Positions 1 through 64,000 of a stretch of DNA of 64,000 nt are shown here, piece after piece. This DNA comes from Limnochordia bacterium (lineage in GTDB: Bacteria; Bacillota; Limnochordia; Darwinibacteriales; DTU012), in the NCBI GenBank assembly GCA_007116995.1, contig SKHL01000030.1, forward strand, positions 11,525-75,524, in the 5' to 3' direction. Numbering within the stretch: the stretch's first letter is position 1; the number at the start of each line of letters is the position of its first letter. The notes beneath the pieces are model-generated. The model worked only from the letters and a program-made list of their open reading frames with translations, ran no database searches and had not been told where the DNA came from. The position numbers and the translations under genes were made by a program.

Positions 1-1766
1 ATTAATGAAAATAATTCCACTCTAAACGGTTCATAATCATAAATTTCTAATCTATCCTCATACATGATCTCAATTAAATCCGTATACGCCTTATCATTTC
101 TATCTACAGACGCATACACCGCATTATATCCCATCTCTGTTAAAATCTGTCTCGAATCCTCTGAACTAAAAATATCATACGATATTTTCGCTATCGGAAG
201 TCCCATCGTCCGATTCAAAAAAATAACAAAATCTCTAATCTTATAAATCGCTATCCTCTTTGGTGGCTTTGGTGGTAGAATCCGTAATACAAAGTCCAAA
301 GCAATAATCGGCTTTGTTACATCATCCTCCACCAACATTTCCTTTATATATCCACACGCAATCCCTGTACTGTCACTTGTTATCGACTGATCGATATGAA
401 TAAATCTCTTCTTACTAGGGTCCTTGAACTTGTACCCCGGATATAAGAAGTCATGTAACCGAACTGAGTCTCCTGTAGATATAACAACAGCCTCCTGTAT
501 AAACGGGTGAGACAAGTAAGGCTTACAAACTCTCTTGTACACATCTTTAGAACTAAACAATCTCCCCATAGGCGCAACCGACACACCACCAATATCCTGC
601 AACGACCGAATAATGTTCGTATCAAAACCCTTTTTCAAGTCTACCGGAACATCCAAAAACAAGTCCCTATGATGATCCGGTAAATTATCAATCGCCTCTC
701 TAATTACCTCTGTCTCGTCAGAATCCCCATCTGACTCTACCTGACTAACCTCATCCTTTTTCGTGTACCGAGAAAGACCCTCAGACAATCGAAATCTATT
801 TACATCCTCTACAGACTCAATAATAAACGGGTCTAACGAACTATTACCCTGAAACACATAAAACTTCTTCTTCGAATACGCCCCCGGCTTTACTTCCCAC
901 AACTTAGGCGTCCGAATCAGTGTATGTGGATCCTTCATCCCCGCCCGTATCCTCTGTTCTGTAAATGAACTTTCATGAGTAGACGAAGATACCAAGATAC
1001 TCAACGAACTATCGTACCCATCCGAACTCACGAAACGAGACTTACTACGATTCACGATACTTGAGTACAAGTCAGAAATACGAGACGCCGAAGAAGAAAC
1101 AACCTGAGACCCACTCGACTCTCCCCTAAAGAAGTTCGCCTCATCCAAGATAGAACCCAACACGTTCATACCAATCGAGTGTTGAGTACCAGAACCGTAC
1201 GTCATCATAATATTCTCCGGAAATACAATCACAGAGTCTAACTTCTCTTTCCTAGGGAAGTGATCTTTGAAGTACGGTATTGAATCAATCATAGACCTCA
1301 TATCCCCAAAACCCGTAATCTCCGCCTGATTTTTATTCACACTAAAGTAAATGAACACAATCGTAGACGTAGGCATAAGATTAAGAAGTACCGGAATATT
1401 TTCGTAACACGATAACTCATAGAATTTCCGTAACATTATAATAATGGACGTGGTACTCTTACCCGTACCTATCGATCCTCCTAAAACTACCTCCGTTATC
1501 CTATCTGTTCTATCCGAACGAAAAATATCCCGTATTGTATCTTTCCAGTAGTCATACAAGTATACAAAGTTCGGTCCCAGAAAGTACTCCGACTCCAACC
1601 AACTCTCAACCGGCTCAATCTCTCGTATCTGTCTTGAAGTAGAGATCTTCTCCCGTCTGTATATTTCCTCTAAGAGTGCTCTCTTCAAGATAAGTTTTTC
1701 ATCCTTTGTCATGTTAACAAACGAACTGTCATCCCCCAAAGAATAAATCAAGTTATTACTATCCAT
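1..1766 (-). CDS. terL: Terminase large subunit (TerL), partial; the C-terminus runs off the left edge of the window
   Basis: Manual translation of the minus strand from ATG at 1766 (RBS GGGTGGGG upstream). Walker A VLGGSIGTGKST, Walker B ILDEANFF, and an RNaseH-like nuclease region (HIDQSITSDSTGIACGY). No stop before position 1; the ORF track omits it because it is truncated. Confidence 0.85.
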   Translation of the reverse strand, partial: MDSNNLIYSLGDDSSFVNMTKDEKLILKRALLEEIYRREKISTSRQIREIEPVESWLESEYFLGPNFVYLYDYWKDTIRDIFRSDRTDRITEVVLGGSIGTGKSTTSIIIMLRKFYELSCYENIPVLLNLMPTSTIVFIYFSVNKNQAEITGFGDMRSMIDSIPYFKDHFPRKEKLDSVIVFPENIMMTYGSGTQHSIGMNVLGSILDEANFFRGESSGSQVVSSSASRISDLYSSIVNRSKSRFVSSDGYDSSLSILVSSSTHESSFTEQRIRAGMKDPHTLIRTPKLWEVKPGAYSKKKFYVFQGNSSLDPFIIESVEDVNRFRLSEGLSRYTKKDEVSQVESDGDSDETEVIREAIDNLPDHHRDLFLDVPVDLKKGFDTNIIRSLQDIGGVSVAPMGRLFSSKDVYKRVCKPYLSHPFIQEAVVISTGDSVRLHDFLYPGYKFKDPSKKRFIHIDQSITSDSTGIACGYIKEMLVEDDVTKPIIALDFVLRILPPKPPKRIAIYKIRDFVIFLNRTMGLPIAKISYDIFSSEDSRQILTEMGYNAVYASVDRNDKAYTDLIEIMYEDRLEIYDYEPFRVELFSL

Positions 1767-1784
1767 ATCTTAGACCCCACCCTA

Positions 1785-2489
1785 CTACTTCAAAACTCGA
1801 ATTAAATCAACCAGTTTCTCTGAAGGCAAAGAACTCAACAACATTTTTAGTTTATCTACCTCTTCATCCCGCTTGTCCTTCTTCAAACTGTGTAACAGTT
1901 TCCGAGTCAGTTCCATCATGTTATCAAACGACTTAGACGCAGCCGTATGACGTTCTTTCAAATCGTCTACTTCCATACCTAGAATATCGTTAGGGTCAAA
2001 CAACGCCTTCTCCGATTCTGAGATAAAATCCAACAAATTAGAAGCTCTCCTAGACATAGCCATTAGTATGTTAAAGTCTATACTTCGTTCCAACTTGACC
2101 TCAGAATTAGCTGTAAACGAACTTAGGGGATCTGACGGAATTTTATCTCTGTTTTGTAACCAACCAATTAGATCTTCAATAACATCCCCCGACCCCATAT
2201 TCCCTTCTCCACCAAACAAGTCACTGTTACGAATCGCATCTCTCAGTACCTTGATCTTCTCAGATGAATCTTCTCTCCCTACACCTACACCCACCTTAGA
2301 AGAAGTACTATCTGTTTTTTCTACTTCCTTCTCTTCCTTATCCTCATTACCATCATTATTTAAGTCTACTTCCACATCATCTAAAATATCTAGTACATCA
2401 AAGTCACCTGATTTACTCGTGTCAACTTCCCGCTCTTTCTCTTCACCTTCATTATGAAGAATCTCATCTAAATCCTTCTCGTTATCCAC
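1785..2489 (-). CDS. Hypothetical acidic protein immediately upstream of terL (possible small terminase or scaffold; unproven)
   Basis: 234-aa ORF, very D/E-rich N-terminal half, collinear with and adjacent to terL. No diagnostic motif. Confidence 0.5.
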   Translation of the reverse strand: MDNEKDLDEILHNEGEEKEREVDTSKSGDFDVLDILDDVEVDLNNDGNEDKEEKEVEKTDSTSSKVGVGVGREDSSEKIKVLRDAIRNSDLFGGEGNMGSGDVIEDLIGWLQNRDKIPSDPLSSFTANSEVKLERSIDFNILMAMSRRASNLLDFISESEKALFDPNDILGMEVDDLKERHTAASKSFDNMMELTRKLLHSLKKDKRDEEVDKLKMLLSSLPSEKLVDLIRVLK

Positions 2490-2510
2490 TAGTACCGACC
2501 CTCTCTGTGT

Positions 2511-2897
2511 TTAATCTTCAAAGTCTTCGTCCGTAAAAAATTCTTCGTCCCCTCTACCCTCTAAAATCTTACTTACCCGCTTAACCGAACTCCGTATAAA
2601 ATACATCTTCTTACCAAAAATCTTAGACGCGCACATCATCGACTCTTCCGTAAAACCGTGTTTCTCTACGTATAAGTAAATCTTAATACTCTCAATATCC
2701 CGAAACAATGCTTTCCTACTAGGAATCTTGACCGTTGACCCAGCAAGTAAATCCAAAAACTTGATATAATCTTCTCCTATAAGATACTTTACAAAATCAT
2801 AGATAGGAGACTTACTAGAAAGTCTAAGATACTCTAAATATGTCTCAGACTCCTTCTCGCTCAAGTTAATCAGCGATAGAATTCCATGCTTTTCCAT
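2511..2897 (-). CDS. Hypothetical protein
   Basis: 128-aa minus-strand ORF in operon context; no recognisable domain. Confidence 0.5.
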   Translation of the reverse strand: MEKHGILSLINLSEKESETYLEYLRLSSKSPIYDFVKYLIGEDYIKFLDLLAGSTVKIPSRKALFRDIESIKIYLYVEKHGFTEESMMCASKIFGKKMYFIRSSVKRVSKILEGRGDEEFFTDEDFED

Positions 2898-3436
2898 ATA
2901 ACCGCCCCACTTAGTCTACGTATTAAGTCCCGGTAAAAATCCTTACCAAACCCACCTCGTAAATTACACTCACTATCTTCTCCCCCCTTCTCATTTATCG
3001 AGACCTTGAACCCGCTCTTTCTTAAGTCCTTCTCCACAAATAAACTCACATCACCATACGTACGAAACTCCCGACACACTGACTCAATGATACACTTAGG
3101 GATACTGATAAAGTCCATCTCAAAGTATGAATCTTCCACACTTTCATTATGAAAGTCCTCGTAACAAATCTCCCTCTTATTCTTATTACGGTAAAGATAG
3201 TTATGCATCTCATTTCTCATTCCCGAATATAAGAAGTTAAGAAGAGACCCCTTAGACTTGTCCCAATGACCGGCGGCTAAAAGCTCATACGCTTTTAGCA
3301 CACCAGTAGAAAGTAAATCTTCTTTCTCAGACGAATTCGCATAATAGTGACGTGTGTACACAATACTAGCCAAATCCTGTAACTTCTCCGGCAATTCTTC
3401 CGAATCCAAATCACACTCATACAATCTAAACGCCAA
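2870..3436 (-). CDS. Hypothetical 188-aa protein next to the clamp loader (possible clamp-loader small subunit or sigma-like factor)
   Basis: Size and position match a gp62-like small clamp-loader subunit downstream of a gp44-like ATPase. The segment DLLSTGVLKAYELLAAG...LLNFLYSGMRNEMHNYLYR loosely resembles sigma region 2. No decisive motif. Confidence 0.45.
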   Translation of the reverse strand: MAFRLYECDLDSEELPEKLQDLASIVYTRHYYANSSEKEDLLSTGVLKAYELLAAGHWDKSKGSLLNFLYSGMRNEMHNYLYRNKNKREICYEDFHNESVEDSYFEMDFISIPKCIIESVCREFRTYGDVSLFVEKDLRKSGFKVSINEKGGEDSECNLRGGFGKDFYRDLIRRLSGAVIWKSMEFYR

Positions 3437-3461
3437 CGAAAACCACCTCCCACGTAAACCT

Positions 3462-4517
3462 CTACCGTTTCATAGCCCGCTCTTTAAGAGATTTTCCCCC
3501 AGAAGTCTGTGTACTCTGCGCTGTTTTAGCATCGGCTGAAAGTAAATGGTAGTAAAGTAACATACCTGATTGAAAATCTTCCTCAGACCTAAAGATATTC
3601 TCCGACCAATCACTGTAATAATTCTTTACTATCTTTAATACGTTATTTCCGTAACCCGCCACAAGTTTCTTAATCAAACTATCCTTTGTACCCACCCCCG
3701 AAAATTCTTTCATGATCTCAAAGATAAAGTCCGAAAAATCCTTCTGTAAATACATAATAGGAATCGTCTTTAACTCCTTTAGATACGTTAAAACCCCATC
3801 CTCACGATTCTCTAAGATAGACTGAAATAAGTTACTATACAAGTCTAATCCTGATCGAACTGACTCCCGAAATACTTCGTCTCCTACCAACATGTACTTG
3901 TTTAACAACATATGAGCATTTCTCATATGTCCCATACTCCGAGTCGCAATCAATCTTTTCACATCGTCCGACACAGATATACCCAACCTATCTTCTATCC
4001 CCGTTAAATGTTCCACAATATCATCCCTAGGAACAAGTCCAAAAATCAACTCCAACGACCGAGATCTGATAGTAGGTATCACCTTATCAATATGCGTCGT
4101 ACACAGTAGAAAAAAGGTTTTACCCTCAACCTCCTCCAACACCTTCAATAAAGCAGTCTGAGCCTGACTACTCGCCGCATGAACCTCATCCAATACAATC
4201 ACTTTCCAGAACTCTTTTGACCCCGAACTAAATACATCCCGTAACTCCCGAACCCTCTCCACGTTACCAATAATCGTCGCATCATACTCAAAGTAAAACG
4301 GCGATAACGTCAGGTCATAGTTAGGGTCTTTGATCCCATTCAACTCTCTCGCCAAAATCCTCGCACTCGTAGTCTTACCTGATCCAAAAACACCACTTAA
4401 GATAATAGACCTCGGTGAATCCTCTGGATTTCTCACCACATACTGTAAAATTTTCTTGTTCAATTCCTGACCAGCCATACTACCCCAAGAACCCGGTCTT
4501 AACTCATTAGTCAACAT
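3462..4517 (-). CDS. Clamp-loader AAA+ ATPase (DnaX / T4 gp44 / RFC-like)
   Basis: Walker A LSGVFGSGKTTSARILA, Walker B VIVLDEVH, sensor region LLCTTHIDKVIPTIRSRS (SRC-like). The N-terminal R-P-x-x-W...GQE is typical of clamp-loader subunits. Confidence 0.8.
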   Translation of the reverse strand: MLTNELRPGSWGSMAGQELNKKILQYVVRNPEDSPRSIILSGVFGSGKTTSARILARELNGIKDPNYDLTLSPFYFEYDATIIGNVERVRELRDVFSSGSKEFWKVIVLDEVHAASSQAQTALLKVLEEVEGKTFFLLCTTHIDKVIPTIRSRSLELIFGLVPRDDIVEHLTGIEDRLGISVSDDVKRLIATRSMGHMRNAHMLLNKYMLVGDEVFRESVRSGLDLYSNLFQSILENREDGVLTYLKELKTIPIMYLQKDFSDFIFEIMKEFSGVGTKDSLIKKLVAGYGNNVLKIVKNYYSDWSENIFRSEEDFQSGMLLYYHLLSADAKTAQSTQTSGGKSLKERAMKR

Positions 4518-4609
4518 ATCAAAAATCCCCCTTCTAATTTTTTACCCCACTATAATAAATACGGAGAAATGCCCTCAATACTAAGTATTAGGGCACCTCT
4601 TTGTTACTA

Positions 4610-5818
4610 TTAAACCTGATACAGACTCTTAGCTAATTCAATACATTCCTTTAACTCTTCGACCTTTGTATCTTTCAAAACCGTCTTACCGAGATAATGA
4701 CCTTTCTTCAAGTCATACATTAACCGTACGTCATATCTCTTTCCTATATCGTATAAAACAGACTGTTCCACGTCCCGTCTAAATGTAAAGAATACATGAT
4801 ACGCGTTCTCCCTAGGCTTGTAGTCATAGTCTAAGTGAACAATCCAATCTTCAATCCCCTCATGCTTGTGAATCACATGATTGTACACCATATCATCCAT
4901 ATAATCAGCCGCTAGTGTAGACTCTGTGATATCTTCCATAGTAGTCCACCCATACTGTTCATCTAACTTATGTTTCGAGACCATCTTCTTAATTACATCT
5001 TTATCCCGAAGGTCTATTTTAACATACGGCTGACTCAACGCATCCGTACCCGACTTTAATACAGTGTATTTTCTTGTGTTAATAGTAGCCTTAATCAAGT
5101 CTCCCCACTCTTTATCTGTAATACTTTTATCCCCGATATAGTTAATAAACAACTCAATCGAGTAAATCTCATTACTACCATTTAAGATAAGAACCGGATC
5201 CACATGAGCATCTTTCAGACTTTTTTTAAACAAGTCCTCGTATAAAAAGTCACCCAACTCCCGATACAGCCGAGCCTTTTCCCGCTTGTTTTTCGTCTTG
5301 ATTACAGTAGCTTTACTCATAGAAATTTTCTCACCCTCTTCCTCTTTCTTCCCTGTAGTCTGAGTCTTCTTAACAAGTTCCGTATCATCTTTTTTATTAG
5401 TAGCCTTCTTACTTACAGAAACTTGTTGAACCGGACTCTTACTCTGTGTTTTAGTAATAGTTACACCAGAAAAACCCGTAACCTTAGGAGTCCAAGTAGT
5501 ACCGTCTTTATCCGGAATTAAGTTACCAAGAATCTTATTATCCTGGAACTCAGCGTCCACGTCAATGAAAAATCTATTATGTGGTATATTTTTATATTTA
5601 AGTACCCAGTCCTCAAACTTCAGTACCCCCGGAGAAACAATCGAATAATGAGGATACACCAAGTTCGCCTTCATTTTATACTCTTTTTCCATCATTAACT
5701 CAATGTTACCACCGTACTTCTGTGCCTTCTTCTCCATTGTCTTCCAATCAACTTTAACAAGAGTCCACTTCTCGTTAATCTCCTCATGTTCTTCCCTCTT
5801 CTTAATCACAAACTCCAC
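4610..5818 (-). CDS. Hypothetical 402-aa protein with a Lys-rich low-complexity linker (replication accessory or clamp candidate; unassigned)
   Basis: GTG start with RBS GGTGGTGA. Central K/T/E-rich segment. Position upstream of the clamp loader is where gp45-like clamps sit in T4-like phages, but no motif supports that. Confidence 0.5.
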   Translation of the reverse strand: MEFVIKKREEHEEINEKWTLVKVDWKTMEKKAQKYGGNIELMMEKEYKMKANLVYPHYSIVSPGVLKFEDWVLKYKNIPHNRFFIDVDAEFQDNKILGNLIPDKDGTTWTPKVTGFSGVTITKTQSKSPVQQVSVSKKATNKKDDTELVKKTQTTGKKEEEGEKISMSKATVIKTKNKREKARLYRELGDFLYEDLFKKSLKDAHVDPVLILNGSNEIYSIELFINYIGDKSITDKEWGDLIKATINTRKYTVLKSGTDALSQPYVKIDLRDKDVIKKMVSKHKLDEQYGWTTMEDITESTLAADYMDDMVYNHVIHKHEGIEDWIVHLDYDYKPRENAYHVFFTFRRDVEQSVLYDIGKRYDVRLMYDLKKGHYLGKTVLKDTKVEELKECIELAKSLYQV

Positions 5819-5837
5819 AAAATCACCACCAGTTAGA

Positions 5838-6326
5838 TTATGTTAAAACAGACTCTACCTCATCCTTGAATTCTTCAATCAACGTAATAATTTGTTCTTT
5901 GTTTAACCCATCTATCTCATACGACTCCAACGTTCCAGATAAGAACAGACCCAAAAGAGACCTAACAATCGTTCCACGATCTTCATTAACCGCACTCATC
6001 TTCAACATATCAACAAAAAAGTCATCCGATTCATTTATCTGAATCTTCTTCTTGACTCCCTTGTTCTTTATTGACTGTACTTCTTTCTCCTTATCCCTAC
6101 GAGCCTTTTCCCGATCTCGCATAGAATCAGCCGCTCCCCGAGAAAACATTTTTGTATCTGACCGAGAAGCTACCATTGACACATCAGTTACTTCATCTTG
6201 ACGTTCTTCCTCACGATCTACTCCCTCAGAAACATCCATGTTAGGGTTATTCTCTTTTTTCTTCTGTAACTGTTCAAAGATTGACCGACTTGTTTTTTTA
6301 TCCGCTGTTCTCATACTATCTCCCAC
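5838..6326 (-). CDS. Hypothetical protein
   Basis: 162-aa ORF, charged; no domain recognised. Confidence 0.5.
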   Translation of the reverse strand: MGDSMRTADKKTSRSIFEQLQKKKENNPNMDVSEGVDREEERQDEVTDVSMVASRSDTKMFSRGAADSMRDREKARRDKEKEVQSIKNKGVKKKIQINESDDFFVDMLKMSAVNEDRGTIVRSLLGLFLSGTLESYEIDGLNKEQIITLIEEFKDEVESVLT

Positions 6327-6334
6327 CCCGTAAG

Positions 6335-6832
6335 TTATTTAGTTCTTCCAATATCCTCACCCATGACCCGACCTTTTTTTCGACCCTTCCAAGACGGGTA
6401 TGTCAAAACAGACGTAGGCAACTTCTTTCCAGCAAGAGCCCCAGCAAACACAATATCCGCATCCTTCGTCTTACCCTTCCAACGTCTCCGACCCAAGTAA
6501 TCCAAGTCCACCATAACCGGAAGACCCTCCATACCATACTCAACCGCTAAATTCCGTATTGTACGTTCTGAAGTAACTCCCTTATGAGACACAACCAACT
6601 CCGTCAATTTACCCAAAATTTCCTGTTCATCAAAGTACCCATACGCACTTTTCTGTTTACCAGGTATAGAGAAAAGAAAAGCATCTACTTCCGGGTCATA
6701 CATAAGATAGATCTCGACCTCCCGAAGAATTTCTCTCTCTTCCATCTCCTCATTCACATCTCTCTTCTGTAGATCCTCCACGATACTACCCATAACATCT
6801 GAATATCTTGACTTATTTTTATCCACTATCAC
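6335..6832 (-). CDS. Hypothetical protein
   Basis: 165-aa ORF; no domain recognised. Confidence 0.5.
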   Translation of the reverse strand: MIVDKNKSRYSDVMGSIVEDLQKRDVNEEMEEREILREVEIYLMYDPEVDAFLFSIPGKQKSAYGYFDEQEILGKLTELVVSHKGVTSERTIRNLAVEYGMEGLPVMVDLDYLGRRRWKGKTKDADIVFAGALAGKKLPTSVLTYPSWKGRKKGRVMGEDIGRTK

Positions 6833-6881
6833 TGTCTAGTCCCCCTCTACGAAAATATGACCGTAATCTTTCAACACACCA

Positions 6882-7610
6882 CTAGTAATCTCCTAGTGAT
6901 ACCATAGTAAGAGAAATCCTCACTTTATCCGCTATATTCATGATACTGTTAGAGTACTTACTGATAACCATACCACTCTTCCTTACATTTCCGATCCCCC
7001 AAAAATACGCTGTAAAAGCTGTGTGATCCGAAGAAAAGATATCCCGTAACCATGCAAAATAAGCGAATCCTAAATGTAAGTTCTTGATAGGGTCTGTAAG
7101 TGTCTTCTCTCCATACCACTCAATACCCATCCACTTATTAACCTCTCGACCAGTAGGAATCAATATCTGAGTAAGACCATAAGCCCCTTTCGAACTAACC
7201 ACCCGTATTCTCCATGTAGATTCTTGTTTAACCCAAGAGTACATAACCACAGGATCATATCCGTAATAATCCGTCAAATAGAAAAAAACCTCCACAATCT
7301 CCTCAACCAACTCACTACAAATTCTACTATTATTTCTATAGAGATCCGTACGAATCCGATCCATGAGTAATAGTTCTATATTTTTTTCTGTTACAGACTC
7401 TACAACCCTCAGATCAGACTCACTCTCCCTACTTATATATAAAGTACCAGAAGAAATAGAATCACTATCACTATCTTTTTGACTACCCACATCACCCGCC
7501 ACCAAAACACGTTCATCAACTGTATTATAAGTTCTGTACGATCCAAACACAACAAAACCAAACAAAGTAAGCGAAGTAACTAGTATAATCAAAATATTTT
7601 TCCTACTCAT
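6882..7610 (-). CDS. Membrane-anchored lytic transglycosylase (SLT domain)
   Basis: N-terminal TM helix ILIILVTSLTLFGFVVF. SLT catalytic signature ...WVKQESTWRIRVVSSKGAYGLTQIL... (E-S...S-x-x-G-A-x-G-L-x-Q). TAG stop verified at 6882-6884. Confidence 0.75.
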   Translation of the reverse strand: MSRKNILIILVTSLTLFGFVVFGSYRTYNTVDERVLVAGDVGSQKDSDSDSISSGTLYISRESESDLRVVESVTEKNIELLLMDRIRTDLYRNNSRICSELVEEIVEVFFYLTDYYGYDPVVMYSWVKQESTWRIRVVSSKGAYGLTQILIPTGREVNKWMGIEWYGEKTLTDPIKNLHLGFAYFAWLRDIFSSDHTAFTAYFWGIGNVRKSGMVISKYSNSIMNIADKVRISLTMVSLGDY

Positions 7611-7630
7611 GACAACACCCCCTCCTACTA

Positions 7631-7650
7631 TATATACGGTGAAAAGTAAG
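7631..7650 (-). promoter_or_regulatory. CCGTATATA-class motif (candidate phage middle/late promoter) upstream of the lytic transglycosylase gene
   Basis: Coding strand CTTTTCACCGTATATATAG about 25 nt before ATG 7610; directly after hairpin GCGGAG-GAAA-CTCCGC plus T-run. Confidence 0.5.
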
Positions 7651-7654
7651 AAAA

Positions 7655-7670
7655 GCGGAGTTTCCTCCGC
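7655..7670 (-). terminator. Rho-independent terminator after gene 7677-8645
   Basis: GCGGAG-GAAA-CTCCGC followed on the coding strand by TTTTCTTACTTTTC. Confidence 0.6.
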
Positions 7671-7676
7671 CTCCCA

Positions 7677-8645
7677 CTACAACACCACACCATTTTTTAT
7701 CCTGTAGAGACCCCAAACGACCGAACTCATATGATCGTTGATTTGTTTCCGATACTTACTAATTAAATTCTCAGGCTCCGTATCCAACAATTTTAAGTCC
7801 TCACTGTAAACCCGTACCTTTCTCTCTTCAACCAATTTCTTAAAAGCCGGAATGAACTCATCGTCAGCCTTATTATACAGTTCCAATAGGGGAGGATTTG
7901 ACTTAACTTTTGTCTCATAGTAATCCTTCTGAACCTCTAACTTTACTGACCGTACCTGTTGATCTGACAACACCGTATTTTTTGATATACTCCAGAGATA
8001 CTGAATATATCTCCTGTCAGGATACTTGTCACTCAACAACTCCAGATACTCCATAACCTTCTTGTACTCATCCTTAGATAGACTAGATACCGTACTATGA
8101 CCACTATGTCCACTCAAAGTCACCGTACCCGCAGTATCCAAATCCAGATTTCTGAGATATTCTGTATCTTCGTCTGTTAAATCCACCCTCTCCGCCTCAA
8201 CCCAGAAAGGCTCAAAATCACGAAAACCTCTCTTCTTCAACTCCACAACCTTTTCCCAAACATCCGGATTATCCAATCTCCACTTTAAAGACTTATGATA
8301 ATCCTTGATTGTCCGTTCAATCTTGTTGAAATCTTTGATTTCATCCTTTGACAGATCTAACATCGCCCAAACACAAGTACTACCCGCAATCAGCATCTCC
8401 TCAGTCTCAACGTTCCTCAGTATATACTCATACCGAATCCGTTTTCCACAACCCTCAACTTGACACTTATCCGAGATTGACTTAGAAGGCGTCCACGCAT
8501 TGTCAACCACGTCCGTCAAACGAAGATTCCCCTTCTGATAAGACCGAAGTTTATTCAACGCATCAATGTACTTCATATGTTTTTTCTTCAAAAACCGAGT
8601 CCGACCGTTTCTTCGAAGAATTGATAAGATACTCTCTCTAGCCAT
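7677..8645 (-). CDS. Hypothetical early protein (322 aa) driven by a sigma70-type promoter
   Basis: ORF preceded by RBS AGAGAGGGG and the conserved early promoter at 8704-8733; followed by hairpin terminator 7655-7670. Confidence 0.6.
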   Translation of the reverse strand: MARESILSILRRNGRTRFLKKKHMKYIDALNKLRSYQKGNLRLTDVVDNAWTPSKSISDKCQVEGCGKRIRYEYILRNVETEEMLIAGSTCVWAMLDLSKDEIKDFNKIERTIKDYHKSLKWRLDNPDVWEKVVELKKRGFRDFEPFWVEAERVDLTDEDTEYLRNLDLDTAGTVTLSGHSGHSTVSSLSKDEYKKVMEYLELLSDKYPDRRYIQYLWSISKNTVLSDQQVRSVKLEVQKDYYETKVKSNPPLLELYNKADDEFIPAFKKLVEERKVRVYSEDLKLLDTEPENLISKYRKQINDHMSSVVWGLYRIKNGVVL

Positions 8646-8703
8646 GTAAATGACCCCTCTCTAATTTATCTGTCTATCATTACTATCTCCCAACTCCACT
8701 TTA

Positions 8704-8733
8704 AGTATACCATACAAATATATACAAGTCAAT
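8704..8733 (-). promoter_or_regulatory. Sigma70/sigmaA-consensus early promoter, copy 1 of a conserved 45-bp element
   Basis: Coding strand reads TTGACT-17nt-TGgTATACT (-35 at 8727-8732, -10 at 8704-8709). Embedded in the block gtattgacttgtatatatttgtatggtatacttaaagtgg, repeated almost identically at six sites. Confidence 0.7.
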
Positions 8734-8791
8734 ACGAAAATGAAAAAAATGAGACCAGAGATCCCATTTTTCCTATAGTATTTTTTCCAAA

Positions 8792-9355
8792 TCACAGATC
8801 GTACTTTCTCCTAATCAGTAGAAATGTAGCTAAACCATGTAGAAGATTTTTGTAAGACCCTAAATCAAACGGATTACTCGTACTCTCCCACTTAGCCCTC
8901 TTCCTCTTCGAGTAATTATACATCAAAAACCCCGCCTTATTCGTGTTAAAATTAACAGAAACAAAAGGGATAAAATTATTTATATCATCAGTATACCTCT
9001 CTACGTCTTTTACGAATGTATCCACGTTAAAAAATACACCCATCCTATTCTTACTATCCAAGTACGAATCAATAAATTTTTGATCAACTTCTTCGTCCTG
9101 AATATAAGGGTCGAGGTAAATATAGCTTTTTCCCATACCCACTCTCATTCCGATAACATACACACCGTCTTTTAACTTTTTGACCTCGACCGCTGAAACA
9201 TCTATATTTAGACTAACGTTATTTTTCGCTGAAAACCTTCTACCCAAAGTGTTCAGTACTAGTACCGAATTTAGAAACTTCTTTTTCTGTAAGATATTTT
9301 TAACGAACCTAAGTATCAAATTCATGAACTTTTTATGTTCCTGTTCAACCACCAA
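8792..9355 (-). CDS. Paralog family member 1 (unknown function)
   Basis: N-terminal NLILRFVKNILQKKKFLNSVLVLNTLG aligns with the N-termini of the next three ORFs. Confidence 0.55.
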   Translation of the reverse strand: MVVEQEHKKFMNLILRFVKNILQKKKFLNSVLVLNTLGRRFSAKNNVSLNIDVSAVEVKKLKDGVYVIGMRVGMGKSYIYLDPYIQDEEVDQKFIDSYLDSKNRMGVFFNVDTFVKDVERYTDDINNFIPFVSVNFNTNKAGFLMYNYSKRKRAKWESTSNPFDLGSYKNLLHGLATFLLIRRKYDL

Positions 9356-9364
9356 CCCAACCCC

Positions 9365-9988
9365 CTAAACCTTCAATTCCATAGGTAAGAAAAATAGTTC
9401 CGGTCTATCCTTCGGATTTTTAGTCCCATAATTAGATGAAAAATATTTAGGTAGTATGAGTGGGTCTGTGAATATCCGATCCTCTAAACCATGTCTTTCC
9501 ACGTAAACAGTGTACGATCTCATACCATATGTCCCCACAACACCCGCAACCGTAGACCCATCCTCTCTCAAACAAAATAACGGCAAAACGCTCTTCCTAC
9601 CACTAAAGAATGAATCAAATTCCTTGTTAACACTATTCGCTACAGATTTAGGGTCTGGTTTGTACACCTTAACAGCCTGAATTATCTTATCTTTAGTATC
9701 CTCATCATCTATTTTATTGTTGAGAGTAAAACTGAAATCACAATCTTCATGTTTAAAGTCAAATGAAGAACTAGATACGTCCATGTAAATAAAACTAAAC
9801 TTTTTCCCCATATAAAACTTCACTGAGTTATGTCCTGGAACAAATTTAATAGGCATCGTAAGGGTTCCTTCCGGACTCGTACCTACCTTAACCTTCACCC
9901 TCCACACCGTCCACTTTCCTGTTGAAGGCTTATTAAAAAATGTATTCAAAGTCTTAGTGAACATAGACAATGTTTTCTTGTTAATCAC
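9365..9988 (-). CDS. Paralog family member 2 (unknown function)
   Basis: MINKKTLSMFTKTLNTFFNK... N-terminus and the F-I/S-Y-I/M-D-L/V-S/T-G-S segment are shared with neighbours. Confidence 0.6.
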   Translation of the reverse strand: MINKKTLSMFTKTLNTFFNKPSTGKWTVWRVKVKVGTSPEGTLTMPIKFVPGHNSVKFYMGKKFSFIYMDVSSSSFDFKHEDCDFSFTLNNKIDDEDTKDKIIQAVKVYKPDPKSVANSVNKEFDSFFSGRKSVLPLFCLREDGSTVAGVVGTYGMRSYTVYVERHGLEDRIFTDPLILPKYFSSNYGTKNPKDRPELFFLPMELKV

Positions 9989-10007
9989 TTAAAAGTCACC
10001 ACCTAGT

Positions 10008-10550
10008 TTATTTTGTAAAATACTGTAGATAATTTAACGGGATAATTGAGAAAGACATATATCCTGTTAACGCATCTCTAACGTATGATTTCATATCTAA
10101 AGGGTTTATTCCCTGTCCCAATAGTTTCAAACTCATCTTACGTAATTCCCAAGGAGAAGAATCACCCGGCAAAGTATAACTCGTACTAGACCCATCGTTA
10201 TTAAGAAATACTACCGGAAGTATATTCAACTTAGTATCTAGACTCTTAAACTCCCTCGGAAATACATGCCTAATCTCTCTTCGTTGTACCGTCTGACTTA
10301 TTACCTTCTCCTCTAAATCACGACAGAATGTATCATCAATTAAGTCATCTAACTCACCCTTAAACTTAAATCTACTTCTAATGACCCCACTAGGTGTGAT
10401 ATTAACTCTAAACGAACCCCCAGACAGATCAATATAGATAACACTATAATTCTTTCCATAAATATACTGATGCTTATACTCTCTCAGATTAACCCAACAC
10501 ATAAAAGATATATGACCAAACTCCACATACCCTGTTACCAAGATTTGCAT
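10008..10550 (-). pseudogene. Paralog family member 3, with an in-frame TAG replacing a conserved Trp; N-terminally truncated or disrupted copy
   Basis: Upstream of ATG 10550 the same frame encodes (V)INEKTLSMICKVLNKKLINSHP-TAG-GEMQILVTG. This aligns to MVSNKILSLMCKVLDRRLQKGTPWQYMYVLISG of the next paralog, with TAG opposite W. TAG is a genuine stop elsewhere (verified at 3462 and 6882). A GTG with RBS GAGGTGAG lies at about 10615. Confidence 0.5.
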
Positions 10551-10652
10551 TTCACCCTAAGGATGAGAATTAATCAACTTTTTATTTAGTACCTTACATA
10601 TCATAGATAGAGTTTTCTCATTAATCACTGTCTCACCTCACTAACTGACTTA

Positions 10653-11351
10653 CTACTTCCATCCCAACCTCTTCTTCGCCTCTTTAAAATCAAGTATGTA
10701 TTCGTGATCATAATCTAAAAAAGCCATAGGTATGACAGCAAAAGATTCTGAATTGAACTCTCTAACCGCTCTGAATGAACTCATATCCAAGTAATTGTAC
10801 TTTTGTTTACTACTGTGAAACACCGGTGTACCTAATGTAAGTTTATCTAAACTCCCCACCGAAACGTCTCCCTTACCCGTTACATTTATCTGAGTCGCGT
10901 CATTCTTCAAAAACGCTACAGGAAGTAATTTCCTGTTATCTTCATAACTACTAAACTCAACAGGGAAAGGATTCCGAAATCCCCTCCGAACAACGTCCTG
11001 TCCTCCGATAAGTTTATTAACATTCGTACATAACTCATCATCTACCAACAGATCGAAGTCCAAACTATTAATCAGATAAGATCGTGTCATAGCATTACTC
11101 GGTTTAAGAGACGTTTTATACCTACTTCCTGTTAAATCCAGATAAATCATACTAAACTTATCACCTAACTGAAATAAGTGTTTTCTAGTCCGTAACTCTA
11201 CAGAACAGTTAATTGTTAGAGTCCCTAACTCAACCGGACTAGACCCATCCCTACCTGATATCAGTACATACATATACTGCCACGGTGTACCCTTCTGTAA
11301 CCTTCTATCCAATACCTTACACATCAATGATAAAATCTTATTGCTAACCAA
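10653..11351 (-). CDS. Paralog family member 4 (unknown function)
   Basis: 232-aa ORF sharing N-terminal and central blocks (SMIYLDLTGSRYK vs SVIYIDLSGGSFR vs SFIYMDVSSSSFD) with the three ORFs downstream. Confidence 0.6.
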   Translation of the reverse strand: MVSNKILSLMCKVLDRRLQKGTPWQYMYVLISGRDGSSPVELGTLTINCSVELRTRKHLFQLGDKFSMIYLDLTGSRYKTSLKPSNAMTRSYLINSLDFDLLVDDELCTNVNKLIGGQDVVRRGFRNPFPVEFSSYEDNRKLLPVAFLKNDATQINVTGKGDVSVGSLDKLTLGTPVFHSSKQKYNYLDMSSFRAVREFNSESFAVIPMAFLDYDHEYILDFKEAKKRLGWK

Positions 11352-11363
11352 ACCTCCACCACC

Positions 11364-11894
11364 CTATAAAACCAATTCAAAACAATTAAGGATAATATCT
11401 GACCTCCCCAGATACGAACCCTTCTGAGAAATCCAATCCTTATCCCTACCTAAAGTCTCTTTTATATACCGACCCTCAGAGTTATCTACCCCACTGAAAT
11501 ATGTGTAACAACTGTCTTTTTCTACATCTACGAAGAATAACACCAAACTATCCTTGTTACATAACCCAGCCACAGAACAAGAGGAGGCTATGACAGGCTT
11601 TTTAAACTTAACCCGTAGTAACCCTCCACTCAACAACTCTTCAATTTTATCTCTATCATAACTCCCCTTTATCGACTCGATAGACTCTACTTTAATTTTA
11701 ATACCACCAGAGATACACTGAATCACAAAATAGTTCCCCTCAAAGTGAAACCTCAAAGAATCCCGAAAATCCATTTTTATATTGACCTCAATAACAGAAG
11801 ACTTATACGCAATAGATTTCCGGAAGACACGAGACCGAATCTCCTCAATAAAAGAGTCTACAAAAGATACTCCCATACTAGATAAATATAACAT
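11364..11894 (-). CDS. Hypothetical protein
   Basis: 176-aa ORF; no domain recognised. Confidence 0.5.
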   Translation of the reverse strand: MLYLSSMGVSFVDSFIEEIRSRVFRKSIAYKSSVIEVNIKMDFRDSLRFHFEGNYFVIQCISGGIKIKVESIESIKGSYDRDKIEELLSGGLLRVKFKKPVIASSCSVAGLCNKDSLVLFFVDVEKDSCYTYFSGVDNSEGRYIKETLGRDKDWISQKGSYLGRSDIILNCFELVL

Positions 11895-11935
11895 ACCTAA
11901 ATTCCTCCACCTAGTCCTAAATTAACCTATCTATT

Positions 11936-12922
11936 CTATATATAGAATTCCGACCTAGCTATAGACGAAATTACTCCGTAGTAATTTTTCATAGTGAAAG
12001 GAAACCCAGCCGCATACGGATGACCCCCACCACCAAACTGACCGGCAACCTTACTTAAGTCAACACTATCTTCCAATTTATGAAACCCATTCCTCCGAAG
12101 AGAAACCGACAACCTATTCATGTTAATGATGAAAATAAACAAGAGTTCCTTATCCCTAGAGAACACATACTCCGCAGTCTCAGACGGATACTTCTCTGAA
12201 AACGCTAATCCATAGTATACCGGAACTTCATTCTCCCTTTTAAACTGAAACCGATATACCCTTACACCCTTCGTATGTTTATCTCGTATCTTCGTTAACG
12301 TACGAATAACCGCCTCTTCCACATCAGAAAACTCCACTACCGGATTCATAATAAACCGAGCACGAAAATCACATAAACCCAAATCCTTCAGAAGACAGTT
12401 TAATTTATCAATCTTCTCCTGAGAATCCAAATATTGTTGACTCGTTCTTCCCTTAGAATCCCATAAGTCCGTTAAATATACTAACTCATGATACCGTAAT
12501 AAATTTATCTTTAATCCCTCTAACTCTTCATTATTCTCACACTTACCTATAACCCAATTATACACCAATAACGACGCACTATCTCCCTCTCGTACACACA
12601 TCCAATCAAAGTCCAAATTTTTTCCATCAGAGCTTAAATTTTCCAACGCTGACTGATGATGATCTAATAACACCTTAGAATTAGGGACGGAATCCAGTCT
12701 CTCCGCTACTCTCCGACTCACACTAATATCACAAATAAAAATTGTAGTTTCTACATCATACCGATATGAATCTAAATACTCTTCAACCTTCTCATCTATA
12801 TCATGATACCCACAACTCTGAGAAGTGATTGTATACCCTAACCCATGATAATACTTATACGCTACCGTGTTTGAAACAATCCCGTCCAAATCAGTATGAT
12901 GAAAAATGATAACCTTAGACAA
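11936..12922 (-). CDS. DHH-DHHA1 phosphoesterase (NrnA / RecJ-core-like nanoRNase or exonuclease)
   Basis: DHH motif I HHTDLDGIVS, motif III LLDHHQS, and DHHA1 GGGGHPYAAGF near the C-terminus. Size (328 aa) is typical of NrnA-type bifunctional oligoribonuclease/pAp phosphatase. Confidence 0.8.
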   Translation of the reverse strand: MSKVIIFHHTDLDGIVSNTVAYKYYHGLGYTITSQSCGYHDIDEKVEEYLDSYRYDVETTIFICDISVSRRVAERLDSVPNSKVLLDHHQSALENLSSDGKNLDFDWMCVREGDSASLLVYNWVIGKCENNEELEGLKINLLRYHELVYLTDLWDSKGRTSQQYLDSQEKIDKLNCLLKDLGLCDFRARFIMNPVVEFSDVEEAVIRTLTKIRDKHTKGVRVYRFQFKRENEVPVYYGLAFSEKYPSETAEYVFSRDKELLFIFIINMNRLSVSLRRNGFHKLEDSVDLSKVAGQFGGGGHPYAAGFPFTMKNYYGVISSIARSEFYI

Positions 12923-12942
12923 TTAAAACCCTCCCTAGACTA

Positions 12943-13404
12943 TTATACGTTTAAACCTACTGTTTTATTCTTAATCACTTCTCTAGCATGAAAATGAGCT
13001 AGATCATGATATATATTTCCAGACTTAGACCTAACAAACCTAAACATGACATTTTTCTTACTCTTTATCTTAATAATTTGTCTCCACAAATCAGCATCCT
13101 TATACTCCGACGCAACACGCATACAATTACTCATACTGATTGTTCGTACAAAACTCAATGAATCTGTGTAAACCGTAGTAGGGTAATCTCCCACAGAAGT
13201 CAAAGCCCGGTAAATCGCAAATAACTCTACTCTGTGACTGTTTGTCAAAAACATCCTACCCCGACACACCCCTGAAAGTATCGTATCAATTTTTCCGTCT
13301 AATATTACAACAGCAGACCAGCCAGAACCTTGACCACCGTCTAACCGGCACCCATCAGTATAGATCTCCTGTCTGTCCACCCAAACCCCATCTAACACCG
13401 ACAC
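12943..13404 (-). CDS. rnh: Ribonuclease H (RNase HI fold)
   Basis: IYTDGCRLDGGQGSGWSAVV (D10 region), TNSHRVELFAIYRAL (E48), TDSLSFV (D70), and C-terminal HDLAHFHAREV (H124/D134 region). Confidence 0.8.
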   Translation of the reverse strand: MSVLDGVWVDRQEIYTDGCRLDGGQGSGWSAVVILDGKIDTILSGVCRGRMFLTNSHRVELFAIYRALTSVGDYPTTVYTDSLSFVRTISMSNCMRVASEYKDADLWRQIIKIKSKKNVMFRFVRSKSGNIYHDLAHFHAREVIKNKTVGLNV

Positions 13405-13409
13405 ACCTC

Positions 13410-13847
13410 CTACAACAACGATAATTCTGAGAAAAATAAGAATCTACAAGACACTACATGAGACTCCAACTGATTTATCTGTTCTTCAACCAGATTAATA
13501 AACACAGACTCCCCCGTATGTCTAAAAAACTCTACCTCCTCTTCTCCCGCATTTTCCTCCATTAAAATGTAGCACGCTTCGTCAACAGCCGCAAACATAA
13601 TCTCAAACCCACTAACACTCCCTGTCACATTACACACAATACTCCGAAACAAATCACCAATCTGAAACATGACCTCAACAGTATGCCTACTCTTAGTTAC
13701 CCTCTGAAGATTATATACCTCTGTAGTATAATACGGTAAAACCCACCCAGTCTCGAAACTATCCCCTCCAATATCCCTCATTGACCAACAACTTCTACAA
13801 AATTCAATCTTTTTTTCGCCTGTATCTCCACAACGAACACACGCCAC
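13410..13847 (-). CDS. Hypothetical protein (N-terminal CxxC...CxxC)
   Basis: 145-aa ORF, GTG start with strong RBS AAGGGAGGTAGGGGG; preceded by CCGTAT motif and hairpin 13902-13929. Confidence 0.5.
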   Translation of the reverse strand: MACVRCGDTGEKKIEFCRSCWSMRDIGGDSFETGWVLPYYTTEVYNLQRVTKSRHTVEVMFQIGDLFRSIVCNVTGSVSGFEIMFAAVDEACYILMEENAGEEEVEFFRHTGESVFINLVEEQINQLESHVVSCRFLFFSELSLL

Positions 13848-13901
13848 AAAACCACCCCCTACCTCCCTTTTACCTTTATATATAATAATACGGTATTAAA
13901 A

Positions 13902-13929
13902 GAGAACACTCCTACCCCGAAGTGTTCTC
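13902..13929 (-). terminator. Rho-independent terminator after gene 13953-14456
   Basis: 9-bp stem GAGAACACT/AGTGTTCTC then TTTTAATACCGTATT. Confidence 0.55.
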
Positions 13930-13952
13930 CTAGTAAAAAAGATCTGAAATCT

Positions 13953-14456
13953 TTACTTCTCTACCTTCAACTCAACTACATTGTCTTTCTCTTCTTTAAC
14001 AACTTCATCAACCACTTCATCAACCACTTCATCTACGACTTTCTTAAACTCTTCCTCTTTTTCTTTCTGTTCCATAGAAACCTTCTCAGAATCTTCCTTC
14101 GCCTTCTTAACCGCCTCAGCATAAATTCTTTGAGTCTCTTTATCAATATCATCCTTAGAAATAACGTCCTGAGAATCCAATAAATTCATAATAGCAGTCA
14201 ACTTCAAACTACTAGGGTATGTGAACCGTTGAAACAACTGATTCATGTCCTCACTAATGTAGTTCGTGATTTCTTTGATATTCGAAGAAACCTGTTCCAA
14301 CACCGAAATGAATTCCCCACGAGTAACCGGAGTGTTCAACTCCTCCTCACTCATATTCAACATATCAGGACTAACCCCAAGACTAACTTCCTTTTCCTTG
14401 TTTCCCTTTTTACCCTTGTTAATATCCGTTACCTTACCTTTACCGTTTTTTGTCAA
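13953..14456 (-). CDS. Hypothetical acidic protein with VVDEVV x3 repeat
   Basis: 167 aa. DNA 14000-14045 carries three tandem 12-nt units encoding VVDE. Lys-rich N-terminus. Confidence 0.5.
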   Translation of the reverse strand: MTKNGKGKVTDINKGKKGNKEKEVSLGVSPDMLNMSEEELNTPVTRGEFISVLEQVSSNIKEITNYISEDMNQLFQRFTYPSSLKLTAIMNLLDSQDVISKDDIDKETQRIYAEAVKKAKEDSEKVSMEQKEKEEEFKKVVDEVVDEVVDEVVKEEKDNVVELKVEK

Positions 14457-14483
14457 AGTAAAAACCCCTTTTCTAATCGTATT

Positions 14484-14681
14484 CTACAGACATGTCTCGT
14501 GACCACAACTCGTACACTTAATATGTATAAATTGAGTAGAACTTCCCACATGAAACGAACTACTACCACAAACACATACCAATGACCTAAGAACCTGTAT
14601 ATGTTTATTCTTAAACAACGTATGATTCTTAACCGATCTTAAATGAGAATCCAGTTCTAACATCTCCATCGTCTGACCCAA
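14484..14681 (-). CDS. Small Cys-rich (zinc-ribbon-like) protein
   Basis: 65 aa with CVCG...CTSCGHETC. Confidence 0.4.
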   Translation of the reverse strand: MGQTMEMLELDSHLRSVKNHTLFKNKHIQVLRSLVCVCGSSSFHVGSSTQFIHIKCTSCGHETCL

Positions 14682-14700
14682 ACTATAACCCCCTCACCTT

Positions 14701-15048
14701 CTACCCAAAGACTCTCTTCTTCTCGATTTCTTCATACTTGTCCAATATAAACCCGTAAACTTTACCCCACTCTTCTCCATGTCCGTCCCCACCAACAACA
14801 CCTACCACCAAATGAGCTAATTCGTGAGTAATGATATCCAACATGTCTAAATATGATAAATTGATATCCACAAAAATAACAGTAGTACTCCCATCATCCG
14901 GAAAAATAGTAACCCCATACCCGCCCCCTTCTATTTGTGGTACAAACTCAAATAGACAGTCTTTATCCGGGTATAACTCCTCAAACGCCTGAAAAACACT
15001 ACCCATGGGACTATTCAAAAACGTAATTCCCATGCCTACACCCCTCAC
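14701..15048 (-). CDS. Putative Zn-metallopeptidase (HExxH)
   Basis: ITHELAHLVVGVVGGDGHGEEW matches HExxH plus a downstream GHG..W third ligand, as in SprT/ImmA-like minimal metallopeptidases. True start probably the internal Met at about 15033. Confidence 0.5.
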   Translation of the reverse strand: MRGVGMGITFLNSPMGSVFQAFEELYPDKDCLFEFVPQIEGGGYGVTIFPDDGSTTVIFVDINLSYLDMLDIITHELAHLVVGVVGGDGHGEEWGKVYGFILDKYEEIEKKRVFG

Positions 15049-15053
15049 GAGTT

Positions 15054-15353
15054 TTATTTAAAAATAGTTGGAATATTTGTCTTCCACTCACTAAAGTCTG
15101 AGTCCGGATTCACCATAGTATACGTGATAGTTACTGTATACAAGATACTCCTATCAATTATAATATGAGAAAGTGATAAGTCAATCAAACTTACCACATA
15201 CGCATCTACCCTCTGCTGTAAAAAGTCATTCACTTTCTCTATTAATCCATCTAAATTAGACTCAGAATTACCATCCAAAGGCTGACTTTCCTGTATAATC
15301 TCAACTAGAACCCCTGTCACCCGACACACCCCCCGCACTCCAGCACATACCAC
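15054..15353 (-). CDS. Hypothetical protein
   Basis: 99-aa ORF; no domain. Confidence 0.4.
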   Translation of the reverse strand: MVCAGVRGVCRVTGVLVEIIQESQPLDGNSESNLDGLIEKVNDFLQQRVDAYVVSLIDLSLSHIIIDRSILYTVTITYTMVNPDSDFSEWKTNIPTIFK

Positions 15354-15694
15354 TCCGAAAAACTTAAAACATCACAGTCAATTAAATCTTCAGTATCTCC
15401 ACATAAGAAACCTAGTAAATACTTCCGATACAAATTATACGAATCAGCTAGTTCCACTAAAAAATCACCATGACACGCACTAGGGCTACACCAGCATCCC
15501 AACACCTTACCCTCTAACTCCTGTATAGAATCCATTAACTCATCCTGACCAAGTACCCAAACTTTATACTTTTCAATGACCTGATCCCGAGTACCATGAA
15601 CACCAATCGAAAACGGATTACCCCACTTAGACGGTCTCCCTATATACACATCATACTTCGACTTTTTAAAATGAACGACTCTATCCATACACAA
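15317..15694 (-). CDS. DUF4326-like small protein
   Basis: YDVYIGRPSKWGNPF...KVLGCWCSPSACHGDFL matches, from memory, the conserved blocks of the DUF4326 family found in phages and bacteria (G-R-P-x-x-W-G-N-P-F and G-C-W-C-x-P-x-x-C-H-G-D). Confidence 0.5.
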   Translation of the reverse strand: MCMDRVVHFKKSKYDVYIGRPSKWGNPFSIGVHGTRDQVIEKYKVWVLGQDELMDSIQELEGKVLGCWCSPSACHGDFLVELADSYNLYRKYLLGFLCGDTEDLIDCDVLSFSEWYVLECGGCVG

Positions 15695-15741
15695 CCACCT
15701 TCTGTATGTTACGAATTCTCTCCCTGTCTAGTACGTACACC

Positions 15742-15758
15742 CTTATATACGGAAAAAA
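15742..15758 (-). promoter_or_regulatory. CCGTATATA-class motif upstream of the DUF4326-like gene
   Basis: TTTTTTCCGTATATAAGGG following hairpin AAGTGGTT-GATTTT-AACCACTT. Confidence 0.5.
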
Positions 15759-15778
15759 GTGGTTAAAATCAACCACTT
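15757..15778 (-). terminator. Rho-independent terminator after the DEDDh exonuclease gene
   Basis: 8-bp stem AAGTGGTT/AACCACTT then TTTTTT. Confidence 0.6.
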
Positions 15779-16602
<824 letters not shown>

Positions 16603-16615
16603 ACGTACATACCCC

Positions 16616-17362
16616 CTATATATTTGTGATAGACTCCAACCGATACACGAAATAAAACCGAAGACCTTCCGTTAACTCCCCATTCTCATGAAGTTCTTCT
16701 ACAAACTCCACAAGATCAGAAAACTCTTCAACATCCCGTAACACCAACAACCGATCTACTACTTTAGAAATACCGTCTTTTGGATTACTCTCTACAGGAA
16801 ACTTCGTTCTAGGCTGAGGATTCACAGACACCTCCGCCCACTCCTCTTCTCTCCTCACTGTCTCCAGAATATTTTTATCTACTTCAAAATACGGATCAAT
16901 CCCCAACTCCGTCGCCTCAGAAATGTAGTCCACCAAAGGCTTACCAAACGTCGCCTCCAACCCACCCCGTAATGCCTCGATAAATCTCGGACCAGACCCG
17001 TAATTCTCCTTACAATGAAGATTCATTGACCTATGATGAATTACTAGTGTATTGTTTTCGTTCAATATAAACGGATAAATCATACAGATAATCGGCTTAT
17101 CCTCCATTGAAAACAGACAACCCTTTTCCATATCCAAGAAGTCACACATCCCGTTCTTACCAGCACGAGGCGGATAATACGACTGACTATGACAACACTT
17201 ACCACCACAAATCGTCTTAATCCCCTCTAGTGTACAGTTAAAACACCGATTCACCCACTTACTACTAACCTTCCATAACGTTACATCCCGATCCAGACCC
17301 ATATTTAATACCTCATTAATAAGATAGATAATTTCCTTCCGAAAAGACGTTTCTACATTCAA
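16616..17362 (-). CDS. YkgJ-family putative Zn/Fe-chelating (CxxCxxCC) protein
   Basis: CFNCTLEGIKTICGGKCCH ... CDFL...GC...KPIICMIYPF matches the YkgJ/FliB family (PF03692-like) Cys pattern. Confidence 0.5.
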   Translation of the reverse strand: MNVETSFRKEIIYLINEVLNMGLDRDVTLWKVSSKWVNRCFNCTLEGIKTICGGKCCHSQSYYPPRAGKNGMCDFLDMEKGCLFSMEDKPIICMIYPFILNENNTLVIHHRSMNLHCKENYGSGPRFIEALRGGLEATFGKPLVDYISEATELGIDPYFEVDKNILETVRREEEWAEVSVNPQPRTKFPVESNPKDGISKVVDRLLVLRDVEEFSDLVEFVEELHENGELTEGLRFYFVYRLESITNI

Positions 17363-17373
17363 ATATACCCCTC

Positions 17374-18162
17374 CTAGTTTTTTACGACCAGACTAGATAA
17401 ATGAGTCCGATAAAATGTTTCCCTATCCAGTCTCCCATCCCCATCAATCTCTCTAAAGAATACCTTATCCTCTAACTCTCCAATATCCTTATCCCCACTA
17501 TATATCGGCAATACTTCTACCACACAGTCTTTATTTACTCTCTTTAATCGTTTCTCCGACACCTCAAGTCCCCTAGCCCCAGCACTATCATTATCAAAAC
17601 AGAGTATAAAATGATCTGTCAATGTCTTTAAAACCTCACCCATCATAACACTAACTGAACTAGTCATAATCGCTAAGGTATTAGGGTAAAGACTTCTAAG
17701 TACATCAGCATCATAAATACCCTCTGAAATAACCAAAGTATCCCCATACGTAAATGACTCCTCGAATAAGTCTAACCCATACGGACAAGGAAATAGAGAA
17801 AGATCAATGAAATCTTTCCCCACCAACGACCGAAACACACAAGATATCGGCTTATCTGATAGTGTATTAAAGACAACCAAAAACACCCCATTATCATTCA
17901 CGAAGTCCCGTAAGTACTTCGACACAGACGCAAAAACCTCTAGACGATAAAAATCAGCTACCGTACCAATCCGATAGTTACGATATCCCCTCTTAACCGC
18001 CAAGTCACAATATTTATTTGACATTACCCCAATATCTAACTTTGAATCGTCAAACTCCTGAACAAGAGACAAGTTCCTATAAAGTAAATCCATAACCTGT
18101 CTCCGAGAAAGAAGTTCTCTATCTTTCTTCCTGTTCACATACTTCATAGGATCTATCTTCAT
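17374..18162 (-). CDS. Toprim-domain protein (primase-like catalytic core lacking a recognisable zinc finger)
   Basis: Toprim motifs ISEGIYDADVL (E-x-G) and ILCFDNDSAGARG (D-x-D-x-x-G). The true start may be an internal Met (about 18093, RBS GGAGACAGG), which would remove overlap with the small ORF 18119-18316. Confidence 0.6.
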   Translation of the reverse strand: MKIDPMKYVNRKKDRELLSRRQVMDLLYRNLSLVQEFDDSKLDIGVMSNKYCDLAVKRGYRNYRIGTVADFYRLEVFASVSKYLRDFVNDNGVFLVVFNTLSDKPISCVFRSLVGKDFIDLSLFPCPYGLDLFEESFTYGDTLVISEGIYDADVLRSLYPNTLAIMTSSVSVMMGEVLKTLTDHFILCFDNDSAGARGLEVSEKRLKRVNKDCVVEVLPIYSGDKDIGELEDKVFFREIDGDGRLDRETFYRTHLSSLVVKN

Positions 18163-18316
18163 AAGAATACCTCTCCTGTCTTAATCTACTCCGAGCCCTT
18201 TTATGTACCTGAGTTTTAGACCGACCCTTTTTTCGTTTCGTCAAAGGAGTACAACAAAGACACCTATACCCACCAACACCAATATCCTTAACCTGAGCTT
18301 TCTGGAAGTAATCCAA
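18119..18316 (-). CDS. Small basic Cys-containing protein (TTG start); tentative
   Basis: 65 aa, TTG start with RBS AGGAGGG 7 nt upstream, located between ssb and the Toprim gene. Confidence 0.3.
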   Translation of the reverse strand: MDYFQKAQVKDIGVGGYRCLCCTPLTKRKKGRSKTQVHKRARSRLRQERYSYEDRSYEVCEQEER

Positions 18317-18327
18317 CTGAATCCCTC

Positions 18328-18798
18328 CTAGAAAATTTCCTCCCCGTAGATATCATCCAATGTTTCCGTATCCTCAGTCTTTTTGTCTGACTCCTCATAC
18401 GCCTGAATAGCGGCACGAACATCACTCGAAGATTCTTGATTATATTCCACCGGATCAGACTCCACTTCCGGTTCTCTATCAATACCCTCCACAAAATCCA
18501 AAAACCGAACAGAATTCGCCACAACCTCAAAACTATTAGGGATAGACCTTCCATTCTTCACCCTAGCTCGTAATCGACCATCAACGAGTATGTGTCTACC
18601 CTTCTTTCCGTACTTCAACATATAATCCGCTATACCCTTAAACAGTATAACATCTATAAACTCATACCTATCATCACATAGTTCTTTGAAGTCTTTTTTG
18701 ACTGATACCCTCATCTTAGCCATACTAGAACCCGACTTCGTTTCAATCAGAGAAGGCTCATACAGAATCAAACCCTCCAAGATAATCTTATTGATCAT
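18328..18798 (-). CDS. ssb: Single-stranded DNA-binding protein (OB fold with acidic C-terminal tip)
   Basis: MINKIILEGLILYEPSLIETKSGSSMAKMRV... resembles the bacterial SSB N-terminal OB fold. The C-terminus is acidic, ending DDIYGEEIF (SSB-Ct DDIPF-like). Confidence 0.8.
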   Translation of the reverse strand: MINKIILEGLILYEPSLIETKSGSSMAKMRVSVKKDFKELCDDRYEFIDVILFKGIADYMLKYGKKGRHILVDGRLRARVKNGRSIPNSFEVVANSVRFLDFVEGIDREPEVESDPVEYNQESSSDVRAAIQAYEESDKKTEDTETLDDIYGEEIF

Positions 18799-18810
18799 TT
18801 TTACACCACC

Positions 18811-19125
18811 CTAAAAAAGACTCATGTCGGGTAGGAGAATCTTGTCTCCTACCCGTACCACAGAAGTATCTCTCATACCATTAACCACTCGTATCGCATG
18901 AACAACCTCTCTTGAGTCATGACCAGAATAATGTTGTCTCGCAATACTCCACAAAGATCCCCCATCACCAACATACATAAATCCAACCACATGACTATCC
19001 GTTAGAAGTATATTGAAAGATCTATTCACACGTTCCTCCAACACACAGAACAGAAAATGACCAATACTCACGATAAAAGCTGCAAACACCAAAACCAAAA
19101 ATAGTACCACTAACCCCCTAAACAT
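18811..19125 (-). CDS. Membrane-anchored LysM-domain protein
   Basis: N-terminal TM (LVVLFLVLVFAAFIVSIG), then LysM-like VVGFMYVGDGGSLWSIARQHY...VNGMRDTSVVRVGDKILLP. Confidence 0.6.
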   Translation of the reverse strand: MFRGLVVLFLVLVFAAFIVSIGHFLFCVLEERVNRSFNILLTDSHVVGFMYVGDGGSLWSIARQHYSGHDSREVVHAIRVVNGMRDTSVVRVGDKILLPDMSLF

Positions 19126-19156
19126 TTTAAAATCCCCTCTCTAATTTATGTATTTG

Positions 19157-19507
19157 TTAGATAGATAACCTAATAGACACATTAACCTTACTATCATCGT
19201 CTCGACTATCTAAAAACCCGATCAGCCCTAAAATCTCTTCAGACAAGTTTTTAGCAGTATATTCTCCACTAAGAGTAATATTCAGACCCCTAGCCAACCC
19301 TCCCGTTTCAGTATCCACCGTTAGAACAGTCCTATTTTCATCTGTATCTACTACACCTCTTTTTTCTTTATCTCTGTCTTTTTTTCTTTGTTGCCAATCA
19401 TTCTTCATATAATTTACACCCCGGTCAAGACCCAAAACAACTTCACCGTTCAATTTTTTAGGTATATCAATAGGACGTTTCTTTGCTACCACAGTTCTCG
19501 ACCCCAT
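19157..19507 (-). CDS. Hypothetical protein
   Basis: 116-aa ORF; no domain. Confidence 0.45.
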   Translation of the reverse strand: MGSRTVVAKKRPIDIPKKLNGEVVLGLDRGVNYMKNDWQQRKKDRDKEKRGVVDTDENRTVLTVDTETGGLARGLNITLSGEYTAKNLSEEILGLIGFLDSRDDDSKVNVSIRLSI

Positions 19508-19601
19508 TTCTAAACCTACCCTACTACTCCCCTAATCCTTTATACGGAATTCCCACCAAAAAAAGAAGTGAATTAACCACTTTAGAAAAAAATTTCATCT
19601 A

Positions 19602-20090
19602 TTACCTTTTAATACCTATATCATTTTCCCAAATAAGTTCTATAGAATCCGGTCTCACGTACCACATCCTCATACACAAGTCACCCGCAATCAGTTGAAA
19701 ATGACCATTCCCACCAAACTCTTTTTGATCCCATCGACACCAACCATACCCACCATACTCCAGGTGTCCATTCAAATCCCAGTCACTAGGAAGTGGTTTT
19801 TTCTGTCCCGGATGAGTATGCCACGGTCCCACATATACAAAACCTTTATCACATAATCTCTTAGTCCATCTATCCCAGAAATCTTCATCTACATATGTAG
19901 TATTTAATTCATGAGTAGAATTTTTTCCCGGAGGTACACACAGACAAACACTAACCTCATCCACATACTCACTTCGATACAACGCCCCCATAGTTTCCAA
20001 AGGATATACTTTATTTGAACACCTCTGTATAGTTCTTACTACCCGATCACTAACAACCAGATTCCAAGGCGGACTAACCAACTTCCTCAC
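19602..20090 (-). CDS. Standalone JAB/MPN (JAMM) metalloprotease-like protein
   Basis: JAMM signature H-x-H-x7-S-x2-D present as YVGPWHTHPGQKKPLPSDWDL, with a Glu candidate upstream (YPLETMGALY); 162 aa. Confidence 0.7.
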   Translation of the reverse strand: MRKLVSPPWNLVVSDRVVRTIQRCSNKVYPLETMGALYRSEYVDEVSVCLCVPPGKNSTHELNTTYVDEDFWDRWTKRLCDKGFVYVGPWHTHPGQKKPLPSDWDLNGHLEYGGYGWCRWDQKEFGGNGHFQLIAGDLCMRMWYVRPDSIELIWENDIGIKR

Positions 20091-20124
20091 CCTAAAACCC
20101 CCCCCCTCTAAAAAAGAATCCCCG

Positions 20125-20514
20125 CTAACTTAGCGAGGACTTATCTGAAAAAAACTGTTTGTGAAATAGATTTTCCTTGTAGAAACTAGTACCCAGTCTC
20201 TTCATGAAAACCACCGTATCCAATAAGTACTCCAAATTGGCTTGAATTTCATTCCCACGATCTGAAAAGACAATTTTTACAACCCCAGAATCTCCTACTC
20301 TCTCCAGATACCCATACCGTCTAGTATGCACAAGCTCCATAGTAAAGTACACTCTACACTGACTAAACACCAAATAGGGTATCTGATTGAGTGTTTTAAT
20401 AATTTTATCGTCTCTGTCGTACGTACTAGAAAGAAACCCACCAGATAAGAGTACCCCTAAAAGCACCACCACCACAAAAGCTAAAAACAAGATAGAAAGT
20501 AAGTATCCTACCAT
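20125..20514 (-). CDS. Membrane protein (N-terminal TM), unknown function
   Basis: MVGYLLSILFLAFVVVVLLGVLLSGGF hydrophobic N-terminus. Confidence 0.5.
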   Translation of the reverse strand: MVGYLLSILFLAFVVVVLLGVLLSGGFLSSTYDRDDKIIKTLNQIPYLVFSQCRVYFTMELVHTRRYGYLERVGDSGVVKIVFSDRGNEIQANLEYLLDTVVFMKRLGTSFYKENLFHKQFFSDKSSLS

Positions 20515-20554
20515 ATCAAAACTAACCCCTCTCTAATATTATCTACTCTTCCTA

Positions 20555-21556
20555 CTACAGCTTAATTCCTAAAACATTCATATAGATAGACGGATCAGAA
20601 CCCTCTACTTCCACATCATAGAAAGTATAGTCTCCTGAAGCCCTTTCTACATTATCTATACGGATATAAGCATGAGTAGAGTCCTTAAACCAACACCCCG
20701 ATAAATCTTTAGAGATTCTATCGTACTCTTTCCTACCCACCGTAATCGCATAATAATTGAATTCCCCATCCTTACTATGACAAAGATAGATGTTAGAAAA
20801 ACAATTCAATTTCATCAAAAGTCTCTGTACACACAAGAACAATTCTAGAGACCCTGACGGCTTAAAGAATAGACCCTTGTTAATCGTAGAAGTCTTGAAG
20901 AAAATATCCACGAACGAAAGTAACCCCTCCCGATTCAACGAACTCATGAACTCTTCCGGAATCACCTTATCCTTACTCCTACACCCAAAGATAAGACACT
21001 TATCTAAAATAGACCCATCATTCACAGATAAGAATGTCTCTCCAGAGTACGTATACTTATCCATCTTAAGTCCATACGAACTAAACAACGAATCTCGGAT
21101 ATCTTTTTCTAATACTTCAATCCCATCTAAATGGATAACTACCTTATTCTTTGATTTATCTATGAATCCCCTAAAAACGAAGTAAGATAAGAACTTAATC
21201 AAATTAATATCCATCTCACTAGGGTTATTGGCGAAAACACCCACCGGATACACTCCCATAGTCCGAGAAGAGATATCCCGTATCTGAGTCCAAGAGAAGT
21301 TTTCCGGACTTCTCCCCGCATCCCTACCAAATCGATTTAACACCAGAGAAGAAGAACTTCCAAGAACAGGAGTAGCGAAAAAATTCCCATTCATAAAAAC
21401 ATTAAAGACCGGCTCACTCACTTCTACCTTCTCTACTCTACTAACAGTAGAGAACTGACCTTTCACCGTATAAACCTTATCTCCCCTAAGTAAATCCTTT
21501 ACATCCTTGTATCCACCATACGTTATAACCTTACTCTCTCCTACAATAGTCTTCAT
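20555..21556 (-). CDS. Free-standing Hint-like / degenerate LAGLIDADG-like protein (possible domesticated homing endonuclease)
   Basis: The N-terminus KVITYGGYKDVKDLLRGDKVYTVKG resembles Hint block A. LIKFLSYFVFRGFIDKSKNK and EGLLSFVDIFFKTS resemble two LAGLIDADG helices. The C-terminus FYDVEVEGSDPSIYMNVLGI resembles Hint block G but lacks the terminal HN. It has its own RBS and is not embedded in a host protein. Confidence 0.35.
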   Translation of the reverse strand: MKTIVGESKVITYGGYKDVKDLLRGDKVYTVKGQFSTVSRVEKVEVSEPVFNVFMNGNFFATPVLGSSSSLVLNRFGRDAGRSPENFSWTQIRDISSRTMGVYPVGVFANNPSEMDINLIKFLSYFVFRGFIDKSKNKVVIHLDGIEVLEKDIRDSLFSSYGLKMDKYTYSGETFLSVNDGSILDKCLIFGCRSKDKVIPEEFMSSLNREGLLSFVDIFFKTSTINKGLFFKPSGSLELFLCVQRLLMKLNCFSNIYLCHSKDGEFNYYAITVGRKEYDRISKDLSGCWFKDSTHAYIRIDNVERASGDYTFYDVEVEGSDPSIYMNVLGIKL

Positions 21557-21609
21557 AACCCATCCCCCCAGAAACTTACTAGATTACCTTGTCCTAATCC
21601 CCGCACCGA

Positions 21610-22290
21610 TTAGTTACTACCTGTATTACCCCACGTACTTGTCCCACAAACCGACACAGGTAAATCGTCAACCTCTCTAACCGGAAAATCCATTGTCGGT
21701 AAAATAAGAGCTTGAACGATAGGGTTACTCTTCTTTATTGTATGAAACAAAGGTTGAGACTCTTCCCTAGAATACGTACTACTACAGCACCTATCCAATA
21801 TCTCCAACAACGATACCCTATCATGAATACTGTCATAATCCAAAATCTCCTTACCTTTTGTCAACCTACCATGTAACTCATCAATAACCCGATCCCGAAC
21901 CTCCAATACAGGCAAGTCCGTAATAATAATCGGAACACTAGATACATTATGTATGTTCACAAACACTTCCCCACGATACCCACTACTAATAATATGAGCC
22001 CCATACATTAAACCACGAGACCCCACACTACCACGATTCGACACAACAAACCCATAACCTGCAGGAAAAGCAGTAGCAAACCCCGTACCATAGATACGTC
22101 TTTCACCCGGATAAATACAATCATAATCTTCCGGCATAATTACTGTAATATCGTACCCACTATCTTCCCCCCTCTTAGACGGTAAGATAGCTCTCTTATC
22201 TAACTTTCTCACTAACAGTTCATTCATTCTAGTAACCACCCCTGTCTTAATCCCTATTAATAAACCTCTTAGTTCGTTTTCTATGACCAT
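21610..22290 (-). CDS. dut: dUTPase (trimeric type) with an unusually long segment between motifs IV and V
   Basis: Motif I EDSGYDITV, motif III NRGSVGSRGL, motif IV HIISSGYRGEVFV, and C-terminal motif-V-like VCGTSTWGNTGSN; 226 aa. Confidence 0.7.
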   Translation of the reverse strand: MVIENELRGLLIGIKTGVVTRMNELLVRKLDKRAILPSKRGEDSGYDITVIMPEDYDCIYPGERRIYGTGFATAFPAGYGFVVSNRGSVGSRGLMYGAHIISSGYRGEVFVNIHNVSSVPIIITDLPVLEVRDRVIDELHGRLTKGKEILDYDSIHDRVSLLEILDRCCSSTYSREESQPLFHTIKKSNPIVQALILPTMDFPVREVDDLPVSVCGTSTWGNTGSN

Positions 22291-22349
22291 ATTTCTAAAG
22301 TTCCTAACAGTATATATAAAAGACTGTTAAAATAAGTACCTAATCTTTT

Positions 22350-23498
22350 CTAAACAGCTATAATCAACCGATTCTCCGCCCGAGTTATCCCCGTATATAA
22401 CCATCTCTTCTCATTATCCCGGCAGAATCTCTTCTCATCATACAGTAATACGTTACGAAATCCTGACCCCTGGCTCTTATGACACGTTAGGGCATACCCG
22501 AAATCGAACCAACATATGTTCCTGTTATCATTTAAATTCTTTTCATCCTCCAAACCCAGAAAGTCATGAGCGTCTACAATTAACCGATTGAAGTACATAC
22601 CTTCTTCCATAAAGTCCGGTCTAAAATCTAACTCCATCAGTCTCTTATCATGATTAATACCGTGAATCTTCGTGACATACCCCATCAACCCGTTAATCAT
22701 GGGATACCCTTCTAGAGTCAGATCCCATATATTTTTACCAGAAATAATCTTATCGTTAACTAACGGATACTCAGAATCAAACCCAAGTAATTCCCTAACC
22801 TGATTATTCAACTTTCTACGAGTTCTATGAGTACCACAGATAACCTGAGACGCCCCCAACAACATCTTATCTGTAACATCCTTTTTCCGAATCACCACTA
22901 CGTCATCACCATAACTACCTACCTGTAACTTCTTCCCCTGTCTCACCAACATAGATACTCGAATAATACTACTACACTCCGCCTGTCTATGAACCGTATC
23001 TAAAAACACGTCCGGATCATCCAGATACGTGTTATTCTTATGTTTAACCGGAGGCAACTGACCCGGATCCCCTATCGCAATCACCGGAAGACCAAACGAA
23101 AGAAGATCTTTCATCATTTTCTCCGGTACCATACTAATCTCGTCCACCACCACTAACTGAATACCATGTTCAAGAGTATCCTTTAGACGAAATTTCATAT
23201 CTTTTAGTCTCCGATTACCTTCCACCCTAACCCCAGAAGACTCAAAATCGTACATCAGTCTATGAATCGTAGTAGCAGGACAACCTCTCTGATTTAATAC
23301 CAAAGAGGCTTTTCCTGTGTACGCACAAAAATGTACCCCCGTAATCCCAATACTTTCTACCATCTGTTTTACAATCTCTGTTTTACCCGTGCCGGCATAC
23401 CCGGCTATCGTAAATACCTGTCTATTACCCAACTTATACCATTCTGTAGCTTTCGCAATCGCCCGTTTCTGATCCCCTGTTAAAATTACTTCAGCCAT
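22350..23498 (-). CDS. SF1 DNA helicase, Dda/RecD-like
   Basis: Walker A IAGYAGTGKTEIV, motif Ia AYTGKASLVL, Walker B LVVVDEISMV, motif III GDPGQLPPV, motif V/VI GYALTCHKSQGSGF, and ...LYTGITRAENRL. Confidence 0.85.
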   Translation of the reverse strand: MAEVILTGDQKRAIAKATEWYKLGNRQVFTIAGYAGTGKTEIVKQMVESIGITGVHFCAYTGKASLVLNQRGCPATTIHRLMYDFESSGVRVEGNRRLKDMKFRLKDTLEHGIQLVVVDEISMVPEKMMKDLLSFGLPVIAIGDPGQLPPVKHKNNTYLDDPDVFLDTVHRQAECSSIIRVSMLVRQGKKLQVGSYGDDVVVIRKKDVTDKMLLGASQVICGTHRTRRKLNNQVRELLGFDSEYPLVNDKIISGKNIWDLTLEGYPMINGLMGYVTKIHGINHDKRLMELDFRPDFMEEGMYFNRLIVDAHDFLGLEDEKNLNDNRNICWFDFGYALTCHKSQGSGFRNVLLYDEKRFCRDNEKRWLYTGITRAENRLIIAV

Positions 23499-23531
23499 AA
23501 TACAAAACTCCTCTCTAATTTATTAATACGG

Positions 23532-24056
23532 CTAATTTTTCCCTTTGTACCCTATCAGTTCTTCTATCTGTTTTCGAGTCTTCTCATGTAAGACCATTTT
23601 ATTCTTATTTACCTCATACCACTCCAACGTATTCGGAGTCCCCTGAGCCTTCCCCGCACCTCTCCAGTCCGCAACCATTTCCAAAACATACTTTCGAGGC
23701 ATCTCCACCGCCACCAGTTCTTTTTCCGTTATGTTACCAGAACTATCTACCTTAACGTCCGGCACAATCCAGTACTGCCAATGATGTTTATTTCTCGACT
23801 GATGAAAAAACCATGCCCGATCAAAGTCTTTATTACCCGTATCCGTCGCTTTGTAATACCCCGTCTTATCTCTAATAATTCTCTTACTACCGTCCTTATT
23901 ATTAAAGAAATGAGCATAGGGTACTAGTTCAGAAGGTAGTAATTTACTCCAGTCATGAATCAATCCCCTAAACGGAATACCTAATCTACAACACTCAACA
24001 AATACATACCACTTATGAATCAACACATAGTACAGATATCCTATATACCTTCTCAA
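23532..24056 (-). CDS. Conserved phage protein with H-D-W-S-K and HH-W-Q-Y-W motifs (possible metal-dependent hydrolase)
   Basis: 174 aa with LIHDWSKLLP and FFHQSRNKHHWQYW. The pattern is reminiscent of a phage DUF family, but I cannot name it securely. Confidence 0.4.
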   Translation of the reverse strand: MRRYIGYLYYVLIHKWYVFVECCRLGIPFRGLIHDWSKLLPSELVPYAHFFNNKDGSKRIIRDKTGYYKATDTGNKDFDRAWFFHQSRNKHHWQYWIVPDVKVDSSGNITEKELVAVEMPRKYVLEMVADWRGAGKAQGTPNTLEWYEVNKNKMVLHEKTRKQIEELIGYKGKN

Positions 24057-24071
24057 CTAACAATCCCCTCC

Positions 24072-24359
24072 CTATAATGAATCCAACCTCTCTTCCAACT
24101 TCTTGAATTCACAATCCCTACAGACAAACTCCAACTTTGAAGTCCACATAGTATTACCTGACCCACAACCACCTTCCCTACAGTAAACCTTACGGAAAAT
24201 ATACCTATCCCCTCTTATCCCACAATCAAGACACTTATACTGTATAACTTCCTCCCTAGTTCCTCCGAAGTAATCACTATCATAAACTATCTCTACTCCA
24301 TCAGATACTACATTCCTACTCTCACACTCCCCACAAACCATTGCCGGCTTTCTAACCAC
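24072..24359 (-). CDS. Zinc-ribbon protein
   Basis: CGEC...CLDCG...CREGGCGSG...CRDC: four CxxC pairs in 95 aa. Confidence 0.5.
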   Translation of the reverse strand: MVRKPAMVCGECESRNVVSDGVEIVYDSDYFGGTREEVIQYKCLDCGIRGDRYIFRKVYCREGGCGSGNTMWTSKLEFVCRDCEFKKLEERLDSL

Positions 24360-24371
24360 ACCAGTCCCTCC

Positions 24372-25598
24372 CTAGAAATTCTTACTCACGTACTTCCCAT
24401 TACTCAACGGAACCCGTCTCATATTCACGTTCGTATCCGCACTAATCTTACTAATGTTCTTATAGTCCACGTACGGTATACCCTCTTCCTTCAACACATT
24501 TTCATGTTTGAAGTACCATATCGGCTCATAATTTCCTAAGCTCTTAGACGTATCCTTTCGTTTACCATCCTTACCGGCACCCGGCATTACCCGAAACAAC
24601 ATAAGATCCTCATGATATAATCGAAACCCTCTCTCACCCGCAATAAACGCAATTATCTTCTTAATATTGGGGATCTTCTCGAAGATATTAATCGAAAATA
24701 CCCCATCCTCCTTCAACGCATCAATCGTATTATAAATCGTAGGTCGTAAAAACCCCTTTACCCATAAATCATATGTACTAAACATATTACAACTCTGAGT
24801 CTCTTCATCACTATACACTTCCGTATTGAAATAAGGAGGACTCGTAAACGCAATATCAAAGTAGTCCTGATACTGAGGATAGTTTTCTTTTGTAAATGTC
24901 TCACTCCCGATACATAATACCTCAGCCTTTTCTATGTTCTTAAAGTTCGTATCCAAGTACTTGATTAAATTACCAGCATTTTTCGCTGTCTCCGTATTCG
25001 GATCCATCCCAATATACTCAGACACATTACTAGCCGCCCAAGCCCCCAAAAGTCTCCCACCATAACCCGCACTCGTATCCAAAACCTTAGAATTCGAAGA
25101 TCGAGGAGAATACAACTCGTACAGCACTTTCGCCACAGCCGGTCGAAAATTAACCACATACCCTACCCTAGCAACCATTCTTCCCCACCGAATTAAGTCC
25201 ATAATACTTGACCCATATGACAACGACTTCTGAATAAACTTTTTCAAGTAATCATCGTCATAAAACGCAGACCGAATCGTATGATCACAGTTCTGTTTTT
25301 GTACATCATAAATATTAGGGAAGAACTTGTAAAGAAATCCCGTCCCCGCAGTATGAAACCCATAGTGACTCTTTTCAAAATCATAGATATCTCCCGACCC
25401 CACGTCAATGAGATTTCTAAGACTTTTCATATCATCCTCTATGTCACTGATATAATCCGGAAATGTATTCACACTCCGAATTATCCGAAACGCCTCTTCC
25501 TCCATCTCCAACTTCTTCTCGTCACTTGATACCTTGTACTCATTGTAAAATGATTCCGGAATTAAATCTGAGTACTGATTACGAATTGTCATAAACAA
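24372..25598 (-). CDS. DNA methyltransferase (amino-MTase; N4-C or N6-A, SPPY motif)
   Basis: Motif I VLDTSAGYGGRLLGA (FxGxG-type SAM loop), then motif IV FDIAFTSPPYF. The I-to-IV order indicates a gamma/beta-class amino-MTase. Confidence 0.8.
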   Translation of the reverse strand: MFMTIRNQYSDLIPESFYNEYKVSSDEKKLEMEEEAFRIIRSVNTFPDYISDIEDDMKSLRNLIDVGSGDIYDFEKSHYGFHTAGTGFLYKFFPNIYDVQKQNCDHTIRSAFYDDDYLKKFIQKSLSYGSSIMDLIRWGRMVARVGYVVNFRPAVAKVLYELYSPRSSNSKVLDTSAGYGGRLLGAWAASNVSEYIGMDPNTETAKNAGNLIKYLDTNFKNIEKAEVLCIGSETFTKENYPQYQDYFDIAFTSPPYFNTEVYSDEETQSCNMFSTYDLWVKGFLRPTIYNTIDALKEDGVFSINIFEKIPNIKKIIAFIAGERGFRLYHEDLMLFRVMPGAGKDGKRKDTSKSLGNYEPIWYFKHENVLKEEGIPYVDYKNISKISADTNVNMRRVPLSNGKYVSKNF

Positions 25599-25626
25599 CC
25601 ACTCCCTAGTATGAAATTCTACTCTT

Positions 25627-25643
25627 ATCTATACGGAAAAAAG
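25627..25643 (-). promoter_or_regulatory. CCGTATA-class motif upstream of the DNA methyltransferase gene
   Basis: TTTTTTCCGTATAGATAAG 27 nt before ATG 25598; hairpin 25641-25665. Confidence 0.5.
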
Positions 25644-25679
25644 AGGAGCTATCTCAGCCCCTCTTCTGTCTTTCTCAGT

Positions 25680-26081
25680 TTAACAATCAAATCCACAGTG
25701 TTCACATCTCATCCGAGTAACTTCCTCAGATGCCGGAGACCCCCAACACTCTCCACGATATTCCCTTTCATTCCAGACAGCCAATCCACCAGTCCCACAC
25801 TCAGGACAAAAATCATCTTTTATTAGATTACTTTCTACTTTACCTATCTCATATGTGATTTCCTTCAGTCTGTCACTGTCTGTTCCAATATTCCGTAGAT
25901 ACATTGAAACAACCCTCAGACTCTCCAGATACCCGAACTCATCATGTACATCCTCACTAAAACCTGACTCGATAACCTCTTTTAAACTGTTGATTAACTT
26001 CTTTTCCTCAGTTACTTTCCGTACCAATGTATTTGTCATGTCTGTAAGACCCCTTTCTAAGTTATGATATTTCTTCCTCAC
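25680..26081 (-). CDS. Hypothetical protein with C-terminal zinc ribbon
   Basis: CPECG...CEHCGFDC at the C-terminus; 133 aa. Confidence 0.45.
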   Translation of the reverse strand: MRKKYHNLERGLTDMTNTLVRKVTEEKKLINSLKEVIESGFSEDVHDEFGYLESLRVVSMYLRNIGTDSDRLKEITYEIGKVESNLIKDDFCPECGTGGLAVWNEREYRGECWGSPASEEVTRMRCEHCGFDC

Positions 26082-26196
26082 TACTATCTTATCCCGACCA
26101 CAGCTTAATTATACCATAGATCGTCTATTTTTTCAAGAGAAAATAAAAAAATAAGGATACTAAGATAGCACCCTTATTTTTTATCTGTGTTTTTCC

Positions 26197-27441
26197 TTAC
26201 TCAGAATCAACGTATAGAACTGACTTAAACGAATCCGATACCACTCCGATACCGTCTTTATTTAAGATCAATCCAACCATCGAATCCTGAGAAAATACCT
26301 TCAGTAACGAACGAAGTAAGTTCGACTGAATAGATACGTCACCATTCAACACTTTCGGAGAATCGTTAGGCGCACCCATAAGTACCATGTTAATATCTTT
26401 TCTCTTATCCTTCTTCTTAATCGACGCAGAAATAAATCCATCCTCTGTATAATTAAAGAAGATCCGAGAAATACTTCCATTCACCGTGTTTGACGCATGA
26501 TCTGCAGCCTTCGCTAACTGTGCGTAGTTCACATATACCGGAGAATTCGATTTAATAAGAGTATCTACTGAGTCCAACATAGTCTTCGGAGGAGCATAAT
26601 CCGCAACACCCACACTGTACACAAAATCTTTCGTAGATAAGAAGATTCGATTCTCCTGTCTGTGTACGTCAATCTCTTTCGACTCACTACCACTCGTTAA
26701 AACATAGAGAATCTGAACATCTTTAATACTCAGATCCATCTTAGGGAACTTCTCCCCATCAAACATCGCCACACTAATCAAATAAATCGACATAGCACCC
26801 TTATCAGAAAAGAAAATTCTCCTCTGAGACGGTGTGACACCCGAGTTAGCTAACGGATACAGGTTTTTTAGAACCTGAAAGAATGTATTTGAAGTTAGAC
26901 TACCCAGAGACTCCTTTTCCCCATCTACACTAAACTCTAACTGATCCTCCTGTACGTCAACAATATCAACCTCCGCATCTCCACCCATAACCTTTAAGAA
27001 ATACGAACCATCTTTCTTATACAGTGTAAATGAAGATCCACATAATTTTACCAGCTCACTAATGACCGGCAAACTAATAGGGATAAAGTCCTCTAGTACA
27101 TTACTAGAATTAAGTAGTGTAATCGCCTTCTCAACATAGATATCCACGTCCGTAATCGTAACCCATAACTGATTCCCTTTCACCTTTAGACCAATAGTCC
27201 TCGCAACAACATCACGACCCGAACCCTTAGACACCACATTCGCGACCTTTAAAATATCCGATATTTTCTTCGTAGGAACACGAATATGTTCCTCATCAAT
27301 CACAACCTCTTCTTTACCAGAAAAAGAAATATCATCTTCTTCCGTATCTTCGTCTGAATCTGTTAGACCTAAAAGATCGTCTAATGTTGTGTCCTGATCC
27401 AGATCTTCCCTCTCAAAATCTTTTTCGTTGACTTCTGACAT
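26197..27441 (-). CDS. Hypothetical 414-aa protein with acidic N-terminal tail (sliding-clamp-like candidate; weak)
   Basis: N-terminal 45 aa are D/E-rich. The remaining roughly 370 aa have an alternating beta-strand-like pattern and a length compatible with a DnaN-type clamp, but no diagnostic motif. Preceded by a CCGTATA motif at 27482-27497. Confidence 0.45.
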   Translation of the reverse strand: MSEVNEKDFEREDLDQDTTLDDLLGLTDSDEDTEEDDISFSGKEEVVIDEEHIRVPTKKISDILKVANVVSKGSGRDVVARTIGLKVKGNQLWVTITDVDIYVEKAITLLNSSNVLEDFIPISLPVISELVKLCGSSFTLYKKDGSYFLKVMGGDAEVDIVDVQEDQLEFSVDGEKESLGSLTSNTFFQVLKNLYPLANSGVTPSQRRIFFSDKGAMSIYLISVAMFDGEKFPKMDLSIKDVQILYVLTSGSESKEIDVHRQENRIFLSTKDFVYSVGVADYAPPKTMLDSVDTLIKSNSPVYVNYAQLAKAADHASNTVNGSISRIFFNYTEDGFISASIKKKDKRKDINMVLMGAPNDSPKVLNGDVSIQSNLLRSLLKVFSQDSMVGLILNKDGIGVVSDSFKSVLYVDSE

Positions 27442-27561
27442 ATAATTACCCTCTCTCCTCTTAAATTACACTCTTCCTATCTCTATACGGAAAAACTACC
27501 AGTAAATGAACTATTTTCCATATAACCTAATAGTCATTATATCAGTAGCTCTTTCCACACT

Positions 27562-27701
27562 CTACACAATAATATACTCTTTTTCACAGCAAGGGCTAAC
27601 ATAGAAAAAAGAATCACCAAATAAAACTGATTGAGACTTGTAGAATGTTTTACCACACCCACAACACTGCTTTCTTTTGTAACTGAAGTAATACTTCAGC
27701 C
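27562..27701 (-). CDS. Small Cys-rich ORF (46 aa) not in the ORF track; tentative
   Basis: ATG at 27701 with RBS GGGAGGGGGATAGGAA. Encodes MLRWLKYYFSYKRKQCCGCGKTFYKSQS...CCEKEYIIV in an otherwise ORF-free 300-bp gap. Confidence 0.3.
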
Positions 27702-27739
27702 ATCTCAGCATTTCCTATCCCCTCCCTATCTCTAGAAAA

Positions 27740-28114
27740 TTAAGACTTATTACTACACTCAGTTACAAGATACACCGTATAATCTCCCATACTAGACCCA
27801 AGTACTTTCTCTATCGCTTTATCCCAAACCTTCTGACCCTCACGAACCCATCCACACTCAATAGGATTACACTTCTTACATCTCCAACAAATACTACTAA
27901 TGTTTGAAAAAGAGTCTCCACTAGCTACCCTATCCCGATCCTCTAACCCCAACTCACGTCTCTTTCGATAAATAGCTGTATCCGAACACTCCATAATACT
28001 AGCAATATCCTTAACACTAAGATCCGTATTTCCCCATAAACTCCGTAACTCATCACACAATTCCTTATTCCAAGTTTTCGGTCTCCCCAACGTTTTCAAA
28101 GCTATCACCCCCAC
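27740..28114 (-). CDS. HTH DNA-binding protein with C-terminal Cys cluster
   Basis: LSVKDIASIMECSDTAIYRKRRELGL is a classic helix-turn-helix (sigma region 4 / terminase-small-like), followed by CWRCKKCNPIEC. Confidence 0.5.
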   Translation of the reverse strand: MGVIALKTLGRPKTWNKELCDELRSLWGNTDLSVKDIASIMECSDTAIYRKRRELGLEDRDRVASGDSFSNISSICWRCKKCNPIECGWVREGQKVWDKAIEKVLGSSMGDYTVYLVTECSNKS

Positions 28115-28388
28115 CCAAAGAGATTAGATGTTACCCAGTAAAAGTAAGGTAGAAAGGGTATTCCCCAAACCCCTTCTACCACGTTACCCACAAAATCCCA
28201 GTTGTATATCTCTAAACTCCTACATACCAAAGATACAGCAAACCACAACTCTAGGGCTCATTATAACTTTTCACCAGATAACGAGAATACCCACTACGAG
28301 AACCGTGCAAACCACCAGAACCCATGAAAGATATCCGTTCAAAACCTATACACCCCACCCCCTATAATCTCTTCTCCTCTATATATAA

Positions 28389-28838
28389 CTAGCCCACCCT
28401 GTCCAAAATCAGTCTACCATTCAAGTGATCCAATTCATGTTGAAATACACACGACCGTAGATCCACAAACCGCCCCTTCTTAAACTTACCCTCTTCATTG
28501 TAGTACTCCACATCTATCTTACGAGGACGAGTAATCCCAAGTTCCTTCCCCGGAACACTCAGACACCCCTCTTTATGTACAGCCAAAACCTTACCCTTCT
28601 TAACAATTTTAGGGTTAATTACCGTCTCTATTTTAGACCCTTTTCTCATAATAAAACACCGATACAATAAACCCACCTGAGGCATAGCCAACCCAAGACC
28701 TTCTACCTCCAGTAATAAGTCCTTCATCTTATCTATTTCCGGACGTAATGAATCCAAAGTCTCTAAATTAACGTCCTCAGATACTTGTCCCAAAACAGAC
28801 CGTCGCTCTTCATTTTTTAACGTGATGATCTCCATATC
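28389..28838 (-). CDS. def: Peptide deformylase
   Basis: All three PDF motifs: GLGLAMPQVG (motif 1), EGCLSVPG (motif 2), QHELDHLNG (motif 3). True start is MEIITLKNEER (ATG about 28838). The upstream part of the tracked ORF contains the CCGTATATATAGG promoter motif and terminator hairpin. Confidence 0.85.
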   Translation of the reverse strand, partial: DMEIITLKNEERRSVLGQVSEDVNLETLDSLRPEIDKMKDLLLEVEGLGLAMPQVGLLYRCFIMRKGSKIETVINPKIVKKGKVLAVHKEGCLSVPGKELGITRPRKIDVEYYNEEGKFKKGRFVDLRSCVFQHELDHLNGRLILDRVG

Positions 28839-28848
28839 TCCACCCCCA

Positions 28849-28872
28849 CCTATATATACGGGAAATATATAC
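28849..28872 (-). promoter_or_regulatory. CCGTATATATAGG motif upstream of def
   Basis: GTATATATTTCCCGTATATATAGG 13 nt before ATG of def; preceded by hairpin 28879-28903 plus T7. Confidence 0.5.
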
Positions 28873-28878
28873 AAAAAA

Positions 28879-28903
28879 AGAGACATTTCAAAAAGAAATG
28901 TCT
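28879..28903 (-). terminator. Rho-independent terminator closing the ORF-less unit upstream of def
   Basis: 9-bp stem GAGACATTT/AAATGTCTC, loop CTTTTTG, then TTTTTTT. Confidence 0.6.
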
Positions 28904-29244
28904 CCCTTATAAAGTGTATAGGTAGAACCATTACTTATAAAGCACGTTCACTTATTGTCTACTTGGCTACTTCATCTATACTCCCGGCTGTTCATGTATT
29001 GTTGTCCGGCTGATCATTTCCACCCGAAGTATCTGGCTGACTTCGATCATTCTATTTTGTTACCAGACTTATCAGCTAAGTACCTTTTCCTAAGATAGGT
29101 ACAACACCCCAGTACCCTTCGTGACTTTTCACCTACCATAAACTTTCAGACACCTATACGAAAAAACCTATTCGGTAGTCTTTAACTACCCGAGAACATT
29201 GTTCTCACTCCTTTAATATGATTTTATTGTCAAACTAATTAGTA

Positions 29245-29589
29245 CTATACCTCATCCCTATACCCAACCAACTCTGTTACAGGAACTTTCTTTGTTTTCG
29301 TATACCCACGACCCTCACACAAGTCACAGTCAACCCACTTCGTCCTCATATCCCTAACCCAATTACTATCAGGAAATCCTTTAGGATACGCATTATATGT
29401 AATCTTTAACTTTCCCTCCGACTTACACTTAGGGCACTTATGTATATACCCATGTCTTTTTTGTACACACAACGAGTGTAAAAGCTCAAATTTATCTCTT
29501 TCCCCTCTTTTTGAACAGTAAACTACATACTCCCCATCTCTAAACGGATGACCACATTCCCCACACATCATATTTTTTATCCCCTTCAA
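29245..29589 (-). CDS. Zinc-finger protein
   Basis: CGECGH...CPKCK...CDLCEGRG: Cys pairs in 114 aa. Confidence 0.5.
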   Translation of the reverse strand: MKGIKNMMCGECGHPFRDGEYVVYCSKRGERDKFELLHSLCVQKRHGYIHKCPKCKSEGKLKITYNAYPKGFPDSNWVRDMRTKWVDCDLCEGRGYTKTKKVPVTELVGYRDEV

Positions 29590-29606
29590 TGTTAAGTTAG
29601 TGTGTC

Positions 29607-29647
29607 ACTTGAGTCGCACGCTACGTACGGCTCAAGTGTGAAGTTTA
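29607..29647. other. Long near-perfect hairpin (11-bp stem) immediately downstream of the tRNA pair
   Basis: CACTTGAGtCG-cacgctacgta-CGGCTCAAGTG with one mismatch; no adjacent U-run. Confidence 0.5.
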
Positions 29648-29699
29648 GAGTATACGTTACGTACACCCACCACCCCTGATATACACACTAAAATTTATA

Positions 29700-29788
29700 T
29701 GGCAGAAAGGGTGTGATTCGAACCCACGGAGGCTACTAACCCCAACGATTTTCAAGACCGTCCCAATCGTCCACTCTGGCACCTTTCT
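29700..29788 (-). tRNA. tRNA-Ser (anticodon UGA), type II with long variable arm
   Basis: Manual fold of the minus strand: acceptor AGAAAGG/CCTTTCT, 3-bp D stem, anticodon stem ACGGT/ATCGT with loop CTTGAAA (U33, anticodon TGA, A37), long variable arm GGGG...CCTC, T arm GTGGG-TTCGAAT-CACAC, discriminator G, encoded CCA. Confidence 0.7.
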
Positions 29789-29800
29789 GTGAATACGAAA

Positions 29801-29878
29801 TGGCGTGCCTGGTAGGACTCGAACCTACGACACCGAGCTTAGAAGGCTCGTGCTACTATCCAACTGAGCTACAGGCAC
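29801..29878 (-). tRNA. tRNA-Arg (anticodon UCU)
   Basis: Minus strand GTGCCTG TA GCTC...anticodon stem CGAGC/GCTCG loop CTTCTAA (anticodon TCT)...T arm GTAGG-TTCGAGT-CCTAC, acceptor CAGGCAC, G, CCA. 78 nt. Confidence 0.8.
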
Positions 29879-29884
29879 ATAAAA

Positions 29885-30106
29885 CTACCAAAACAAATGA
29901 CCCAACAATAGACCCCAGATAAACCCATACAATCCAATAGCTAAACTGAGTGGTAACGGATATGTCTGTACATAGTATCTCATAACATCCGTTAGTAACG
30001 GTTTTTTCTTCTTCAAAACATACAACTCATACCCACCCAACGCTACTACCGGAATAACAAATAAAAACACCACCCACATCCACAACCCAGTAACCATATA
30101 ATCCAC
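29885..30106 (-). CDS. Small two-TM membrane protein (holin-like candidate)
   Basis: 73 aa with two hydrophobic helices and a KKKK loop; ends GHLFW. Confidence 0.45.
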   Translation of the reverse strand: MDYMVTGLWMWVVFLFVIPVVALGGYELYVLKKKKPLLTDVMRYYVQTYPLPLSLAIGLYGFIWGLLLGHLFW

Positions 30107-30137
30107 TACCTATCACCACCCTGTTTAGAGTATGAAT

Positions 30138-30881
30138 CTATATCACAACCAACCCAGTACCACACTCAGCACAAAACTTATTTATCCCTGAGTTAGACGT
30201 ACCACACGTCTGACACTCTAACTTAGCCTTAACCGTTAACGGCTTAGTAACTTCCGTCTCCGTATTAGGGTCTTTTCCTTTGAGTTGGAGACTCAGAACA
30301 TGAACCGTAGACTCTAGTGTACCAATATGACCCTCTACGAATTTCTGATCACTAACAGACCCTCCAACCGTAATTCCATCATCAAACGAGTCCATCTGAA
30401 CATCAGACGATACCGGAATACCTCTCGTCATAGTATCGTTACTAAACGAAGTACTCTGGCTCGTAAATGTACCTGTCCCCGAAGACCGATACAATGTGTT
30501 AATAAATGGAGGTCGAACTTGAACCTCTTCCTCAAACCGATATGATACTCGAACTATCCCATCGTCAACCCTATCCCCACGAAACTCACTAATCTTATCT
30601 GTCTTCTCAATGAACTTGAACCGATTCCCAGAATCCAAAGAACCTTTGATAAACCGTTCAACCTCAGAAGAAGAATTCCCTCCTACGATAAGACTGTGAC
30701 CATTCAACACATCTTCCCCATCAATACTAATCGAAACACTCGCCTTCACGTTACGCAAGTTCTTAACCAACAAAGAGTACTCTGACCCGAAAGGTAGATA
30801 CACAATGTTATCTCTCTCCCGTAACACCTTACCATTACACTTCACAACAACAACCAAATCATTCTTAAATACCATAGACAC
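30138..30881 (-). CDS. Hypothetical protein with C-terminal zinc ribbon
   Basis: The C-terminal CQTCGTSNSGINKFCAECG is a double CxxC ribbon. N-terminal beta-rich domain unassigned. Confidence 0.5.
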   Translation of the reverse strand: MSMVFKNDLVVVVKCNGKVLRERDNIVYLPFGSEYSLLVKNLRNVKASVSISIDGEDVLNGHSLIVGGNSSSEVERFIKGSLDSGNRFKFIEKTDKISEFRGDRVDDGIVRVSYRFEEEVQVRPPFINTLYRSSGTGTFTSQSTSFSNDTMTRGIPVSSDVQMDSFDDGITVGGSVSDQKFVEGHIGTLESTVHVLSLQLKGKDPNTETEVTKPLTVKAKLECQTCGTSNSGINKFCAECGTGLVVI

Positions 30882-30987
30882 ATTTCCCCATTACGGTAGA
30901 CGGACTAACTACCTGATTTTTTGTTTAAAGTCCATACCCTTATGTATAAAATGATTGTACGAAAACAACCACTTTATTCACATACAT

Positions 30988-31007
30988 CTATATACGGAAA
31001 AAATACC
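30988..31007 (-). promoter_or_regulatory. CCGTATATAG motif upstream of gene 30138-30881
   Basis: GGTATTTTTTCCGTATATAGATG. Confidence 0.45.
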
Positions 31008-31008
31008 A

Positions 31009-31617
31009 CTAAAACCCATACCCGACTTCCCCCACCAAAAAATTAAATCTACCGATAAAATTACTTCTAATATCCTCTGTCTCCAAGTCCTTCACCGAGT
31101 TAATTGTCTCTATGATCTTCTGATTGAAATCACTAGGGTTGTAGTCATTCCATATCGTTCCACTACTTTTCATAAAAAGTCTCGCCTCATTCTTTAGAAC
31201 TCGATAATCAATGTCCTTCGCAATCCCCAACTCTTCCTCCGTGTAATCACCTATATACTTCCGAAGAATCATACCCATCAACTTCTTCTCGTACAACACA
31301 TAATCAGCGAAAAATTCTTTAATCGGTTTCGCTACGTCTGCTAAGTATGCCTCAGATGCATCGTGTAGCAAACAAAGCATCTGAATTCGAGAATTATATC
31401 CCTCATTATGAGCAACTAATTCACAGATATACGAATGAGCACCCACTGAGTAAAATATGTCCGTATGACCTGTAAACCGACATATATGAGATAAAGCATG
31501 TGCTATATCCACTATATCAATCTCATCTTCTCTCGGATCCAAAGGATAAATAATCTTCCCTGTATACGTCTCTACCCAACCACCAAATCTAGATTCCGTC
31601 TTCATCCCACTACACAC
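31009..31617 (-). CDS. HD-domain phosphohydrolase (YfbR-like 5'-deoxynucleotidase family)
   Basis: DIAHALSHICRFTGHT (H...HD region: IVDIAHALS / CLLHDASEAYLADVAKP) matches HD metal-binding motifs. 202 aa, like YfbR. Confidence 0.7.
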   Translation of the reverse strand: MCSGMKTESRFGGWVETYTGKIIYPLDPREDEIDIVDIAHALSHICRFTGHTDIFYSVGAHSYICELVAHNEGYNSRIQMLCLLHDASEAYLADVAKPIKEFFADYVLYEKKLMGMILRKYIGDYTEEELGIAKDIDYRVLKNEARLFMKSSGTIWNDYNPSDFNQKIIETINSVKDLETEDIRSNFIGRFNFLVGEVGYGF

Positions 31618-31945
31618 CTCTGTAGTACTTAAACAGACGTATCAAGTACCGAATCTGTTTTATACAGAAATCTATAAATACACTAGCCAGAAAAATAGAG
31701 ATAAAACCGATAAGAAGAGCCCCAACAATCTCATCTATTTCCAAGCTCAGATCAAAGAAACTTGATAGAATAAAAGAAGCCATCTGCACAACTACGTACA
31801 TTAACATGATCATAATCCCAATTACAAGAGAAACCGCAAAAAAACAAAGAAGATTAGACAGTATATTTCCCCCCACATCCTTCATAACACACTTCCAAAC
31901 TGATAATGTCCTTAAATTTATATCCTCCCCCTTATATTTAACCAC
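31610..31945 (-). CDS. Membrane protein, unknown function
   Basis: 111 aa, three hydrophobic stretches. Confidence 0.45.
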   Translation of the reverse strand: MVKYKGEDINLRTLSVWKCVMKDVGGNILSNLLCFFAVSLVIGIMIMLMYVVVQMASFILSSFFDLSLEIDEIVGALLIGFISIFLASVFIDFCIKQIRYLIRLFKYYRGV

Positions 31946-32325
31946 TCCGCTACACCCTCCAAAGTATAAAAAATTGTACCTCCGTTATTTCTAACCATAT
32001 CCATAACCGCGTCCAATGACTTTATCTGACCCTCAGTAAACCCACCTAGAAGAACACAGAGTAACGTCTTTTCCGGACGTTTATTACTATCATCCACAAC
32101 TTCCGCAATACTGTAGACCCCAGCCATCTCTGAAGTGATGACATATAATAGATAATCACATTCCTGTCTCTGAAGAATCTCCTCTACCCGAGCACTCTCA
32201 TTCCAATCCTCCACGACCGGATTAAAGTACCCAATCTCTAACATAGGGATTAATTCCTCTCTCCACGTAGAGCTATTACATGTCCCACCCAAAAACACTC
32301 TCGGTTTATCTATTCGATACCCCAT
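31918..32325 (-). CDS. Nucleoside 2-deoxyribosyltransferase-like (NDT/Rcl-fold) protein
   Basis: PRVFLGGTCNSSTWREELIPMLEIGYFNPVV...CDYLLYVITSEMAGVYSIAEVV fits the flavodoxin-like NDT/DNPH1 family pattern (Y/F-L-A/G-G...W...D....+....S.G...E.G). Confidence 0.5.
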   Translation of the reverse strand: MGYRIDKPRVFLGGTCNSSTWREELIPMLEIGYFNPVVEDWNESARVEEILQRQECDYLLYVITSEMAGVYSIAEVVDDSNKRPEKTLLCVLLGGFTEGQIKSLDAVMDMVRNNGGTIFYTLEGVAEWLNIRGRI

Positions 32326-32358
32326 AAACTACCCCACCCACTTTCTCTAATCTATAAT

Positions 32359-32375
32359 CCTATATACGGAAAAAC
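32359..32375 (-). promoter_or_regulatory. CCGTATATAGG motif upstream of the NDT-like gene
   Basis: GTTTTTCCGTATATAGGATTATAG; small hairpin ACGGATC/GATCCGT just upstream. Confidence 0.45.
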
Positions 32376-32415
32376 GGACCATATATGATCCGTTCCCAGT
32401 AACTATCGTATAGTA

Positions 32416-32811
32416 CTATTTTTCTTCTACGTACTTCTGAAACTCCTTCAACTCTTCTCCCACAACCCAGTCCTCTACAGACCCGATCCAATCACCGATT
32501 TCTTCCATCTTTAAATCCCGAACAGAAACCATGTTTACCAGATTCCAGAACGACTCATTCTCAAAGTTATTTTTTACACACCAAGCCATGAAATGTTTAA
32601 ACTCCTGGCCTAACTCTCCTCCCCACTTAGATCCAGTAGTAAAATACATCCTAAGAGCGTCATACATCTTATATTCTTCCTTACTAGAAAGATAGTCTGT
32701 AATCCACTCCCGTACCAACGCACTCTGATTATGACTCTTCTCTTTTGTCACTACACGAAATCTGTCTATAACCGCATTAGGGACTCTCACAATCAATTTT
32801 TTATCATCCAT
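32416..32811 (-). CDS. Ribbon-helix-helix (CopG/Arc-like) DNA-binding protein
   Basis: The N-terminus KKLIVRVPNAVIDRFRVVTKEKSHNQSALVREWITDYL has a beta-strand plus two helices pattern typical of RHH repressors. Confidence 0.5.
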   Translation of the reverse strand: MDDKKLIVRVPNAVIDRFRVVTKEKSHNQSALVREWITDYLSSKEEYKMYDALRMYFTTGSKWGGELGQEFKHFMAWCVKNNFENESFWNLVNMVSVRDLKMEEIGDWIGSVEDWVVGEELKEFQKYVEEK

Positions 32812-32828
32812 AGTTTATTACCTCTCTC

Positions 32829-33071
32829 TTAGTAAAATTTATATCCTTTTTTATTCGTATCTTCACCAGATACCCACCCACCAGCTAAATTACTTCTTTC
32901 ATCTAGGGTTAACTTTCGATCCAGAACCACCTCACAGATCTTAAAGAACTCATCAAAACTATACGCCTGAGTAGATGCTATATGAAGGGCAAGAAACTGA
33001 GTTAAGTTAGTAGGTCTCAACATAGTAAGATCGTCTAACTTTTTAAGACTCGTTGTAGATCTCCTCACCAC
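32829..33071 (-). CDS. Hypothetical protein
   Basis: 80 aa, GTG start after RBS AGAAAGGGGA. Confidence 0.4.
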   Translation of the reverse strand: MVRRSTTSLKKLDDLTMLRPTNLTQFLALHIASTQAYSFDEFFKICEVVLDRKLTLDERSNLAGGWVSGEDTNKKGYKFY

Positions 33072-33083
33072 ACCATCCCCTTT

Positions 33084-33227
33084 CTAAACTACCTTAGTAC
33101 GTTGACACCCACATTTTGAGCATTTATACGAATGTAACTTCCTAGAACCACACTCAACAAGACACGAAAACCGTAACTCATAGTCATGCCTGCAAAATAA
33201 CCACCGAATCCATCTCTTCAACCCCAT
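33084..33227 (-). CDS. Small zinc-ribbon ORF (47 aa) absent from the ORF track
   Basis: ATG 33227 preceded by consensus RBS TAGAGAGGGGTT. Encodes MGLKRWIRWLFCRHDYELRFSCLVECGSRKLHSYKCSKCGCQRTKVV (CxxC...CxxC). Stop TAG at 33084. A CCGTATATA motif lies just upstream. Confidence 0.4.
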   Translation of the reverse strand: MGLKRWIRWLFCRHDYELRFSCLVECGSRKLHSYKCSKCGCQRTKVV

Positions 33228-33446
33228 AACCCCTCTCTATGTTATATACGGACACTAATCCAATAGTTTTAAATTAGGTTCAAACTCTACTATATACGTC
33301 TTACCACACTCACGACAATGTAAAAACAAAATGAATGTGTTATCATCTACTTTCTGCGTCTCTCCCGCACAATCTAAATTCGTATCACAAGAACAGAACA
33401 TTGACGTTTCATACACCACCCCTATATCTCCCCTCACATTTAACGA

Positions 33447-33656
33447 TTATGCTAAAACCGCCTCAAACTCTTCAATCCACTGAGTATCTATCGTATGTCC
33501 AGTACCTTCAACATCACTCTCTAGGGCTACACGGTCTTTCATTGGAGGATACCTATAGTGAATCTCTGTTACATTCTTATACGTCTGTTCCAAAATACCG
33601 TTCTTAAAATACGGACTATCCTTCGTAAATGTAACCTTGACGTTAAACATATCCAT
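33447..33656 (-). CDS. Small early protein
   Basis: 69-aa ORF directly downstream of sigma70-like promoter copy 2 (33730-33759). Confidence 0.45.
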   Translation of the reverse strand: MDMFNVKVTFTKDSPYFKNGILEQTYKNVTEIHYRYPPMKDRVALESDVEGTGHTIDTQWIEEFEAVLA

Positions 33657-33729
33657 CTCCCCCTTCTAATTTTAAAACAGTCTTTTCTTCGTCACCCCTC
33701 AATCTGTACTATTTCCTAGTTCCACTTTA

Positions 33730-33759
33730 AGTATACCATACAAATATATACAAGTCAAT
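33730..33759 (-). promoter_or_regulatory. Sigma70-like early promoter, copy 2
   Basis: Same 45-bp element: -35 TTGACT, 17-nt spacer, TGgTATACT; downstream of hairpin 33774-33791. Confidence 0.7.
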
Positions 33760-33798
33760 ACTGTTAGAAAAAAGAGTCTCACCTGAGACTCCATAACA

Positions 33799-34005
33799 TT
33801 ACTGTTTTTCCTCATACGTAGTACAAGTCTGAGCCTGAAAAGGAAACCCCTTATATCTACCACTCTTTTCCCTATACAGAGAACACCTTCCCGGCTTTCC
33901 ATAGAATTTAATACATTTAAGGCAACTTTTCCTCATAGTCTCCAACTCTGACTTCAACCGTTCATTGTCTTTTAGTAAGTTATAGTAATCCTCATAGATA
34001 TTCAC
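33799..34005 (-). CDS. Small Cys-containing protein
   Basis: 68 aa; followed by hairpin terminator 33774-33791. Confidence 0.45.
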   Translation of the reverse strand: MNIYEDYYNLLKDNERLKSELETMRKSCLKCIKFYGKPGRCSLYREKSGRYKGFPFQAQTCTTYEEKQ

Positions 34006-34121
34006 AGTAAACTCCCACCCCTATCTACCTCAGAGAAATGAAAACCATCAGAACTGAAAAGAGTCCCACCAAAGAAGAAATAATAATTAACATATCCGCC
34101 ACACTCCATCCCCCCCCCTGT

Positions 34122-35192
34122 CTACCTTATATACTGTTCTCGTACCATCTTCAAATACTCCACACCGTCATAGAAGTCATCAAACGCAACTACCCTCTTA
34201 CTATCAGGATATAAGACCGTAATAGGGATACCCCATTCCCCTTCGTACCCACCAATCTTCTGACCAAAATCATCTACAATCTTATGCGTCCCACTCCGTA
34301 ACCATGTAGTCTTCCGACCCATATGAATCTTTTTCTGCATATCCACATAATGTTTATCCCCAACAGCAACAACATCACAACCCGCTAATTGTTCATTCAT
34401 TCTTCTCTGACTGTTCGTTGTATTCAGTCCAGATTCGTACTTAAACTTATGTCTTACACCGATCTTGTACGTACAGTCTCCCACAGTTATATAGACAATC
34501 CCACCATGCCAAAGATTAACTGCCTCCGCCTCTAAACAAACTTCCTGCATAAAATCTTTCCCATCCGTAGACGTAGACCAGTCATCATGATTCCCTCGTA
34601 CAAACGCAAGAGCCTTTGACTTCAGAAATCTAGCAGTGTCAATCACTAACATATCCTGAGCCCCAGGCGGAACTACCTGTTGATAAACCGCTCCTTTGTG
34701 ACCAGTCTGAAGATTATTATCCTTGTAGTCACCCATACCGATAAGATACAACCCGTCCGTTTCTATAATCCTGTTCCGATCTTCTAGAAACTTCTCATGA
34801 TCCGTACCAATACCACCTAAATGCCAATCCCCAGAGTAAGCAATTCCTATCGGTCTTGAATCCTCCACCGTTAAACTGACTTTAGTCTGTCGTGTATGTA
34901 ACTTACTGTCCGCCCTCTGTAACCCAATAATAGCAGACCAATACTCCTCTACTTCCTCAATAGAAGGTTCGTCTCTTTTATTGTCATACACAACATTATT
35001 CTTTCTAAACGAATTTTTAGTAAACTTTCCAATTAACTTCCTAAAATTCTCCGAATCTAAGTCCAGCTTGAACTCCTTCCCAACAATATCTGAAACCTCT
35101 TTCCAAGACTTTCCCTCAGACCTCAACTCCAACGCCCTTAATTTCGTATTTTCACTGTACTTCGTACCCAACAAAACATCTCCCGGACCCAT
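34122..35192 (-). CDS. Calcineurin-like metallophosphoesterase
   Basis: Motifs GDWHLG (GDxH), IGMGDYKDNN (GDxxD..N), RGNHDDW (GNHD/E), VGDKHY (GH-like); 356 aa. Confidence 0.7.
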   Translation of the reverse strand: MGPGDVLLGTKYSENTKLRALELRSEGKSWKEVSDIVGKEFKLDLDSENFRKLIGKFTKNSFRKNNVVYDNKRDEPSIEEVEEYWSAIIGLQRADSKLHTRQTKVSLTVEDSRPIGIAYSGDWHLGGIGTDHEKFLEDRNRIIETDGLYLIGMGDYKDNNLQTGHKGAVYQQVVPPGAQDMLVIDTARFLKSKALAFVRGNHDDWSTSTDGKDFMQEVCLEAEAVNLWHGGIVYITVGDCTYKIGVRHKFKYESGLNTTNSQRRMNEQLAGCDVVAVGDKHYVDMQKKIHMGRKTTWLRSGTHKIVDDFGQKIGGYEGEWGIPITVLYPDSKRVVAFDDFYDGVEYLKMVREQYIR

Positions 35193-35296
35193 TAAAGGGT
35201 AGTCATGTTCTAACCTATCCTGTATAGTTTTATATATAAAAAGCCCTAGATAATTAGGGCTTTCTAAATAGTCTATACTTTACCATGACTACCGTT

Positions 35297-35635
35297 CTAT
35301 TCTATATTGTACACAACCACCCTAATCCTACCAACCGCATGTTCCTCTTTTAACGTAAAAGACACAGTATAGAATTGTCCTTCTTCAAATTCCTGATCAA
35401 CCTCAAATGTGTAGAAATACCCATTATCCTTACTCGAAACCACAAATGTAATCGACTCTACAAACCTATTCTCCAAGAAGAACCCCGAGACTTCTAGTTC
35501 TCCCCCACGAAAGTAATGACTCACAACAGTAAACCCACTCGGCTCAATATACACAGGAATTTCTACAGGAACCTCCACAATAACCTCAACAGGAACATCC
35601 ACATAAATTACTTCCTTATCAACACTACCCCCCAC
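35297..35635 (-). CDS. Paralog of lipoprotein 35724-36080 (unknown function)
   Basis: VESITFVVSSKDNGYFYTFEVD aligns with VDTLTFIVDSRSSREVYTFKIE of the neighbour. Confidence 0.5.
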   Translation of the reverse strand: MGGSVDKEVIYVDVPVEVIVEVPVEIPVYIEPSGFTVVSHYFRGGELEVSGFFLENRFVESITFVVSSKDNGYFYTFEVDQEFEEGQFYTVSFTLKEEHAVGRIRVVVYNIE

Positions 35636-35723
35636 ACCCAGCCACCAACAAAGCTAAAATAAGTACTACAATCCACTTTTTCAATAAAAACACATCCCCC
35701 TATCTCTTTATTTAGTATACTAT

Positions 35724-36080
35724 TTAATATACGGACAATCTAACCGTTCCTGAAGTATAACTTCCGAGTCTGATTATAAAACTACGTGATTGATTTCTAC
35801 GAGTATACGTCTCAATCTTAAACGTATAGACCTCTCTAGAACTTCTCGAATCAACAATAAATGTCAGTGTATCCACCCAGCCACCATGAACAAAGTACCC
35901 ATCAATCACCAGTTCATTATGTCTGTTCACATAGTAGTCTGTTACCCGATACACCGAATTACTAGGGTATTCATACTCTACGTCAATATAGACCGTAGTT
36001 ATATGATTCATATTACAACCTGTCAACGTGATCATCAACATAAGAATTAAAATAGAAATACAAAATCTGCTCATACCCAT
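35724..36080 (-). CDS. Predicted lipoprotein (signal peptide plus lipobox LTGC)
   Basis: MSRFCISILILMLMITLTGC: hydrophobic signal with lipobox L-T-G-C. Confidence 0.55.
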   Translation of the reverse strand: MGMSRFCISILILMLMITLTGCNMNHITTVYIDVEYEYPSNSVYRVTDYYVNRHNELVIDGYFVHGGWVDTLTFIVDSRSSREVYTFKIETYTRRNQSRSFIIRLGSYTSGTVRLSVY

Positions 36081-36150
36081 ACCTCCCTGTCTTACGTTTA
36101 CGTACCTACTCTTTTACCCTTTACCGTCTTACCGTACTATAATTCTGTAA

Positions 36151-36780
36151 TCACCGGCTCAGGAAATGAGTAAATAAAGCAGACTTTCCAGTCTTCTTAT
36201 CCACAACCTTGAAATGTCTCTTTACTACATGTTTCTGTACCTCTTCCGTCGGAAACGTCCACGGAACCACTACCTCTTTAATCTCTTTACCAAAAACACC
36301 CGCCAAAACTTCCAGTTCCTCAGAAGAAACTTGAACCAAATCCGTACCTTCCCAGTTCTTCATTCGTAACATACCACCTTTCTCAGGCACATCCCACGGT
36401 ACCGACTGTACCGGCTGTTTCCAGTAGTCATTACTTTGATAAATATTACCAAGCAATCTCATCCGATACCCGGCAGAAAATAACTCGTGTAACCCAACAA
36501 ACCGCCCGTCCTTCTCCGCAATTCCAAACATATAATTCTTGTAGAATATTCTCCCCCTCACAACCAACTCATTTAGAGTGAGTTCAACGTAGTCACCCTC
36601 CCAAAAACGAGTTTTAGTATCAATATCAAAATGTACCAGTTCTCCAACTGTAGAAGGATCTACTTTTACTCTCTGTTTTTTATAGAGAATATACCTCACG
36701 TTATTCATTTTACAAATTAAACTTCCACAAACCCAAGACTTATACCCTAGAGAATACCCTCTGAAAACGCGCTTTTTCAT
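36151..36780 (-). CDS. Hypothetical protein, possibly YopX-like
   Basis: N-terminal RVFRGY..., VKVDPSTVGELVHFDIDTKTRFWEGDYVEL is loosely YopX-like. Weak. Confidence 0.3.
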   Translation of the reverse strand: MKKRVFRGYSLGYKSWVCGSLICKMNNVRYILYKKQRVKVDPSTVGELVHFDIDTKTRFWEGDYVELTLNELVVRGRIFYKNYMFGIAEKDGRFVGLHELFSAGYRMRLLGNIYQSNDYWKQPVQSVPWDVPEKGGMLRMKNWEGTDLVQVSSEELEVLAGVFGKEIKEVVVPWTFPTEEVQKHVVKRHFKVVDKKTGKSALFTHFLSR

Positions 36781-36781
36781 T

Positions 36782-37063
36782 CTAGTTTCTCCTTTCCATT
36801 ACCTTACCAATCTCTTCATAAATATCCTTAAAACTAGCTCCGTTCTTCATGAGAAATACAATATATTTCCCACAACTTTCAATCTGACAATCCTGCAACT
36901 GTATATTCATCTCCCCTAACCTCAGATCCATTCGGATCATTAACCGTAAAAGAAACCAGGCAGACCTACATCTAGTAAACTGATCTTCCGTCTGATCTTC
37001 GAAAATACGAAAATTCGTATCAAACTCCACTATACTTTCCGTTATATCTCTTAAGTCATCCAC
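36782..37063 (-). CDS. Hypothetical protein
   Basis: 93-aa ORF. Confidence 0.4.
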   Translation of the reverse strand: MDDLRDITESIVEFDTNFRIFEDQTEDQFTRCRSAWFLLRLMIRMDLRLGEMNIQLQDCQIESCGKYIVFLMKNGASFKDIYEEIGKVMERRN

Positions 37064-37692
37064 CCACCCAACACCCCTATTCCAAATCTATCTTCCCGAG
37101 ACTTCTCCTTATCCCGTAAACGTCTTAGTTTCTTCACGACCCAAGAACTTACCCAGGAATCGGAATCCCGTTTCCACCGACCCGCCTTCCTATGTAAACT
37201 ATTAATCTCCTTCAAATTATCTACACAGATACTATCCCAGATATCGAAGTAAATCGTATCATACTTCATTTCCGGTTTCCATGTGAATATATCGTCACAG
37301 ACAACCATCAACTTAGGGTGTCTATAGTAAGGTTCGACCAAGTTAATTACGTCCTGACTCTTCTCGATAATCGTTACACTTGTAACATCTTCCTTATCTA
37401 GAATAGGCGGTACAATAAGACCAATCCCCAAACCCGCAATTAAAACATCTCCAAAAGAATTCTCAACCACATCCATGTTCGTCGCTCTCTCCATATCCGT
37501 ATCACTCATCATCAAAATGTTATTGATAAATAGACGAGTATATGTACCCGGAGAAACATACTCCCTCCGAATAACAGAGAACCGAGACTGATCCTCTGTT
37601 ACTTCAAAATGTTCGATACGAACATTACCAGACGAACCCTCAGGAACAATCTCTGACACCTTTCGATACATAACCCAACACTCCCTCTCCAA
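37051..37692 (-). CDS. Spermidine-synthase-like / class-I SAM-dependent transferase fold protein
   Basis: LFINNILMMSDTDMERATNMDVVENSFGDVLIAGLGIGLIVPP...VTIIEKSQDVINLVEPYY...KLMVVCDDIFTWKPEMKYDTIYFDIWD parallels SpeE blocks (L.LDG..Q..E.DE..YHE...H...VLIIGGGDG...V..VEID..V......Y...P.......DG......YDVII.D..DP). The GGGDG loop is degenerate (GLGIG). Confidence 0.45.
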   Translation of the reverse strand: MERECWVMYRKVSEIVPEGSSGNVRIEHFEVTEDQSRFSVIRREYVSPGTYTRLFINNILMMSDTDMERATNMDVVENSFGDVLIAGLGIGLIVPPILDKEDVTSVTIIEKSQDVINLVEPYYRHPKLMVVCDDIFTWKPEMKYDTIYFDIWDSICVDNLKEINSLHRKAGRWKRDSDSWVSSWVVKKLRRLRDKEKSREDRFGIGVLGGWMT

Positions 37693-37880
37693 TTTATTCG
37701 TGAAACAATCTCACCAGAATTTATCTCTCAGATCATATACTACATCAACCAGTATACGAGCAAACCAGAAAATGACCCTAACCACAAAGAAAGGCACAAT
37801 CAGTATCACGTATAGAAGTATCCGTAAAACAGTCTCCAAAACCTCTACCACCCGTCCCACCCCAAAACATCCTCTCTAAA

Positions 37881-38111
37881 CTATTTATCATCATACTTAT
37901 TGACTAACTCCACTAAAGAATCATACCCCTCAAACGGCTCCTCCTCCGTCCAAACATCAACATTAGACAACGCCAACTTCAGACCTTCCAACAACTCTTT
38001 CTTTTCCTCTTTTAGTCTACCATTTTCACACTCTAACCGACCAACATGACTAATCAAATTCGTTTTACCTTCCACTATACACGACCCCTTTCTAATCTCC
38101 ACTCTTCCCAC
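37881..38111 (-). CDS. Small hypothetical protein
   Basis: 76-aa ORF. Confidence 0.35.
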   Translation of the reverse strand: MGRVEIRKGSCIVEGKTNLISHVGRLECENGRLKEEKKELLEGLKLALSNVDVWTEEEPFEGYDSLVELVNKYDDK

Positions 38112-38536
38112 TTTTTAATATGTTCGACCTGTTCCTCAGTAAACCCAAGTTCCCGTACCACACGAACCGCCCACCCATTTGCACGTCTTTCCTTAGCGTG
38201 AGGAATCTCATAACCTTTCCGTCTATACTCCATATTATCCTTATGATGTGATAGTTCATGAGCAATTAGGGCGTATACCTCCGGACTATCCTTAGTCAAT
38301 TTCTCACCGAACCGAAGAAAGATTCTACCCTTACACGTTTCCCACTTTGAACCCCTACCCAACCGAGTCCGATCAGAATTCCAGCATCGACCCGAACAGT
38401 CATTACCATAAACCTTCGAGTTACCCGCCATAACCACAAGACCTCTTACTGTAACCTCCATAACCTTAGAGACCTTATTAAAAATGTCCTTCAGTTCCTC
38501 ATTCGAAATCTTACTCGTATTCTTCAAAATTCTCAA
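38075..38536 (-). CDS. Putative Zn-metallopeptidase (HExxH), second copy of this motif class
   Basis: EVYALIAHELSHHKDN (HELSH). Preceded by CCGTATAGATTAGAGAGGAGAG promoter/RBS block. Confidence 0.45.
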   Translation of the reverse strand: MRILKNTSKISNEELKDIFNKVSKVMEVTVRGLVVMAGNSKVYGNDCSGRCWNSDRTRLGRGSKWETCKGRIFLRFGEKLTKDSPEVYALIAHELSHHKDNMEYRRKGYEIPHAKERRANGWAVRVVRELGFTEEQVEHIKKWEEWRLERGRV

Positions 38537-38576
38537 CCGAATCTCTCCTCTCTAATCTATACGGAGAAACAATAAC

Positions 38577-39011
38577 TTAATCCTCCAGCTTTTTAGATAA
38601 AACCGTAAATCCCCCATACCCTGATAATTCTTTAACCAACCGCTCTATCTCGGCTATTCTTTCTTCTTCCGTCAAAGACTCCGATCTTTTTTTCTCCTCT
38701 TCATTAATTCTCTTCTTTTCCAAAATCCACTCTCGAACCTCTACCGGAGACTCACTCATACCCCTAAATTTTCTATTTGAAGATCCTTTCCATCTACCAA
38801 TACTCGCCACAAAATAACCCACTACATCAGTATCTTCAACCGGAGTATCCACAGCGAAATTATACATTATAGAAAAATCAATGTAGTACTTTAACTCTGA
38901 AGGATCAGCATTTCTATTCTTACTAGTACCTTTCCGAAGTTTCTCTACTAACTCATCAACATACTCCGGATACTTCTTTACCATCTCACTATAATCAACC
39001 CTGATCCTCAT
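38577..39011 (-). CDS. Hypothetical protein
   Basis: 144-aa ORF. Confidence 0.45.
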   Translation of the reverse strand: MRIRVDYSEMVKKYPEYVDELVEKLRKGTSKNRNADPSELKYYIDFSIMYNFAVDTPVEDTDVVGYFVASIGRWKGSSNRKFRGMSESPVEVREWILEKKRINEEEKKRSESLTEEERIAEIERLVKELSGYGGFTVLSKKLED

Positions 39012-39026
39012 AAACTAACCCTCCCT

Positions 39027-39311
39027 CTAATCTCTAAAAAGTTCCTTTAACCCTTTCAGATTCTCAGCTAACTTCTCTGACAAAAACTCACTTTCAGCCT
39101 TCTCCCGAACCTGTTCAATCACATTAAGTTCTCTCTTCTCCCTAGGAGTCTTCCAGATCTTAAGAATTTTCGCCTCCGAATACGACTCCAACTCCTTCCG
39201 ATCAAAACCCTCTTCAACCAGAACCTTAATCCTCTGTTCTTTTAACCAACCTCTCTCACCGCACACTCTAGGGCGTTTAGTCATCTGACTTCCTCCTCCG
39301 AATCTCCCCAT
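39027..39311 (-). CDS. Hypothetical early protein
   Basis: 94-aa ORF (likely start MTKRPRV after RBS GGAGGAGGAAG), downstream of sigma70-like promoter copy 3. Confidence 0.45.
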   Translation of the reverse strand: MGRFGGGSQMTKRPRVCGERGWLKEQRIKVLVEEGFDRKELESYSEAKILKIWKTPREKRELNVIEQVREKAESEFLSEKLAENLKGLKELFRD

Positions 39312-39497
39312 CTACCTCATCCATAGACTTTTTCAAGTTTTTATATACCCCATCTTCCTTCGGCATAAAACCATAACTGTAACCGAACATTAGTTTTTTA
39401 ACTTTTCCCGAGTACTCAACAATACCTCATCCGTCATCTCTTTAACGTCCACTCTCAAAACCCCTTTCTAATCTTAGTGTTACCTAACCCCACTACT

Positions 39498-39527
39498 ATT
39501 ATACCATACAAAACTATACAAGTCAAT
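39498..39527 (-). promoter_or_regulatory. Sigma70-like early promoter, copy 3 (-10 is a perfect TATAAT)
   Basis: TTGACTtgtatagttttgtatggTATAATagtagtgg on the coding strand. Confidence 0.7.
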
Positions 39528-39560
39528 ACGTACAGAAAAAAGAGTGGCTTTCACCACCCC

Positions 39561-39869
39561 TTAAAACTCTTCTTTTTTATACCATTCGTAATCCCGAGAA
39601 ACGAAAACATGTTTTGAATCTCCGATTGTACCGACATACTCCACATTATCCGGAACTTCCCGCTCCTCATGTGTACCTACAATGTAGAATGTACACTCTA
39701 CAATGTCATTATCAAAAGTAGCAACTTCTTCCGTGTCCGTAGTCCAGACTGAGATTACCACATCTTCCCCATTTTCGTCCAAGAAAGTTCCGAGAATCTT
39801 AGAACCCGTACTCATCTTAAACTTCACGTTATCACCAACCACTGTATTCCACACCACTATGTTTTTCAT
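39561..39869 (-). CDS. Hypothetical protein
   Basis: 102 aa; 4-nt overlap with the upstream ORF. Confidence 0.45.
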   Translation of the reverse strand: MKNIVVWNTVVGDNVKFKMSTGSKILGTFLDENGEDVVISVWTTDTEEVATFDNDIVECTFYIVGTHEEREVPDNVEYVGTIGDSKHVFVSRDYEWYKKEEF

Positions 39870-40135
39870 TTACCTCTCTCCTTCCAGACTTTCTTGTACT
39901 CAGACACCAGTTCCTTTGGTATTACTTTTTTCCAACACTCATTTCCAATAGGGTAACACCCCATATCGTCAATTTCAGGGATTTCCGCATAAGGACTAAT
40001 AATCTCATTATCACAGTTCATACGAACCCACTTTGCTCTACGCGGGTGTTTTATTTCTTTCTCGCAAACTATACAGGGTTCCGGATACACTGTAACTTCC
40101 GACCCATTCACAATAATCTTATCGTATTCCTCCAA
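39866..40135 (-). CDS. Hypothetical Cys-containing protein
   Basis: 89 aa; CIVCEK...C...C. Confidence 0.45.
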   Translation of the reverse strand: MEEYDKIIVNGSEVTVYPEPCIVCEKEIKHPRRAKWVRMNCDNEIISPYAEIPEIDDMGCYPIGNECWKKVIPKELVSEYKKVWKERGK

Positions 40136-40141
40136 TATACC

Positions 40142-40546
40142 CTACCCCTCTCCCAGTACACTTAATATCTCTTCACGAGTCCAACCAACCCAATCCATCG
40201 GAATCATACCACCCACAGCGATATCTTTTTCGTCAAATCTAACTAAAATTCGTGTTACACCTATATTCAAGATACTCCACTCCACTCCCACATGTCTATT
40301 GTCATACAAAACACGCAAAACATCTATAGTAGTCATAGTGTTATCGAGTCTATCCGTCTTGTCAATCTCATCCAGCAGATACTCAACCTCTTTTTCATTC
40401 AAAACATCAACGACTCGATACCCATTCTCACGAAGAACCTCAGTCAACTCTTTCTTCGTACCCACGTCCTCAGTAACCATCAGACGTAGATCCCCTTTAC
40501 GTAAGTACCGATAGAACCCATACAATCTCTTACCCATCAACTCCAA
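40142..40546 (-). CDS. Hypothetical early protein
   Basis: 134 aa, directly downstream of sigma70-like promoter copy 4 (40584-40612). Confidence 0.5.
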   Translation of the reverse strand: MELMGKRLYGFYRYLRKGDLRLMVTEDVGTKKELTEVLRENGYRVVDVLNEKEVEYLLDEIDKTDRLDNTMTTIDVLRVLYDNRHVGVEWSILNIGVTRILVRFDEKDIAVGGMIPMDWVGWTREEILSVLGEG

Positions 40547-40583
40547 CCCCTTTCTAATCTTAGTTTATCCACTACCCACTTAA

Positions 40584-40612
40584 AGTATACCATACAAAAC
40601 TATACAAGTCAA
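40584..40612 (-). promoter_or_regulatory. Sigma70-like early promoter, copy 4
   Basis: TTGACT-17-TGgTATACT; hairpin 40629-40644 immediately upstream. Confidence 0.7.
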
Positions 40613-40657
40613 TACCGTAATGAAAAAAGAGTACCGAAGTACTCCTCTTCTCAACGC

Positions 40658-40888
40658 CTACCACCCACCAGTAAGCGAATATTCAATCTTATGTAGATTC
40701 GATTTCTTGTTTAACTTGACCATAAACTTGTCCAAGTCTTTCTCTGTAGAGAAATCCCTCTCAAAGTACTCAATCCTACCAGTATATCCGACCTCACTCC
40801 ACCGAACCATAAATTTATTCGCTTTTTTTCGTGTTATTGATAGTTCATCAATTATACCACTCCGTCTAGTCATAGTACTAACCTCCAA
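40658..40888 (-). CDS. Small hypothetical protein
   Basis: 76 aa; start-stop coupled to 40889-41644; followed by hairpin 40629-40644. Confidence 0.4.
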   Translation of the reverse strand: MEVSTMTRRSGIIDELSITRKKANKFMVRWSEVGYTGRIEYFERDFSTEKDLDKFMVKLNKKSNLHKIEYSLTGGW

Positions 40889-41644
40889 CTACAAATTCCT
40901 TTTGAGATTTTCATTACTACGTGAAACCACTAATTTCTTTGAATCTCGAAAACCGCGAAACTCATCCGGAGAAATATCAATAACAGTTCTCGGAGAAAAC
41001 CATCCCCGTCCGTCATCATTCATTTTTACGAACATAGAATCTTCCCCTTCTACCAAACTCGCAGTACTCTGCCAAACCGACCCAACCTCAAGAGTCTGAC
41101 CACCTACTCTAATTTCCCGCAAGACAACAAACCGATCATTCACATCCAGACCCAAATTCCTACGTTTTTCTTCCTCTTTCCGGTCTCTCTCTTCTCTTTG
41201 AACCTCCGGATCCTGTGACGTATCCGAATTCCCAAACGTAGTATAATCAATCCTACACGAAATTCCCTTACTCTTTACCACACTACGAAGTTTTTCTACC
41301 CAGTTCGTTACTTTCTTAAATGTCATATCCTTACTCACAGACTCCACCAATAACCATGTATTGACTTCTCCGCCCCCAGCAAAAATACTCTTGTTAAAAG
41401 TCTCCCTAGCCATATAATTGCTATCCCCTACCTGCTCATCGACTACTCTCCACTTCTTACCTAAAACCTTCTTCACAAACTCATCAATAATTTTATCTCG
41501 ATTATCCGACACATTAGTTTTAATCACAAGAGTAGCAAAACCCCAACCAACCGAAGTTTTCCGTCTCCCCTCACTTACAGACTGTAACTTACTCACCCTT
41601 AAACCTTCAAGTATCTTACCATGATTTTTCATAACTCCACCCAC
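40889..41644 (-). CDS. Hypothetical two-domain protein
   Basis: 251-aa ORF (likely start MKNHGK). A charged linker PEVQREERDRKEEEKRR separates the N and C domains. Confidence 0.5.
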   Translation of the reverse strand: MGGVMKNHGKILEGLRVSKLQSVSEGRRKTSVGWGFATLVIKTNVSDNRDKIIDEFVKKVLGKKWRVVDEQVGDSNYMARETFNKSIFAGGGEVNTWLLVESVSKDMTFKKVTNWVEKLRSVVKSKGISCRIDYTTFGNSDTSQDPEVQREERDRKEEEKRRNLGLDVNDRFVVLREIRVGGQTLEVGSVWQSTASLVEGEDSMFVKMNDDGRGWFSPRTVIDISPDEFRGFRDSKKLVVSRSNENLKRNL

Positions 41645-41823
41645 CTCAAAAGTAAATTCAGTAACATATATAATCTATACGAAAAAAGAGAGAACCAAGT
41701 ACGTCCTCCCTCCATCTGAAGCGATCCGGTTCCACTTCACAGACCACCCCAGGAACATTCCACCTCAGACTCACTTTTGAGTCTTTTGAAACTAACACCT
41801 GATCGTCCAAAACACCAACCCCT

Positions 41824-42267
41824 CTAGTTTATCAAAGTCCGATAATGAGCTCTTTGTATGTTATACCCACCAGCGACTATCGTAGTGACTGAAACACTCT
41901 TAACATCACCAGTTACCCGACCATCCAACCCACCATTGTCATTACGATAAACATCAAATTCCAAAATGTTGCCAGCTTTTTTCTCCAACCTCCGAAGAAG
42001 ATTCGTCTTTCTGTCCTCCGCATCCCTCCGAAACATTTTCTCCATATCCTCATCTGTCGCCCCAAACCGAATGTCCCGAGCAATATATTTAGGGCAGTTA
42101 TTTCGGAGAAAATTGTCGGCTTTCTCATGAGCCTCACGATACCCCTCTGACAGTAAACCACCATGATCATTACGAATCCGAGTATATTCACTTTTAATGT
42201 TCCGAAACCACTCGAGATCCCGAATAACAGTCTCCTCAATCCACTCATCAAGATTCGTATATTTCAT
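41824..42267 (-). CDS. Hypothetical early protein
   Basis: 147 aa directly downstream of sigma70-like promoter copy 5. Confidence 0.5.
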   Translation of the reverse strand: MKYTNLDEWIEETVIRDLEWFRNIKSEYTRIRNDHGGLLSEGYREAHEKADNFLRNNCPKYIARDIRFGATDEDMEKMFRRDAEDRKTNLLRRLEKKAGNILEFDVYRNDNGGLDGRVTGDVKSVSVTTIVAGGYNIQRAHYRTLIN

Positions 42268-42312
42268 ATCTAAACCCCCTTCCTAACACTAGTATCTCTC
42301 AACCACACTCTA

Positions 42313-42341
42313 AGTATACCATACAAAACTATACAAGTCAA
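42313..42341 (-). promoter_or_regulatory. Sigma70-like early promoter, copy 5
   Basis: TTGACT-17-TGgTATACT; hairpin ATAACCCT-GATT-AGGGTTAT at 42356-42375 upstream. Confidence 0.7.
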
Positions 42342-42393
42342 TACGTACAGAAAAAATAACCCTGATTAGGGTTATTTATATGAGTCTCAATCA

Positions 42394-42684
42394 TCATGAA
42401 TTCTTAGAGTTATCCACAGTACCCCCAGAGTTATCCACAGAAGACTTCCTCTTTAAATGACTCCCAATATCTTCCCCACAGAACGGGCAGAAATTAAACA
42501 TAAGACCCTTCTTATGTTCTCCCGACTTCGTACCAAACCCATGAGTATACTGTTCCCCCGTATCTAGATTCGTTACCACCAAATCAAAGATACCCTTCCT
42601 TATACGAGTATACAAGTCATCGACAGTCTGATCCAACAACTCACACGGAATAACCTTCTTACCCTCTACTCTACACTTACTCAC
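42394..42684 (-). CDS. Small Cys-containing protein
   Basis: 96 aa; CPFCGEDIGSH. Confidence 0.4.
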   Translation of the reverse strand: MSKCRVEGKKVIPCELLDQTVDDLYTRIRKGIFDLVVTNLDTGEQYTHGFGTKSGEHKKGLMFNFCPFCGEDIGSHLKRKSSVDNSGGTVDNSKNS

Positions 42685-42696
42685 ACAAACCCCTCC

Positions 42697-42936
42697 CTAC
42701 TGTATTAAATCCTCTTCTTCAAAGTAACTTATGTCTCCCAATTTCTCACAAAAAACCTCTATCTCTAGTACATCACTATCTTTTCTATAATCATAATTGT
42801 AATAGACCCGATCTATCTCATACATAACTCCACTAACAGTCAAAATCTCCCCCACCAAAGGAGACGAATTAACCGAATCCCACTCGACTGTACTCAACTC
42901 CACATCACCACAAATAAAGAATAATCTAGTTCTCAT
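42697..42936 (-). CDS. Small hypothetical protein
   Basis: 79 aa; ATGA overlap with tdk. Confidence 0.4.
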   Translation of the reverse strand: MRTRLFFICGDVELSTVEWDSVNSSPLVGEILTVSGVMYEIDRVYYNYDYRKDSDVLEIEVFCEKLGDISYFEEEDLIQ

Positions 42937-43541
42937 ATACTCTCCCTCCCCGACCTCTCCCTACTAAAAAATCGAGAAAGAAAATCCTTTCTACAAACCG
43001 GAACATACTTATCATTTCCACCAATCTCAATCTGATCCCCGTCTACCACGATCTCACCATTTTCGTCCGTTCTCATATTAAAAATCGCCTTCCTATCACA
43101 GAACCAACAAATAGTCTTCACTTCCTCAATCGAATCAGCATATACTAATAGATGATAGCTACCCTCAAATAAGTTCCCCTGAAAATCAGACTTCAGACCA
43201 TAGCAAATGACCGGGACATTATGTGTATCCACAATCATAACCAACTGCATAATATGTTCATATGTAAGAAACTGAGACTCATCTACCAGTATACAGTCAA
43301 TCGCCCTCGACTCTAGTCCTAATTTCAAAATGTCCTCAATATCATCATTCTTACTAATAACAACCGCACTACGACTCATCCCCATACGAGACGTTACCTT
43401 ACCAATACCATACCGATCATCAATACTAGGGGCAAGTACCACTACGAACTTCCCCCTCTCTTCATAATTATGAGCGATTTTTAAAATCTCAACCGACTTA
43501 CCCGCGTTCATAGTAGAGTACCGAAAGTATAGTTTCGCCAA
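42933..43541 (-). CDS. tdk: Thymidine kinase
   Basis: P-loop YSTMNAGKSVEIL, Walker B ILVDESQFL, and the Zn-binding lasso CWFCDRKA...CRKD; 202 aa. Confidence 0.85.
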   Translation of the reverse strand: MAKLYFRYSTMNAGKSVEILKIAHNYEERGKFVVVLAPSIDDRYGIGKVTSRMGMSRSAVVISKNDDIEDILKLGLESRAIDCILVDESQFLTYEHIMQLVMIVDTHNVPVICYGLKSDFQGNLFEGSYHLLVYADSIEEVKTICWFCDRKAIFNMRTDENGEIVVDGDQIEIGGNDKYVPVCRKDFLSRFFSRERSGRESI

Positions 43542-43714
43542 AGAAAGACCTCCCCAAGTTATTTATCCTCCCTGAATGTCCCTCCCAATATAGTGTATAT
43601 GTCCCTCACCAAAGACTCAAACACCTCGTCATACTCATTATACGAGTACTGTTCTCGTACAATCTTTCTCGCCCTAGTCCACAGTTTTTTATCTACCTTC
43701 ATATATAAACTCCC

Positions 43715-44044
43715 CTATCTAGAATAGAAACTGTTCGTAACCGCAATCTCCGTATGATTCCCCATCCGACCCTCTTCGTTAATACAGTCCACAATACCCG
43801 GATCCCGAGCTAAAACAGAAAAAACGAACTTGTCCAAGTTTTGACAACAGTAATCCTTGTACCCTACCCAGATCTGAGTCCCCCGAATGTTCATGTCATC
43901 CAAAATCTCTAAGAATACCCCTATCCCCATCTGATACTTTGCAAAAATACTTGTCAACACAGACCCGGCACCCGGATTCCCCTCAGACATAATAGCCATA
44001 GCCTCACCCAAACCCACAGTCTGAAAATCAATCTTCTCTCTCAT
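43715..44044 (-). CDS. Hypothetical protein
   Basis: 109-aa ORF. Confidence 0.45.
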   Translation of the reverse strand: MREKIDFQTVGLGEAMAIMSEGNPGAGSVLTSIFAKYQMGIGVFLEILDDMNIRGTQIWVGYKDYCCQNLDKFVFSVLARDPGIVDCINEEGRMGNHTEIAVTNSFYSR

Positions 44045-44987
44045 CTACCTATCTCCTTTCTATACTATCTCAAATGTAGTTCCCTCATAAATAGGGTTTA
44101 ATTGTACTATACCAAACTTCTTCCCCTTCTGAGTCCGAAACACCAACCATCCATCTTCCCTTTTTTCAACCTCAACAATCGTCCCCTCTCTAGCCCACAT
44201 ACTATCCAGAAGTCTGACCTTCATTTCTCCTACACTCCTCACATCGTACTATTTCCGGATGATATACAACTAAGTGATATACTCTAACCCCATACTTCTC
44301 ACATAGGTGAATTTCTTTCCGGCTTGTCTGATCTTTTTCATTAGGAGATAAATACCCACACTGACCACAAAACCTTGACCTATCTACAAGCATCATCTTC
44401 CCCCTTACCCCAAGACTCCTTCCCTGTCAGTAAGAGTCCCCTAGCAAAATACGCCATCTGTAACATACCTTCGTCCATCTCATCCCGTTTCTCGATCTTC
44501 TCAAACCCATCTATTTGTTTATTTAGACACTCAAGATCAATTTCCACCGTACCCCTAGCTCTACACACCTTCCCCATTCTACTCCCACCTTTCCCCATTC
44601 CACCGTGTTAGATTTATCTTCCGTTTCTTACCCGTATCAAATGTCTCTAACATCCCATGACCTATACGGTACGACCACGCCTCACAATGATAGAAAAACT
44701 CACTTAGAGATAGTAGTACGTTTCCCCAGAAGTATCTCGGCATATAACAGATTACCATCAATATCCTCCTACTTTTACGAAAAAGTACACTACTCACTCT
44801 GTTCACCATCCAACATACAGTCAATAAACTCCTTACATTCCCTCAGTGACCCTTTAGGGTACACTTTCTCCACCCGAACCATATCTAGTGTATAGATAAA
44901 CCATCTCGGCTCACTTTTATACGGATGATTCTCAATCTTGAACCCTCTGTACTCATGAATCTTTCTACTTTTTTCTGAACTCATACT

Positions 44988-45299
44988 CTAACCATCCTCT
45001 ACCACGTTATCACATATCTCAATATCGTCCGACTCACACTCCGGACACCACACGTCTACTTCATTAAAATAACTCGTATAACTACCAAGAGACGAACTAC
45101 AACCCTTCCACCCACACTCCTTACATTCAGCGGGATAAAACCCTCTCTTCAACTCTTCCTCCGTACATAACGTCCTCACCTTAACCCTCAACTCCCTCAT
45201 ACGTCTTTCCGAGAACATTACCGCCCTCAAGTCACGATACTTCTTCCGATTGTTCTGACCCTTCTTCCCGAAGATCTTTCTCCATCTCTTATACTCCAC
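44988..45299 (-). CDS. Basic protein with C-terminal zinc ribbon
   Basis: CKECGWKGC...CPECESD. Confidence 0.45.
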   Translation of the reverse strand: MEYKRWRKIFGKKGQNNRKKYRDLRAVMFSERRMRELRVKVRTLCTEEELKRGFYPAECKECGWKGCSSSLGSYTSYFNEVDVWCPECESDDIEICDNVVEDG

Positions 45300-45630
45300 T
45301 GTTACACTCCTTAGTTTCCAATAAACTCCTCACTTCCAACTCCCTAGACATATTACTCCGTAACCAGTTTTCCATAAACCGAACCGCCCGATCAGTCTTT
45401 TTCTCGTATGTAATACCAAACAATCTCTCTAAAAAGTTAGGGTTTCTGACGATCCTGTGATAGTTAATCGTATGAGCAATATTGATATTGTCCCACTCAT
45501 GCACACCCGAAAGAACCCTATATTCACAAGTGACTACAACATAATCTCCCCAAACACCACCACAACCTAAGATAGTACACTCCACGTTCCCAACAGTAAA
45601 TCTACTCAGATTCCTCTTCTCGAATTCCAT
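45289..45630 (-). CDS. Hypothetical protein
   Basis: 113-aa ORF. Confidence 0.45.
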   Translation of the reverse strand: MEFEKRNLSRFTVGNVECTILGCGGVWGDYVVVTCEYRVLSGVHEWDNINIAHTINYHRIVRNPNFLERLFGITYEKKTDRAVRFMENWLRSNMSRELEVRSLLETKECNSGV

Positions 45631-45872
45631 TATTTTTCTCCTTTACTTCTTCATAGTAATCCAACGCACGCAAAGCCCCTCCCCCATACCCTAATCGGCT
45701 AAGAGCGTGAGACACATCATACCCTTTACCTTCATCGACTTTACCGTCTAACCAATGAAATCTAAATGTCTTCACTGTAATCCGCCTTTCTAAGTTTAAC
45801 TCTTTGAACTTAAATCTTCATATTTAACTCCTACACATCAAAACAACCCCTCTCTAAATTTAACTCTCTATA

Positions 45873-45893
45873 CCACTATATACGGAAAAAGAG
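45873..45893 (-). promoter_or_regulatory. CCGTATATAG motif after the terminator of gene 45913-46158
   Basis: CTCTTTTTCCGTATATAGTGG after hairpin 45890-45912. Confidence 0.45.
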
Positions 45894-45912
45894 TCCCAAA
45901 AAACACGAGACT

Positions 45913-46158
45913 CTAGAAATAAAGTGGTTTATTCATCACTAATTCATACCTACCAGATTTAAGTAAAATCTTAGCTCGTTTCCTCTCTCTGTGAACTTCT
46001 CTCAAGTCCGGTCTACATCCTATGTTACCGTTTCTCCTACGATAGTTACGAGTACATCCACAAATACAACGATCCTGTCTTCTCTTGACCCGAGTACCGA
46101 CTAACTTCCCTCCACGTAAAATAGCTTTACCTAATTTTGTTGGTTCTTTTTCAGTCAA
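45913..46158 (-). CDS. Small highly basic Cys-containing protein (nucleic-acid-binding candidate)
   Basis: 81 aa, rich in R/K with CICGC...C; followed by hairpin 45890-45912. Confidence 0.45.
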   Translation of the reverse strand: MTEKEPTKLGKAILRGGKLVGTRVKRRQDRCICGCTRNYRRRNGNIGCRPDLREVHRERKRAKILLKSGRYELVMNKPLYF

Positions 46159-46741
46159 GACTATCTCACCTTCCCCAATTAGTCTAGTAGTACAGAACCC
46201 ACCACCGTTTCAACTCACACCCAAACACAAACATCTTCATACTAATAACTACCGAATACACAACAAAGATTTGTGATAACATATATACTACCTTCAACCA
46301 GAACGGATCTAAACTACCCGAGAATAAAAAAGTCCAAATGTCATAAAGCATAAATACAAGTATAATCATCAGTATAGAAAACAAGAAAAACTTCTTCATT
46401 TCTCTAACTCACCCTACCTCACTCTGAAAGCTAAGTTCATAGAAACTACATCCCCCAGTCTACTCTTCATAATCATCACCAGGATCATAGGAAATCGTCA
46501 TAGTAACAGTCTCCACCTCAGAATCTCGTTTCCGATCCTGATTCACAGTATCAAACATCCATTGATCTAACATATAATATACCGAATTTTCATCGTCCTC
46601 TATAGACTCAATCTCACGAACACCAAAAAACCCTAATCTATACAACTTACCCGGTTTTGAATGTGTCTTCGCATTAGATATGTCCACTTCAGGGAACTTA
46701 ATTACCTTATTCATACCTACCCTCCTATGATATTTAATACC

Positions 46742-47602
46742 CTACCTCACAAACATACTATTCCCCACAATCCAGAATAACGTCTTGTTATTCTCCGTGT
46801 CTAAATTCTTCATCATGTAGTTATACGCCTTACTTTCATAAATCGGATCAAGATACTCCTTATCACTAAACATGACCTTCAACATTCTCGAATACGGATA
46901 TGTCTTATCCTGAATATATTCGTAGTCACAATAGTAGTCACCAGCAATCTGATTGATCGTATTCCGTCTGTCATACCCCGCAATCTGAATACCAATGACC
47001 TTTTTAGGGTGTTTATTGTACTTAGTCAGACCTCTTAAAATTCCTCCAAATGTAATACCACTACCAATATTAACGACCAATAAGTCTAAATCATCCGGTA
47101 TATTCTGTACCTGATTCGAGATAGAGTCCACAATCGCTCGCGTATTATTGTAGAGATTAATCCCAAACTTAATAACGAAGTAGTTATGATACTTACATAT
47201 AGAATCAATCCGACTCATTAAAACGTTCTCATACCCCATCTTCGCCTCCGAATCAATTTCACACCCAAACGATAACGCACGATTCATCATCACATTCTGA
47301 GATAGTGTTTTCTCCTTAGTCGCACCCACAACCAAAATCGAACGAAACCCGAACTCCTTTGCCGCTCTCGACACGATAATCCCCTGAGGAGACTTCACAG
47401 AAGTCGCAGTAATCACAGTCCCCTCACACTCATCCCGAATATACTCATAGTTATCTCGTAGTAAGCAAAGAGATTGTCTCACCTTACCACCAGAAAGAGG
47501 AACATCATGAAAAGGGACGTATAAATCGTCCCTTTTATATAAAATACCTCTATGTTCCTCTACCGGAGTCAACTCATCTATCCCATACCCATCAAAATCC
47601 AC
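46742..47602 (-). CDS. PLP-dependent enzyme of the ACC-deaminase / D-cysteine-desulfhydrase family (tryptophan-synthase-beta fold)
   Basis: LYKRDDLYVPFHDVPLSGGKVRQSLCLL...GTVITATSVKSPQGIIVSRAAKEFGF parallels DcyD [22 protein letters not shown]...[25 protein letters not shown], including the PLP-binding Lys in GGK. The Gly-rich loop VVNIGSGITFGGILRGL matches VVASGSAGTHAGLAVGL. Confidence 0.7.
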   Translation of the reverse strand: MDFDGYGIDELTPVEEHRGILYKRDDLYVPFHDVPLSGGKVRQSLCLLRDNYEYIRDECEGTVITATSVKSPQGIIVSRAAKEFGFRSILVVGATKEKTLSQNVMMNRALSFGCEIDSEAKMGYENVLMSRIDSICKYHNYFVIKFGINLYNNTRAIVDSISNQVQNIPDDLDLLVVNIGSGITFGGILRGLTKYNKHPKKVIGIQIAGYDRRNTINQIAGDYYCDYEYIQDKTYPYSRMLKVMFSDKEYLDPIYESKAYNYMMKNLDTENNKTLFWIVGNSMFVR

Positions 47603-47620
47603 GTAACCACCCCTACTACC

Positions 47621-47980
47621 CTAGTAATTCCTTCTGATACTAATAGAATCAACAGACTCAATAATCTCATTGACCTTATTACTTATCGAAGTAGCCGAAT
47701 ACATTATCTCAGAGAACTTCTCCTTAATTATTTCCTTCGCTCTCTCCTCAATGTACTCCGATAAATCTTTCCCCAAACCCTCAAAAAACTCTACAGGATC
47801 TACTTCGTTCCCCGCTATTGTAAGAGATATAGGAACTTCCTTTCCACCACTATCATGAATCATCTTAAAATAATCACTAAAAATATCCTCCCGAGAATCT
47901 AAAAAATGACCCACTATCATTCGAACCCAGTCACTTCTCATATAAGACTCATACGATACTGTATCTTTACTATCTCCCAT
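47621..47980 (-). CDS. Hypothetical protein
   Basis: 119-aa ORF preceded by the CCGTATGTAACAG motif. Confidence 0.45.
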   Translation of the reverse strand: MGDSKDTVSYESYMRSDWVRMIVGHFLDSREDIFSDYFKMIHDSGGKEVPISLTIAGNEVDPVEFFEGLGKDLSEYIEERAKEIIKEKFSEIMYSATSISNKVNEIIESVDSISIRRNY

Positions 47981-48003
47981 AATGAACCATACCCCTCTCT
48001 ATA

Positions 48004-48615
48004 TTATCTCACTGTTACATACGGAGAAATTCTGTCTTTCAGAGATTGATCAATTTCACCTAAATCAATAATCACCTTATACGATTCATCCTCTTGAAGT
48101 TCTTTGACCTTTACCATCCCTAACTCACTTAATATAGTCCTAAATACGTCATCCCACTTCCAAACACCAGAATTCGAACCTATCAAGTTTCTCAGAATTC
48201 GATACCCGTCTAACCCTACTTCCTCACACGTACTACAAAGGGCTGAGAATATATCCTCCTCTAGAATACTATCAATATTTTCTAACCCAAAAACCTTACC
48301 CATAATTTTCTTCAGACACTTCTCTAACTGCCAATCCTCAGATCGACTATAATGTCCGTATCTACCCTTCGCAAATAAAATAAAATGTCTTATTTCATCC
48401 ATCAACCAATTCTCCTCTCTAATAACCCTAACACCATTTTCTATACTTAGTTTATAATAAGAACCCCTCTGAATAATTAACCCATTCTCCCTCAAACGAG
48501 CTAAGCCCCTCCGAACTTCTTTTAAAGTCCAACCCGTATCCTCTAGTACATCCTCTTCCGTAAACCACCCAGTCCTAGAAAAAATAGACTGAAACAGTCT
48601 TTGATTTTTTCTCAA
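48004..48615 (-). CDS. Winged-helix DNA-binding protein
   Basis: The N-terminus GWTLKEVRRGLARLRENGLIIQRGSYYKL is a typical wHTH (MarR/DprA-C-like). Confidence 0.45.
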   Translation of the reverse strand: MRKNQRLFQSIFSRTGWFTEEDVLEDTGWTLKEVRRGLARLRENGLIIQRGSYYKLSIENGVRVIREENWLMDEIRHFILFAKGRYGHYSRSEDWQLEKCLKKIMGKVFGLENIDSILEEDIFSALCSTCEEVGLDGYRILRNLIGSNSGVWKWDDVFRTILSELGMVKVKELQEDESYKVIIDLGEIDQSLKDRISPYVTVR

Positions 48616-48629
48616 AGTAATACCACATC

Positions 48630-49031
48630 CTATAACAACTTCAGATCTCCCGTTATCTTATCAATCTTCGAACTCAAATGAGGTCCAACCGCAACCGCAG
48701 TATATGTAGGCTCCTTAAACTCCGTCAAACCCATATCTTGAACTATAGAACACGGTAGGGCGTTGTTACACGCTCTACGATAAACAATGAACAATTCCTC
48801 TTCACTGTCTACACTCACAACTACCTTCTTACATAACCCCTGAATCCACTCCATCATATAGGGTAGACTTTCGGTTGATATCATACCGACCTCAGACCCT
48901 AACCAGTCCCCAACACCTACTCTATCTGTTAAAACCATCAAAGAAGCATGTGCCCCCTGAGCAATCATCTTACCCTTCCTCATATTTAAGTCCTTACGAA
49001 CTACGATTACTTGTTTGATATCATCCATCAC
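48630..49031 (-). CDS. Peptidyl-tRNA hydrolase, PTH2 type
   Basis: KQVIVVRKDLNMRKGKMIAQGAHASL closely parallels the PTH2 signature [25 protein letters not shown], with a C-terminal TAVAVGP block. Confidence 0.8.
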   Translation of the reverse strand: MMDDIKQVIVVRKDLNMRKGKMIAQGAHASLMVLTDRVGVGDWLGSEVGMISTESLPYMMEWIQGLCKKVVVSVDSEEELFIVYRRACNNALPCSIVQDMGLTEFKEPTYTAVAVGPHLSSKIDKITGDLKLL

Positions 49032-49600
49032 CCTACCTCCCGTTCTTCCTCCTCTTCTTCACCACTACACATCACATGAAAAGGAGCCTTTACATAGGGT
49101 GTAAGATATTCCGCCGCCTCTAACGCAAGAATAATTCTCTCCCGAGGACTTCTCCCCTCTCCATCAGAACTATAAAGTGAACCAAGAGCAACCTCATCAC
49201 CCGATCCAACCGCCGAATATCCACAATCCGGTATACCCACTTGATAATCACTGTCTACTTCATAAAGATTCCCCCGATACCCTACTAAGAACTTACCACC
49301 AGACTCTTCACTGTTATTGACCCTCATATACCCACCAGCTTTAAAACAGTCTCTTACACTATCAATGAATCGAGTAGTCATATACTGATAGTCCGACTCC
49401 TCTAATCTCTGTTTAGGAACATGGAATGAATACTGTAATAACTGACCCATACGATATGAACTAGTATATCCTATAATAAATTCCCCAGTTTCAAACACTT
49501 TCCCATCTCTTCTGATCGTATTAAGTCTAGTATTAGACCCACAACTATCTCCACCGATCCAAACAACTCCATCTTTGACAATACCCGCAATACATGTCAA
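49028..49600 (-). CDS. Ntn-hydrolase peptidase, HslV / proteasome-beta-like
   Basis: N-terminal nucleophile immediately after Met (MTCIAGIVKDGVVWIGGDSCGS vs HslV [21 protein letters not shown]) and a later SAVGSGDEVALGSL block (HslV IAIGSGGPYAQAAA). Acidic EEEEEERE tail. Confidence 0.6.
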   Translation of the reverse strand: MTCIAGIVKDGVVWIGGDSCGSNTRLNTIRRDGKVFETGEFIIGYTSSYRMGQLLQYSFHVPKQRLEESDYQYMTTRFIDSVRDCFKAGGYMRVNNSEESGGKFLVGYRGNLYEVDSDYQVGIPDCGYSAVGSGDEVALGSLYSSDGEGRSPRERIILALEAAEYLTPYVKAPFHVMCSGEEEEEEREVG

Positions 49601-49624
49601 ATAACTGTACCCCCTATTATGATA

Positions 49625-49834
49625 TTAACCCTCTATAAATTCCTGCAACACCGATAAAATACCCTCTATGTCAACTACCTTCGAACAACACCCATAATCT
49701 CCATTACATCCCTTTGTAGCTAAAACTCCATTACTGTACAAAAGTATATCCCCATCTTCTACCTGATCAGAGAAGAATTCAATCAATGTTTTTATGTCTC
49801 TTTCTACTGTACCCACCCTAACCCTCTTCTCCAA
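49625..49834 (-). CDS. Small hypothetical protein
   Basis: 69 aa. Confidence 0.35.
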   Translation of the reverse strand: MEKRVRVGTVERDIKTLIEFFSDQVEDGDILLYSNGVLATKGCNGDYGCCSKVVDIEGILSVLQEFIEG

Positions 49835-50025
49835 AATCGACTAATTCTTCTACAATACAAATTACCTTTCTATCAATCCCCCTACTCACTAACCAATCAA
49901 CCTCATCAATACACTCTCTTAGGGTGTTTCTCCGTATAATTATATCCGAAGAATCCATATCCCCTCTCGCCCAAACAATGTACTTACCATCCATATGCTC
50001 AGTACCCTCCCAACCAAATTCTAGT

Positions 50026-50253
50026 TCAATCCTTCTTACGTGTAGAGTCTAAATATTCTTTCGGAACCCCTAGACCAATCGAGCATCTCTCTTTGAAGTA
50101 GTCCAGAGTCCCCTCAACAATCTCTTTATCAACACAATCAGAAATTTCCTTGACCATTTTATCCAACAGACAGTCACAAACCGGAAAATACGTCCCGTTA
50201 TCCTTCATAACCTTTCCACATTCAACACAGAGAAGATCAAGCTTTTCTTTCAT
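50026..50253 (-). CDS. Small zinc-ribbon protein
   Basis: CVECG...CDC...C. Confidence 0.4.
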   Translation of the reverse strand: MKEKLDLLCVECGKVMKDNGTYFPVCDCLLDKMVKEISDCVDKEIVEGTLDYFKERCSIGLGVPKEYLDSTRKKD

Positions 50254-50443
50254 GTTCTCTCCCCTTCAAATACCACATACGAGAAATACCACCAAGCACC
50301 CCACCACAACGAGAGCAACGATATTTCTTATCTATTACCTTATCCGGATTCAAATCAATCGAAAAATCATGATCAGAACACGACTCCAATATCTTCTGAT
50401 TCTCTCTAACCTCTTCAAACACACGATCAATATTCGGTTTCAT
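50237..50443 (-). CDS. Small zinc-ribbon protein
   Basis: CSDH...CSRCGG. Confidence 0.4.
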   Translation of the reverse strand: MKPNIDRVFEEVRENQKILESCSDHDFSIDLNPDKVIDKKYRCSRCGGVLGGISRMWYLKGREHERKA

Positions 50444-50660
50444 AAACTCTCAACCTACCCTCTTCTAATTTTATCTATATTATAGAAAACAGAATTATCC
50501 CCATAATCCAACCCACAAACCCTCCAACTAGAACCCCAAGTATAAGAGGAGACCACCTACCCGCAAAATCCAATAGACCATCCCAGAGTTTCAATAAAAG
50601 ACCTCTAATATTCATACGGAACCCTCCTAACTTACCTAAATAGACCATTAAATGTATACT

Positions 50661-51260
50661 CTATCCTAGTACCGTAGTATAATCAAAGTCCTCTTGTCTA
50701 AAGAACCCGACCAGACCCTTCTCCTCTAATAACTCTTCCTTATGATCGTCCTCTAAACGAATCATCCAATCAAACGCAAACTTCTTCGCATCTTCAATAC
50801 ACGTAAATTTATCTCTGAGTTTTACTCCACCCTCAATATCAGTCCACTGATACTCACCCTTACTATTCTCTTCCCATTTACGATACTTCCGACTACCGTA
50901 CTCATAGTCTATATATCCACGATTGAGTCTACCATCGAAAGTAAACTTACGAGCGAATACTTTCACTTCCCACTTCCACCTCTTCAGATCTGTTCTCTCA
51001 GAGATCAAAACAGAAAAGTCATACTCAACCGCTTTATACAAGTAATACACTGACCCACCGTACCGAACTTCTCTACTCCACTGATAAAACGAGTCTATAT
51101 TCTTTGATACTTCCATCACTCTTTTAAGATAACTACGTTCCTTAACACTATCTTCTAAATCCTCTAAGACACGTTTCTTTTTATCTTCAAGACCTCTCAA
51201 CGTAGACTCTAGATTCCCAATCCGTAACCCTACATCACAAATATATTCATTATAGTCCAT
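50661..51260 (-). CDS. Hypothetical protein
   Basis: 199 aa. Confidence 0.45.
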   Translation of the reverse strand: MDYNEYICDVGLRIGNLESTLRGLEDKKKRVLEDLEDSVKERSYLKRVMEVSKNIDSFYQWSREVRYGGSVYYLYKAVEYDFSVLISERTDLKRWKWEVKVFARKFTFDGRLNRGYIDYEYGSRKYRKWEENSKGEYQWTDIEGGVKLRDKFTCIEDAKKFAFDWMIRLEDDHKEELLEEKGLVGFFRQEDFDYTTVLG

Positions 51261-51293
51261 ACCCGAAAACCCCTTCCTAATTTATGTTCTCAT

Positions 51294-51686
51294 TTACCAC
51301 TCATAATTACGAATTTGTACGGGACCATCTTTAGTTTCCTCTTTCCATCTCTCTTTAAGAAACCTCTCTACTCTCAAGTAATCAAAAAACCCAAAAGTCA
51401 TACCGACCCCATCAAACATAAAAATCGAAGCGTGAACCTGTGATAGCGGATAATCCTCCCCAAAAAAAGAATTGGAGTATCTGTTTTTGACTTTCCATTC
51501 TCTACTCTCAAACTCCCTTATAAATATCTCAAACGTACCCCGACCAGACTTCTCCGAGTTGTTATTCACCGCCTCAAAGTGAAATCTCCAACTCCCCACT
51601 ACTAAAAAAACTTGTATCACTACTAGTAAGAGTACTATACACAAAACCAGAAATGCACCGTACAATACCGGACCCCAATCTAACAC
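51294..51686 (-). CDS. Membrane-anchored hypothetical protein
   Basis: N-terminal TM YGAFLVLCIVLLLVVIQVFLVV. Confidence 0.45.
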   Translation of the reverse strand: MLDWGPVLYGAFLVLCIVLLLVVIQVFLVVGSWRFHFEAVNNNSEKSGRGTFEIFIREFESREWKVKNRYSNSFFGEDYPLSQVHASIFMFDGVGMTFGFFDYLRVERFLKERWKEETKDGPVQIRNYEW

Positions 51687-51707
51687 CTCAACACCTCAAC
51701 ACCTCCC

Positions 51708-51725
51708 ACCTCTATATACGGAGAA
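51708..51725 (-). promoter_or_regulatory. CCGTATATAGAGG motif upstream of gene 51294-51686
   Basis: CTTTTCTCCGTATATAGAGG after hairpin 51732-51755. Confidence 0.45.
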
Positions 51726-51753
51726 AAGAAAAGACACTCCAAGCTAAGAGTGT

Positions 51754-52719
51754 CTACGAGATAAATGATTCTTTGAAGTACCTGAGTAAGAGATTCTTCA
51801 CTTTAGGGTCTAACCCTTCATCATTCTTCACACTGTCATAGATAGAATCCGACTTTTTACCAGACTCCATAGATATCCGACTCACCAAGTCCGACATAAT
51901 ACTCGATAAGTCTTTTTTAACCTTTTTCTGGTTCTTCGCATGACTACTCATAATCTTATCCGCATCCATACACGGAATATCATACGTCTCCCAGTTATCC
52001 CTGTGATAGTAATTCACGTTAAATAAAGCATAAAATCGAGGAGTCTGAAAGAAGTTATAGTCATGAGACGTACCCCGAGTCAACGAACCCGGTCTCACAA
52101 TATCCGTACGACCCTCTCTTACAATAGGGTATTGTACATGATCGTGACCTAGTACAATCGAGTCATAACCCAAATCCGATACATCCTCAAAACTAATATT
52201 CGCCTCATCATGATCGTTCTGATAAAACCTATGAGCACAAAGAATGTTCACAGACGCCTTACTATTTCCCCTCACTAATTCATCTGTATAATCCAGACCC
52301 GTAATCAATGTCTTTTTGTTAATCACAATCCGTCTACCCACATGAATATGTTTAATCACACCAAAATTAAAGAGAATAGATAACGGAGACTTCTCAAGAG
52401 TATCAATCGTATTCCGAGACAAGTCATGATTCCCTACGATAGAATAGACCTCAATACCCTTCTCCTTAAACGACTGAAACGTCTTACCTACCTTATTGAT
52501 TAACTCATTCGGCATCGCGATTTTATTAAATACATCACCCAATAACATCAAATGAGTTACGTTATTCTCAACACAGATATCCCGAACACTCACTAACTTC
52601 TTTAAGACCGTAGACGAGTAATCATCAATCCGACTCGTTGGCTGAGCAGAATCCGCATGTATATCTCCAAGAAATCCAAAACCCTCCGTCTCTTTCATCT
52701 CAATCTGAATGACTTCCAA
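51754..52719 (-). CDS. Mre11/SbcD-family recombination nuclease (T4 gp47-like)
   Basis: Phosphoesterase motifs I GDIHAD, II LLGDVFN, III VGNHD, IV LCAHRF, V LGHDH. ATG with RBS after the CCGTATATAAATTAGAGAGGGG block. Confidence 0.8.
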   Translation of the reverse strand: MEVIQIEMKETEGFGFLGDIHADSAQPTSRIDDYSSTVLKKLVSVRDICVENNVTHLMLLGDVFNKIAMPNELINKVGKTFQSFKEKGIEVYSIVGNHDLSRNTIDTLEKSPLSILFNFGVIKHIHVGRRIVINKKTLITGLDYTDELVRGNSKASVNILCAHRFYQNDHDEANISFEDVSDLGYDSIVLGHDHVQYPIVREGRTDIVRPGSLTRGTSHDYNFFQTPRFYALFNVNYYHRDNWETYDIPCMDADKIMSSHAKNQKKVKKDLSSIMSDLVSRISMESGKKSDSIYDSVKNDEGLDPKVKNLLLRYFKESFIS

Positions 52720-52734
52720 AGTCTCAACCCCTCT

Positions 52735-53034
52735 CTAATTTATATACGGAGAAACTTCCCACGAAATACGAGACGCCCATTTAATCGCATCTTTTTTGTG
52801 TTTCAATATAATCAAGACAGAATCCCCAGAAAGAATACCTACTTTTTCCAATCTATCCATATCCTCATTTAACTGGAACGCCTCTTTATTATACTGATCT
52901 TTTTTCCATGTATCCTCAAGATAGTCCCGAACCATAACAAGACTACTCAACCACGCCCTAGCGGCTACCTTTTCAAACTTATACTTCTTTCCCTTCTCAA
53001 ACTGAGTACTTTCCGAAATCTTTTCTCTATCCAC
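52735..53034 (-). CDS. Hypothetical protein
   Basis: 99 aa. Confidence 0.4.
   Translation of the reverse strand: MDREKISESTQFEKGKKYKFEKVAARAWLSSLVMVRDYLEDTWKKDQYNKEAFQLNEDMDRLEKVGILSGDSVLIILKHKKDAIKWASRISWEVSPYIN
52741..52760 (-). promoter_or_regulatory. CCGTATATAAATTAGAGAGGGG promoter plus RBS block upstream of the Mre11-like gene
   Basis: GTTTCTCCGTATATAAATTAGAGAGGGG, then ATG 52719. Confidence 0.5.
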
Positions 53035-53050
53035 TTCTCTTTCTCCCCTC

Positions 53051-53305
53051 TCAGTTTAAGTCTGTATCACTCGTGTCCCTATCTAAATCTAAATATGCCC
53101 GAGCCTGAGCAAATATAACCGCATCCTTCTCCTCCCAAAACACACCTAACAGAGTCGCCTCATGACCTTTCTCTTTCCGCATTACAATCCAAGTCCTCTC
53201 TCCCAACCTTTCATAGGGATCAAGACAAGTGAAGATATTCCCTACCTCCGGATAATCCTGCTCTTCAATCTGACCCCACATACGATAATAAATTAATGTT
53301 CTCAT
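53051..53305 (-). CDS. Hypothetical protein
   Basis: 84 aa. Confidence 0.4.
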   Translation of the reverse strand: MRTLIYYRMWGQIEEQDYPEVGNIFTCLDPYERLGERTWIVMRKEKGHEATLLGVFWEEKDAVIFAQARAYLDLDRDTSDTDLN

Positions 53306-53310
53306 ACCTA

Positions 53311-53538
53311 TTACCTCCCTCTCAATTTCCTACCTAGTAACGTAAAACCCACCCAAATCATGAATCCAGTAGCCGAGTAAATCACCATACATATAACCAC
53401 CAGTAAAGTGATATTAAAACACTGTTCCGCAGTCAGATAGTCACGATAAAGTAAGTAAACCGTGATAGTAGTCAACACCTGTAAAATAACAAGACCAAAA
53501 ATCTCCTTACTCCAGATACTCCTTAGATATTCCCTCAC
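53311..53538 (-). CDS. Small membrane protein
   Basis: 75 aa, two hydrophobic helices. Confidence 0.4.
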   Translation of the reverse strand: MREYLRSIWSKEIFGLVILQVLTTITVYLLYRDYLTAEQCFNITLLVVICMVIYSATGFMIWVGFTLLGRKLRGR

Positions 53539-53939
53539 CGTAACTCCTTCCTAACTCTCATTAACAACTTACCCAGTCTATTCTCCCCTACCCCATTACA
53601 CTGACCCCAGTATGTATCTCCCCAATAATTATCTTCAACAATTTCTATGTCTCCTGTTTTAAGTAATAGATCCCTTAATTTTTCATTACCAAATTTCTGT
53701 TTCAAAAGAAGATACATAATGTCCTCTTTTACTTCTTCCCAATCTTCCCTTAAAACCAACTTACGACCCAATCTCTTACAGTGACCCGGAGTAGAACTCC
53801 GAAACTGATACCATAAAGACTTATCTTTTGTCTTTGAACACTGATACGCATTTTCTACTGTAGGAAATACGTACCCACAAATACATACCTCACTAGGGTA
53901 GAAGTTGGATAGAAAATTATACTCGTCTCTGAAATACAT
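53535..53939 (-). CDS. NADAR-domain protein (YbiA/DUF1768-like N-glycosidase / ADP-ribose-processing fold)
   Basis: FYPSEVCICGYVFPTVENAYQCSKT...PGHCKRLGRKLVLREDWEEVKEDIMYLLLKQKFGNEKLRDLLLKTGDIEIVEDNYWGDTYWGQCNGVGENRLGKLLMRVR follows the NADAR block order (FSNF.P, E+.+Q.K, P...K.LGR, R.DW...K...M......KF, L..TG...LVE, WG.G..G.G.N.LG..LM..R). Confidence 0.7.
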   Translation of the reverse strand: MYFRDEYNFLSNFYPSEVCICGYVFPTVENAYQCSKTKDKSLWYQFRSSTPGHCKRLGRKLVLREDWEEVKEDIMYLLLKQKFGNEKLRDLLLKTGDIEIVEDNYWGDTYWGQCNGVGENRLGKLLMRVRKELR

Positions 53940-53970
53940 ATCGTCCCCCCCCCTAACATATCTCCTACAC

Positions 53971-53990
53971 CTACCTATACGGAAAAAAGA
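53971..53990 (-). promoter_or_regulatory. CCGTATAGG motif upstream of the NADAR gene
   Basis: CTTTTTTCCGTATAGGTAGG about 30 nt before ATG 53939; after hairpin 53989-54012. Confidence 0.45.
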
Positions 53991-54012
53991 GACCGACCAT
54001 CAGACCGGTCTC
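53989..54012 (-). terminator. Hairpin terminator after gene 54000-54326
   Basis: GAGACCGGTC-TGATGGT-CGGTCTC then TTTTTT. Confidence 0.5.
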
Positions 54013-54326
54013 CAAATATCTGACCAATGTTCCCCTGTCTCCTCACCCCACTGACTTCTAGGGGCAAGTTCCTGACCCGAGAAATTGAAATCCAGACCAC
54101 ATTCACATGTATTCGTGAAGTTACGACATTCGACCTCTTCACCACAATCACATGTAACAACCACAATCACCTTACTGTGAGTAACTGTCATACCCTCCGG
54201 AACACTGTCCTCATAGTTCTCCTGAAACGAATGGGCTTTTTCCAAGTCACTACACTTCACACTATACTCCCTAAACTCATCAAAACTAGAATCCGCCGCA
54301 AAAACCTCAACAAGATACTTCTTCAT
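54000..54326 (-). CDS. Cys-rich hypothetical protein
   Basis: 108 aa with CDCGEEVEC...CEC. Confidence 0.4.
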   Translation of the reverse strand: MKKYLVEVFAADSSFDEFREYSVKCSDLEKAHSFQENYEDSVPEGMTVTHSKVIVVVTCDCGEEVECRNFTNTCECGLDFNFSGQELAPRSQWGEETGEHWSDIWRPV

Positions 54327-54393
54327 TGAAAATCCCCCTCCGATTTTTCCATCTTCAATTTAGAAACGTCTCAACCCATCCAAAACCTCTCCC

Positions 54394-54858
54394 CTACTCT
54401 AACGCGTAATTGGTATCAGACGGAAATACCTCAACATACGCAGAACCAACACCAGCTAATCCCTTCCCACTCCCAGTAATGTATGCCCAAGCAGGCTTTT
54501 CAACGTACCCAAGTCTGTACCCTTTCTTCTCCAAAGTCTTTTCTTTAACACCAGGATTTACCCACTTAACCTCTCCAAATCTATCTACCACCCGATACGC
54601 ATACCCAAACCGAGTCTTACACAAGTTATCAGAAGCAATCGTCCCATCAAGATTCAGTAACACCTCAAACTCAGACAACCCACCATTCTCCAAGATTTCA
54701 ATCTTCGTCCGTAGTAACTCTATACTCAAAGTCGCACAATGAGCAGATACGAAACAACCACTCAGTTCCAGATCCCCTCCAACAACCTTCTCATGACGAT
54801 CATCCGCTCTTTTAACAGCACCTTCCAATTCAACCCGTAAACTCTCTATACGTGTCAT
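54394..54858 (-). CDS. Hypothetical early protein
   Basis: Start re-assigned to MTRIESLRVEL (ATG about 54858) after RBS AGAGAGGGG. The longer tracked ORF overlaps promoter copy 6 (54903-54931). Confidence 0.5.
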   Translation of the reverse strand: MTRIESLRVELEGAVKRADDRHEKVVGGDLELSGCFVSAHCATLSIELLRTKIEILENGGLSEFEVLLNLDGTIASDNLCKTRFGYAYRVVDRFGEVKWVNPGVKEKTLEKKGYRLGYVEKPAWAYITGSGKGLAGVGSAYVEVFPSDTNYALE

Positions 54859-54902
54859 TTTAAGTCCCCTCTCTAACGTTAGTATCACCTGACCACAGTT
54901 TA

Positions 54903-54931
54903 AGTATACCATACAAAACTATACAAGTCAA
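54903..54931 (-). promoter_or_regulatory. Sigma70-like early promoter, copy 6
   Basis: TTGACT-17-TGgTATACT; hairpin AGACCTTCA-AAT-TGAAGGTCT at 54948-54967 upstream. Confidence 0.7.
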
Positions 54932-54966
54932 TACCGTAATGAAAAAAAGACCTTCAAATGAAGGTC

Positions 54967-55245
54967 TTACTTTGTTTCGAAGTGTTTTTTTAGTTCTTTC
55001 TCACATCCCTTACACAGAAAAGTATCCTCAAACCCAATCTCCACTCTCTCCAATTTATCTAATTCATCTCCCTGTAACCCGCAAACAGCACAGCTTGTAC
55101 CCTCTTTTCTCAAAATAATAGAATCCTCATTAACATGAATAGAAATCGCATCTCCCTCCCGAATCTTGAACACTTTTCGTATCTCTTTAGGGATAACAAT
55201 TCTACCTAAATCATCAATCCGTCTTACAATTCCTGTCGATCTCAT
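54967..55245 (-). CDS. AbrB/SpoVT/MazE-family swapped-hairpin DNA-binding protein with C-terminal Cys pairs
   Basis: The N-terminus TGIVRRIDDLGRIVIPKEIRKVFKIREGDAISIHVNEDSIILRK is the AbrB-N signature, followed by CAVCG...CKGCE. Confidence 0.6.
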   Translation of the reverse strand: MRSTGIVRRIDDLGRIVIPKEIRKVFKIREGDAISIHVNEDSIILRKEGTSCAVCGLQGDELDKLERVEIGFEDTFLCKGCEKELKKHFETK

Positions 55246-55258
55246 ACCTCTACCCCCT

Positions 55259-55513
55259 CTATTTATACTCTACTACAACCGGAGAATTCTCAATTCGAAC
55301 CATCAACTCATCGTACACTGTATCCGAGTCCAAGTCCCGAGCTACCTGATACACCTCATAAATCGAGTAAATAGCATCTTCAAACTCTACAGATAAATCT
55401 TTAATAGAAGAAACCCCATTCTCACCTACCACATACTTAATGTTCTCCGTATTTGTTACAATCACAATCCCTCTAATTTCACTCATTTTCCATATTCCCC
55501 TCCCTAAACGCAT
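55259..55513 (-). CDS. Small hypothetical protein
   Basis: 84 aa. Confidence 0.4.
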   Translation of the reverse strand: MRLGRGIWKMSEIRGIVIVTNTENIKYVVGENGVSSIKDLSVEFEDAIYSIYEVYQVARDLDSDTVYDELMVRIENSPVVVEYK

Positions 55514-55694
55514 TTCTTACTTTTCGAACCACTGTAATACTCCCAAACCGAATCACCATAGTATCCTTCAAATGTGTCAACGCCTGATTAACCGCGTCTT
55601 CTTCATCAACACAACTCCCTATGAAAACCTGATACATTGTACCATTAACATCGACCTCTACAACCCTAGAAGAATCCAACTGTTCCTTATTCAT
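55479..55694 (-). CDS. Small hypothetical protein
   Basis: 71 aa. Confidence 0.35.
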   Translation of the reverse strand: MNKEQLDSSRVVEVDVNGTMYQVFIGSCVDEEDAVNQALTHLKDTMVIRFGSITVVRKVRNAFREGNMENE

Positions 55695-55890
55695 TTTTTA
55701 TCATCCCTTCCCATATGTCCGAAGACATACCGATAATCAAGATAACCCCACAAACAAAAGAAGACAACAGAAAAGCCGATACCCCCAGAGAAATTTCCGA
55801 CCCAAGTCCCCTAGTAAGTAGTAAACCTCCTAAGACCCCCGTAGCCACAGCAGTCCAAAATAACGTAAGTACCTGTCTCCAATTAATCAT
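55687..55890 (-). CDS. Small two-TM membrane protein
   Basis: 67 aa, hydrophobic. Confidence 0.4.
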   Translation of the reverse strand: MINWRQVLTLFWTAVATGVLGGLLLTRGLGSEISLGVSAFLLSSFVCGVILIIGMSSDIWEGMIKNE

Positions 55891-55964
55891 GAATACCCCT
55901 CCCTATTTTACTGTCTTATTTCCTTTTAATGTATGAATGTGAAATAACACCCACTCACACGTCT

Positions 55965-56942
55965 CTATACCATCCTATCTATCCTATCTATTCCACCTTC
56001 ACTAAACCTCTTCGGATACTCGACTAACTTACTCAACAACCCATCATGTAAAAACATTAAATCTTCTTCCCGAACCCCCTCTCCGTACCAATACCTCAGT
56101 AATATCGGCATGAATAGTGAATTAACACACTTAAACTCTCTTCTATGAGGAGTACCCGGAAATATCTTCAGATACCCATCCACATCCGGCAAATACCCCA
56201 CAATAAATCGTTCCACACGTACGTCAAACCCATGTTCCTGTTTCATTTTTGATACAATTTTTGAGATAACAGTATCCTCTAACTTATTATACGTAATAAC
56301 TTCATCACACGTAAAAATCCGAATGTCTTCCAGCCGAAGAACCTTTAATACCTCTTCCAATACAAAACTCATCATATGTTTTTCAATCGTAGTCTGCCTT
56401 CTCGGATTACAGTTACCAAAAATAACCTGTCTAATATACTTCGACTCAATAAAATGTTGAACATCTGTATACCGACTGATAAACTCTTCATATGTCTCTG
56501 AGTTACCCACAATACTAGAGTCAAAGTACTTCAAAGCGGTATAACAACCCTTTACCAGATCAAAACTAATGAACCCCGAATTGATATTACTATGATTGAA
56601 TAGTGACCCCGAACTGATATTACACTTCTTTACCGGAAACCAATTCATATCACACTCATTGAATTCCCGATACCCCTCTGTACCCTTAATATCTGAGATA
56701 ACCCGTTCCTTCAAATCCCCATACGCATCCATATAACTCTTTTCAGAACCAAACTTCGAGACCTCTGAGACAAACTGATCCCACTTCTCTAACGTCCCAA
56801 AATGACTGTCGTATAACTTCAGACGTGAAGTAAAAATCGGCTCCCGAAATATTTTAATCGGAAACCCGTAATTCTTACAAAACCTCTCTTTAATCTTTTC
56901 CGTCATTTCCATATGTACGACCCTCCCTAAATTAGTTACCAC
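55965..56942 (-). CDS. Hypothetical protein (325 aa)
   Basis: Long ORF, no motif recognised. Confidence 0.5.
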   Translation of the reverse strand: MVTNLGRVVHMEMTEKIKERFCKNYGFPIKIFREPIFTSRLKLYDSHFGTLEKWDQFVSEVSKFGSEKSYMDAYGDLKERVISDIKGTEGYREFNECDMNWFPVKKCNISSGSLFNHSNINSGFISFDLVKGCYTALKYFDSSIVGNSETYEEFISRYTDVQHFIESKYIRQVIFGNCNPRRQTTIEKHMMSFVLEEVLKVLRLEDIRIFTCDEVITYNKLEDTVISKIVSKMKQEHGFDVRVERFIVGYLPDVDGYLKIFPGTPHRREFKCVNSLFMPILLRYWYGEGVREEDLMFLHDGLLSKLVEYPKRFSEGGIDRIDRMV

Positions 56943-57136
56943 TCTTCGTCAAGAGAACCCCTCTCCTCTTCTGTCCTTATCTGACCTCCATGTAAAGAAT
57001 TAAGAATAAGAGTTAAATTCACCTGTTGTATCTCAGAGTCACTGTCAGTTTCCTCTGTGTCTATAGTCAAGTCATAATCACCGTACGACTTAATCTTTGT
57101 CAGTCTATTCCAATCCCGATCCTCTCCCATTACCAC
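56936..57136 (-). CDS. Small acidic protein ending ...GSLDEEW (W-tail family)
   Basis: 66 aa (likely ATG at 57130); C-terminal tail shared with the three ORFs upstream. Confidence 0.5.
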   Translation of the reverse strand: MVMGEDRDWNRLTKIKSYGDYDLTIDTEETDSDSEIQQVNLTLILNSLHGGQIRTEEERGSLDEEW

Positions 57137-57330
57137 ACCTCTTCCATAGTCCCACTATCTCTATCCCGAATCTCTTCTTCTTCTCCTGAAATAATAAGAT
57201 ACTGAAACTCACCGTCAAAACACGTTCTGAAACAATCCTTCAAACTAACGTATCCATCTATATACTGATCAAATACAGTAATCTCATCGTCTTCTTCCAC
57301 AAAGAAAACCCTTTCTATGTTATCCATCAT
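57130..57330 (-). CDS. Small acidic protein ending ...SGTMEEVW (W-tail family)
   Basis: 66 aa. Confidence 0.5.
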   Translation of the reverse strand: MMDNIERVFFVEEDDEITVFDQYIDGYVSLKDCFRTCFDGEFQYLIISGEEEEIRDRDSGTMEEVW

Positions 57331-57348
57331 GACTACCTCATTTCTAAC

Positions 57349-57633
57349 CTACCAAACTTCTCTTAATGACCCCAAGTCTTGATTGATTTCTTCTTCCGAC
57401 TTCTCTACTGAAAAAACCACTTCCCACTCTTTCACAACCTCTTTCACGAAAACATCATTTTCGTCATAACCTGATATTTCCACCGTAGTACCCGGCATTC
57501 TCTTTATAGACCCATACCCAGAAGATTCCCAACTATTGTCAGTAAAAGTACACTCAGAAACCAGAATCCTTTTTCCCCGTAATTCCGCAAAGACTCTCTT
57601 TCCTGACATAAAAGAACTATTCCAATCCCTCAT
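57349..57633 (-). CDS. Small protein ending ...GSLREVW (W-tail family)
   Basis: 94 aa; N-terminal MRDWN similar to the EDRDWN of 56936-57136. Confidence 0.5.
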   Translation of the reverse strand: MRDWNSSFMSGKRVFAELRGKRILVSECTFTDNSWESSGYGSIKRMPGTTVEISGYDENDVFVKEVVKEWEVVFSVEKSEEEINQDLGSLREVW

Positions 57634-57636
57634 ATG

Positions 57637-58113
57637 TCACCAATCCTCCATAAGAACACTACCTTCCATATTCTTCTCCATAATTAAATTCTCATAGTCT
57701 ATCACCCACTCTAGGGTGTATACCGTAATACCCAGTAATTTATCCAATCCTTCTATCTTATGATACGACCTAAAATAGTTCTTAACCCAATCCAAGTTCT
57801 CCTGTAGATCCTGTCTGTTACCAATATAATGAGAATTTACAGGAACCGTCTTCATACTCTCATAGTCACAAAACGCATCAATAATCGGAACATATTTAAC
57901 ATAGTGTAACACTCCAGAATAACCTTTTAAATTTACGTCCTCTAGAACCGTATCGTCTTGAGTATTACCCCATAACCGATTCTGATATTTCAACGCCTTT
58001 TTAAGCGAATAAACAGCTACCTGTACCAATTCCTTTATATCCGGTCTCTTCTTACCCAACTCCATGAAATCTGAATTAACGACCCAAGCTAGATCATTTT
58101 CAAAATCCCTCAT
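57637..58113 (-). CDS. Protein ending ...GSVLMEDW (W-tail family)
   Basis: 158 aa; begins MRDFEND; preceded by the CCCGTATATAGG motif at 58140-58158. Confidence 0.5.
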   Translation of the reverse strand: MRDFENDLAWVVNSDFMELGKKRPDIKELVQVAVYSLKKALKYQNRLWGNTQDDTVLEDVNLKGYSGVLHYVKYVPIIDAFCDYESMKTVPVNSHYIGNRQDLQENLDWVKNYFRSYHKIEGLDKLLGITVYTLEWVIDYENLIMEKNMEGSVLMEDW

Positions 58114-58139
58114 AGTATCTCTCTCCTAAACTATAATCC

Positions 58140-58158
58140 ATAGTCCTATATACGGGAA
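58140..58158 (-). promoter_or_regulatory. CCCGTATATAGG motif upstream of the W-tail gene run
   Basis: CTTTTCCCGTATATAGGACTATGG about 30 nt before ATG 58113. Confidence 0.45.
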
Positions 58159-58213
58159 AAGTAACCTAAAGAGAAGGCTACTTTAAATCTTTATACTATG
58201 TTACTATTTTCTA

Positions 58214-58861
58214 CTATCTCCGAAACCCACCCGAACAATATAACGTCTTATATGAATCAGCCTCACGAAACATTTCCCCAAGATTCTCCCGGACAAAATC
58301 TGGGTACATATTCGTGATCTGATATTCTTCACAACCACACTTCTCCGCAATCTCTTTTAATGTACCGACTCTCTTCTGATTAAGATATACATTCCGACCC
58401 ATAACGACCAACTCATTATACTCATACGGAAATACATAACTCTTCACCATATCCACTTTAATCGACCAGTCTTCGTTATAATCATCATAGTAATCCCCAT
58501 CAATCGACTCTCCACACAGACACTTCTGATCGTCACACCAATACTCAAACTTAAACATTCGACCCTCATGTTCGAACATACAATGTTTCTCCGTATCCGG
58601 AAACGAGTGATACAACTCCTGTAGTCTCGTTAGGGTGATAACCATCTGATGAGCACCATAACTAAACTCACCCATATGTTCTGAGTACTCCTCTTTCCAG
58701 TCACTATCCACTGACTCCTTCGAGTAGTACACTATCATAGCAGTCTTTCGTATATCATTTTCCGGATCACTATACGACATCCCCGAGTCCCTACCGTACA
58801 CACTTTCTCTCATCTCCACTTTCCATAAAGGAAAGTGAGTGTTCGCAACTTCCCTATTCAT
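58214..58861 (-). CDS. Cys/His-rich hypothetical protein
   Basis: 215 aa. Confidence 0.45.
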   Translation of the reverse strand: MNREVANTHFPLWKVEMRESVYGRDSGMSYSDPENDIRKTAMIVYYSKESVDSDWKEEYSEHMGEFSYGAHQMVITLTRLQELYHSFPDTEKHCMFEHEGRMFKFEYWCDDQKCLCGESIDGDYYDDYNEDWSIKVDMVKSYVFPYEYNELVVMGRNVYLNQKRVGTLKEIAEKCGCEEYQITNMYPDFVRENLGEMFREADSYKTLYCSGGFRR

Positions 58862-59206
58862 CTGATACCCTCCCTATATCTATCCTATATTTCTTAATCA
58901 TATCCATAGTATCCAGTAACCTACCATGTTCCGGCTCCTTCTTATCGAATAGAGAAACTGTAATTTCCTTATCCTCACTCAATACCTCAGACACCAGAAC
59001 CTCTTTAGTCTATGTACTCGAACGACTCTTTTTATTTATGATCCTTAGAATATACTAACTTTTCTTCTACAACATCCCAGACTTCTCTGTAATCAGTTAT
59101 TTGAGAATCAGTACAAGCAATCGCTTCTTCTAATGTCTCAAACCTCCCGCAACAATCAGTCATTCCTCCGAGAGGGTAATAGTGTTCATAAGAAAAAACA
59201 TAGTAT

Positions 59207-59650
59207 CTATTCATAATTAGAATCCTCCTCAAGTGAATCTATCCTCTTGACAATACCTATCTCTACATGTCTGATCGTCCTATTCTTTAAACCCTGTAAC
59301 TCTTTAATTACTGTATCTACACCATATTCAAACTCTGATAACTCCTTACCACTTATAATACTGTCATTTTGTACAGTATGACCAAAACTATCAACGATAC
59401 CTGATAACCGTCTCCACTGATCAAATAAAACCCTATCTCCCCTAACCTTATACTCAACGTCTTCCATTAACTTCAACATACCATGTAACCAAGCACACGC
59501 CCACGAACCTTTTTTACCATCAATGTTAAGTTTATACGAAACCCCATGAAACGACTGGTTACTCACACCCCCAACAATCCCAATCTTATTTTTAAAACTA
59601 GGGTCAAAAGTTTTCACTATCTTGACCTTACTACCCACCCGATACGACAT
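59207..59650 (-). CDS. Hypothetical protein
   Basis: 147 aa. Confidence 0.4.
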   Translation of the reverse strand: MSYRVGSKVKIVKTFDPSFKNKIGIVGGVSNQSFHGVSYKLNIDGKKGSWACAWLHGMLKLMEDVEYKVRGDRVLFDQWRRLSGIVDSFGHTVQNDSIISGKELSEFEYGVDTVIKELQGLKNRTIRHVEIGIVKRIDSLEEDSNYE

Positions 59651-59665
59651 TATACCGACTCCTCC

Positions 59666-60055
59666 CTAGTCTATATACTTAATAGCGTCCGTTTTTCGAA
59701 ATATCCCAAACCCCCCAATTTCTATCTCATCAAACACAATAACCTCAGAGTCTTCTCTTAACGGTGGTTTAGCGAGAAACGAAGCCCCTATAACATACCC
59801 TTTTAAGTCACCAAGATCCTGAAGTTTTGACTCATTAATGTCTACTACCACTTCTCCTTTCTCTAAATCATACTCCTCTACAATACCAACAGGTTCCATA
59901 ATCCTATCAGGGTCATAACTATACCCTAAATATACGGACTTCCTAGTAGACTCATCCATATTTGAGATAGACTCTCTAAGTGCTTTTTCCGTAATCATGT
60001 ACCCATTCGAGTTTACCCTGTCCGGTTTCGTCACTGTTTTCAGTATAACCCTCAC
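59666..60055 (-). CDS. Hypothetical protein
   Basis: 129 aa. Confidence 0.4.
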   Translation of the reverse strand: MRVILKTVTKPDRVNSNGYMITEKALRESISNMDESTRKSVYLGYSYDPDRIMEPVGIVEEYDLEKGEVVVDINESKLQDLGDLKGYVIGASFLAKPPLREDSEVIVFDEIEIGGFGIFRKTDAIKYID

Positions 60056-60372
60056 TATACCGACCCCCTCAAAATAACTCTAATACTTTCAGCCCCGATA
60101 TGTACAGTATCCCCACAAACAATGTTAACGGGCTTATCAAACTCATACATCGGACTCACTGGACAATCTCCAAACTCCCCAGCAAAAATCTTAAAATAAT
60201 GTATCGAACGTTTCTCCCCATTATACGAAAACCTCATATCATTTACATTCTCAAGTACACCTATACCGTTTTCATCCACAGCAGTCCCAATATACATTAT
60301 CTGTCTTCTATAATTCCCCAACAGTAATTCCTGACCGTCCTCATCAAATAAACCTAGCCAACACCCCTCCAT
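60055..60372 (-). CDS. Hypothetical protein
   Basis: 105 aa. Confidence 0.4.
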   Translation of the reverse strand: MEGCWLGLFDEDGQELLLGNYRRQIMYIGTAVDENGIGVLENVNDMRFSYNGEKRSIHYFKIFAGEFGDCPVSPMYEFDKPVNIVCGDTVHIGAESIRVILRGSV

Positions 60373-60635
60373 TACCTTAAAACCCCCCCCCTTAGTTTAT
60401 GTATCCTTAGACACTTCGTTCTTCTTATCCTTATGATCCCGCAACTGAGACTCAATAGAATCAAGTCTCTTCCACAATATATTCCTTTTAGCCTCAAACT
60501 CAGAAATCCGTATTCGATTCTGAACTTCTAACTCCCGTAACTCTAACCTATCAGACTCCAACTGTCTCTTTAGAAATTCCTCATGACTAATTATCATAGT
60601 ATCTACTCCTTCCTTTCTCTATCATGATCTACTTC

Positions 60636-60908
60636 TTATATCTGAGGATGTGTATCCGTCTCCATAACACGTAAAGTCGCTCTTCTAATCAATTCTTCCA
60701 CATCATATCCCATTTCCGCCAACACAGCTTTCTTACAATACATCATACCTACACCAGATCTTCTCCGTACCTCTCTTACAATATCTTTAAAAATATCATC
60801 TGACACATTCCCATGAATCATAAACAGAAACCTCCCATCTGTACTACTCCTTCCCCTCATATAAAGGATGTAATGGATGTTGAATCGCTCTAGGGTGTGT
60901 GATCTCAT
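60636..60908 (-). CDS. Hypothetical protein
   Basis: 90 aa. Confidence 0.4.
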   Translation of the reverse strand: MRSHTLERFNIHYILYMRGRSSTDGRFLFMIHGNVSDDIFKDIVREVRRRSGVGMMYCKKAVLAEMGYDVEELIRRATLRVMETDTHPQI

Positions 60909-61080
60909 TCCCCTCTATATCCAACCGTTTCCCATCACGGTCAAACCAACCTTCACCACACCCCTCACAAATTGTAAAAAACATATGACCGACCGTACAA
61001 TTCTCGTGATCCTTTAAGTCATTCTCTTCATTCTTACAGCCCCAAACCTCAACCGCACAATCCCAGCAAAAATCAGCCAC
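60844..61080 (-). CDS. Cys-rich small protein
   Basis: CWDC...C...CEGCGEGW. Confidence 0.4.
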   Translation of the reverse strand: MADFCWDCAVEVWGCKNEENDLKDHENCTVGHMFFTICEGCGEGWFDRDGKRLDIEGNEITHPRAIQHPLHPLYEGKE

Positions 61081-61099
61081 GTATCATCACCCTATCCAT

Positions 61100-61192
61100 C
61101 TGATAACTTAGTAGAATGAGAAAGTACAAACTGATAACTTAGTAGAATGAGAAAGTACAAACTGATAACTTAGTAGAATGAGAAAGTACAAA
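61100..61192. repeat. Perfect 31-bp direct repeat x3 (ctgataacttagtagaatgagaaagtacaaa) in a 290-bp intergenic gap
   Basis: Three identical head-to-tail copies at 61100-61130, 61131-61161 and 61162-61192, followed by the partial copy ataact. Confidence 0.85.
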
Positions 61193-61367
61193 ATAACTCC
61201 CTCAGCCGAACTAACACCACTACTACTGATAATCGTAAGAGCTGTAATAAGTACCAACCAAGTCCCAATCACCTTCCACAACATAAATACCCCCCCCTAA
61301 TTTACCATCAGCGTACGTCCTACACCCTGAAACAAAAGAAGGTATACAATCATATACCTTCACAATA

Positions 61368-62021
61368 TTAACCACCTATAGAGACCGTACTTACGTCCAG
61401 TAACGTAGTCTTATGATCCTTCACCTCATACACCTGAGTCGCATACTCCACAATTCTCGGATCATGAGTTACCAATAAAACCTTCAGACCATTCGTCTTA
61501 CAGAACTCCAATAAGAACGACATAAAATAGGGCATCCGATTATTCGAGATAGCAGAAAACCCTTCATCTACAAACAGAACAGGATACGCCTCATAATGAA
61601 GAATAAAGAAAAATTGAAGAATACATCCCACGACCGTACGAATACCCATCCCATTTTTCTTAATATCCGACTTGATCGTGACAATCTGACCGTTCTCTTC
61701 TCTCTTTTCGATAATCCATATAACCGCCTGATTATTCTCCAGAGAAATCTCACACGAGTAATCTTTATCATAAAAAATCGTAGAGATACCATAACTAATT
61801 AAATCCTGAATCTTACTGATAAACTTCGTAGACTCTTCATTAATTAACGTCTCTAAGTACGAATAACCAGCCTGAGTATTCACAATCAATTCATTTAACG
61901 TCTCTAAGTCCTTCGTTTTATCCTCAATATCCTTTTTATTCTTCAAGTAATCCCGTTTCACTGACTCAATCACCGATTGAAACGAGATTACCCGATCCAA
62001 CGCACTTCGAAACTCAATCAT
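61368..62021 (-). CDS. ABC/SMC-type ATPase C-terminal-half-like protein (Walker B, D-loop, H-loop) without a Walker A N-domain
   Basis: PVLFVDEGFSAISNNRM (Walker B hhhhDE) and LKVLLVTHDPRIVEYA (H-loop), as in the C-terminal halves of SbcC/Rad50/RecF/RecN. Only 217 aa. Confidence 0.5.
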   Translation of the reverse strand: MIEFRSALDRVISFQSVIESVKRDYLKNKKDIEDKTKDLETLNELIVNTQAGYSYLETLINEESTKFISKIQDLISYGISTIFYDKDYSCEISLENNQAVIWIIEKREENGQIVTIKSDIKKNGMGIRTVVGCILQFFFILHYEAYPVLFVDEGFSAISNNRMPYFMSFLLEFCKTNGLKVLLVTHDPRIVEYATQVYEVKDHKTTLLDVSTVSIGG

Positions 62022-62041
62022 AATAGATTCCCCTTTCTCAC

Positions 62042-62374
62042 TTACTTAAAGAATACATCGTCCTTTTCTACGTCCTCCCCCTCATTTACCTCACTTGAAT
62101 GTAAGAACATATCAATCTCTTTCTCAATATCCGAAACCGACTCAACCAACTCGTCTCTCAGTCCATGAAAGTACTGTACCGACTCTTCGAAGTTCTCTTT
62201 CCCAGTCAGCTTAAATAACTCCGCTAACTGTTCGTCAATATCCGTATTCACCGTCTTGACTTCTGACTCCAAAGATATTTTCTGGTTATTCAGATCTGTA
62301 ACCATCTTCTGTAGATCGTTAAACTTCTTCTTCACTGACTCCATCTTTTCTAATACGTTAATATTCTCACTCAT
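62042..62374 (-). CDS. Coiled-coil protein immediately upstream of the ABC-ATPase fragment
   Basis: 110 aa, heptad-rich (LEKMESVKKKFNDLQKMVTDLNNQKISLESEVKTVNTDIDEQLAELFKL). Confidence 0.45.
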   Translation of the reverse strand: MSENINVLEKMESVKKKFNDLQKMVTDLNNQKISLESEVKTVNTDIDEQLAELFKLTGKENFEESVQYFHGLRDELVESVSDIEKEIDMFLHSSEVNEGEDVEKDDVFFK

Positions 62375-62394
62375 TAAATAACACCCCTATCTAA

Positions 62395-62595
62395 TTAGTT
62401 TTCTTCCTGACTAAACAGTAATCTTTTTAAGTGATCAGCCAACATAATATCCTGCACATAACTCCCACAACTATCCGGACGTTTCTTACTACCTAAAACA
62501 CATCCTGTACCCGTGTTATCGTTAGGGTTATTCCTCCATCCACAATTCGAACAGATAGACCAGTCAACTGACCACTCTTCTTTCCTACCAAACAT
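62395..62595 (-). CDS. Small Cys-containing protein
   Basis: 66 aa; CSNCGW...C...C. Confidence 0.4.
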   Translation of the reverse strand: MFGRKEEWSVDWSICSNCGWRNNPNDNTGTGCVLGSKKRPDSCGSYVQDIMLADHLKRLLFSQEEN

Positions 62596-62711
62596 CTACA
62601 TATCCCCTTACCGCTTATTTTTTAATGTCATTAACCCTCCATCCTTAAGAAATTCCCGTAACATCCAAACTTTACCCGTAAATTTGAAGATAATGATATT
62701 CTTTTTTTCAC

Positions 62712-62942
62712 TCATGAAATCAAACTCCGTAATTCTTTCTTCACGAGACCCGACTCCATCACATACTCCGGATACTTCTTTTCCTTACACTTTTGATAAC
62801 AAACCTCAATAGCAGGAATTTTATCCTCCTTCTTAAGATCCTTTATATTACTATACGGACAATTATCCAAACAGCACTCCCCTAAACCTGTTTTAAACAT
62901 AATTCCACACGGTAATTTACTCAAATTAAATCCCCCTCCCAT
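62712..62942 (-). CDS. Small Cys-rich protein
   Basis: 76 aa. Confidence 0.4.
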   Translation of the reverse strand: MGGGFNLSKLPCGIMFKTGLGECCLDNCPYSNIKDLKKEDKIPAIEVCYQKCKEKKYPEYVMESGLVKKELRSLIS

Positions 62943-63130
62943 TCTACTTCAAAATCTTATCCATATAACATTCCGTGATATAGACCTCAACACTAACCTT
63001 CACCTTATCCGGTTTTTTGTACTCCAATAAATATTTGATAAAATTTTCAGCCGACTGATAATACGGGCACTCCTTTGTCATGATACAACTATCACACTGA
63101 TCCATCATATCCACAGAAAGTAACCTCCCC

Positions 63131-63565
63131 CTACACCACCACACTCTTACTCCAAAAACCCGGCAATTTATCGTACTCTTTTATATTCTTATCCATATAC
63201 TTCTGATACCGAATCGTACCATACTTGTCCAATCTCTCTTTCCTATGTTCTACGATATCCTTCATCAAGTCATCCAGATCCGTGATAGGGTAGAAGTCCT
63301 TAACGAACCCTCTCTCCGAAACCTCCCGAGATTTTTCCGTCACACTCGTTAGTAGATTAAACCGATAATCCAGATACGCCTTACCCCTATGATCACTAAT
63401 CCGAATACTGTTCGAGACACCGTAATCCAGTTTCAAATACACACTATTACTCGAATAACTTTCGTACAACTGAACAATGAACCCTTCGTCCTTTAACCGT
63501 TCAATTAACGAAGTACACGCGTTCTTAATCAATGACCTACTCTTTTTCTTCTTAAACCGTACCAC
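63131..63565 (-). CDS. Hypothetical basic protein
   Basis: 144 aa. Confidence 0.45.
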   Translation of the reverse strand: MVRFKKKKSRSLIKNACTSLIERLKDEGFIVQLYESYSSNSVYLKLDYGVSNSIRISDHRGKAYLDYRFNLLTSVTEKSREVSERGFVKDFYPITDLDDLMKDIVEHRKERLDKYGTIRYQKYMDKNIKEYDKLPGFWSKSVVV

Positions 63566-63579
63566 AAATCGACACCCCC

Positions 63580-63846
63580 CTACTCCTCTTTTAAGATAGA
63601 ATTCAACATACTATCAAACACCGAATCACCCGATTCCCCGAACTGTTCCTTAAACTCCCGATACGACTTAAGACACACGACCTTATTACTACTATCTTTT
63701 TCAGACACACCTACAAGACAATCCAAGTTCCCAATAACCAATTCAGTCTGATCACGAGTATCCACTACCCGAACCGTAACACTAGGAGATATCTCCTCCA
63801 AGATAACCCTTCGATACCAAGACCGAATCTTACTCAATATTCTCAT
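63580..63846 (-). CDS. Hypothetical protein
   Basis: 88 aa; ATGA-coupled to the partial upstream ORF. Confidence 0.45.
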   Translation of the reverse strand: MRILSKIRSWYRRVILEEISPSVTVRVVDTRDQTELVIGNLDCLVGVSEKDSSNKVVCLKSYREFKEQFGESGDSVFDSMLNSILKEE

Positions 63847-64000
63847 ACATCTCCCATCCTTATAGGGTATTTATACGGCAAATGAAACTCTTCCCCACAA
63901 GACACACACCGATACTTATGAATAAGCGGACCATAAGTCTCCACTAACTCCAGACACCCGTTACAGTCATTTCCATGTTTCACGTCTAACAGATGATTCC
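63843..64000 (-). CDS. Partial Cys-rich ORF; the N-terminus lies beyond the right edge of the window
   Basis: The minus-strand frame ...KHGNDCNGCLELVETYGPLIHKYRCVSCGEEFHLPYKYPIRMGDV-stop has its TGA overlapping the ATG at 63846. Confidence 0.4.
   Translation of the reverse strand, partial: NHLLDVKHGNDCNGCLELVETYGPLIHKYRCVSCGEEFHLPYKYPIRMGDV

Follow-up and report, generated by a model that had tools for sequence, protein, structure and literature searches.

About two dozen genes (~24 copies) in the non-structural region of a large uncultured phage are preceded by a motif composed of a T-run followed by CCGTATA. This motif is most likely the promoter for the phage's own T4-gp55-like sigma, which would make it a fresh example of the well-known phage takeover of host transcription. 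We give a probability of about 60% to its being a -10-like single-element promoter used by the host RNA polymerase with the phage-encoded sigma, a reading that links sigma and motif through their co-occurrence in the sequence. The motif, its strand, position, spacing and conservation in relatives were established by computation, as were the occurrence of the sigma-like protein and its fold. The original prediction of a phage-specific promoter of the T4-late or phage-sigma type is supported by the strand specificity, intergenic location, start-codon spacing, lack of a -35 box and poor sigmaA -10 of the motif. Further support came from conservation at orthologous positions, a gp55-like sigma in the analysed DNA and a copy in the structural-gene region outside it.

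Definition and placement of the motif

An iterated position weight matrix (PWM) for the 64,000-nt window, the whole stretch of DNA analysed here, gave the consensus T-tract + CCGTATA(T/G)A, in fuller form TTTTT(C/T)CCGTATA(T/G)A. The string CCGTATA occurs 28 times in the window, compared with 7.1 ± 2.4 expected, a count that none of the shuffled sequences reached, and 22 of the 28 occurrences are on the - (coding) strand. Above 16 bits, the PWM found 20 sites on the coding strand and none on the opposite strand, bearing out a conserved intergenic element at at least 20 genes; above 12 bits, 23 sites were observed versus 0.98 in Markov-1 random sequence. Fifteen of the 20 sites are intergenic, with intergenic DNA making up 7,055 of 64,000 nt (11%). 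Equal density in coding regions had been named as evidence against a signal, and a ~24-fold intergenic excess was found instead. The gene model places the other five sites in coding sequence, four of them (52749, 48024, 41682, and 35734) 30–99 nt before the next start; the site at 24195 (CCGTAAGG, imperfect) is the only one truly internal to a coding sequence.

The distance from the first C of the motif to the next ribosome-binding site (RBS) and start codon is 24–64 nt in 17 of 22 sites, and the motif-to-RBS distance varies by 12–50 nt. The information is confined to positions -5 to +8, with CCG as the most informative bases. The aligned copies contain no conserved column between -50 and -12, in agreement with the earlier description of an element without a TTGACA-like -35 box. 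The hexamer after CCG is TATATA or TATAGA, and 77% of copies have A instead of T at its sixth position, a poor fit to a sigmaA -10. Housekeeping sigma70/sigmaA promoters combine a -35 TTGACA, a spacer of 16–18 nt and a -10 TATAAT with T at -7; membership of this class was rejected because of the A at the sixth position and the missing -35. No dyad symmetry hinting at a repressor site was present in the motif. A dispersed repeat or mobile element was likewise rejected, as only ~14 nt are common to the copies and the flanks and hairpins are unrelated. Since sites lacking a hairpin keep the T-tract and the hairpins show no sequence relationship, the motif is a signal rather than such a repeat.

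A hairpin and T-run stand immediately upstream in ~13 of 22 copies, confirming the proposed terminator fusion in more than half of them, and the remaining nine, without a hairpin, still keep the T-tract and core. An intrinsic terminator is a GC-rich hairpin with a U-run behind it and needs no conserved sequence beyond that; the motif as part of one was rejected on the basis of these nine copies, the location of the core after the T-run and the absence of the core from the terminators ahead of the sigma70-type promoters. The latter promoters, which are near-identical and TG-extended (TTGACT-17-TGgTATACT) and carry a related GTATA string (TGGTATACT), form a separate class as had been stated, but they number seven, not six; an independent scan recovered exactly these seven. 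No third motif was left in the 64-kb window after masking both promoter classes and the RBS.

The copies, all on the - strand, are given here in descending order with their PWM scores, and positions where they are kept in the relative L016 are added. CATTTG-CCGTATAAA (63870–63884, 17.4) is 32 nt before gene 63580–63846 and within the 3' end of the upstream gene, as seen in the relative L002; the placement of this copy (63866–63878) inside a coding sequence was thus correct. CTTTTC-CCGTATATA (58147–58161, 25.1) follows a hairpin of -10.8 kcal/mol, 42 nt before gene 57637–58113, and TTTTTT-CCGTATAGG (53974–53988, 25.9) is fused to the terminator 54013–53988, 43 nt before gene 53535–53939. GTTTCT-CCGTATATA (52741–52755, 25.4) has no hairpin, runs into AAATTAGAGAGGGG and precedes gene 51754–52719 by 30 nt; TTTTCT-CCGTATATA (51713–51727, 28.5) comes after the terminator 51755–51732 and 35 nt before gene 51294–51686. 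Gene 47621–47980 has the variant ATTTCT-CCGTATGTA (48016–48030, 20.5) 44 nt ahead of it, within the final codons of the gene upstream. The terminators 45914–45890 and 41713–41685 are followed, respectively, by CTTTTT-CCGTATATA (45877–45891, 25.7), at the head of a 282-nt gap, and by the variant CTTTTT-TCGTATAGA (41674–41688, 20.8), 50 nt before gene 40889–41632. GTTTCT-CCGTATAGA (38556–38570, 25.3; L016:2102) has no hairpin and is 28 nt before gene 38075–38536. GATTGT-CCGTATATT (35726–35740, 21.5) lies 99 nt before gene 35297–35635 and overlaps the last codons of gene 35724–36074, so that the overlap described for 35734 agrees with the gene model. TAGTGT-CCGTATATA (33243–33257, 17.8) precedes a 47-aa ORF with a strong RBS by 24 nt. 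Contiguity of several copies with the translation-initiation block AAATTAGAGAGGGG, also noted earlier, was seen at 52749, 38564, and 33251.

Further along the strand, GTTTTT-CCGTATATA (32361–32375, 26.7; L016:5975) follows a hairpin, 44 nt before gene 31918–32325, and TTTTTT-CCGTATATA (30989–31003, 26.3) stands without a hairpin 116 nt before gene 30138–30881. The weaker copy GTTTTT-TCGTATAGG (29153–29167, 13.6) heads a ~270-nt non-coding stretch, conserved in the alignment with L016 and L017, that is a candidate ncRNA. TATTTC-CCGTATATA (28853–28867, 22.9; L016:9116) comes after the terminator 28908–28876 and 26 nt before the peptide deformylase gene (28389–28835), GTTTTT-CCGTATAGA (27482–27496, 21.7; L016:9954) is 49 nt before the sliding-clamp gene (26197–27441), and the best copy, TTTTTT-CCGTATAGA (25628–25642, 30.7; L016:11943), is fused to a terminator and stands 38 nt ahead of the DNA methylase gene (24372–25598). 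Ahead of the helicase gene (22350–23498) there is a degenerate copy, AATTAG-CCGTATTAA (23523–23537), at 33 nt, and a good copy is found in the relative (L016:14827, CCGTATATAG). GGAATT-CCGTATAAA (19539–19553; L016:18508) contains an exact CCGTATA, with a hairpin and T-run 10 nt further upstream, and lies 55 nt before gene 19157–19492. TTTTTT-CCGTATATA (15744–15758, 26.0) is fused to a terminator with a hairpin of -13.8 kcal/mol, 64 nt before gene 15317–15688; the variant TTAATA-CCGTATTATTATATATA (13885–13899) is located after a terminator and upstream of the DUF4326 gene (13410–13847); and TTTTCA-CCGTATATA (7631–7645, 22.1) comes after the terminator 7675–7650 and 29 nt before the SLT transglycosylase gene (6882–7610). 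The last is the variant ATTTCT-CCGTATTTATTATAG (4556–4570, 21.8), after a terminator and 47 nt before a string of clamp loader, sigma, two further genes, terminase and portal; it is conserved in L012 and has cognates in L011 and L003.

The phage sigma-like protein and a proposed mechanism

A search for a gp55-like sigma, suggested by the original prediction, found one in the window itself (2870–3436, - strand). The 188-aa protein contains Sigma70 region 2 only, with no recognisable region 4, and is the putative reader of the motif. Its best structural match is T4 gp55, and its N-terminal domain superposes on region 2 of the ECF sigmaE (4lup, 2.3 Å over 76 residues). The gp55 PHROG was touched by only 1 of 100 members of the sigma family, and sequence similarity to gp55 was otherwise undetectable. 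The clamp loader gene (3462–4517, - strand; Pfam DNA_pol3_delta2 and AAA) belongs to the same string as the sigma gene and is presumably co-transcribed with it. A 128-aa gene (2511–2897, - strand) overlaps the 3' end of the sigma gene and is syntenic in all relatives; its product had no Pfam, PHROG or PDB match and could, purely as conjecture, be a co-activator analogous to gp33. No gp33 homologue or clamp-binding motif was identified. The 414-aa sliding clamp (26197–27441, - strand; phrog_947, DNA polymerase processivity factor, 4e-9) could act as an activator in the way that gp45 does in T4.

A motif copy and two terminators precede the sigma gene, and the closest promoter of the sigma70 type is 4–5 kb upstream, so that first expression of the gene would need read-through. 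Terminase and portal follow downstream of the copy at 4564 without a gap, and no sigma70-type promoter occurs between this copy and the portal. In the late region outside the window, a copy (L128:14174) that is conserved in L127 stands 37 nt ahead of a 572-aa gene. In the intergenic gaps of a further 11.5 kb of late region, no third motif was seen by eye, and the T-tract + CCGTATA motif does occur there.

We infer a transcription start at the motif, the 188-aa sigma as its reader and any role of the clamp. Early transcription would run first, from the seven sigma70-type promoters, and host core RNA polymerase would then bind the phage-encoded sigma-like protein. Region 2 of the sigma would recognise the CGTATA core in the manner of sigma2 domains at -10 elements, so that no -35 box would be needed. 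Transcripts would start ~6–8 nt downstream of TATA(T/G)A and so carry the Shine-Dalgarno sequence close to their 5' end. As almost all units close with an intrinsic terminator, the terminator T-run and the upstream T-tract of the promoter would be merged into compact junctions. The motif would drive the replication and nucleotide-metabolism genes, the sigma's own operon and at least part of the structural region, and autoregulation of the sigma would form a positive loop primed by read-through from upstream. A bolder version, which we think will probably prove wrong, is that the gp55-like sigma drives nearly all transcription after the early phase, with the replication genes and the sigma gene among its targets, from terminator-fused promoters in which the U-tract of the terminator is at the same time an indispensable upstream element of the promoter. 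Were the sigma coupled to the clamp as it is in T4, replication would depend on almost all phage transcription and vice versa, unlike the three-tier cascade of T4.

Known promoter systems and alternative readings

T4, phiEco32 and Kayvirus provide experimentally characterised analogues with a single-box promoter architecture like that of the motif (PMC7892883, PMC8948821, PMC7698491). T4 late promoters (TATAAATA) are recognised by gp55 together with gp33 and gp45, the sliding clamp, and share with the present system a single -10-like element without a conserved -35 and a gp55-like sigma having a region-2-like domain and no region 4. The consensus nevertheless differs, as only TATA is common to T-tract+CCGTATA(T/G)A and TATAAATA and CCG has no T4 counterpart; the motif is also not limited to late genes but stands before many genes of replication and nucleotide metabolism, and the host here is probably a Gram-positive bacterium. 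In phiEco32, the gp36-dependent promoters (tAATGTAtA) serve middle and late genes, start 6–8 nt downstream and use a sigma without region 4 (PMC8948821). The single conserved element containing GTATA and the lack of region 4 are shared features, whereas the lineage (an E. coli podovirus) is unrelated, the upstream motif part differs, and no homology between the phiEco32 sigma and the 188-aa sigma was detected, including by consensus-based search. Kayviruses combine a strong sigma70-type early class with a long -10-only late class (TGTTATATTA) ascribed to a sigma of the phage; certain units have promoters of both kinds, and junctions of terminator and promoter have been noted (PMC7698491). The same two-class programme of sigma70-type early and -10-only promoters is found here, but with another consensus and ~24 copies across the non-structural region versus 12 late promoters, mostly in the structural module; no homology to the Kayvirus sigma was detected with the tools used. 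The B. subtilis sigmaW promoter is TGAAAC-N16-CGTATA (DBTBS, quoted in bioRxiv 10.1101/2021.05.28.446236), with a -10 hexamer identical to the motif core. Promoters of the ECF (group 4) type have two parts, a GAAC-type -35 box and a CGT-type -10 box, for reading by sigma2 and sigma4. This type was rejected despite the shared hexamer, since the -35 GAAAC box and a recognisable region 4 are both absent; the sigma here is also phage-encoded and not anti-sigma-controlled.

The motif could instead be read by host sigmaA holoenzyme remodelled by a phage factor (sigma appropriation), with TATA(T/G)A as the -10 hexamer, T-tract+CCG as an upstream extension replacing the -35 contact, and the gp55-like sigma serving another, late-only class. 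Sigma appropriation is known from T4 AsiA/MotA and from gp39 of Thermus phage P23-45. A TATA-type hexamer suitably spaced from the start codons is indeed part of the core; in L020 it is a perfect TATAAT, with TTGTATAAT in L019. The related GTATA string is shared by the phage's own sigma70-type promoters, and a sigma gene behind a motif copy would fit a cascade with the late sigma made from a middle promoter. We nevertheless regard this reading as unlikely, because the 77% of copies with A, not T, deviate at the -7 equivalent, which is nearly invariant for sigmaA, and the top information is in CCG, not in a TGn extension. It also calls for a third motif for the phage sigma, which was found neither in the 64 kb nor by eye in the 11.5 kb of late-region gaps, and no appropriator homologue was detected, though such proteins are small and hard to detect. 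Alternatively, the motif may have some other reader, with the 188-aa sigma serving a different, late-only class.

Promoters that are short and conserved and end in TATAG look like the ends of T7/SP6-type promoters. Together with helicase best matches in the AR9/PBS1 jumbo phages and ~45 kb of contig outside the examined part, this would suit a phage-encoded RNA polymerase (single-subunit T7-like or multisubunit AR9/phiKZ) with its gene elsewhere in the genome. Such a polymerase is very improbable: the ~129 window proteins, 8 ORFs scanned beyond the portal and the Pfam hits precomputed for L128 all came up without an RNA polymerase domain, and the phage's strong sigma70-type promoters and sigma factor reveal its dependence on the host core enzyme. 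At only ~13 nt the informative stretch falls short of T7-type promoters, and the resemblance to AR9 amounts to only 40% and is limited to the helicase, which is of the widespread Dda type. It is also quite unlikely that the motif is no promoter and acts as a terminator-associated or RNA-level signal (processing, translational-regulator site) or as a DNA-level site (nicking, methylation, operator). Over half of the copies are in contact with the T-run of a terminator, several abut the RBS block, and strand specificity cannot separate DNA-level from RNA-level readings where all genes are on one strand. Yet the nine hairpin-less copies retain T-tract and core, terminators at the sigma70-type promoters have no core, and an RNA element downstream of the termination point would be absent from terminated transcripts. 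The variation of 12–50 nt in RBS distance is atypical for a translational operator, the dyad symmetry of a repressor site is missing, and the -10-like composition and co-occurrence with a sigma lacking a -35-reading domain argue for the promoter reading.

Conservation in an uncultured phage clade

A portal search returned >140 related portal clusters on contigs of up to 210 kb, with no isolate deposited; this deep, uncultured phage clade has T4-type portals and genomes of ~120–210 kb, and its hosts are probably Gram-positive anaerobes. For this clade, motif and sigma form a concrete candidate promoter-sigma pair, by which transcription units and timing classes would become annotatable in metagenomic genomes and the catalogue of region-4-less phage sigmas and single-box promoters would extend beyond T4, phiEco32 and Kayviruses. 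Should the pair prove orthogonal, the compact terminator-promoter junction might find use in synthetic biology as an insulator.

L016, with about 75% DNA identity to the window (range 70–84%), keeps the motif core at 6–7 orthologous junctions amid indels and diverging flanks, and the hairpin upstream of the copy at 25628–25642 (L016:11943) shows compensatory changes between the two genomes. In deeper relatives, cognate motifs occur upstream of orthologous clamp, methylase, SbcC-like protein and clamp loader genes: AATTTTACGTATAATA seven times in L020, AWTACGTATTA five times in L018, TTTTTTCGTAT in L011 and TTACGTAT in L003. The clamp genes of both L018 and L020 are preceded by cognates, and intergenic CGTAT is enriched 11-fold in L020 (p=1e-4) and 5-fold in L018 (p=5e-3). 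The L020 cognate hexamer is the perfect TATAAT, and L019 uses TTGTATAAT instead. Among the relatives, the core drifts between CCGTATA, ACGTATAAT and ACGTATTA alongside a sigma that is 40–83% identical, offering a natural series for the co-evolution of -10 specificity and region 2.

The motif and the sigma70-type promoters

The conserved motif, a T-tract followed by CCGTATA(T/G)A (class B), is real. CCGTATA occurred 28 times in the window against 7.1 expected, with 22 of the 28 on the coding strand, and an unbiased comparison of intergenic and coding 7-mers placed TTCCGTA, CCGTATA and TTTTTCC near the top, the remaining top words being G-rich RBS words, terminator T-runs and sigma70-class words such as TATTGAC. 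An iterated position-weight matrix (PWM) returned 20 sites scoring over 16 bits, every one of them on the coding strand (approximately one expected by chance), matching the original prediction of about 20 copies. Fifteen of the 20 were located in intergenic DNA, which makes up 11% of the window, and four of the other five lay within the final codons of the preceding gene, 30–99 nt before the next start. A single site (24195), an imperfect match, was truly gene-internal, so the equal density in coding DNA expected of a compositional artefact was not seen.

The set of 22 copies described below takes in exact-core copies with a displaced or degenerate T-tract (19547, 13893); the degenerate copy 23531 was counted apart. 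Information was restricted to approximately 14 nt (T at -5 to -1, then C C G T A T A (T/G) A), and no conserved columns were found between -50 and -12, consistent with the predicted lack of a -35-like box. The distance from the first C to the next RBS and start codon was 24–64 nt in 17 of 22 copies, and a hairpin with a T-run was positioned directly upstream in 13 of 22, bearing out both the expected proximity to start codons and the terminator junction in over half of the copies. Copies without a hairpin remained T-rich at -6 to -1 (e.g., GTTTCT, TTTTTT, GTTTTT), indicating that the T-tract is part of the element, and since the hairpins of different copies were unrelated in sequence, the motif is not a dispersed repeat. 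The unrelated flanks led us to reject a repeat or mobile element, and copies without a hairpin led us to reject a terminator component. The sigmaD/sigma28-type -10 is GCCGATAT; this reading was also rejected, the register being off by one base and the TAAA -35 absent. A scan of IMG/VR for the exact motif gave 105 single matches, which is chance level, and no multi-copy contigs.

Other intergenic signals were also observed. Runs of 7–9 G act as ribosome-binding regions throughout (e.g., window 53950, 61295, 34110), with 14 intergenic occurrences of GGGGGGG versus none in coding DNA, and a translation-initiation block, AAATTAGAGAGGGG, recurs. A short tandem repeat, GGTGTTGAGGTGTTGAGGTG, at 51687–51720 (-) separates motif copy 51721 from the GTG start of gene 51294–51686.

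The motif had been predicted to differ from six sigma70-type promoters; these do form a separate class (class A), but they number seven. The class-A units, GTATTGACTTGTATAGTTTTGTATGGTATACT, are textbook sigma70/sigmaA promoters comprising TTGACT, a 17-nt spacer and a TG-extended TATACT or TATAAT. In an independent consensus scan, the TG-extended matches on the - strand were these seven and no others (54931–54903, 42341–42313, 40612–40584, 39526–39498, 33758–33730, 26136–26108 and 8732–8704), each preceded by a terminator. Six of the seven were near-identical across approximately 45–60 nt (GTATTGACTTGTATAGTTTTGTATGGTATACTTAAAGTGG), and conservation so far past the hexamers suggests an extra function or recent copying. 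The unit contains three GTAT-type repeats, often with (A)CG(G)TAT immediately 5' of the -35, and its spacer string TTGTATAG is similar to the class-B core and to TTGTATAAT, a repeat of the distant relative L019. With both classes and the RBS masked, no third specific motif was left in the intergenic DNA of the window.

Conservation of the motif in relatives

In L016, a 21-kb piece of a relative with 70–84% DNA identity, the motif was found between genes at seven positions, each on the coding strand and 26–51 nt ahead of a start. Pairwise alignment showed that the T-tract and CCGTATA core were kept at the junctions orthologous to 38564, 32369, 28861, 27490, 25636 and 19547, with flanks rich in substitutions and indels. 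The hairpin before the methylase gene carried compensatory substitutions between the window and L016 (GAGGGGCT...AGCTCCTC to GAGAGGCT...AGCCTCTC), and the helicase junction had a good copy in L016 versus a degenerate one in the window. Five window copies had no counterpart in L016, which is ordinary promoter turnover. The clamp-loader copy was retained in L012, and an additional copy was found just upstream of the window (L002:330).

More distant relatives, with a clamp or sigma only 38–48% identical, carried cognate signals. In L020, AATTTTACGTATAATA occurs seven times in intergenic DNA, with sites before the clamp, methylase, SbcC-like and RecA-like genes among them, and this relative has sigma70-type promoters of its own; in L018, AWTACGTATTAnATAGT occurs five times, once ahead of the clamp gene. 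Intergenic DNA showed an 11-fold enrichment of CGTAT in L020 (p=1e-4) and a 5-fold enrichment in L018 (p=5e-3). Upstream of the clamp loader, L011 has TTTTTTCGTATTATATAATATAG and L003 has TTCTTACGTATTCTG. The intergenic DNA of L019 contained no CGTAT and instead repeated TTGTATAAT (e.g., 5771–5877, 9931–10000, 16108–16207, 16720–16763), suggesting a switch of promoter specificity inside the clade. No clear cognate motif was found in the IMG/VR relatives L013 and L015 (sigma 42–46% identical), which offer too few intergenic gaps. Because near relatives keep the core and distant relatives carry cognate signals, a T/A-rich tract followed by nCGTAT(A/T) is an old, evolving signal of the clade, placed before the same kinds of genes.

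The phage sigma, the late region and a proposed mechanism

The search for a gp55-like phage sigma, proposed with the original prediction, was successful: a Pfam scan of the whole proteome identified one sigma-type protein (188 aa, 2870–3436 (-)), matching Sigma70_r2 at 27.5 bits (cut-off 24) and encoded 25 nt downstream of the clamp-loader gene. Its family comprises 191 representative clusters of 170–200 aa and is essentially metagenomic; region 2 was matched in 78 of 100 members and region 4 in only 1–2 of 100. PHROGs label the family as 'RNA polymerase sigma factor', with one member hitting the T4 gp55 family; the sigma itself had no match in PHROGs, nor did tblastn with the sigma and the family consensus find one in 50,697 phage records. 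An AF2 model (100-sequence alignment, pLDDT 89) comprised helical domains at 1–88 and 110–187 joined by a flexible linker, with the N-terminal domain superposing on ECF sigmaE region 2 at 2.3 A. T4 gp55 combines a sigmaR2-homology domain with a helix-loop-helix, a linker and a clamp-binding motif, and targets a single -10-like element without a -35 (PMC7892883). The order clamp loader, sigma, two small genes, large terminase and T4-type portal was conserved in all relatives. The 3'-terminal 28 nt of the sigma gene are shared with a 128-aa gene (2511–2897 (-)) that keeps this position in all relatives (145 aa in L003) and has no detectable homology; sequence searches with the two genes that follow sigma revealed no gp33 analogue.

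We read the parent contig 11.5 kb past the window start (L128), where tightly packed genes encode the terminase (679 aa), the portal (579 aa) and then proteins of 137, 183, 483, 572, 421, 195, 307 and >797 aa. There was no promoter-sized gap at the terminase and portal, and copy 4564 leads into a single uninterrupted gene string including the sigma, terminase and portal genes. The 572-aa gene is preceded, at a distance of 37 nt, by a further copy, TTATTTTCCGTATAGATAG (L128:14174), which is conserved in the 80% relative (L127:6433). Because the terminase and portal follow copy 4564 and a copy precedes the 572-aa gene, the element probably serves the replication/metabolism region as well as some or all of the morphogenesis region. 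The 572-aa protein had no match in Pfam, PHROG or PDB and is therefore not called a capsid protein. No class-A promoters were found in the 11.5-kb stretch. The gap before the 483-aa gene (L128:12640–12673; L127:4920–4979) opens with ATATATATAGAG (ATATATATATAAAG in the relative), a TATA-rich string without CCG that may represent a degenerate class-B site or another kind of late signal.

The motif was the sole phage-specific promoter-like signal seen in approximately 78 kb, which favours it as the site that the only phage sigma recognises, a pairing by co-occurrence. A model in which sigmaA reads the motif with a phage appropriator is unlikely but stays alive because the hexamer of L020 is a perfect TATAAT. 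Two further readings are less likely: that the motif has a non-promoter role, which we consider improbable, and that it is read by a phage RNA polymerase encoded in the remaining 45 kb of the contig, which is more improbable still.

Under the favoured pairing with the phage sigma, the seven strong class-A promoters would be fired early by the host sigmaA holoenzyme, and the clamp-loader/sigma operon would be reached by read-through of leaky terminators. Later, the gp55-like sigma would replace sigmaA on core RNA polymerase. Its region-2 domain would read CGTATA, with the T-tract and CC contributing an upstream extension that makes a -35 contact unnecessary. Transcription would start approximately 6–8 nt downstream, as at the single-box promoters of T4, phiEco32 and Kayvirus (PMC7892883, PMC8948821, PMC7698491); the shortest motif-to-start distances (24–30 nt) keep the Shine-Dalgarno just inside such transcripts. 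The copy before the sigma operon would provide positive feedback. Purely by analogy, the sliding clamp might take part and the 128-aa neighbour might be a gp33-like co-activator. This mechanism has weak points: two terminators and its own putative promoter precede the sigma gene, and the pairing of sigma with the motif rests on co-occurrence.

Functionally, T4 late, phiEco32 gp36 and Kayvirus late promoters are of the same kind, sharing a single extended -10-like box and a phage sigma without region 4 as the reader (here inferred). The motif does not match the T4 consensus TATAAATA and thus falls outside that family. Its core equals the B. subtilis sigmaW -10, CGTATA (consensus quoted in bioRxiv 10.1101/2021.05.28.446236), but unlike the ECF sigma system, the phage motif and sigma lack the -35 box and region 4. 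Single-box promoters with a region-4-less phage sigma are already known; particular to this clade are the sequence, the T-tract/CCG extension, the systematic terminator fusion and the spread over non-structural genes.

Genomic setting of the phage

The window comprises approximately 129 genes, every one on the - strand, with a GC content of 39.5% and a coding strand of 28% G and 11% C. This asymmetry is extreme, with an unbroken run of approximately 140 genes sharing a strand across at least 78 kb (window and L128) and a GC skew of about -0.4 to -0.5, and is common to the relatives (L018 has only 7.9% C). The window is contained in a 122,512-bp metagenomic contig (ENA ERZ27301260 k141_890935). 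Megablast with 20 kb found no DNA-level match among deposited phages, and neither a search of IMG/VR via the helicase nor a scan of GTDB genomes with a portal alignment gave a result. The phage and its ~80%-identical relative co-occur in two samples, ERZ27301260 and SRR7083930 (L001, L002, L012, L016, L017, L127, L128), the former also holding the more distant L019.

Recognised genes include those for replication and repair proteins (clamp loader, sliding clamp, Dda-type helicase, Mre11-like nuclease, SSB, RNase H and a primase-type Toprim protein), metabolic and modification enzymes (thymidine kinase, dUTPase, peptide deformylase and DNA methylase), an SLT lysozyme, two tRNAs and, at the window start, the large terminase N-terminus. 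Inteins with LAGLIDADG or HNH domains occur in the clamp loader, large terminase and portal genes of relatives (L003–L009, with a clamp loader of 820 aa and a terminase of ~1565 aa, plus several portal homologues); the clamp loader (351 aa), terminase and portal of the phage studied are intein-free.

Rfam identified nothing beyond the two tRNAs over the whole window, including an ORF-less stretch of ~270 nt (~28880–29150 (-)) between motif copy 29161 and the terminator at 28908–28876. This stretch is conserved in blocks in the 80% relative (L016:8800–9090; L017), e.g., AATAAGTGAACGTGCTTTATA and GGTTCTACCTATAC, and is a candidate novel phage ncRNA adjoining the tRNA pair.

Follow-up and report, generated by a model that had tools for sequence, protein, structure and literature searches.

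Six near-identical copies of a promoter-like sequence, each placed just after a hairpin, recur in a 64,000-nt stretch of DNA (hereafter the window), which raises the question of what these copies do and what keeps them alike. The window is DNA of an uncultured, Bacillota-type phage, with every one of its genes on a single strand (minus) and with replication genes for a clamp loader, a sliding clamp, a Dda-type helicase and an Mre11-like exonuclease. As far as the style of its Shine-Dalgarno (SD) sequences and distant homologues go, the host would be a member of the Bacillota. Deposited phages gave no nucleotide match to the window, the sliding clamp and a sigma-like protein (2870-3436) gave no tblastn match, and sequenced T4-like phages had no detectable DNA or protein similarity in the genes tested. 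Among the window ORFs searched, none came out as structural, and the ORF at ~1-1760, which runs off the window start and carries the Walker A motif GTGKST, lies outside that set; a relative of the helicase, 46% identical, lies in L007 beside Gp23, gp13 and S77 genes. A relative of the phage itself, ~82% identical, was found in ENA contigs (L002 and L010), with amino acid identities of 83% for the helicase and 82% for the exonuclease and nucleotide identities of 68-85%.

All six copies lie on the minus strand and read GTATTGACTTGTATA[G/T][T/A]TTTGTATGGTATA[C/A]T. Their 29-nt core, TTGACTTGTATA[GT][TA]TTTGTATGGTATA[CA]T, occurs at 8704-8732, 33730-33758, 39498-39526, 40584-40612, 42313-42341 and 54903-54931 (plus-strand coordinates), against an expectation of 0 from 100 shuffles, and the six near-identical copies proposed in a sequence-only reading of this DNA are thus real. 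The 40-mer given in that reading matches five of them at no more than 3 mismatches, with copy 3 (39498) diverging after the -10 element, and the conserved block, put there at 45 nt, has an invariant part of 32 nt that includes a GTA upstream of the -35 element. Similarity extends more loosely through the leader to the SD, over ~90 nt in total, and blastn of copy against copy returns alignments of 73-99 nt at 76-87% identity. The window holds no half or decayed copies.

Every copy is intergenic, co-oriented with the genes, and placed 40-75 nt before a strong SD and start codon. The promoter elements are those originally described, namely TTGACT, a 17-nt spacer, TGg and TATACT (TATAAT in copy 3), and they match the sigma70-type consensus at 10-11 of 12 positions in all six copies (5/6 at -35 and 5-6/6 at -10). 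TATGG stands directly before the -10 in 11/11 copies of the window and the relative and corresponds to the Gram-positive TRTG/TGn element. In strong Bacillus sigmaA promoters TATG occupies -17 to -14 and abuts the -10, as it does in the cassettes, and Voskuil and Chambliss reportedly described such Gram-positive "-16 region" (TRTG) extended -10 promoters in 1998; this motif, however, explains no more than 4 of the 14 spacer positions that are invariant. No A/T-rich UP element is evident, save for the T-run of the terminator around -50 to -45, and an invariant T-G sits at the predicted -1/+1. In hexamers, spacer, TRTG/TGn and placement, the copies thus have the look of strong housekeeping-sigma promoters, as had been proposed. 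The hairpin with its T-run ends 6-8 nt before the conserved GTA, that is, 9-11 nt before the -35, in agreement with the ~10 nt first noted. Stems of 8-14 pairs are each followed by 6-7 T, as expected of intrinsic terminators, with folding energies of -10.8 to -14.3 kcal/mol and z-scores of -2.0 to -4.2. A terminator followed by a promoter is the general layout of this genome and is not peculiar to the six cassettes.

Cassette 1 (8643..8773, minus, as are all that follow) comprises a hairpin and T-run at 8743-8773, the 32-nt core at 8704-8735 with its -35 TTGACT at 8727-8732 and -10 TATACT at 8704-8709, the SD AGAGAGGGG, and the ATG at 8645. Its cargo (7650..8645) is a lone 322-aa gene (7677-8645) closed by a terminator at 7650-7675. 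Cassette 2 (33654..33792; hairpin 33773-33792, core 33730-33761, ATG 33656) has a longer leader and precedes a cargo (33255..33656) of a 69-aa ORF (33447-33656) and a 60-aa ORF (33255-33437). Cassette 3 (39451..39562; hairpin 39539-39562, core 39498-39529, -10 TATAAT) opens on a GTG at 39453. Its first ORF had been placed at 39027-39311, which proved wrong: its cargo (38577..39453) begins with a 20-codon ORF (39390-39453), followed by ORFs of 37 aa (39277-39390), 85 aa (39027-39284) and 144 aa (38577-39011). Cassette 4 (40535..40653; hairpin ~40621-40653, core 40584-40615, ATG 40537 with a TTG at 40546) heads a module (39561..40546) bounded by cassettes 4 and 3, with ORFs at 40142-40537/46, 39866-40135 and 39561-39869, the last having a weak DUF7352 match. 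Cassette 5 (42265..42377; hairpin 42354-42377, core 42313-42344, ATG 42267) precedes a cargo (41685..42267) of a single 147-aa ORF (41824-42267) and a terminator at 41685-41713. Cassette 6 (54856..54968; hairpin 54947-54968, core 54903-54934, ATG 54858) precedes a cargo (53988..54858) of a 154-aa ORF (54394-54858), which matches phrog_5855 (function unknown), a 108-aa ORF (54000-54326) and a terminator at 53988-54013.

We consider it probable that the copies are early promoters read by the host RNA polymerase and built as insulated cassettes, similar to the promoter early stem-loop (PeSL) elements of T4-like phages, and that they are kept alike by selection on almost all of the core together with recombination between copies. 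Each would be a regulatory cassette of composite build, some 90-130 nt long, in which an intrinsic terminator hairpin and T-run would close the upstream transcription unit. A housekeeping-sigma promoter would follow, made of GTA-TTGACT, a 17-nt spacer ending in the TATG/TGn "-16" motif and TATA[C/A]T, with transcription predicted to start at the invariant G 7 nt after the -10. The leader, purine-rich and unstructured, would lead to the strong SD and first start codon. The anatomy, number, conservation pattern and chimeric make-up of the copies can be read from the sequence, whereas promoter and terminator activity, early timing and recombination as a mechanism are what we infer. Unmodified host RNA polymerase would recognise the cassettes once the DNA enters the cell, which would make them the early promoters of the phage, each driving a short, insulated unit of one to four, mostly orphan, genes. 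Their identity would then have two causes. Purifying selection would act on nearly all of the 32-nt core, the two phased TTGTAT[A/G] repeats not excepted, and recombination or gene conversion between copies would make the cassettes conserved linkers for swapping cargo genes.

Uniformity within a genome is typically high among promoters that serve a phage's own sigma factor or RNA polymerase. The uniformity of the cassettes, together with the sigma-like protein encoded at 2870-3436, could therefore be taken to mean that they serve such a phage factor and merely resemble the housekeeping consensus, a reading that we regard as very improbable. A second motif class, TTTTTCCGTATA[T/G]A, is equally uniform and far more numerous (about 16 sites), precedes replication genes in the form of a T-run plus CCGTATA[T/G]A, and would be the natural target of a phage factor, whereas the cassettes score negative with its matrix. 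The sigma-like protein has Pfam Sigma70_r2 at 27.5 bits (cutoff 24) and comprises region 2 only, which makes it an unlikely reader of a -35/TGn/-10 promoter; it is probably the protein with which the second class is read. No RNA polymerase subunit genes were seen in the window.

The age of the cassettes is set by the relative phage, which carries five further copies, four of them positional orthologs; the cassettes are thus older than the split of the two phages. The ortholog of cassette 1 (L010 3633-3664) drives the orthologous 322-aa gene; that of cassette 2 (L002 10925) has a homologous hairpin that is kept while its T-run is lost; those of cassettes 4 and 5 lie at L002 7967 and at L002 6726, the latter downstream of a thymidine kinase block. 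Cassette 3 is without a counterpart, and the relative lacks all genes between 36151 and 40888. Across the 11 copies, 28 of the 32 core positions are invariant, where the flanks of orthologs are only 58-73% identical, which confirms the earlier statement that conservation extends well beyond the hexamers; the comparison is of two genomes, both from the same samples, so that exchange between the phages could inflate apparent conservation. All variation in the 11 cores is limited to one base of the -10 and three in the middle of the spacer. The spacer thus reads TTGTATA, three free bases, TTGTATG, with 14 bases frozen, and among the four ortholog pairs 0/56 outer-spacer positions are changed, against 4/12 central ones (P about 2e-8 for the former at 27% divergence).

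As an internal control for spacer conservation, we used a seventh, non-cassette sigmaA-type promoter (26040..26182, minus; hairpin 26146-26182, ATG 26039), in which TTGAAA-17-TGgTATAAT lies at 26108-26136. Its -10 and its leader start, TAAGCTGTGGTCGGG, are the same as in the cassettes; it lies outside the cassette family, is diverged and lacks the cassette spacer. In its ortholog (L002 17507) the hexamers and TG are kept and 4/17 spacer bases are changed. The initial proposal had been recent duplication or selection for a further factor-binding site; the pattern (0/56 against 4/12) favours position-specific selection, and duplication does not suffice as the whole explanation, because the same 32-mer is present in the relative despite flanks of 58-73% identity and the control spacer has changed at 4/17 positions. 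That the copies are duplicates of recent origin, or a mobile sequence that spread not long ago, with no selection beyond the hexamers would fit the very high identity of paralogs, the lack of decayed copies and one pair in the relative that shares 36 exact nt of upstream flank, as a recent local duplication would. The ortholog comparison nevertheless largely refutes this reading, to which we attach hardly any probability: the core is the same in the relative although orthologous flanks and genes are 58-85% identical, substitutions occur at only 3 adjacent spacer positions with 0/56 elsewhere, and whole-unit duplication is not their source, given that most copies have hairpins and leaders unrelated to one another.

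Selection on the core is accompanied by signs of exchange between copies, a process that the sequence-only reading had not considered. The -10 is TATACT in 5/6 window copies and TATAAT in 5/5 copies of the relative, so that paralogs are more alike than orthologs. The copy at L002 10186 is chimeric, with 36 exact nt upstream in common with the copy at 7967 and 18 exact nt downstream in common with that at 6726, and in the window the upstream types CATTACG and CTGTAC are each found joined to either leader type, so that all four pairings are present. These chimeric flanks and the concerted C/A difference at the -10 support exchange between copies, and the conservation pattern, as it appears from the aligned copies, favours position-specific selection combined with such exchange.

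Recognition by sigmaA alone does not account for the phased TTGTAT[A/G] repeats of the spacer. It is possible, if less probable than not, that the invariant spacer is primarily an operator, in which two or three phased GTAT/TTGTAT[A/G] repeats, set at 10-bp intervals from -38 to -13, bind a phage or host protein that switches all early units off, or on, jointly; this would add to the early-promoter explanation rather than exclude it. The arrangement fits tandem repeats, since all spacer variation in the 11 copies falls within the 3-nt linker, and the 10-bp phasing is continued by the invariant GTA ahead of the -35. GTAT in triple phase is confined to the six cassettes, the control sigmaA promoter does without the cassette spacer, and the window encodes small DNA-binding-type proteins (AbrB/MazE-like, HTH_7 and TFIIE-like matches), although none was identified as a candidate binder. 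Against an operator, the TATG-G portion of the block is a known -16/extended -10 element, T4 early promoters also show a non-canonical consensus with no known extra factor (PMC2988021), and phased short AT-rich words can come from selection on spacer shape or flexibility. The more specific proposal that the phased TTGTAT[A/G]/GTAT repeats are a dedicated site for a phage early shut-off or activator protein, or for a recombination helper that directs exchange between cassettes, appears to us rather unlikely.

The cargo of the cassettes was compared between the two phages. All four ORFs of cassette 3, all three of cassette 4 and the 147-aa ORF of cassette 5 are absent from the relative, and at three orthologous cassette slots the two phages have unrelated first genes. 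The 69-aa ORF of cassette 2 is also found in the relative (58% identity), and the conserved gene behind cassette 1 lies within the replication region, not a typical "hyperplastic" setting. In the region comparable between the two phages, the first gene is non-shared in 7/8 cassettes (P = 0.02 against all genes; P = 0.11 against ORFs of <=150 aa only), and many variable islands are without a cassette; cassettes are therefore tied to non-shared cargo only weakly, in an association that is not statistically secure. The 322-aa protein of cassette 1 has no Pfam family, PHROG matches only at E of 0.001 or worse and an unusable AF2 model, and its sole homologue besides itself is a 73%-identical protein in the relative. 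The cargo proteins, which the sequence-only reading had taken for the likely immediate-early host-takeover genes, gave no informative family matches and no protein homology to the takeover genes of SPO1, and that putative role is not supported.

In SPO1, a Bacillus phage, strong early promoters read by sigmaA drive short operons, and phage sigma factors act later (PMC6873191, PMC13401047). The cassettes would share with it a Gram-positive programme of strong early promoters before short operons of small genes, whereas SPO1 has its early operons grouped in a terminal region of 12.4 kb and the copies here are dispersed among replication genes between 8.7 and 54.9 kb, across 46 kb or more. An SPO1-type host-takeover module was rejected on this dispersal and on the lack of informative homology of the cargo.

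In T4, the early -35 is a GTTTAC-like box, compared with TTGACT here. The T4 early "uber" promoters combine the elements UP, -35, TGn and -10 and capture host RNA polymerase right after infection (Hinton 2010, PMC2988021). The cassettes would resemble them in using the host polymerase, and do so in presenting all recognition elements at once and in a consensus that extends outside the canonical elements; they differ in being near-identical copies rather than a consensus family and in having no evident UP element save the terminator T-run.

The closest likeness is to PeSLs, defined here after the legend of Fig. 3 in PMC4122927 and after PMC2839356. These are elements of about 100 bp in which a sigma70-like early promoter has a stem-loop close upstream and an SD and start at the 3' end, which adjoin differential ORFans and recombine between copies (PMC2839356; PMC4122927), and which are carried by the T4-like phages RB49/phi1, T4/PST and KVP40/nt-1 (Arbiol et al. 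2010, PMC2839356; Comeau et al. 2014, PMC4122927). The cassettes have the same architecture of terminator stem-loop, sigma70-like promoter and SD/start with roughly 100 nt of similarity, occur in many copies per genome beside small orphan genes, whose differences between closely related phages may be a further shared trait, and include chimeric copies that point to crossover inside the element. They differ in their Gram-positive-style signals (the TRTG -16 motif and GGAGG/AGGGG SDs), in a core far more uniform than in published PeSLs (28/32 invariant, spacer included), in stem-loop sequences that are not conserved and in an association with variable cargo that is not statistically secure. We regard them as a nice example of the PeSL kind rather than as a new kind. 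The PeSL authors speculated on a helper that was never found; were the dedicated binding site to prove true, the cassettes would amount to a "mobile regulatory cassette" system of the PeSL type that has a specificity factor of its own and lies beyond the T4-like phages of Gram-negative hosts.

For a phage lineage without a cultured relative, the analysis yields a testable map of early transcription, consisting of seven host-type promoters, about 16 second-class sites, clean terminators and a putative phage sigma. By this analysis, T4-like phages of Gram-negative bacteria may not be alone in having terminator-promoter cassettes as linkers for the swapping of orphan genes, and the ortholog comparison isolates a sharp constraint on the spacer, with its frozen and free bases. 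As a compact, insulated promoter part for Bacillota the 32-mer is a strong candidate, and as a repeat it breaks short-read assemblies of these phages.

The cassette core, GTATTGACTTGTATANNNTTGTATGGTATA, recurs six times in the window, always on the minus strand, as matches to the pattern TTGACTTGTATA[GT][TA]TTTGTATGGTATA[CA]T (cassettes 1-6; plus-strand coordinates 8704-8732, 33730-33758, 39498-39526, 40584-40612, 42313-42341, and 54903-54931), with no match in 100 dinucleotide-preserving shuffles, bearing out the repeat noticed in the sequence-only reading. The 40-mer given there is found in five of the six copies at up to three mismatches, while copy 3 diverges 3' of the -10 element. Repeat detection gives a longer family unit of 93 nt, at 66-77% identity. 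Searches with each core half separately, allowing two mismatches, returned just the same six sites, so the window contains no decayed or half cassettes. By consensus scan all copies carry TTGACT, 17 nt, and TATACT (TATAAT in copy 3), with TG ahead of the -10, which supports, at sequence level, the earlier view of the block as a putative promoter.

A hairpin and 6-7 T come ahead of every copy, the T-run ending 6-8 nt before a conserved GTA; folded as RNA, the hairpins have energies between -10.8 and -14.3 kcal/mol (z-scores against shuffles, -2.0 to -4.2). The complete unit consists of hairpin and T-run, 6-8 variable bases, the core (GTA-TTGACT-TGTATAnnnTTGTATGG-TATA[C/A]T), a leader beginning TAAnnTG[T/G]GGT..GG.GATA.TAA, a strong Shine-Dalgarno (SD) sequence, and a start codon. 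Placing the -10 at -12 to -7 puts the T-run near -50 to -45, where it might double as an UP-like A/T tract; T-G is invariant at the predicted -1/+1, and TATG at -17 to -14 fits the Gram-positive “-16” element. Conserved RNA structure in the leader was considered and rejected, as RNAalifold found no conserved pairs across 13 leaders and the leaders match no Rfam family, the only Rfam hits in the window being two tRNAs (adjacent genes for Ser(TGA) and Arg(TCT), 29700-29878, minus strand); the leader is purine-rich and unstructured. Exact and IUPAC scans of IMG/VR, JGI metagenomes, and GTDB genomes, together with an INPHARED megablast, returned no cassette, nor was its sequence found in full-text papers. 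The best-supported interpretation is that the cassettes would act as early promoters for the host RNA polymerase within insulated terminator-promoter-leader units.

The window, part of a 122,512-bp contig from the sample of ERZ27301260 / SRR7083930, is phage-like, with about 39% G+C and every credible gene on the minus strand. A partial gene list, to which bulk scans add further recognizable genes, includes a clamp loader (3462-4517), DHH phosphoesterase (11936-12922), Dda-type helicase (22350-23498), sliding-clamp-like protein (26197-27441), Mre11-like exonuclease (34122-35192), and thymidine kinase (42933-43541). No nucleotide match was found among deposited phage genomes; helicases of Bacillus phages AR9 and PBS1 and of Listeria and Enterococcus phages share about 40% identity with that of the window, and SD sequences are long, of the GGAGG/AGGGG types. 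The host is probably a member of the Bacillota. The whole window shows extreme strand asymmetry, each 2-kb bin having a GC skew between -0.32 and -0.53, and its coding strand is purine-rich with very few C. A seemingly ORF-free 1.7 kb at the window start proved false: a long minus-strand ORF with a Walker A motif (GTGKST; 1 to about 1760) crosses the edge there and, running past the window start, is left out of the ORF listing.

A relative of this phage, about 82% identical, is present on ENA contigs; its homologues of the helicase (83% identical) and exonuclease (82%) lie on a 30.4-kb contig that aligns with window positions 13075-49741 at 68-85% nucleotide identity. That contig, L002, carries four cassettes (6726, 7967, 10186, and 10925), and a second contig of the same phage, L010, carries a fifth at 3633, ahead of the ortholog of the window gene for a 322-aa protein. 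Four window copies (8732, 33758, 40612, and 42341) have positional orthologs in the relative. Across all 11 copies from both phages, 28 of the 32 core positions are without variation, the exceptions being three adjacent mid-spacer bases and position 5 of the -10. Cores of the four ortholog pairs are identical at 29-31 of 32 positions, against 60-70% identity over the 40 nt upstream of the core and 58-73% over the 45-nt leader in the three L002 pairs. Within the spacer, the three central bases differ at 4 of 12 comparisons over the four pairs and the remaining 14 at 0 of 56 (P ~2e-8 at 27% divergence).

As an internal control we used a seventh, non-cassette sigmaA-type promoter at 26108-26136 (minus strand; TTGAAA, 17 nt, TGgTATAAT; hairpin upstream at 26146-26182), which has the -10 and leader start in common with the cassettes and differs from them in the -35-proximal spacer. 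Its ortholog, on L002, retains both hexamers and the TG, but 4 of the 17 spacer bases have changed, which argues that most of the cassette spacer is constrained beyond what an ordinary sigmaA promoter of these genomes experiences. The cassettes are therefore older than the split of the two phages. Recent duplication, which had been offered earlier alongside selection for an additional factor-binding site, is excluded as the sole cause of the near-identity, because the core is kept in the relative amid such diverged leaders and upstream flanks.

The invariant part of the spacer comprises 14 bases, TTGTATA and TTGTATG on either side of the three free ones, and the GTA before the -35 is also invariant. 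GTAT words stand at a 10-bp phase from -38 to -13 (GTA included), a pattern limited in the window to the six cassettes. These phased repeats look like a tandem protein-binding site, or could equally reflect an optimum of shape or strength for RNA polymerase. Small window proteins of AbrB/MazE-like, HTH_7, and TFIIE-like type are candidates for a putative binder. T4 early promoters also have a consensus outside the canonical elements (PMC2988021).

The copies have also exchanged sequence with one another. Five of the six window copies have TATACT as their -10, whereas the relative has TATAAT in all five; paralogs thus resemble each other and not their orthologs, the signature of concerted evolution. 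The L002 copy at 10186 matches that at 7967 exactly over 36 bases of upstream flank, the whole hairpin included, and that at 6726 exactly over 18 leader bases, with no sharing on the leader side of the former or the upstream side of the latter; these one-sided matches mark it as a chimera with its junction within the core. All four pairings of two upstream types (…TTTTTTCATTACG and …TTTTTTCTGTAC) with two leader types occur among the window copies. Near-identity of the copies is attributed to selection plus exchange between copies, a sharper form of the earlier alternative of duplication or factor binding. Both phages are present in one sequencing run, SRR7083930 (contigs L003, L006, and L011), whose Logan contigs start or stop exactly within cassette cores (L006, corresponding to window 33732-39527, and L011), an independent confirmation that the cassettes are repeats.

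Wholly different first genes stand behind three orthologous cassettes of the two phages, and a three-gene module bounded by cassettes 4 and 3 in the window is without counterpart in the relative. Of the eight cassettes within the comparable region, seven precede a non-shared ORF; this enrichment is not significant after control for ORF size (P = 0.11), because small ORFs are variable here in general, 60% of those compared being non-shared. Pfam and PHROGs gave no informative family matches for the cargo proteins, a homologue search with the 322-aa protein returned only itself and its ortholog in the relative, and its single-sequence AlphaFold model (pLDDT 41) was unusable. Describing the cargo as “host-takeover” genes would be an analogy rather than a finding. 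Behind copy 3 the first cistron is a 20-codon ORF from GTG 39453, followed by ORFs of 37, 85, and 144 aa, and not the ORF that the sequence-only reading had named.

As PMC2839356 and PMC4122927 describe them, the promoter-early stem-loop cassettes (PeSLs) of T4-like phages open with a stem-loop terminator, followed at once by a strong sigma70-like early promoter and, at the 3' end, an SD and start codon. They measure about 100 bp, neighbour ORFans that vary between close relatives, and undergo recombination with one another. The window cassettes match them in architecture and behaviour, the non-significant link to variable cargo aside, and, the kind being already known, are an additional example of PeSL-type early-promoter cassettes, in a new lineage. 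There are differences: at the level tested, this lineage shows no relationship to sequenced T4-like phages, its promoter signals are Gram-positive in style, its core varies far less than that of published PeSLs, and its copies are spread among replication genes rather than clustered.

A second promoter-like class, motif 2 (TTTTTCCGTATA[TG]A), occurs at about 16 intergenic minus-strand sites in the window as 5-6 T followed by CCGTATA[T/G]A (plus-strand coordinates of the C of CGTATA: 58154, 53981, 52748, 51720, 45884, 41681, 38563, 33250, 32368, 30996, 29160, 28860, 27489, 25635, 15751, and 7638). Such sites often adjoin a terminator, with an SD 15-45 nt downstream, and precede sliding-clamp, methylase-like, deformylase, transglycosylase, replication, and other genes. 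With a position matrix, 14 sites score at least 21 bits and everything else at most 15, a clean separation from background, and orthologous positions of the relative retain the motif (L002 3422, 8297, 12170, 15311, and 16149; L010 4723). The idea that the cassettes are dual promoters, their spacer GTATA[G/T] being a copy of motif 2, was rejected: with a matrix built from the 16 sites, all cassettes scored negative, none ranking better than 245th in the window. The site at 51720 is followed directly by three repeats of an 8-bp unit, GAGGTGTT (51682-51705, minus strand), which place three tandem SD-like GAGG between this CCGTATATA site and the gene that follows.

Just downstream of the clamp loader, 2870-3436 (minus strand) encodes a 188-aa protein that matches sigma-70 region 2 only (Pfam 27.5 bits, cutoff 24), with no PHROG, PDB, or deposited-phage match. 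It recalls region-2-only late sigmas and, if -10-only late promoters are a guide, is the obvious candidate to read the CCGTATA motif. The proposed programme would resemble that of SPO1, in which early sigmaA is followed by a phage sigma (PMC6873191; PMC13401047). More distant relatives (L004, L007, and L009; 35-53% GC) lack the cassette and have other promoter systems. L004 (exonuclease 52% identical, 49% G+C) carries its own promoter-like motif, GTAGGTTTTTC, about 10 nt, then GTGTCGAATATAT, four times (2307, 9245, 11751, and 13492), and a Sigma70_r4 protein adjoins its exonuclease gene, which together point to a transcription system different from that of the window phage.

Elsewhere in the window, a 31-bp unit is repeated perfectly three times in tandem (61100-61192; 93 bp, in frame) within the 3' half of an ORF for a hydrophobic protein of 58 aa (61108-61284), which could represent a recent expansion or an assembly artefact.

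What the first reader, a model, noticed from the sequence alone, without database searches (positions are those of the whole stretch)
31009..47602. Nucleotide/base metabolism with unusual members (PLP ACC-deaminase-fold enzyme, spermidine-synthase-like protein, NDT-like, HD nucleotidase, tdk, dut): possible DNA hypermodification or salvage pathway
Besides the standard dut (21610-22290) and tdk (42933-43541), the window encodes four less usual enzymes. These are a YfbR-like HD 5'-deoxynucleotidase (31009-31617), a nucleoside-2-deoxyribosyltransferase/Rcl-fold protein (31918-32325), a spermidine-synthase-like class-I SAM-fold protein with a degenerate GGGDG loop (37051-37692), and a tryptophan-synthase-beta-fold PLP enzyme of the ACC-deaminase/D-Cys-desulfhydrase family (46742-47602). 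PLP enzymes, aminopropyl/aminocarboxypropyl-type transferases and nucleotide kinases or phosphatases recur in known phage thymidine/uracil hypermodification pathways. There, 5-hmdU is pyrophosphorylated and decorated with amino-acid or polyamine moieties. A dUMP hydroxymethylase or glycosyltransferase is not visible in this window, so any pathway would need partners elsewhere. Alternatively these are auxiliary metabolic genes, such as H2S, ammonia or polyamine production.
Basis: partly seen in the sequence, partly recalled or inferred. Interest (0 to 1): 0.58.

Follow-up and report, generated by a model that had tools for sequence, protein, structure and literature searches.

The report
Phage PLP enzyme paired with methylase-like gene
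The six nucleotide-metabolism genes are real but are mostly unrelated accessory genes of a large uncultured phage; the PLP enzyme stands out because it is related to a known phage DNA-decorating enzyme and recurs in many phages next to a cytosine-methylase-like gene, which suggests an undescribed DNA base modification.

Summary
All six ORFs exist at the stated coordinates and their fold assignments hold. They are not a cluster. HD phosphatase, NDT-like, SpeE-fold protein, tdk and the PLP gene lie scattered in a 24-kb accessory island (27.4-51.8 kb) that a related phage lacks.

Only the PLP gene (46742-47602) points to DNA hypermodification. Its best family is phrog_3650, which holds Salmonella phage ViI gp226, the proven decarboxylase of O-seryl-thymidine in DNA. 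The two share 26% identity, and K40 aligns with the catalytic K92. It falls far below the ACC-deaminase cut-offs.

The 5-hmdU machinery is absent from every window ORF of 150 aa or more and from 84 homologous loci.

The PLP clade (~290 aa) instead travels with one family of 'FTSPPY' methyltransferase-like genes. These occur in 38 of 84 loci, in at least 12 architectures, often abutting the PLP gene. The pair also occurs as Mycobacterium phage Vincenzo gp1-gp2. The window's copy is 24372-25598, outside the reported span. In relatives of this phage the two genes are neighbours.

Most likely this is a two-enzyme DNA base modification, in which the methylase-like enzyme installs an amino-acid-bearing group and the PLP enzyme trims it. 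The chemistry is inferred. The SpeE-fold gene, HD, NDT, tdk and dut do not co-occur with the PLP gene.

The parts
46742..47602 (-). PLP-dependent enzyme (286 aa) of the Trp-synthase-beta/ACC-deaminase fold. It belongs to the short (~290 aa) clade of the phage gp226 family. The predicted Schiff-base lysine is K40, and the Y255-E256-x-K258 motif is invariant in the family.
   Evidence: PALP E 6e-10. phrog_3650 E 2.8e-34; ViI gp226 is phrog_3650 at E 2.5e-241. BLASTP against gp226 gives 26% identity, E 3e-18, with K40 aligned to K92. 334 homologues, with invariant residues listed. The family profile hits only 1j0a in the PDB.
24372..25598 (-). Class-I SAM-dependent amino-methyltransferase-like protein (408 aa). 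Motif I is LDTSAGYGGR and motif IV is FTSPPYF..E.YS.E.TQS, the N4-cytosine-methylase-type signature.
   Evidence: N6_N4_Mtase 24 bits and an RsmD-like hit. AF2 model pLDDT 89; Foldseek finds Trm11, TrmM, Bud23 and TYW2-type methyltransferases. The family HMM hits 38 of 84 PLP loci. The gene is adjacent to PLP in relatives L179, L180 and L181 and in L014 and L016.
27442..51753 (.). 24-kb accessory island of mostly small ORFs. It holds the PLP gene, tdk, the SpeE-fold gene, the NDT-like gene, the HD phosphatase, two phosphoesterases' neighbours, PTH2, peptide deformylase and two tRNAs. The island is absent from related phage contig L181, where its flanking genes are adjacent.
   Evidence: In L181 the homologues of window 51754-52719 and 26197-27441 are consecutive genes. 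The island is present in the 87%-identity relative L012.
31009..31617 (-). HD-domain phosphohydrolase of the phage 'deoxyribonucleoside 5'-monophosphate phosphatase' family.
   Evidence: phrog_318 E 3e-47. PDB 2gz4 E 1e-8 and YfbR E 4e-3. Homologues in 288 phage records of many kinds.
31918..32325 (-). Nucleoside 2-deoxyribosyltransferase-like protein (PF15891), 135 aa.
   Evidence: PF15891 at 36.7 bits, above the gathering score of 30. 53% identity to proteins of Lak megaphages and a C. difficile phage.
37051..37692 (-). Small spermidine-synthase-fold class-I SAM enzyme (206-213 aa). It lacks the Asp of the GGGDG loop (it reads GLGIG). Substrate unknown.
   Evidence: phrog_15480 'methyltransferase' E 1e-30. 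606 homologues. AF2 pLDDT 94, with spermidine synthases as top Foldseek hits, E about 1e-6 and TM about 0.5. NCBIfam SpeE 21 bits against a cut-off of 472.
42933..43541 (-). Thymidine kinase (TK1 type).
   Evidence: Pfam TK E 1e-49. NCBIfam NF003300 256 bits, above the cut-off of 195.
21610..22290 (-). Trimeric dUTPase-fold protein (226 aa) with a long insertion. Ser replaces the catalytic Asp of motif III, so it is probably not an active dUTPase.
   Evidence: PDB dUTPases E 9e-12, with the alignment showing IISSGYRGE against IDEGYRGE. The homologue in L179 keeps the Asp, reading VVDAIYRGE.
16616..17362 (-). CxxCxxCC-type metal-binding protein. It is a homologue of the gene that lies between PLP and the methylase-like gene in one group of loci (L088-L096). 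The link is weak.
   Evidence: HMM of neighbour cluster c99 (Pfam CxxCxxCC E 8e-5) hits this ORF at E 4e-7. Cys motifs are visible in the sequence.

Best explanation
The window is part of a 122.5-kb uncultured phage genome, probably from a gut or rumen sample.

tdk, the HD dNMP phosphatase, the PF15891 NDT-like protein, the small SpeE-fold SAM enzyme and the dUTPase-like protein are independent nucleotide-pool or accessory genes.

The PLP enzyme (46742-47602) is a DNA-hypermodification tailoring enzyme of the ViI gp226 family. Its functional partner is most likely the TSPPY methyltransferase-like protein at 24372-25598.

Proposed mechanism (inferred, not shown):
1. After replication, the methylase-like enzyme attaches a group that carries a free alpha-amino acid to an exocyclic amine of a base in phage DNA. 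The motif suggests N4 of cytosine. The only such group a SAM enzyme can donate is the 3-amino-3-carboxypropyl moiety of SAM.
2. The PLP enzyme forms a Schiff base with that alpha-amine through K40 and decarboxylates it, as gp226 does with O-seryl-thymidine.
3. This leaves a cationic aminoalkyl side chain that would shield the DNA from host nucleases.

What is shown: the homology to gp226, the conserved catalytic residues, and the recurrent gene linkage with the methylase-like family. What is inferred: the substrate, the transferred group and the target base.
For: **PLP family.**
- The best PHROG is phrog_3650 (E 2.8e-34), the family of ViI gp226 (E 2.5e-241).
- gp226 is an experimentally proven PLP decarboxylase acting on amino-acid adducts in DNA (PMC8989533).
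- K40 aligns with gp226 K92, and the C-terminal YE.K and LFWIVG motifs are shared.

**Linkage with the methylase-like family.**
- Of all window ORFs, only the PLP gene (83 loci) and 24372-25598 (31 loci by blastp; 38 of 84 by HMM) recur in PLP loci. The next best family is in 8.
- The methylase-like gene is on the same strand within 4 kb. It abuts or overlaps the PLP gene in about 14 loci, across at least 12 different gene architectures.
- Within the window's own lineage the gene orders are MT-87aa-PLP (L179, L180) and clamp-MT-MT-dUTPase-PLP (L181).
- In an NJ tree the window MT groups with six homologues. Three (P0129, P0133, P0145) lie on contigs verified to carry a PLP homologue; the other three are inferred from matching contig lengths.
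- Mycobacterium phage Vincenzo gp1 (ParB plus the MT domain, E 7e-15) overlaps gp2 (PLP, E 3e-36).

**Other direct neighbours of this PLP clade are DNA-modification-type genes**:
- a beta-class N6_N4 methylase;
- a radical SAM enzyme preceded by ParB genes;
- a 2OG oxygenase;
- a GlnA-like ligase.

One further neighbour family is fused to PLP in P0094.

**Absence of the 5-hmdU machinery.** None is found in the window or in the 84 loci.
Against: - In the window itself the two genes are 21 kb apart, as they also are in the 87% relative.
- The methylase-like family is much larger than the PLP clade (at least 490 IMG/VR loci against 181). None of its 80 best loci has a PLP gene within 10 kb. So the enzyme works alone in most phages and may be an ordinary N4-cytosine methyltransferase.
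- Some PLP loci (L004, L005 and the Ackermannviridae) have no such gene nearby.
- The fold search cannot tell methyl transfer from aminocarboxypropyl transfer.
- No PLP-MT fusion protein was found.
- 58 kb of the genome was not available, so a kinase or aGPT-Pplase could be encoded there.
- No experimental data exist for any member of the short PLP clade.
Confidence: 0.5

Rival explanations
1. The PLP enzyme is the decarboxylase of a classical 5-hmdU-based thymidine hypermodification pathway. The hydroxymethylase, 5-hmdU DNA kinase and amino-acid:DNA transferase (aGPT-Pplase) would lie in the unseen 58 kb, with the HD phosphatase, dut and tdk shaping the pyrimidine pools.
For: The only characterised homologue, gp226, works in exactly such a pathway. 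In ViI the pathway genes are also dispersed. Half of the genome could not be inspected.
Against: No Thymidylat_synt, HMUDK or aGPT-Pplase hit in any of the 46 minus-strand window ORFs of 150 aa or more, which include the replication and nucleotide-metabolism modules. ViI gp243 and gp247 find nothing in the window or in 84 PLP loci. The related contigs L181 and L012 show none. A thymidine kinase would feed dTMP into DNA, which is not expected of a phage that replaces T. The window PLP belongs to the short clade (35-87% identity), not to the 424-aa gp226 type (22-27% identity).
Confidence: 0.15
2. The methylase-like protein is a plain DNA N4-cytosine (or N6-adenine) methyltransferase. The PLP enzyme modifies DNA, or makes a precursor, with some other unidentified partner. 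The two genes sit together only because phage DNA-modification and anti-restriction genes tend to be collected in the same islands.
For: The MT family is mostly PLP-less. It carries the classical TSPPY signature, and one homologue is annotated as an N4-cytosine methylase. The PLP gene also abuts other enzyme types: radical SAM, 2OG oxygenase and a beta-class methylase.
Against: Linkage in 38 of 84 loci across at least 12 architectures, with frequent start/stop overlap, is far above what a family found in fewer than 0.1% of viral contigs would give by chance. The pair is the only thing shared between otherwise unrelated phages.
Confidence: 0.2
3. The PLP enzyme is an auxiliary metabolic gene acting on free small molecules. 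It would have ACC-deaminase, D-cysteine-desulfhydrase or threonine-dehydratase-like chemistry, producing ammonia, H2S or keto-acids, and would be unrelated to DNA.
For: The fold and the best solved structure are those of an ACC-deaminase homologue. The Y-E pair typical of ACC deaminases is present (and my own knowledge of ACC-deaminase residues). Annotators of phage homologues use such names.
Against: Scores are 38 and 36 bits against curated cut-offs of 550 and 289. The protein is closer to gp226 than to any cellular enzyme. Its neighbours are DNA enzymes: DnaB, helicases, gyrase, ParB and methylases.
Confidence: 0.12
4. A uracil-DNA lifestyle, like Bacillus phages PBS1 and AR9. An inactive dUTPase-like protein, a dNMP (dTMP) phosphatase and a kinase able to phosphorylate deoxyuridine would raise dUTP and lower dTTP.
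For: The window helicase is most similar to those of AR9 and PBS1 (40% identity). The dUTPase-like protein lacks the catalytic Asp. An HD dNMP phosphatase is present.
Against: No other gene resembles AR9 or PBS1 beyond weak DHH hits. No dCTP or dCMP deaminase and no glycosylase inhibitor were recognised. The relatives L179 and L181 keep canonical dUTPase motifs. G+C is 39%, against about 28% in PBS1-type phages (my own knowledge).
Confidence: 0.03

Closest known systems
Salmonella phage ViI gp226 (and Pseudomonas phage M6 gp52): PLP-dependent decarboxylases of thymidine hypermodification (Lee et al. 2018, 2021; PMC5889632, PMC8989533)
   Same: Same PHROG family (phrog_3650) and the same Trp-synthase-beta/ACC-deaminase fold. 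The catalytic lysine aligns, and the C-terminal YE.K and LFWIVG motifs are shared. Both are phage-encoded and set among DNA enzymes.
   Different: Only 26% identity. The window protein is about 290 aa against 424 aa. No 5-hmdU kinase, aGPT-Pplase or hydroxymethylase accompanies it. It travels with a methyltransferase-like gene instead. M6 gp52 is not detectably similar by BLAST.
N4-cytosine / N6-adenine DNA amino-methyltransferases (Pfam PF01555; PROSITE PS00093 signature [LIVMF]-T-S-P-P-[FY]) and the related Trm11, RsmD and TrmN6 RNA amino-methyltransferases
   Same: The window protein 24372-25598 has the class-I SAM fold, a motif I (D.S.G.GGR) and an exact FTSPPY motif IV. Structural neighbours are Trm11, TrmM and Bud23.
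   Different: It scores below the Pfam gathering threshold (24.4 against 26.7 bits). It has a large conserved N-terminal helical domain and an extended invariant motif (E260, Y262, Q268). It is recurrently coupled to a PLP enzyme, for which a methyl group offers no substrate.
SAM-dependent 3-amino-3-carboxypropyl transferases of RNA (TYW2, Tsr3, TapT)
   Same: These offer a chemical precedent for a methyltransferase-fold enzyme donating the amino-acid part of SAM to a nucleobase. TYW2 appears among the structural neighbours at rank 32.
   Different: There is no specific sequence relationship. These enzymes act on RNA, not DNA. No PLP follow-up step is known for them. The analogy is from my own knowledge and was not tested.
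ACC deaminase / D-cysteine desulfhydrase family (PDB 1j0a; NCBIfam NF010646, TIGR01275)
   Same: Fold, Schiff-base lysine position and Tyr-Glu pair.
   Different: The scores are about one tenth of the curated cut-offs. The context is phage-specific and DNA-associated.
Spermidine synthase (SpeE)
   Same: The predicted fold of 37051-37692 is closest to spermidine synthases, including the N-terminal beta domain.
   Different: It is about 200 aa against about 290 aa. The loop Asp that recognises decarboxylated SAM is missing (GLGIG). It scores 21 bits against a cut-off of 472. It is not linked to the PLP gene.

Membership tests
ViI gp226-type PLP hypermodification enzymes (phrog_3650) | Significant match to the family profile that contains the characterised member | tested here: met
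   Window PLP against phrog_3650: E 2.8e-34. gp226 against phrog_3650: E 2.5e-241.
ViI gp226-type PLP hypermodification enzymes (phrog_3650) | Schiff-base lysine equivalent to gp226 K92 | tested here: met
   K40 aligns with K92 in BLASTP. K40 is invariant in 30 family members.
ViI gp226-type PLP hypermodification enzymes (phrog_3650) | Decarboxylation of an amino acid attached to a base in DNA | not testable with these tools
   Needs enzyme assays on modified DNA.
5-hmdU-based thymidine hypermodification pathway | dUMP hydroxymethylase (thymidylate-synthase fold) or T-dioxygenase supplying 5-hmdU | tested here: not met
   No Thymidylat_synt or 2OG-oxygenase hit in any window ORF of 150 aa or more. 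The 58 kb outside the window was not inspected.
5-hmdU-based thymidine hypermodification pathway | 5-hmdU DNA kinase (P-loop) and aGPT-Pplase / amino-acid:DNA transferase | tested here: not met
   No Pfam hit (same calls). ViI gp243 and gp247 find nothing in the window or in 84 PLP loci. Sensitivity is limited for divergent kinases.
ACC deaminase / D-cysteine desulfhydrase | Score above the curated NCBIfam cut-off | tested here: not met
   NF010646: 37.8 bits against 550. TIGR01275: 35.9 bits against 289.
N4-cytosine / N6-adenine DNA methyltransferase (PF01555) | SAM-binding motif I and catalytic (S/D/N)PP(Y/F) motif IV | tested here: met
   LDTSAGYGGR and FTSPPY are present. D174, G178, G180, R182, S253, P254 and Y256 are invariant in 39 homologues.
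N4-cytosine / N6-adenine DNA methyltransferase (PF01555) | Pfam gathering score | tested here: not met
   24.4 bits against 26.7. Most homologues carry no precomputed PF01555 hit.
Spermidine synthase (SpeE) | Curated family score and the GGGDG Asp that binds decarboxylated SAM | tested here: not met
   21.3 bits against 472. The loop is GLGIG, and G80, L81, G82 and G84 are invariant in the family. Only the fold matches.
Trimeric dUTPase | Catalytic Asp in motif III (G-x-I-D-x-x-Y-R-G-E) | tested here: not met
   The window reads IISSGYRGE, aligned to IDEGYRGE of FIV dUTPase and to VVDAIYRGE of the L179 homologue. NCBIfam dut scores 45.6 bits against 102.6.
Thymidine kinase (TK1) | Family score above the curated cut-off | tested here: met
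   NF003300: 256 bits against 195. Pfam TK E 1e-49.
Nucleoside 2-deoxyribosyltransferase-like (PF15891) | Pfam gathering score | tested here: met
   36.7 bits against 30. Activity was not tested.
YfbR-type HD 5'-deoxynucleotidase | Pfam YfbR-like gathering score | tested here: not met
   13 bits against 25.9. The protein belongs instead to phage family phrog_318 (E 3e-47), with the H..HD..D metal motif visible in the sequence.

The most novel reading that the evidence does not exclude
A widespread and so far undescribed two-gene phage module, made of a TSPPY methyltransferase-fold enzyme and a gp226-like PLP enzyme, makes a new kind of DNA hypermodification that does not start from 5-hydroxymethyl-uracil. 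The SAM enzyme would transfer the 3-amino-3-carboxypropyl group of SAM to an exocyclic amine, probably N4 of cytosine. The PLP enzyme would decarboxylate it to an aminopropyl side chain. Variants of the module would recruit ParB, radical SAM, 2OG-oxygenase or ligase partners. Cultured carriers such as Mycobacterium phage Vincenzo would make this directly testable.
Probability: 0.17. Interest if true: 0.85.

Novelty: new variant of a known kind. Interest (0 to 1): 0.62.

Why it matters
Known amino-acid-derived DNA hypermodifications of phages all decorate 5-hydroxymethyl-uracil, using a kinase and a glycosylase-like transferase.

A PLP tailoring enzyme that is instead linked to an amino-methyltransferase-like enzyme would be a second, independent route to cationic DNA side chains. 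It might act on cytosine or adenine. The linkage is seen in dozens of unrelated phages from gut, rumen, marine and soil samples, and in cultured mycobacteriophages.

Such a route would bear on three areas: how phages evade restriction and CRISPR systems, how such DNA is sequenced, and enzymatic DNA labelling.

Even if the chemistry proves different, the analysis gives three practical results:
- The phage 'ACC deaminase' and 'threonine dehydratase' annotations are probably wrong.
- The partner gene is identified.
- A cultured test system is named.

Tried and rejected
1. **Recovering the rest of the genome.** The PLP cluster record shows a 122,512-bp contig, but look-ups returned only short Logan fragments. 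A 50-mer from the window end is absent from IMG/VR.
2. **Finding a cultured relative.** There was no megablast match. A 2.5-kb concatenated protein query found only scattered hits of about 30% identity.
3. **Comparison with phage M6.** Neither the window PLP nor the ViI proteins detect anything in the M6 genome by phmmer or tblastn.
4. **SpeE-fold protein as the installing enzyme for the PLP step (an aminocarboxypropyl idea).** Rejected as the conserved partner. It is absent from all 84 PLP loci and from the syntenic region of the 87% relative.
5. **HD, NDT, tdk and dut as PLP partners.** No co-occurrence beyond lineage synteny was seen.
6. **Reciprocal test.** The 80 best methylase-like loci have no PLP gene within 10 kb, so the link is one-directional.
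7. **Search for PLP-methylase fusion proteins.** None was found. One PLP fusion exists with a different small neighbour family.
8. **Uracil-DNA (PBS1-like) idea.** Discarded, as set out under the rival explanations.
9. **Literature searches** for PLP plus methyltransferase, aminocarboxypropyl or aminopropyl DNA modifications in phages found nothing relevant. Iyer et al. 2013 is not held in the library.

Full report
**What the window is.**
- All long ORFs lie on the minus strand. G+C is about 0.39 and the GC skew is extreme and uniform, -0.32 to -0.53 on the plus strand.
- The window encodes a phage replication module: DnaX-like clamp loader, clamp, primase, SSB, Dda-like helicase, RNase H and a sigma-like factor. 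There are also many small ORFs.
- It is part of a 122,512-bp metagenomic contig. Fragments of the same phage occur in Logan sample SRR7083930.
- No cultured phage is close. Megablast found nothing, and a concatenated protein query gave only scattered hits of about 30% identity.
- Homologues of several genes come from rumen or gut assemblies and from Lak megaphages.

**Check of the observation.**
- tdk is unambiguous.
- The HD protein belongs to a very common phage family annotated as dNMP phosphatase. phrog_318 scores E 3e-47, and there are 288 phage records including lambdoid prophages.
- The NDT-like protein passes the PF15891 gathering score.
- The 'SpeE-like' protein is barely detectable by sequence. 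A confident AF2 model (pLDDT 94) has spermidine synthases as its best structural neighbours. It lacks the loop Asp that recognises decarboxylated SAM.
- The PLP protein has the ACC-deaminase/Trp-synthase-beta fold.
- The 'standard dut' is not standard. The catalytic Asp of motif III is a Ser, while a homologue in a related phage keeps the Asp.
I scanned all 46 minus-strand ORFs of 150 aa or more against Pfam. I also searched the window with ViI gp243 (kinase) and gp247 (transferase), without result.

**The PLP enzyme.**
- It is not an ACC deaminase by the curated models (38 bits against 550).
- Its best family is phrog_3650 (E 2.8e-34). I located ViI gp226 in the ViI genome and showed that it is the archetype of phrog_3650 (E 2.5e-241).
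- Lee et al. showed that gp226 is a PLP-dependent decarboxylase. It converts O-seryl-thymidine in DNA to 5-(2-aminoethoxy)methyl-dU, and K92 was predicted as its Schiff-base lysine (PMC8989533; PMC5889632).
- In a pairwise alignment (26% identity, E 3e-18) the window K40 falls on K92. The C-terminal YE.K and LFWIVG motifs are shared.

**The partners are different from those proposed.**
- The window protein belongs to a clade of about 290-aa proteins with hundreds of metagenomic members at 35-87% identity. This clade is distinct from the 424-aa Ackermannviridae type (22-27% identity).
- I collected 84 loci carrying this clade: 80 from IMG/VR plus ENA contigs. I then compared every window ORF with them.
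- Apart from the PLP gene itself, only one window family recurs, the 408-aa protein at 24372-25598. It is in 31 loci by blastp and in 38 of 84 by a family HMM; the next family is in 8.
- This protein has a class-I SAM-methyltransferase fold. The AF2 model has pLDDT 89, and its neighbours include Trm11, TrmM, Bud23 and, further down, TYW2.
- It carries an invariant motif I and an invariant FTSPPYF..E.Y....Q motif. FTSPPY is the PROSITE N4-cytosine-methylase signature (my own knowledge), and a Vibrio phage homologue is annotated that way.
- In the PLP loci the gene lies on the same strand within 4 kb. It abuts or overlaps the PLP gene in about 14 loci, in at least 12 unrelated architectures: after DnaB, after gyrase B, in T4-like replication modules, and next to terminase genes.
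- Some copies carry an N-terminal ParB domain.
- Mycobacterium phage Vincenzo and AlanGrant gp1 (annotated 'ParB-like') contains this domain (E 7e-15). It overlaps gp2, a member of the PLP clade (E 3e-36).

**The window's own lineage.** Three related contigs fix the ancestral arrangement.
- L179 and L180 (PLP 58% identical) read MT - 87 aa - PLP - two small genes - dUTPase-like - homologue of window 20555-21556.
- L181 (PLP 68% identical) reads clamp - MT - MT - dUTPase - PLP - the same 343-aa gene - primase.
- The window has the same backbone: clamp 26197, MT 24372, helicase, dUTPase-like 21610, 20555, primase 17374. Its PLP gene, however, sits 21 kb upstream.
- In L181 the homologues of window genes 51754-52719 and 26197-27441 are adjacent. 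So the 24 kb between them in the window is an accessory island. It holds PLP, tdk, the SpeE-fold gene, the NDT-like gene, HD, deformylase, PTH2 and two tRNAs.
- The 87% relative L012 has the island. It keeps PLP, tdk and the phosphoesterase but has no SpeE-fold gene at the syntenic place.
- In an NJ tree of the methylase-like family the window copy groups with six homologues. Three (P0129, P0133, P0145) sit on contigs verified to carry a PLP homologue; for the other three this is inferred from matching contig lengths.

**Other neighbours of the PLP clade.** These point to DNA chemistry:
- a beta-class N6_N4 methylase with an altered motif (TSCPD; Pfam E 3e-18);
- a radical SAM enzyme (CSHGCKYC), preceded by two ParB-like genes, recalling the M6 gp53/gp52 pair;
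- an Asp/Asn-hydroxylase-type 2OG oxygenase;
- a glutamine-synthetase-like ligase;
- a CxxCxxCC protein, which has a homologue in the window at 16616-17362.

A further small neighbour family is fused to the PLP domain in P0094. ViI-type kinase and transferase homologues are absent from all 84 loci.

**Limits of the linkage.**
- The methylase-like family is larger than the PLP clade, with at least 490 IMG/VR loci. None of its 80 best loci has a PLP gene within 10 kb.
- Bacteroides phage DAC16 and Vibrio phage 2.058.O have it without a nearby PLP gene.
- The enzyme can therefore work alone and may simply methylate DNA.
- Conversely, some PLP loci (L004, L005) show no such gene within 10 kb. The L005 contig does carry one elsewhere, judged from matching contig lengths.
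- No fusion of the two was found.
- The fold cannot reveal which part of SAM is transferred.

**Most likely mechanism (inference).**
- gp226 needs a free alpha-amino acid tethered to DNA.
- A SAM-dependent enzyme can supply exactly one such group, the 3-amino-3-carboxypropyl moiety. TYW2, Tsr3 and TapT do this on RNA (my own knowledge).
- I therefore propose that the TSPPY enzyme alkylates an exocyclic amine, probably N4 of cytosine. The PLP enzyme then decarboxylates the adduct through K40, leaving a cationic aminopropyl base.
- The Glu next to the conserved Tyr (Y255-E256, also present in gp226) would protonate the pyridine nitrogen. It does so in ACC deaminase, and this favours carbanion chemistry (my own knowledge).
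- I put about 0.5 on 'PLP plus methylase-like enzyme form a DNA-modification module'. I put about 0.17 on this specific chemistry.

**The rest of the finding is ordinary.** tdk, the HD phosphatase, the NDT-like protein and the SpeE-fold enzyme are individually widespread accessory genes. They show no linkage to each other or to the PLP gene. They lie in a variable island, so there is no evidence that they form a salvage or hypermodification pathway together.

**Verdict.**
- Observation: confirmed.
- Interpretation: partly supported. The PLP lead is good, but the proposed ensemble and the 5-hmdU route are not supported.
- New result: a recurrent pairing of a PLP enzyme and a TSPPY-methylase-like enzyme. 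It was not found in the held literature and is testable in cultured mycobacteriophages.

Noticed in passing
window 1-64000: The strand asymmetry is extreme and uniform. GC skew is -0.32 to -0.53 in every 2-kb bin, so the coding (minus) strand has roughly 2.5 times more G than C. AT skew is near zero, and all long ORFs lie on one strand across 64 kb.
   Followed up: no
window 21610-22290: The dUTPase-fold protein has a long insertion between motifs III and IV, and Ser replaces the catalytic Asp (IISSGYRGE). The homologue in related contig L179 (3636-4238) keeps the Asp. The protein may be an inactive or repurposed dUTPase.
   Followed up: partly
window 27442-51753 compared with L181 4710-7110: A 24-kb block of mostly small ORFs is absent from a related phage, where its two flanking genes are adjacent. 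All five 'unusual' genes of the finding lie inside this variable island.
   Followed up: partly
L009 1-2275 (Mycobacterium phage Vincenzo gp1-gp2; also AlanGrant): gp1, annotated 'ParB-like partition protein', carries a C-terminal amino-methyltransferase-like domain (motif FSCPPY). It overlaps gp2, annotated 'carboxylate deaminase' or 'nucleoside deaminase', which is a member of the gp226-like PLP clade. These annotations are probably misleading.
   Followed up: partly
L079-L092, about 8000-10850 in each locus: A conserved block reads ParB-like, ParB-like, radical SAM (CSHGCKYC), PLP, directly upstream of terminase genes. It resembles the M6 gp53/gp52 isomerase-decarboxylase pair, but no kinase or aGPT-Pplase was detected within 10 kb.
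   Followed up: no
L049, L054-L064, L070, L072, L077 (gene directly upstream of PLP): In T4-like contigs a roughly 390-aa Asp/Asn-beta-hydroxylase-type 2OG oxygenase directly precedes the PLP gene. A roughly 145-aa protein follows it, and that protein is fused to the PLP domain in protein P0094.
   Followed up: partly
window 16616-17362: This 248-aa protein has CxxC...CGGKCC motifs. It is homologous (E 4e-7) to the CxxCxxCC protein that sits between PLP and the methylase-like gene in loci L088-L096.
   Followed up: partly
window 29700-29878: Two adjacent tRNA genes on the minus strand: tRNA-Ser(TGA) and tRNA-Arg(TCT).
   Followed up: no
window 28389-28931, 48630-49031, 19602-20090, 2870-3436: Further auxiliary genes: peptide deformylase (E 9e-35), PTH2 peptidyl-tRNA hydrolase, a JAB-domain protein and a sigma-70 region-2 protein.
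   Followed up: no
window 22350-23498: The best matches of the Dda/RecD-like helicase are the uracil-DNA jumbo phages AR9 and PBS1 (40% identity). No other window gene shows a comparable relationship.
   Followed up: partly
window 23532-24056: A DUF5662 protein (E 3e-38) lies two genes downstream of the methylase-like gene. A DUF5662 gene also occurs 10 kb upstream of the PLP-methylase pair in L016.
   Followed up: no
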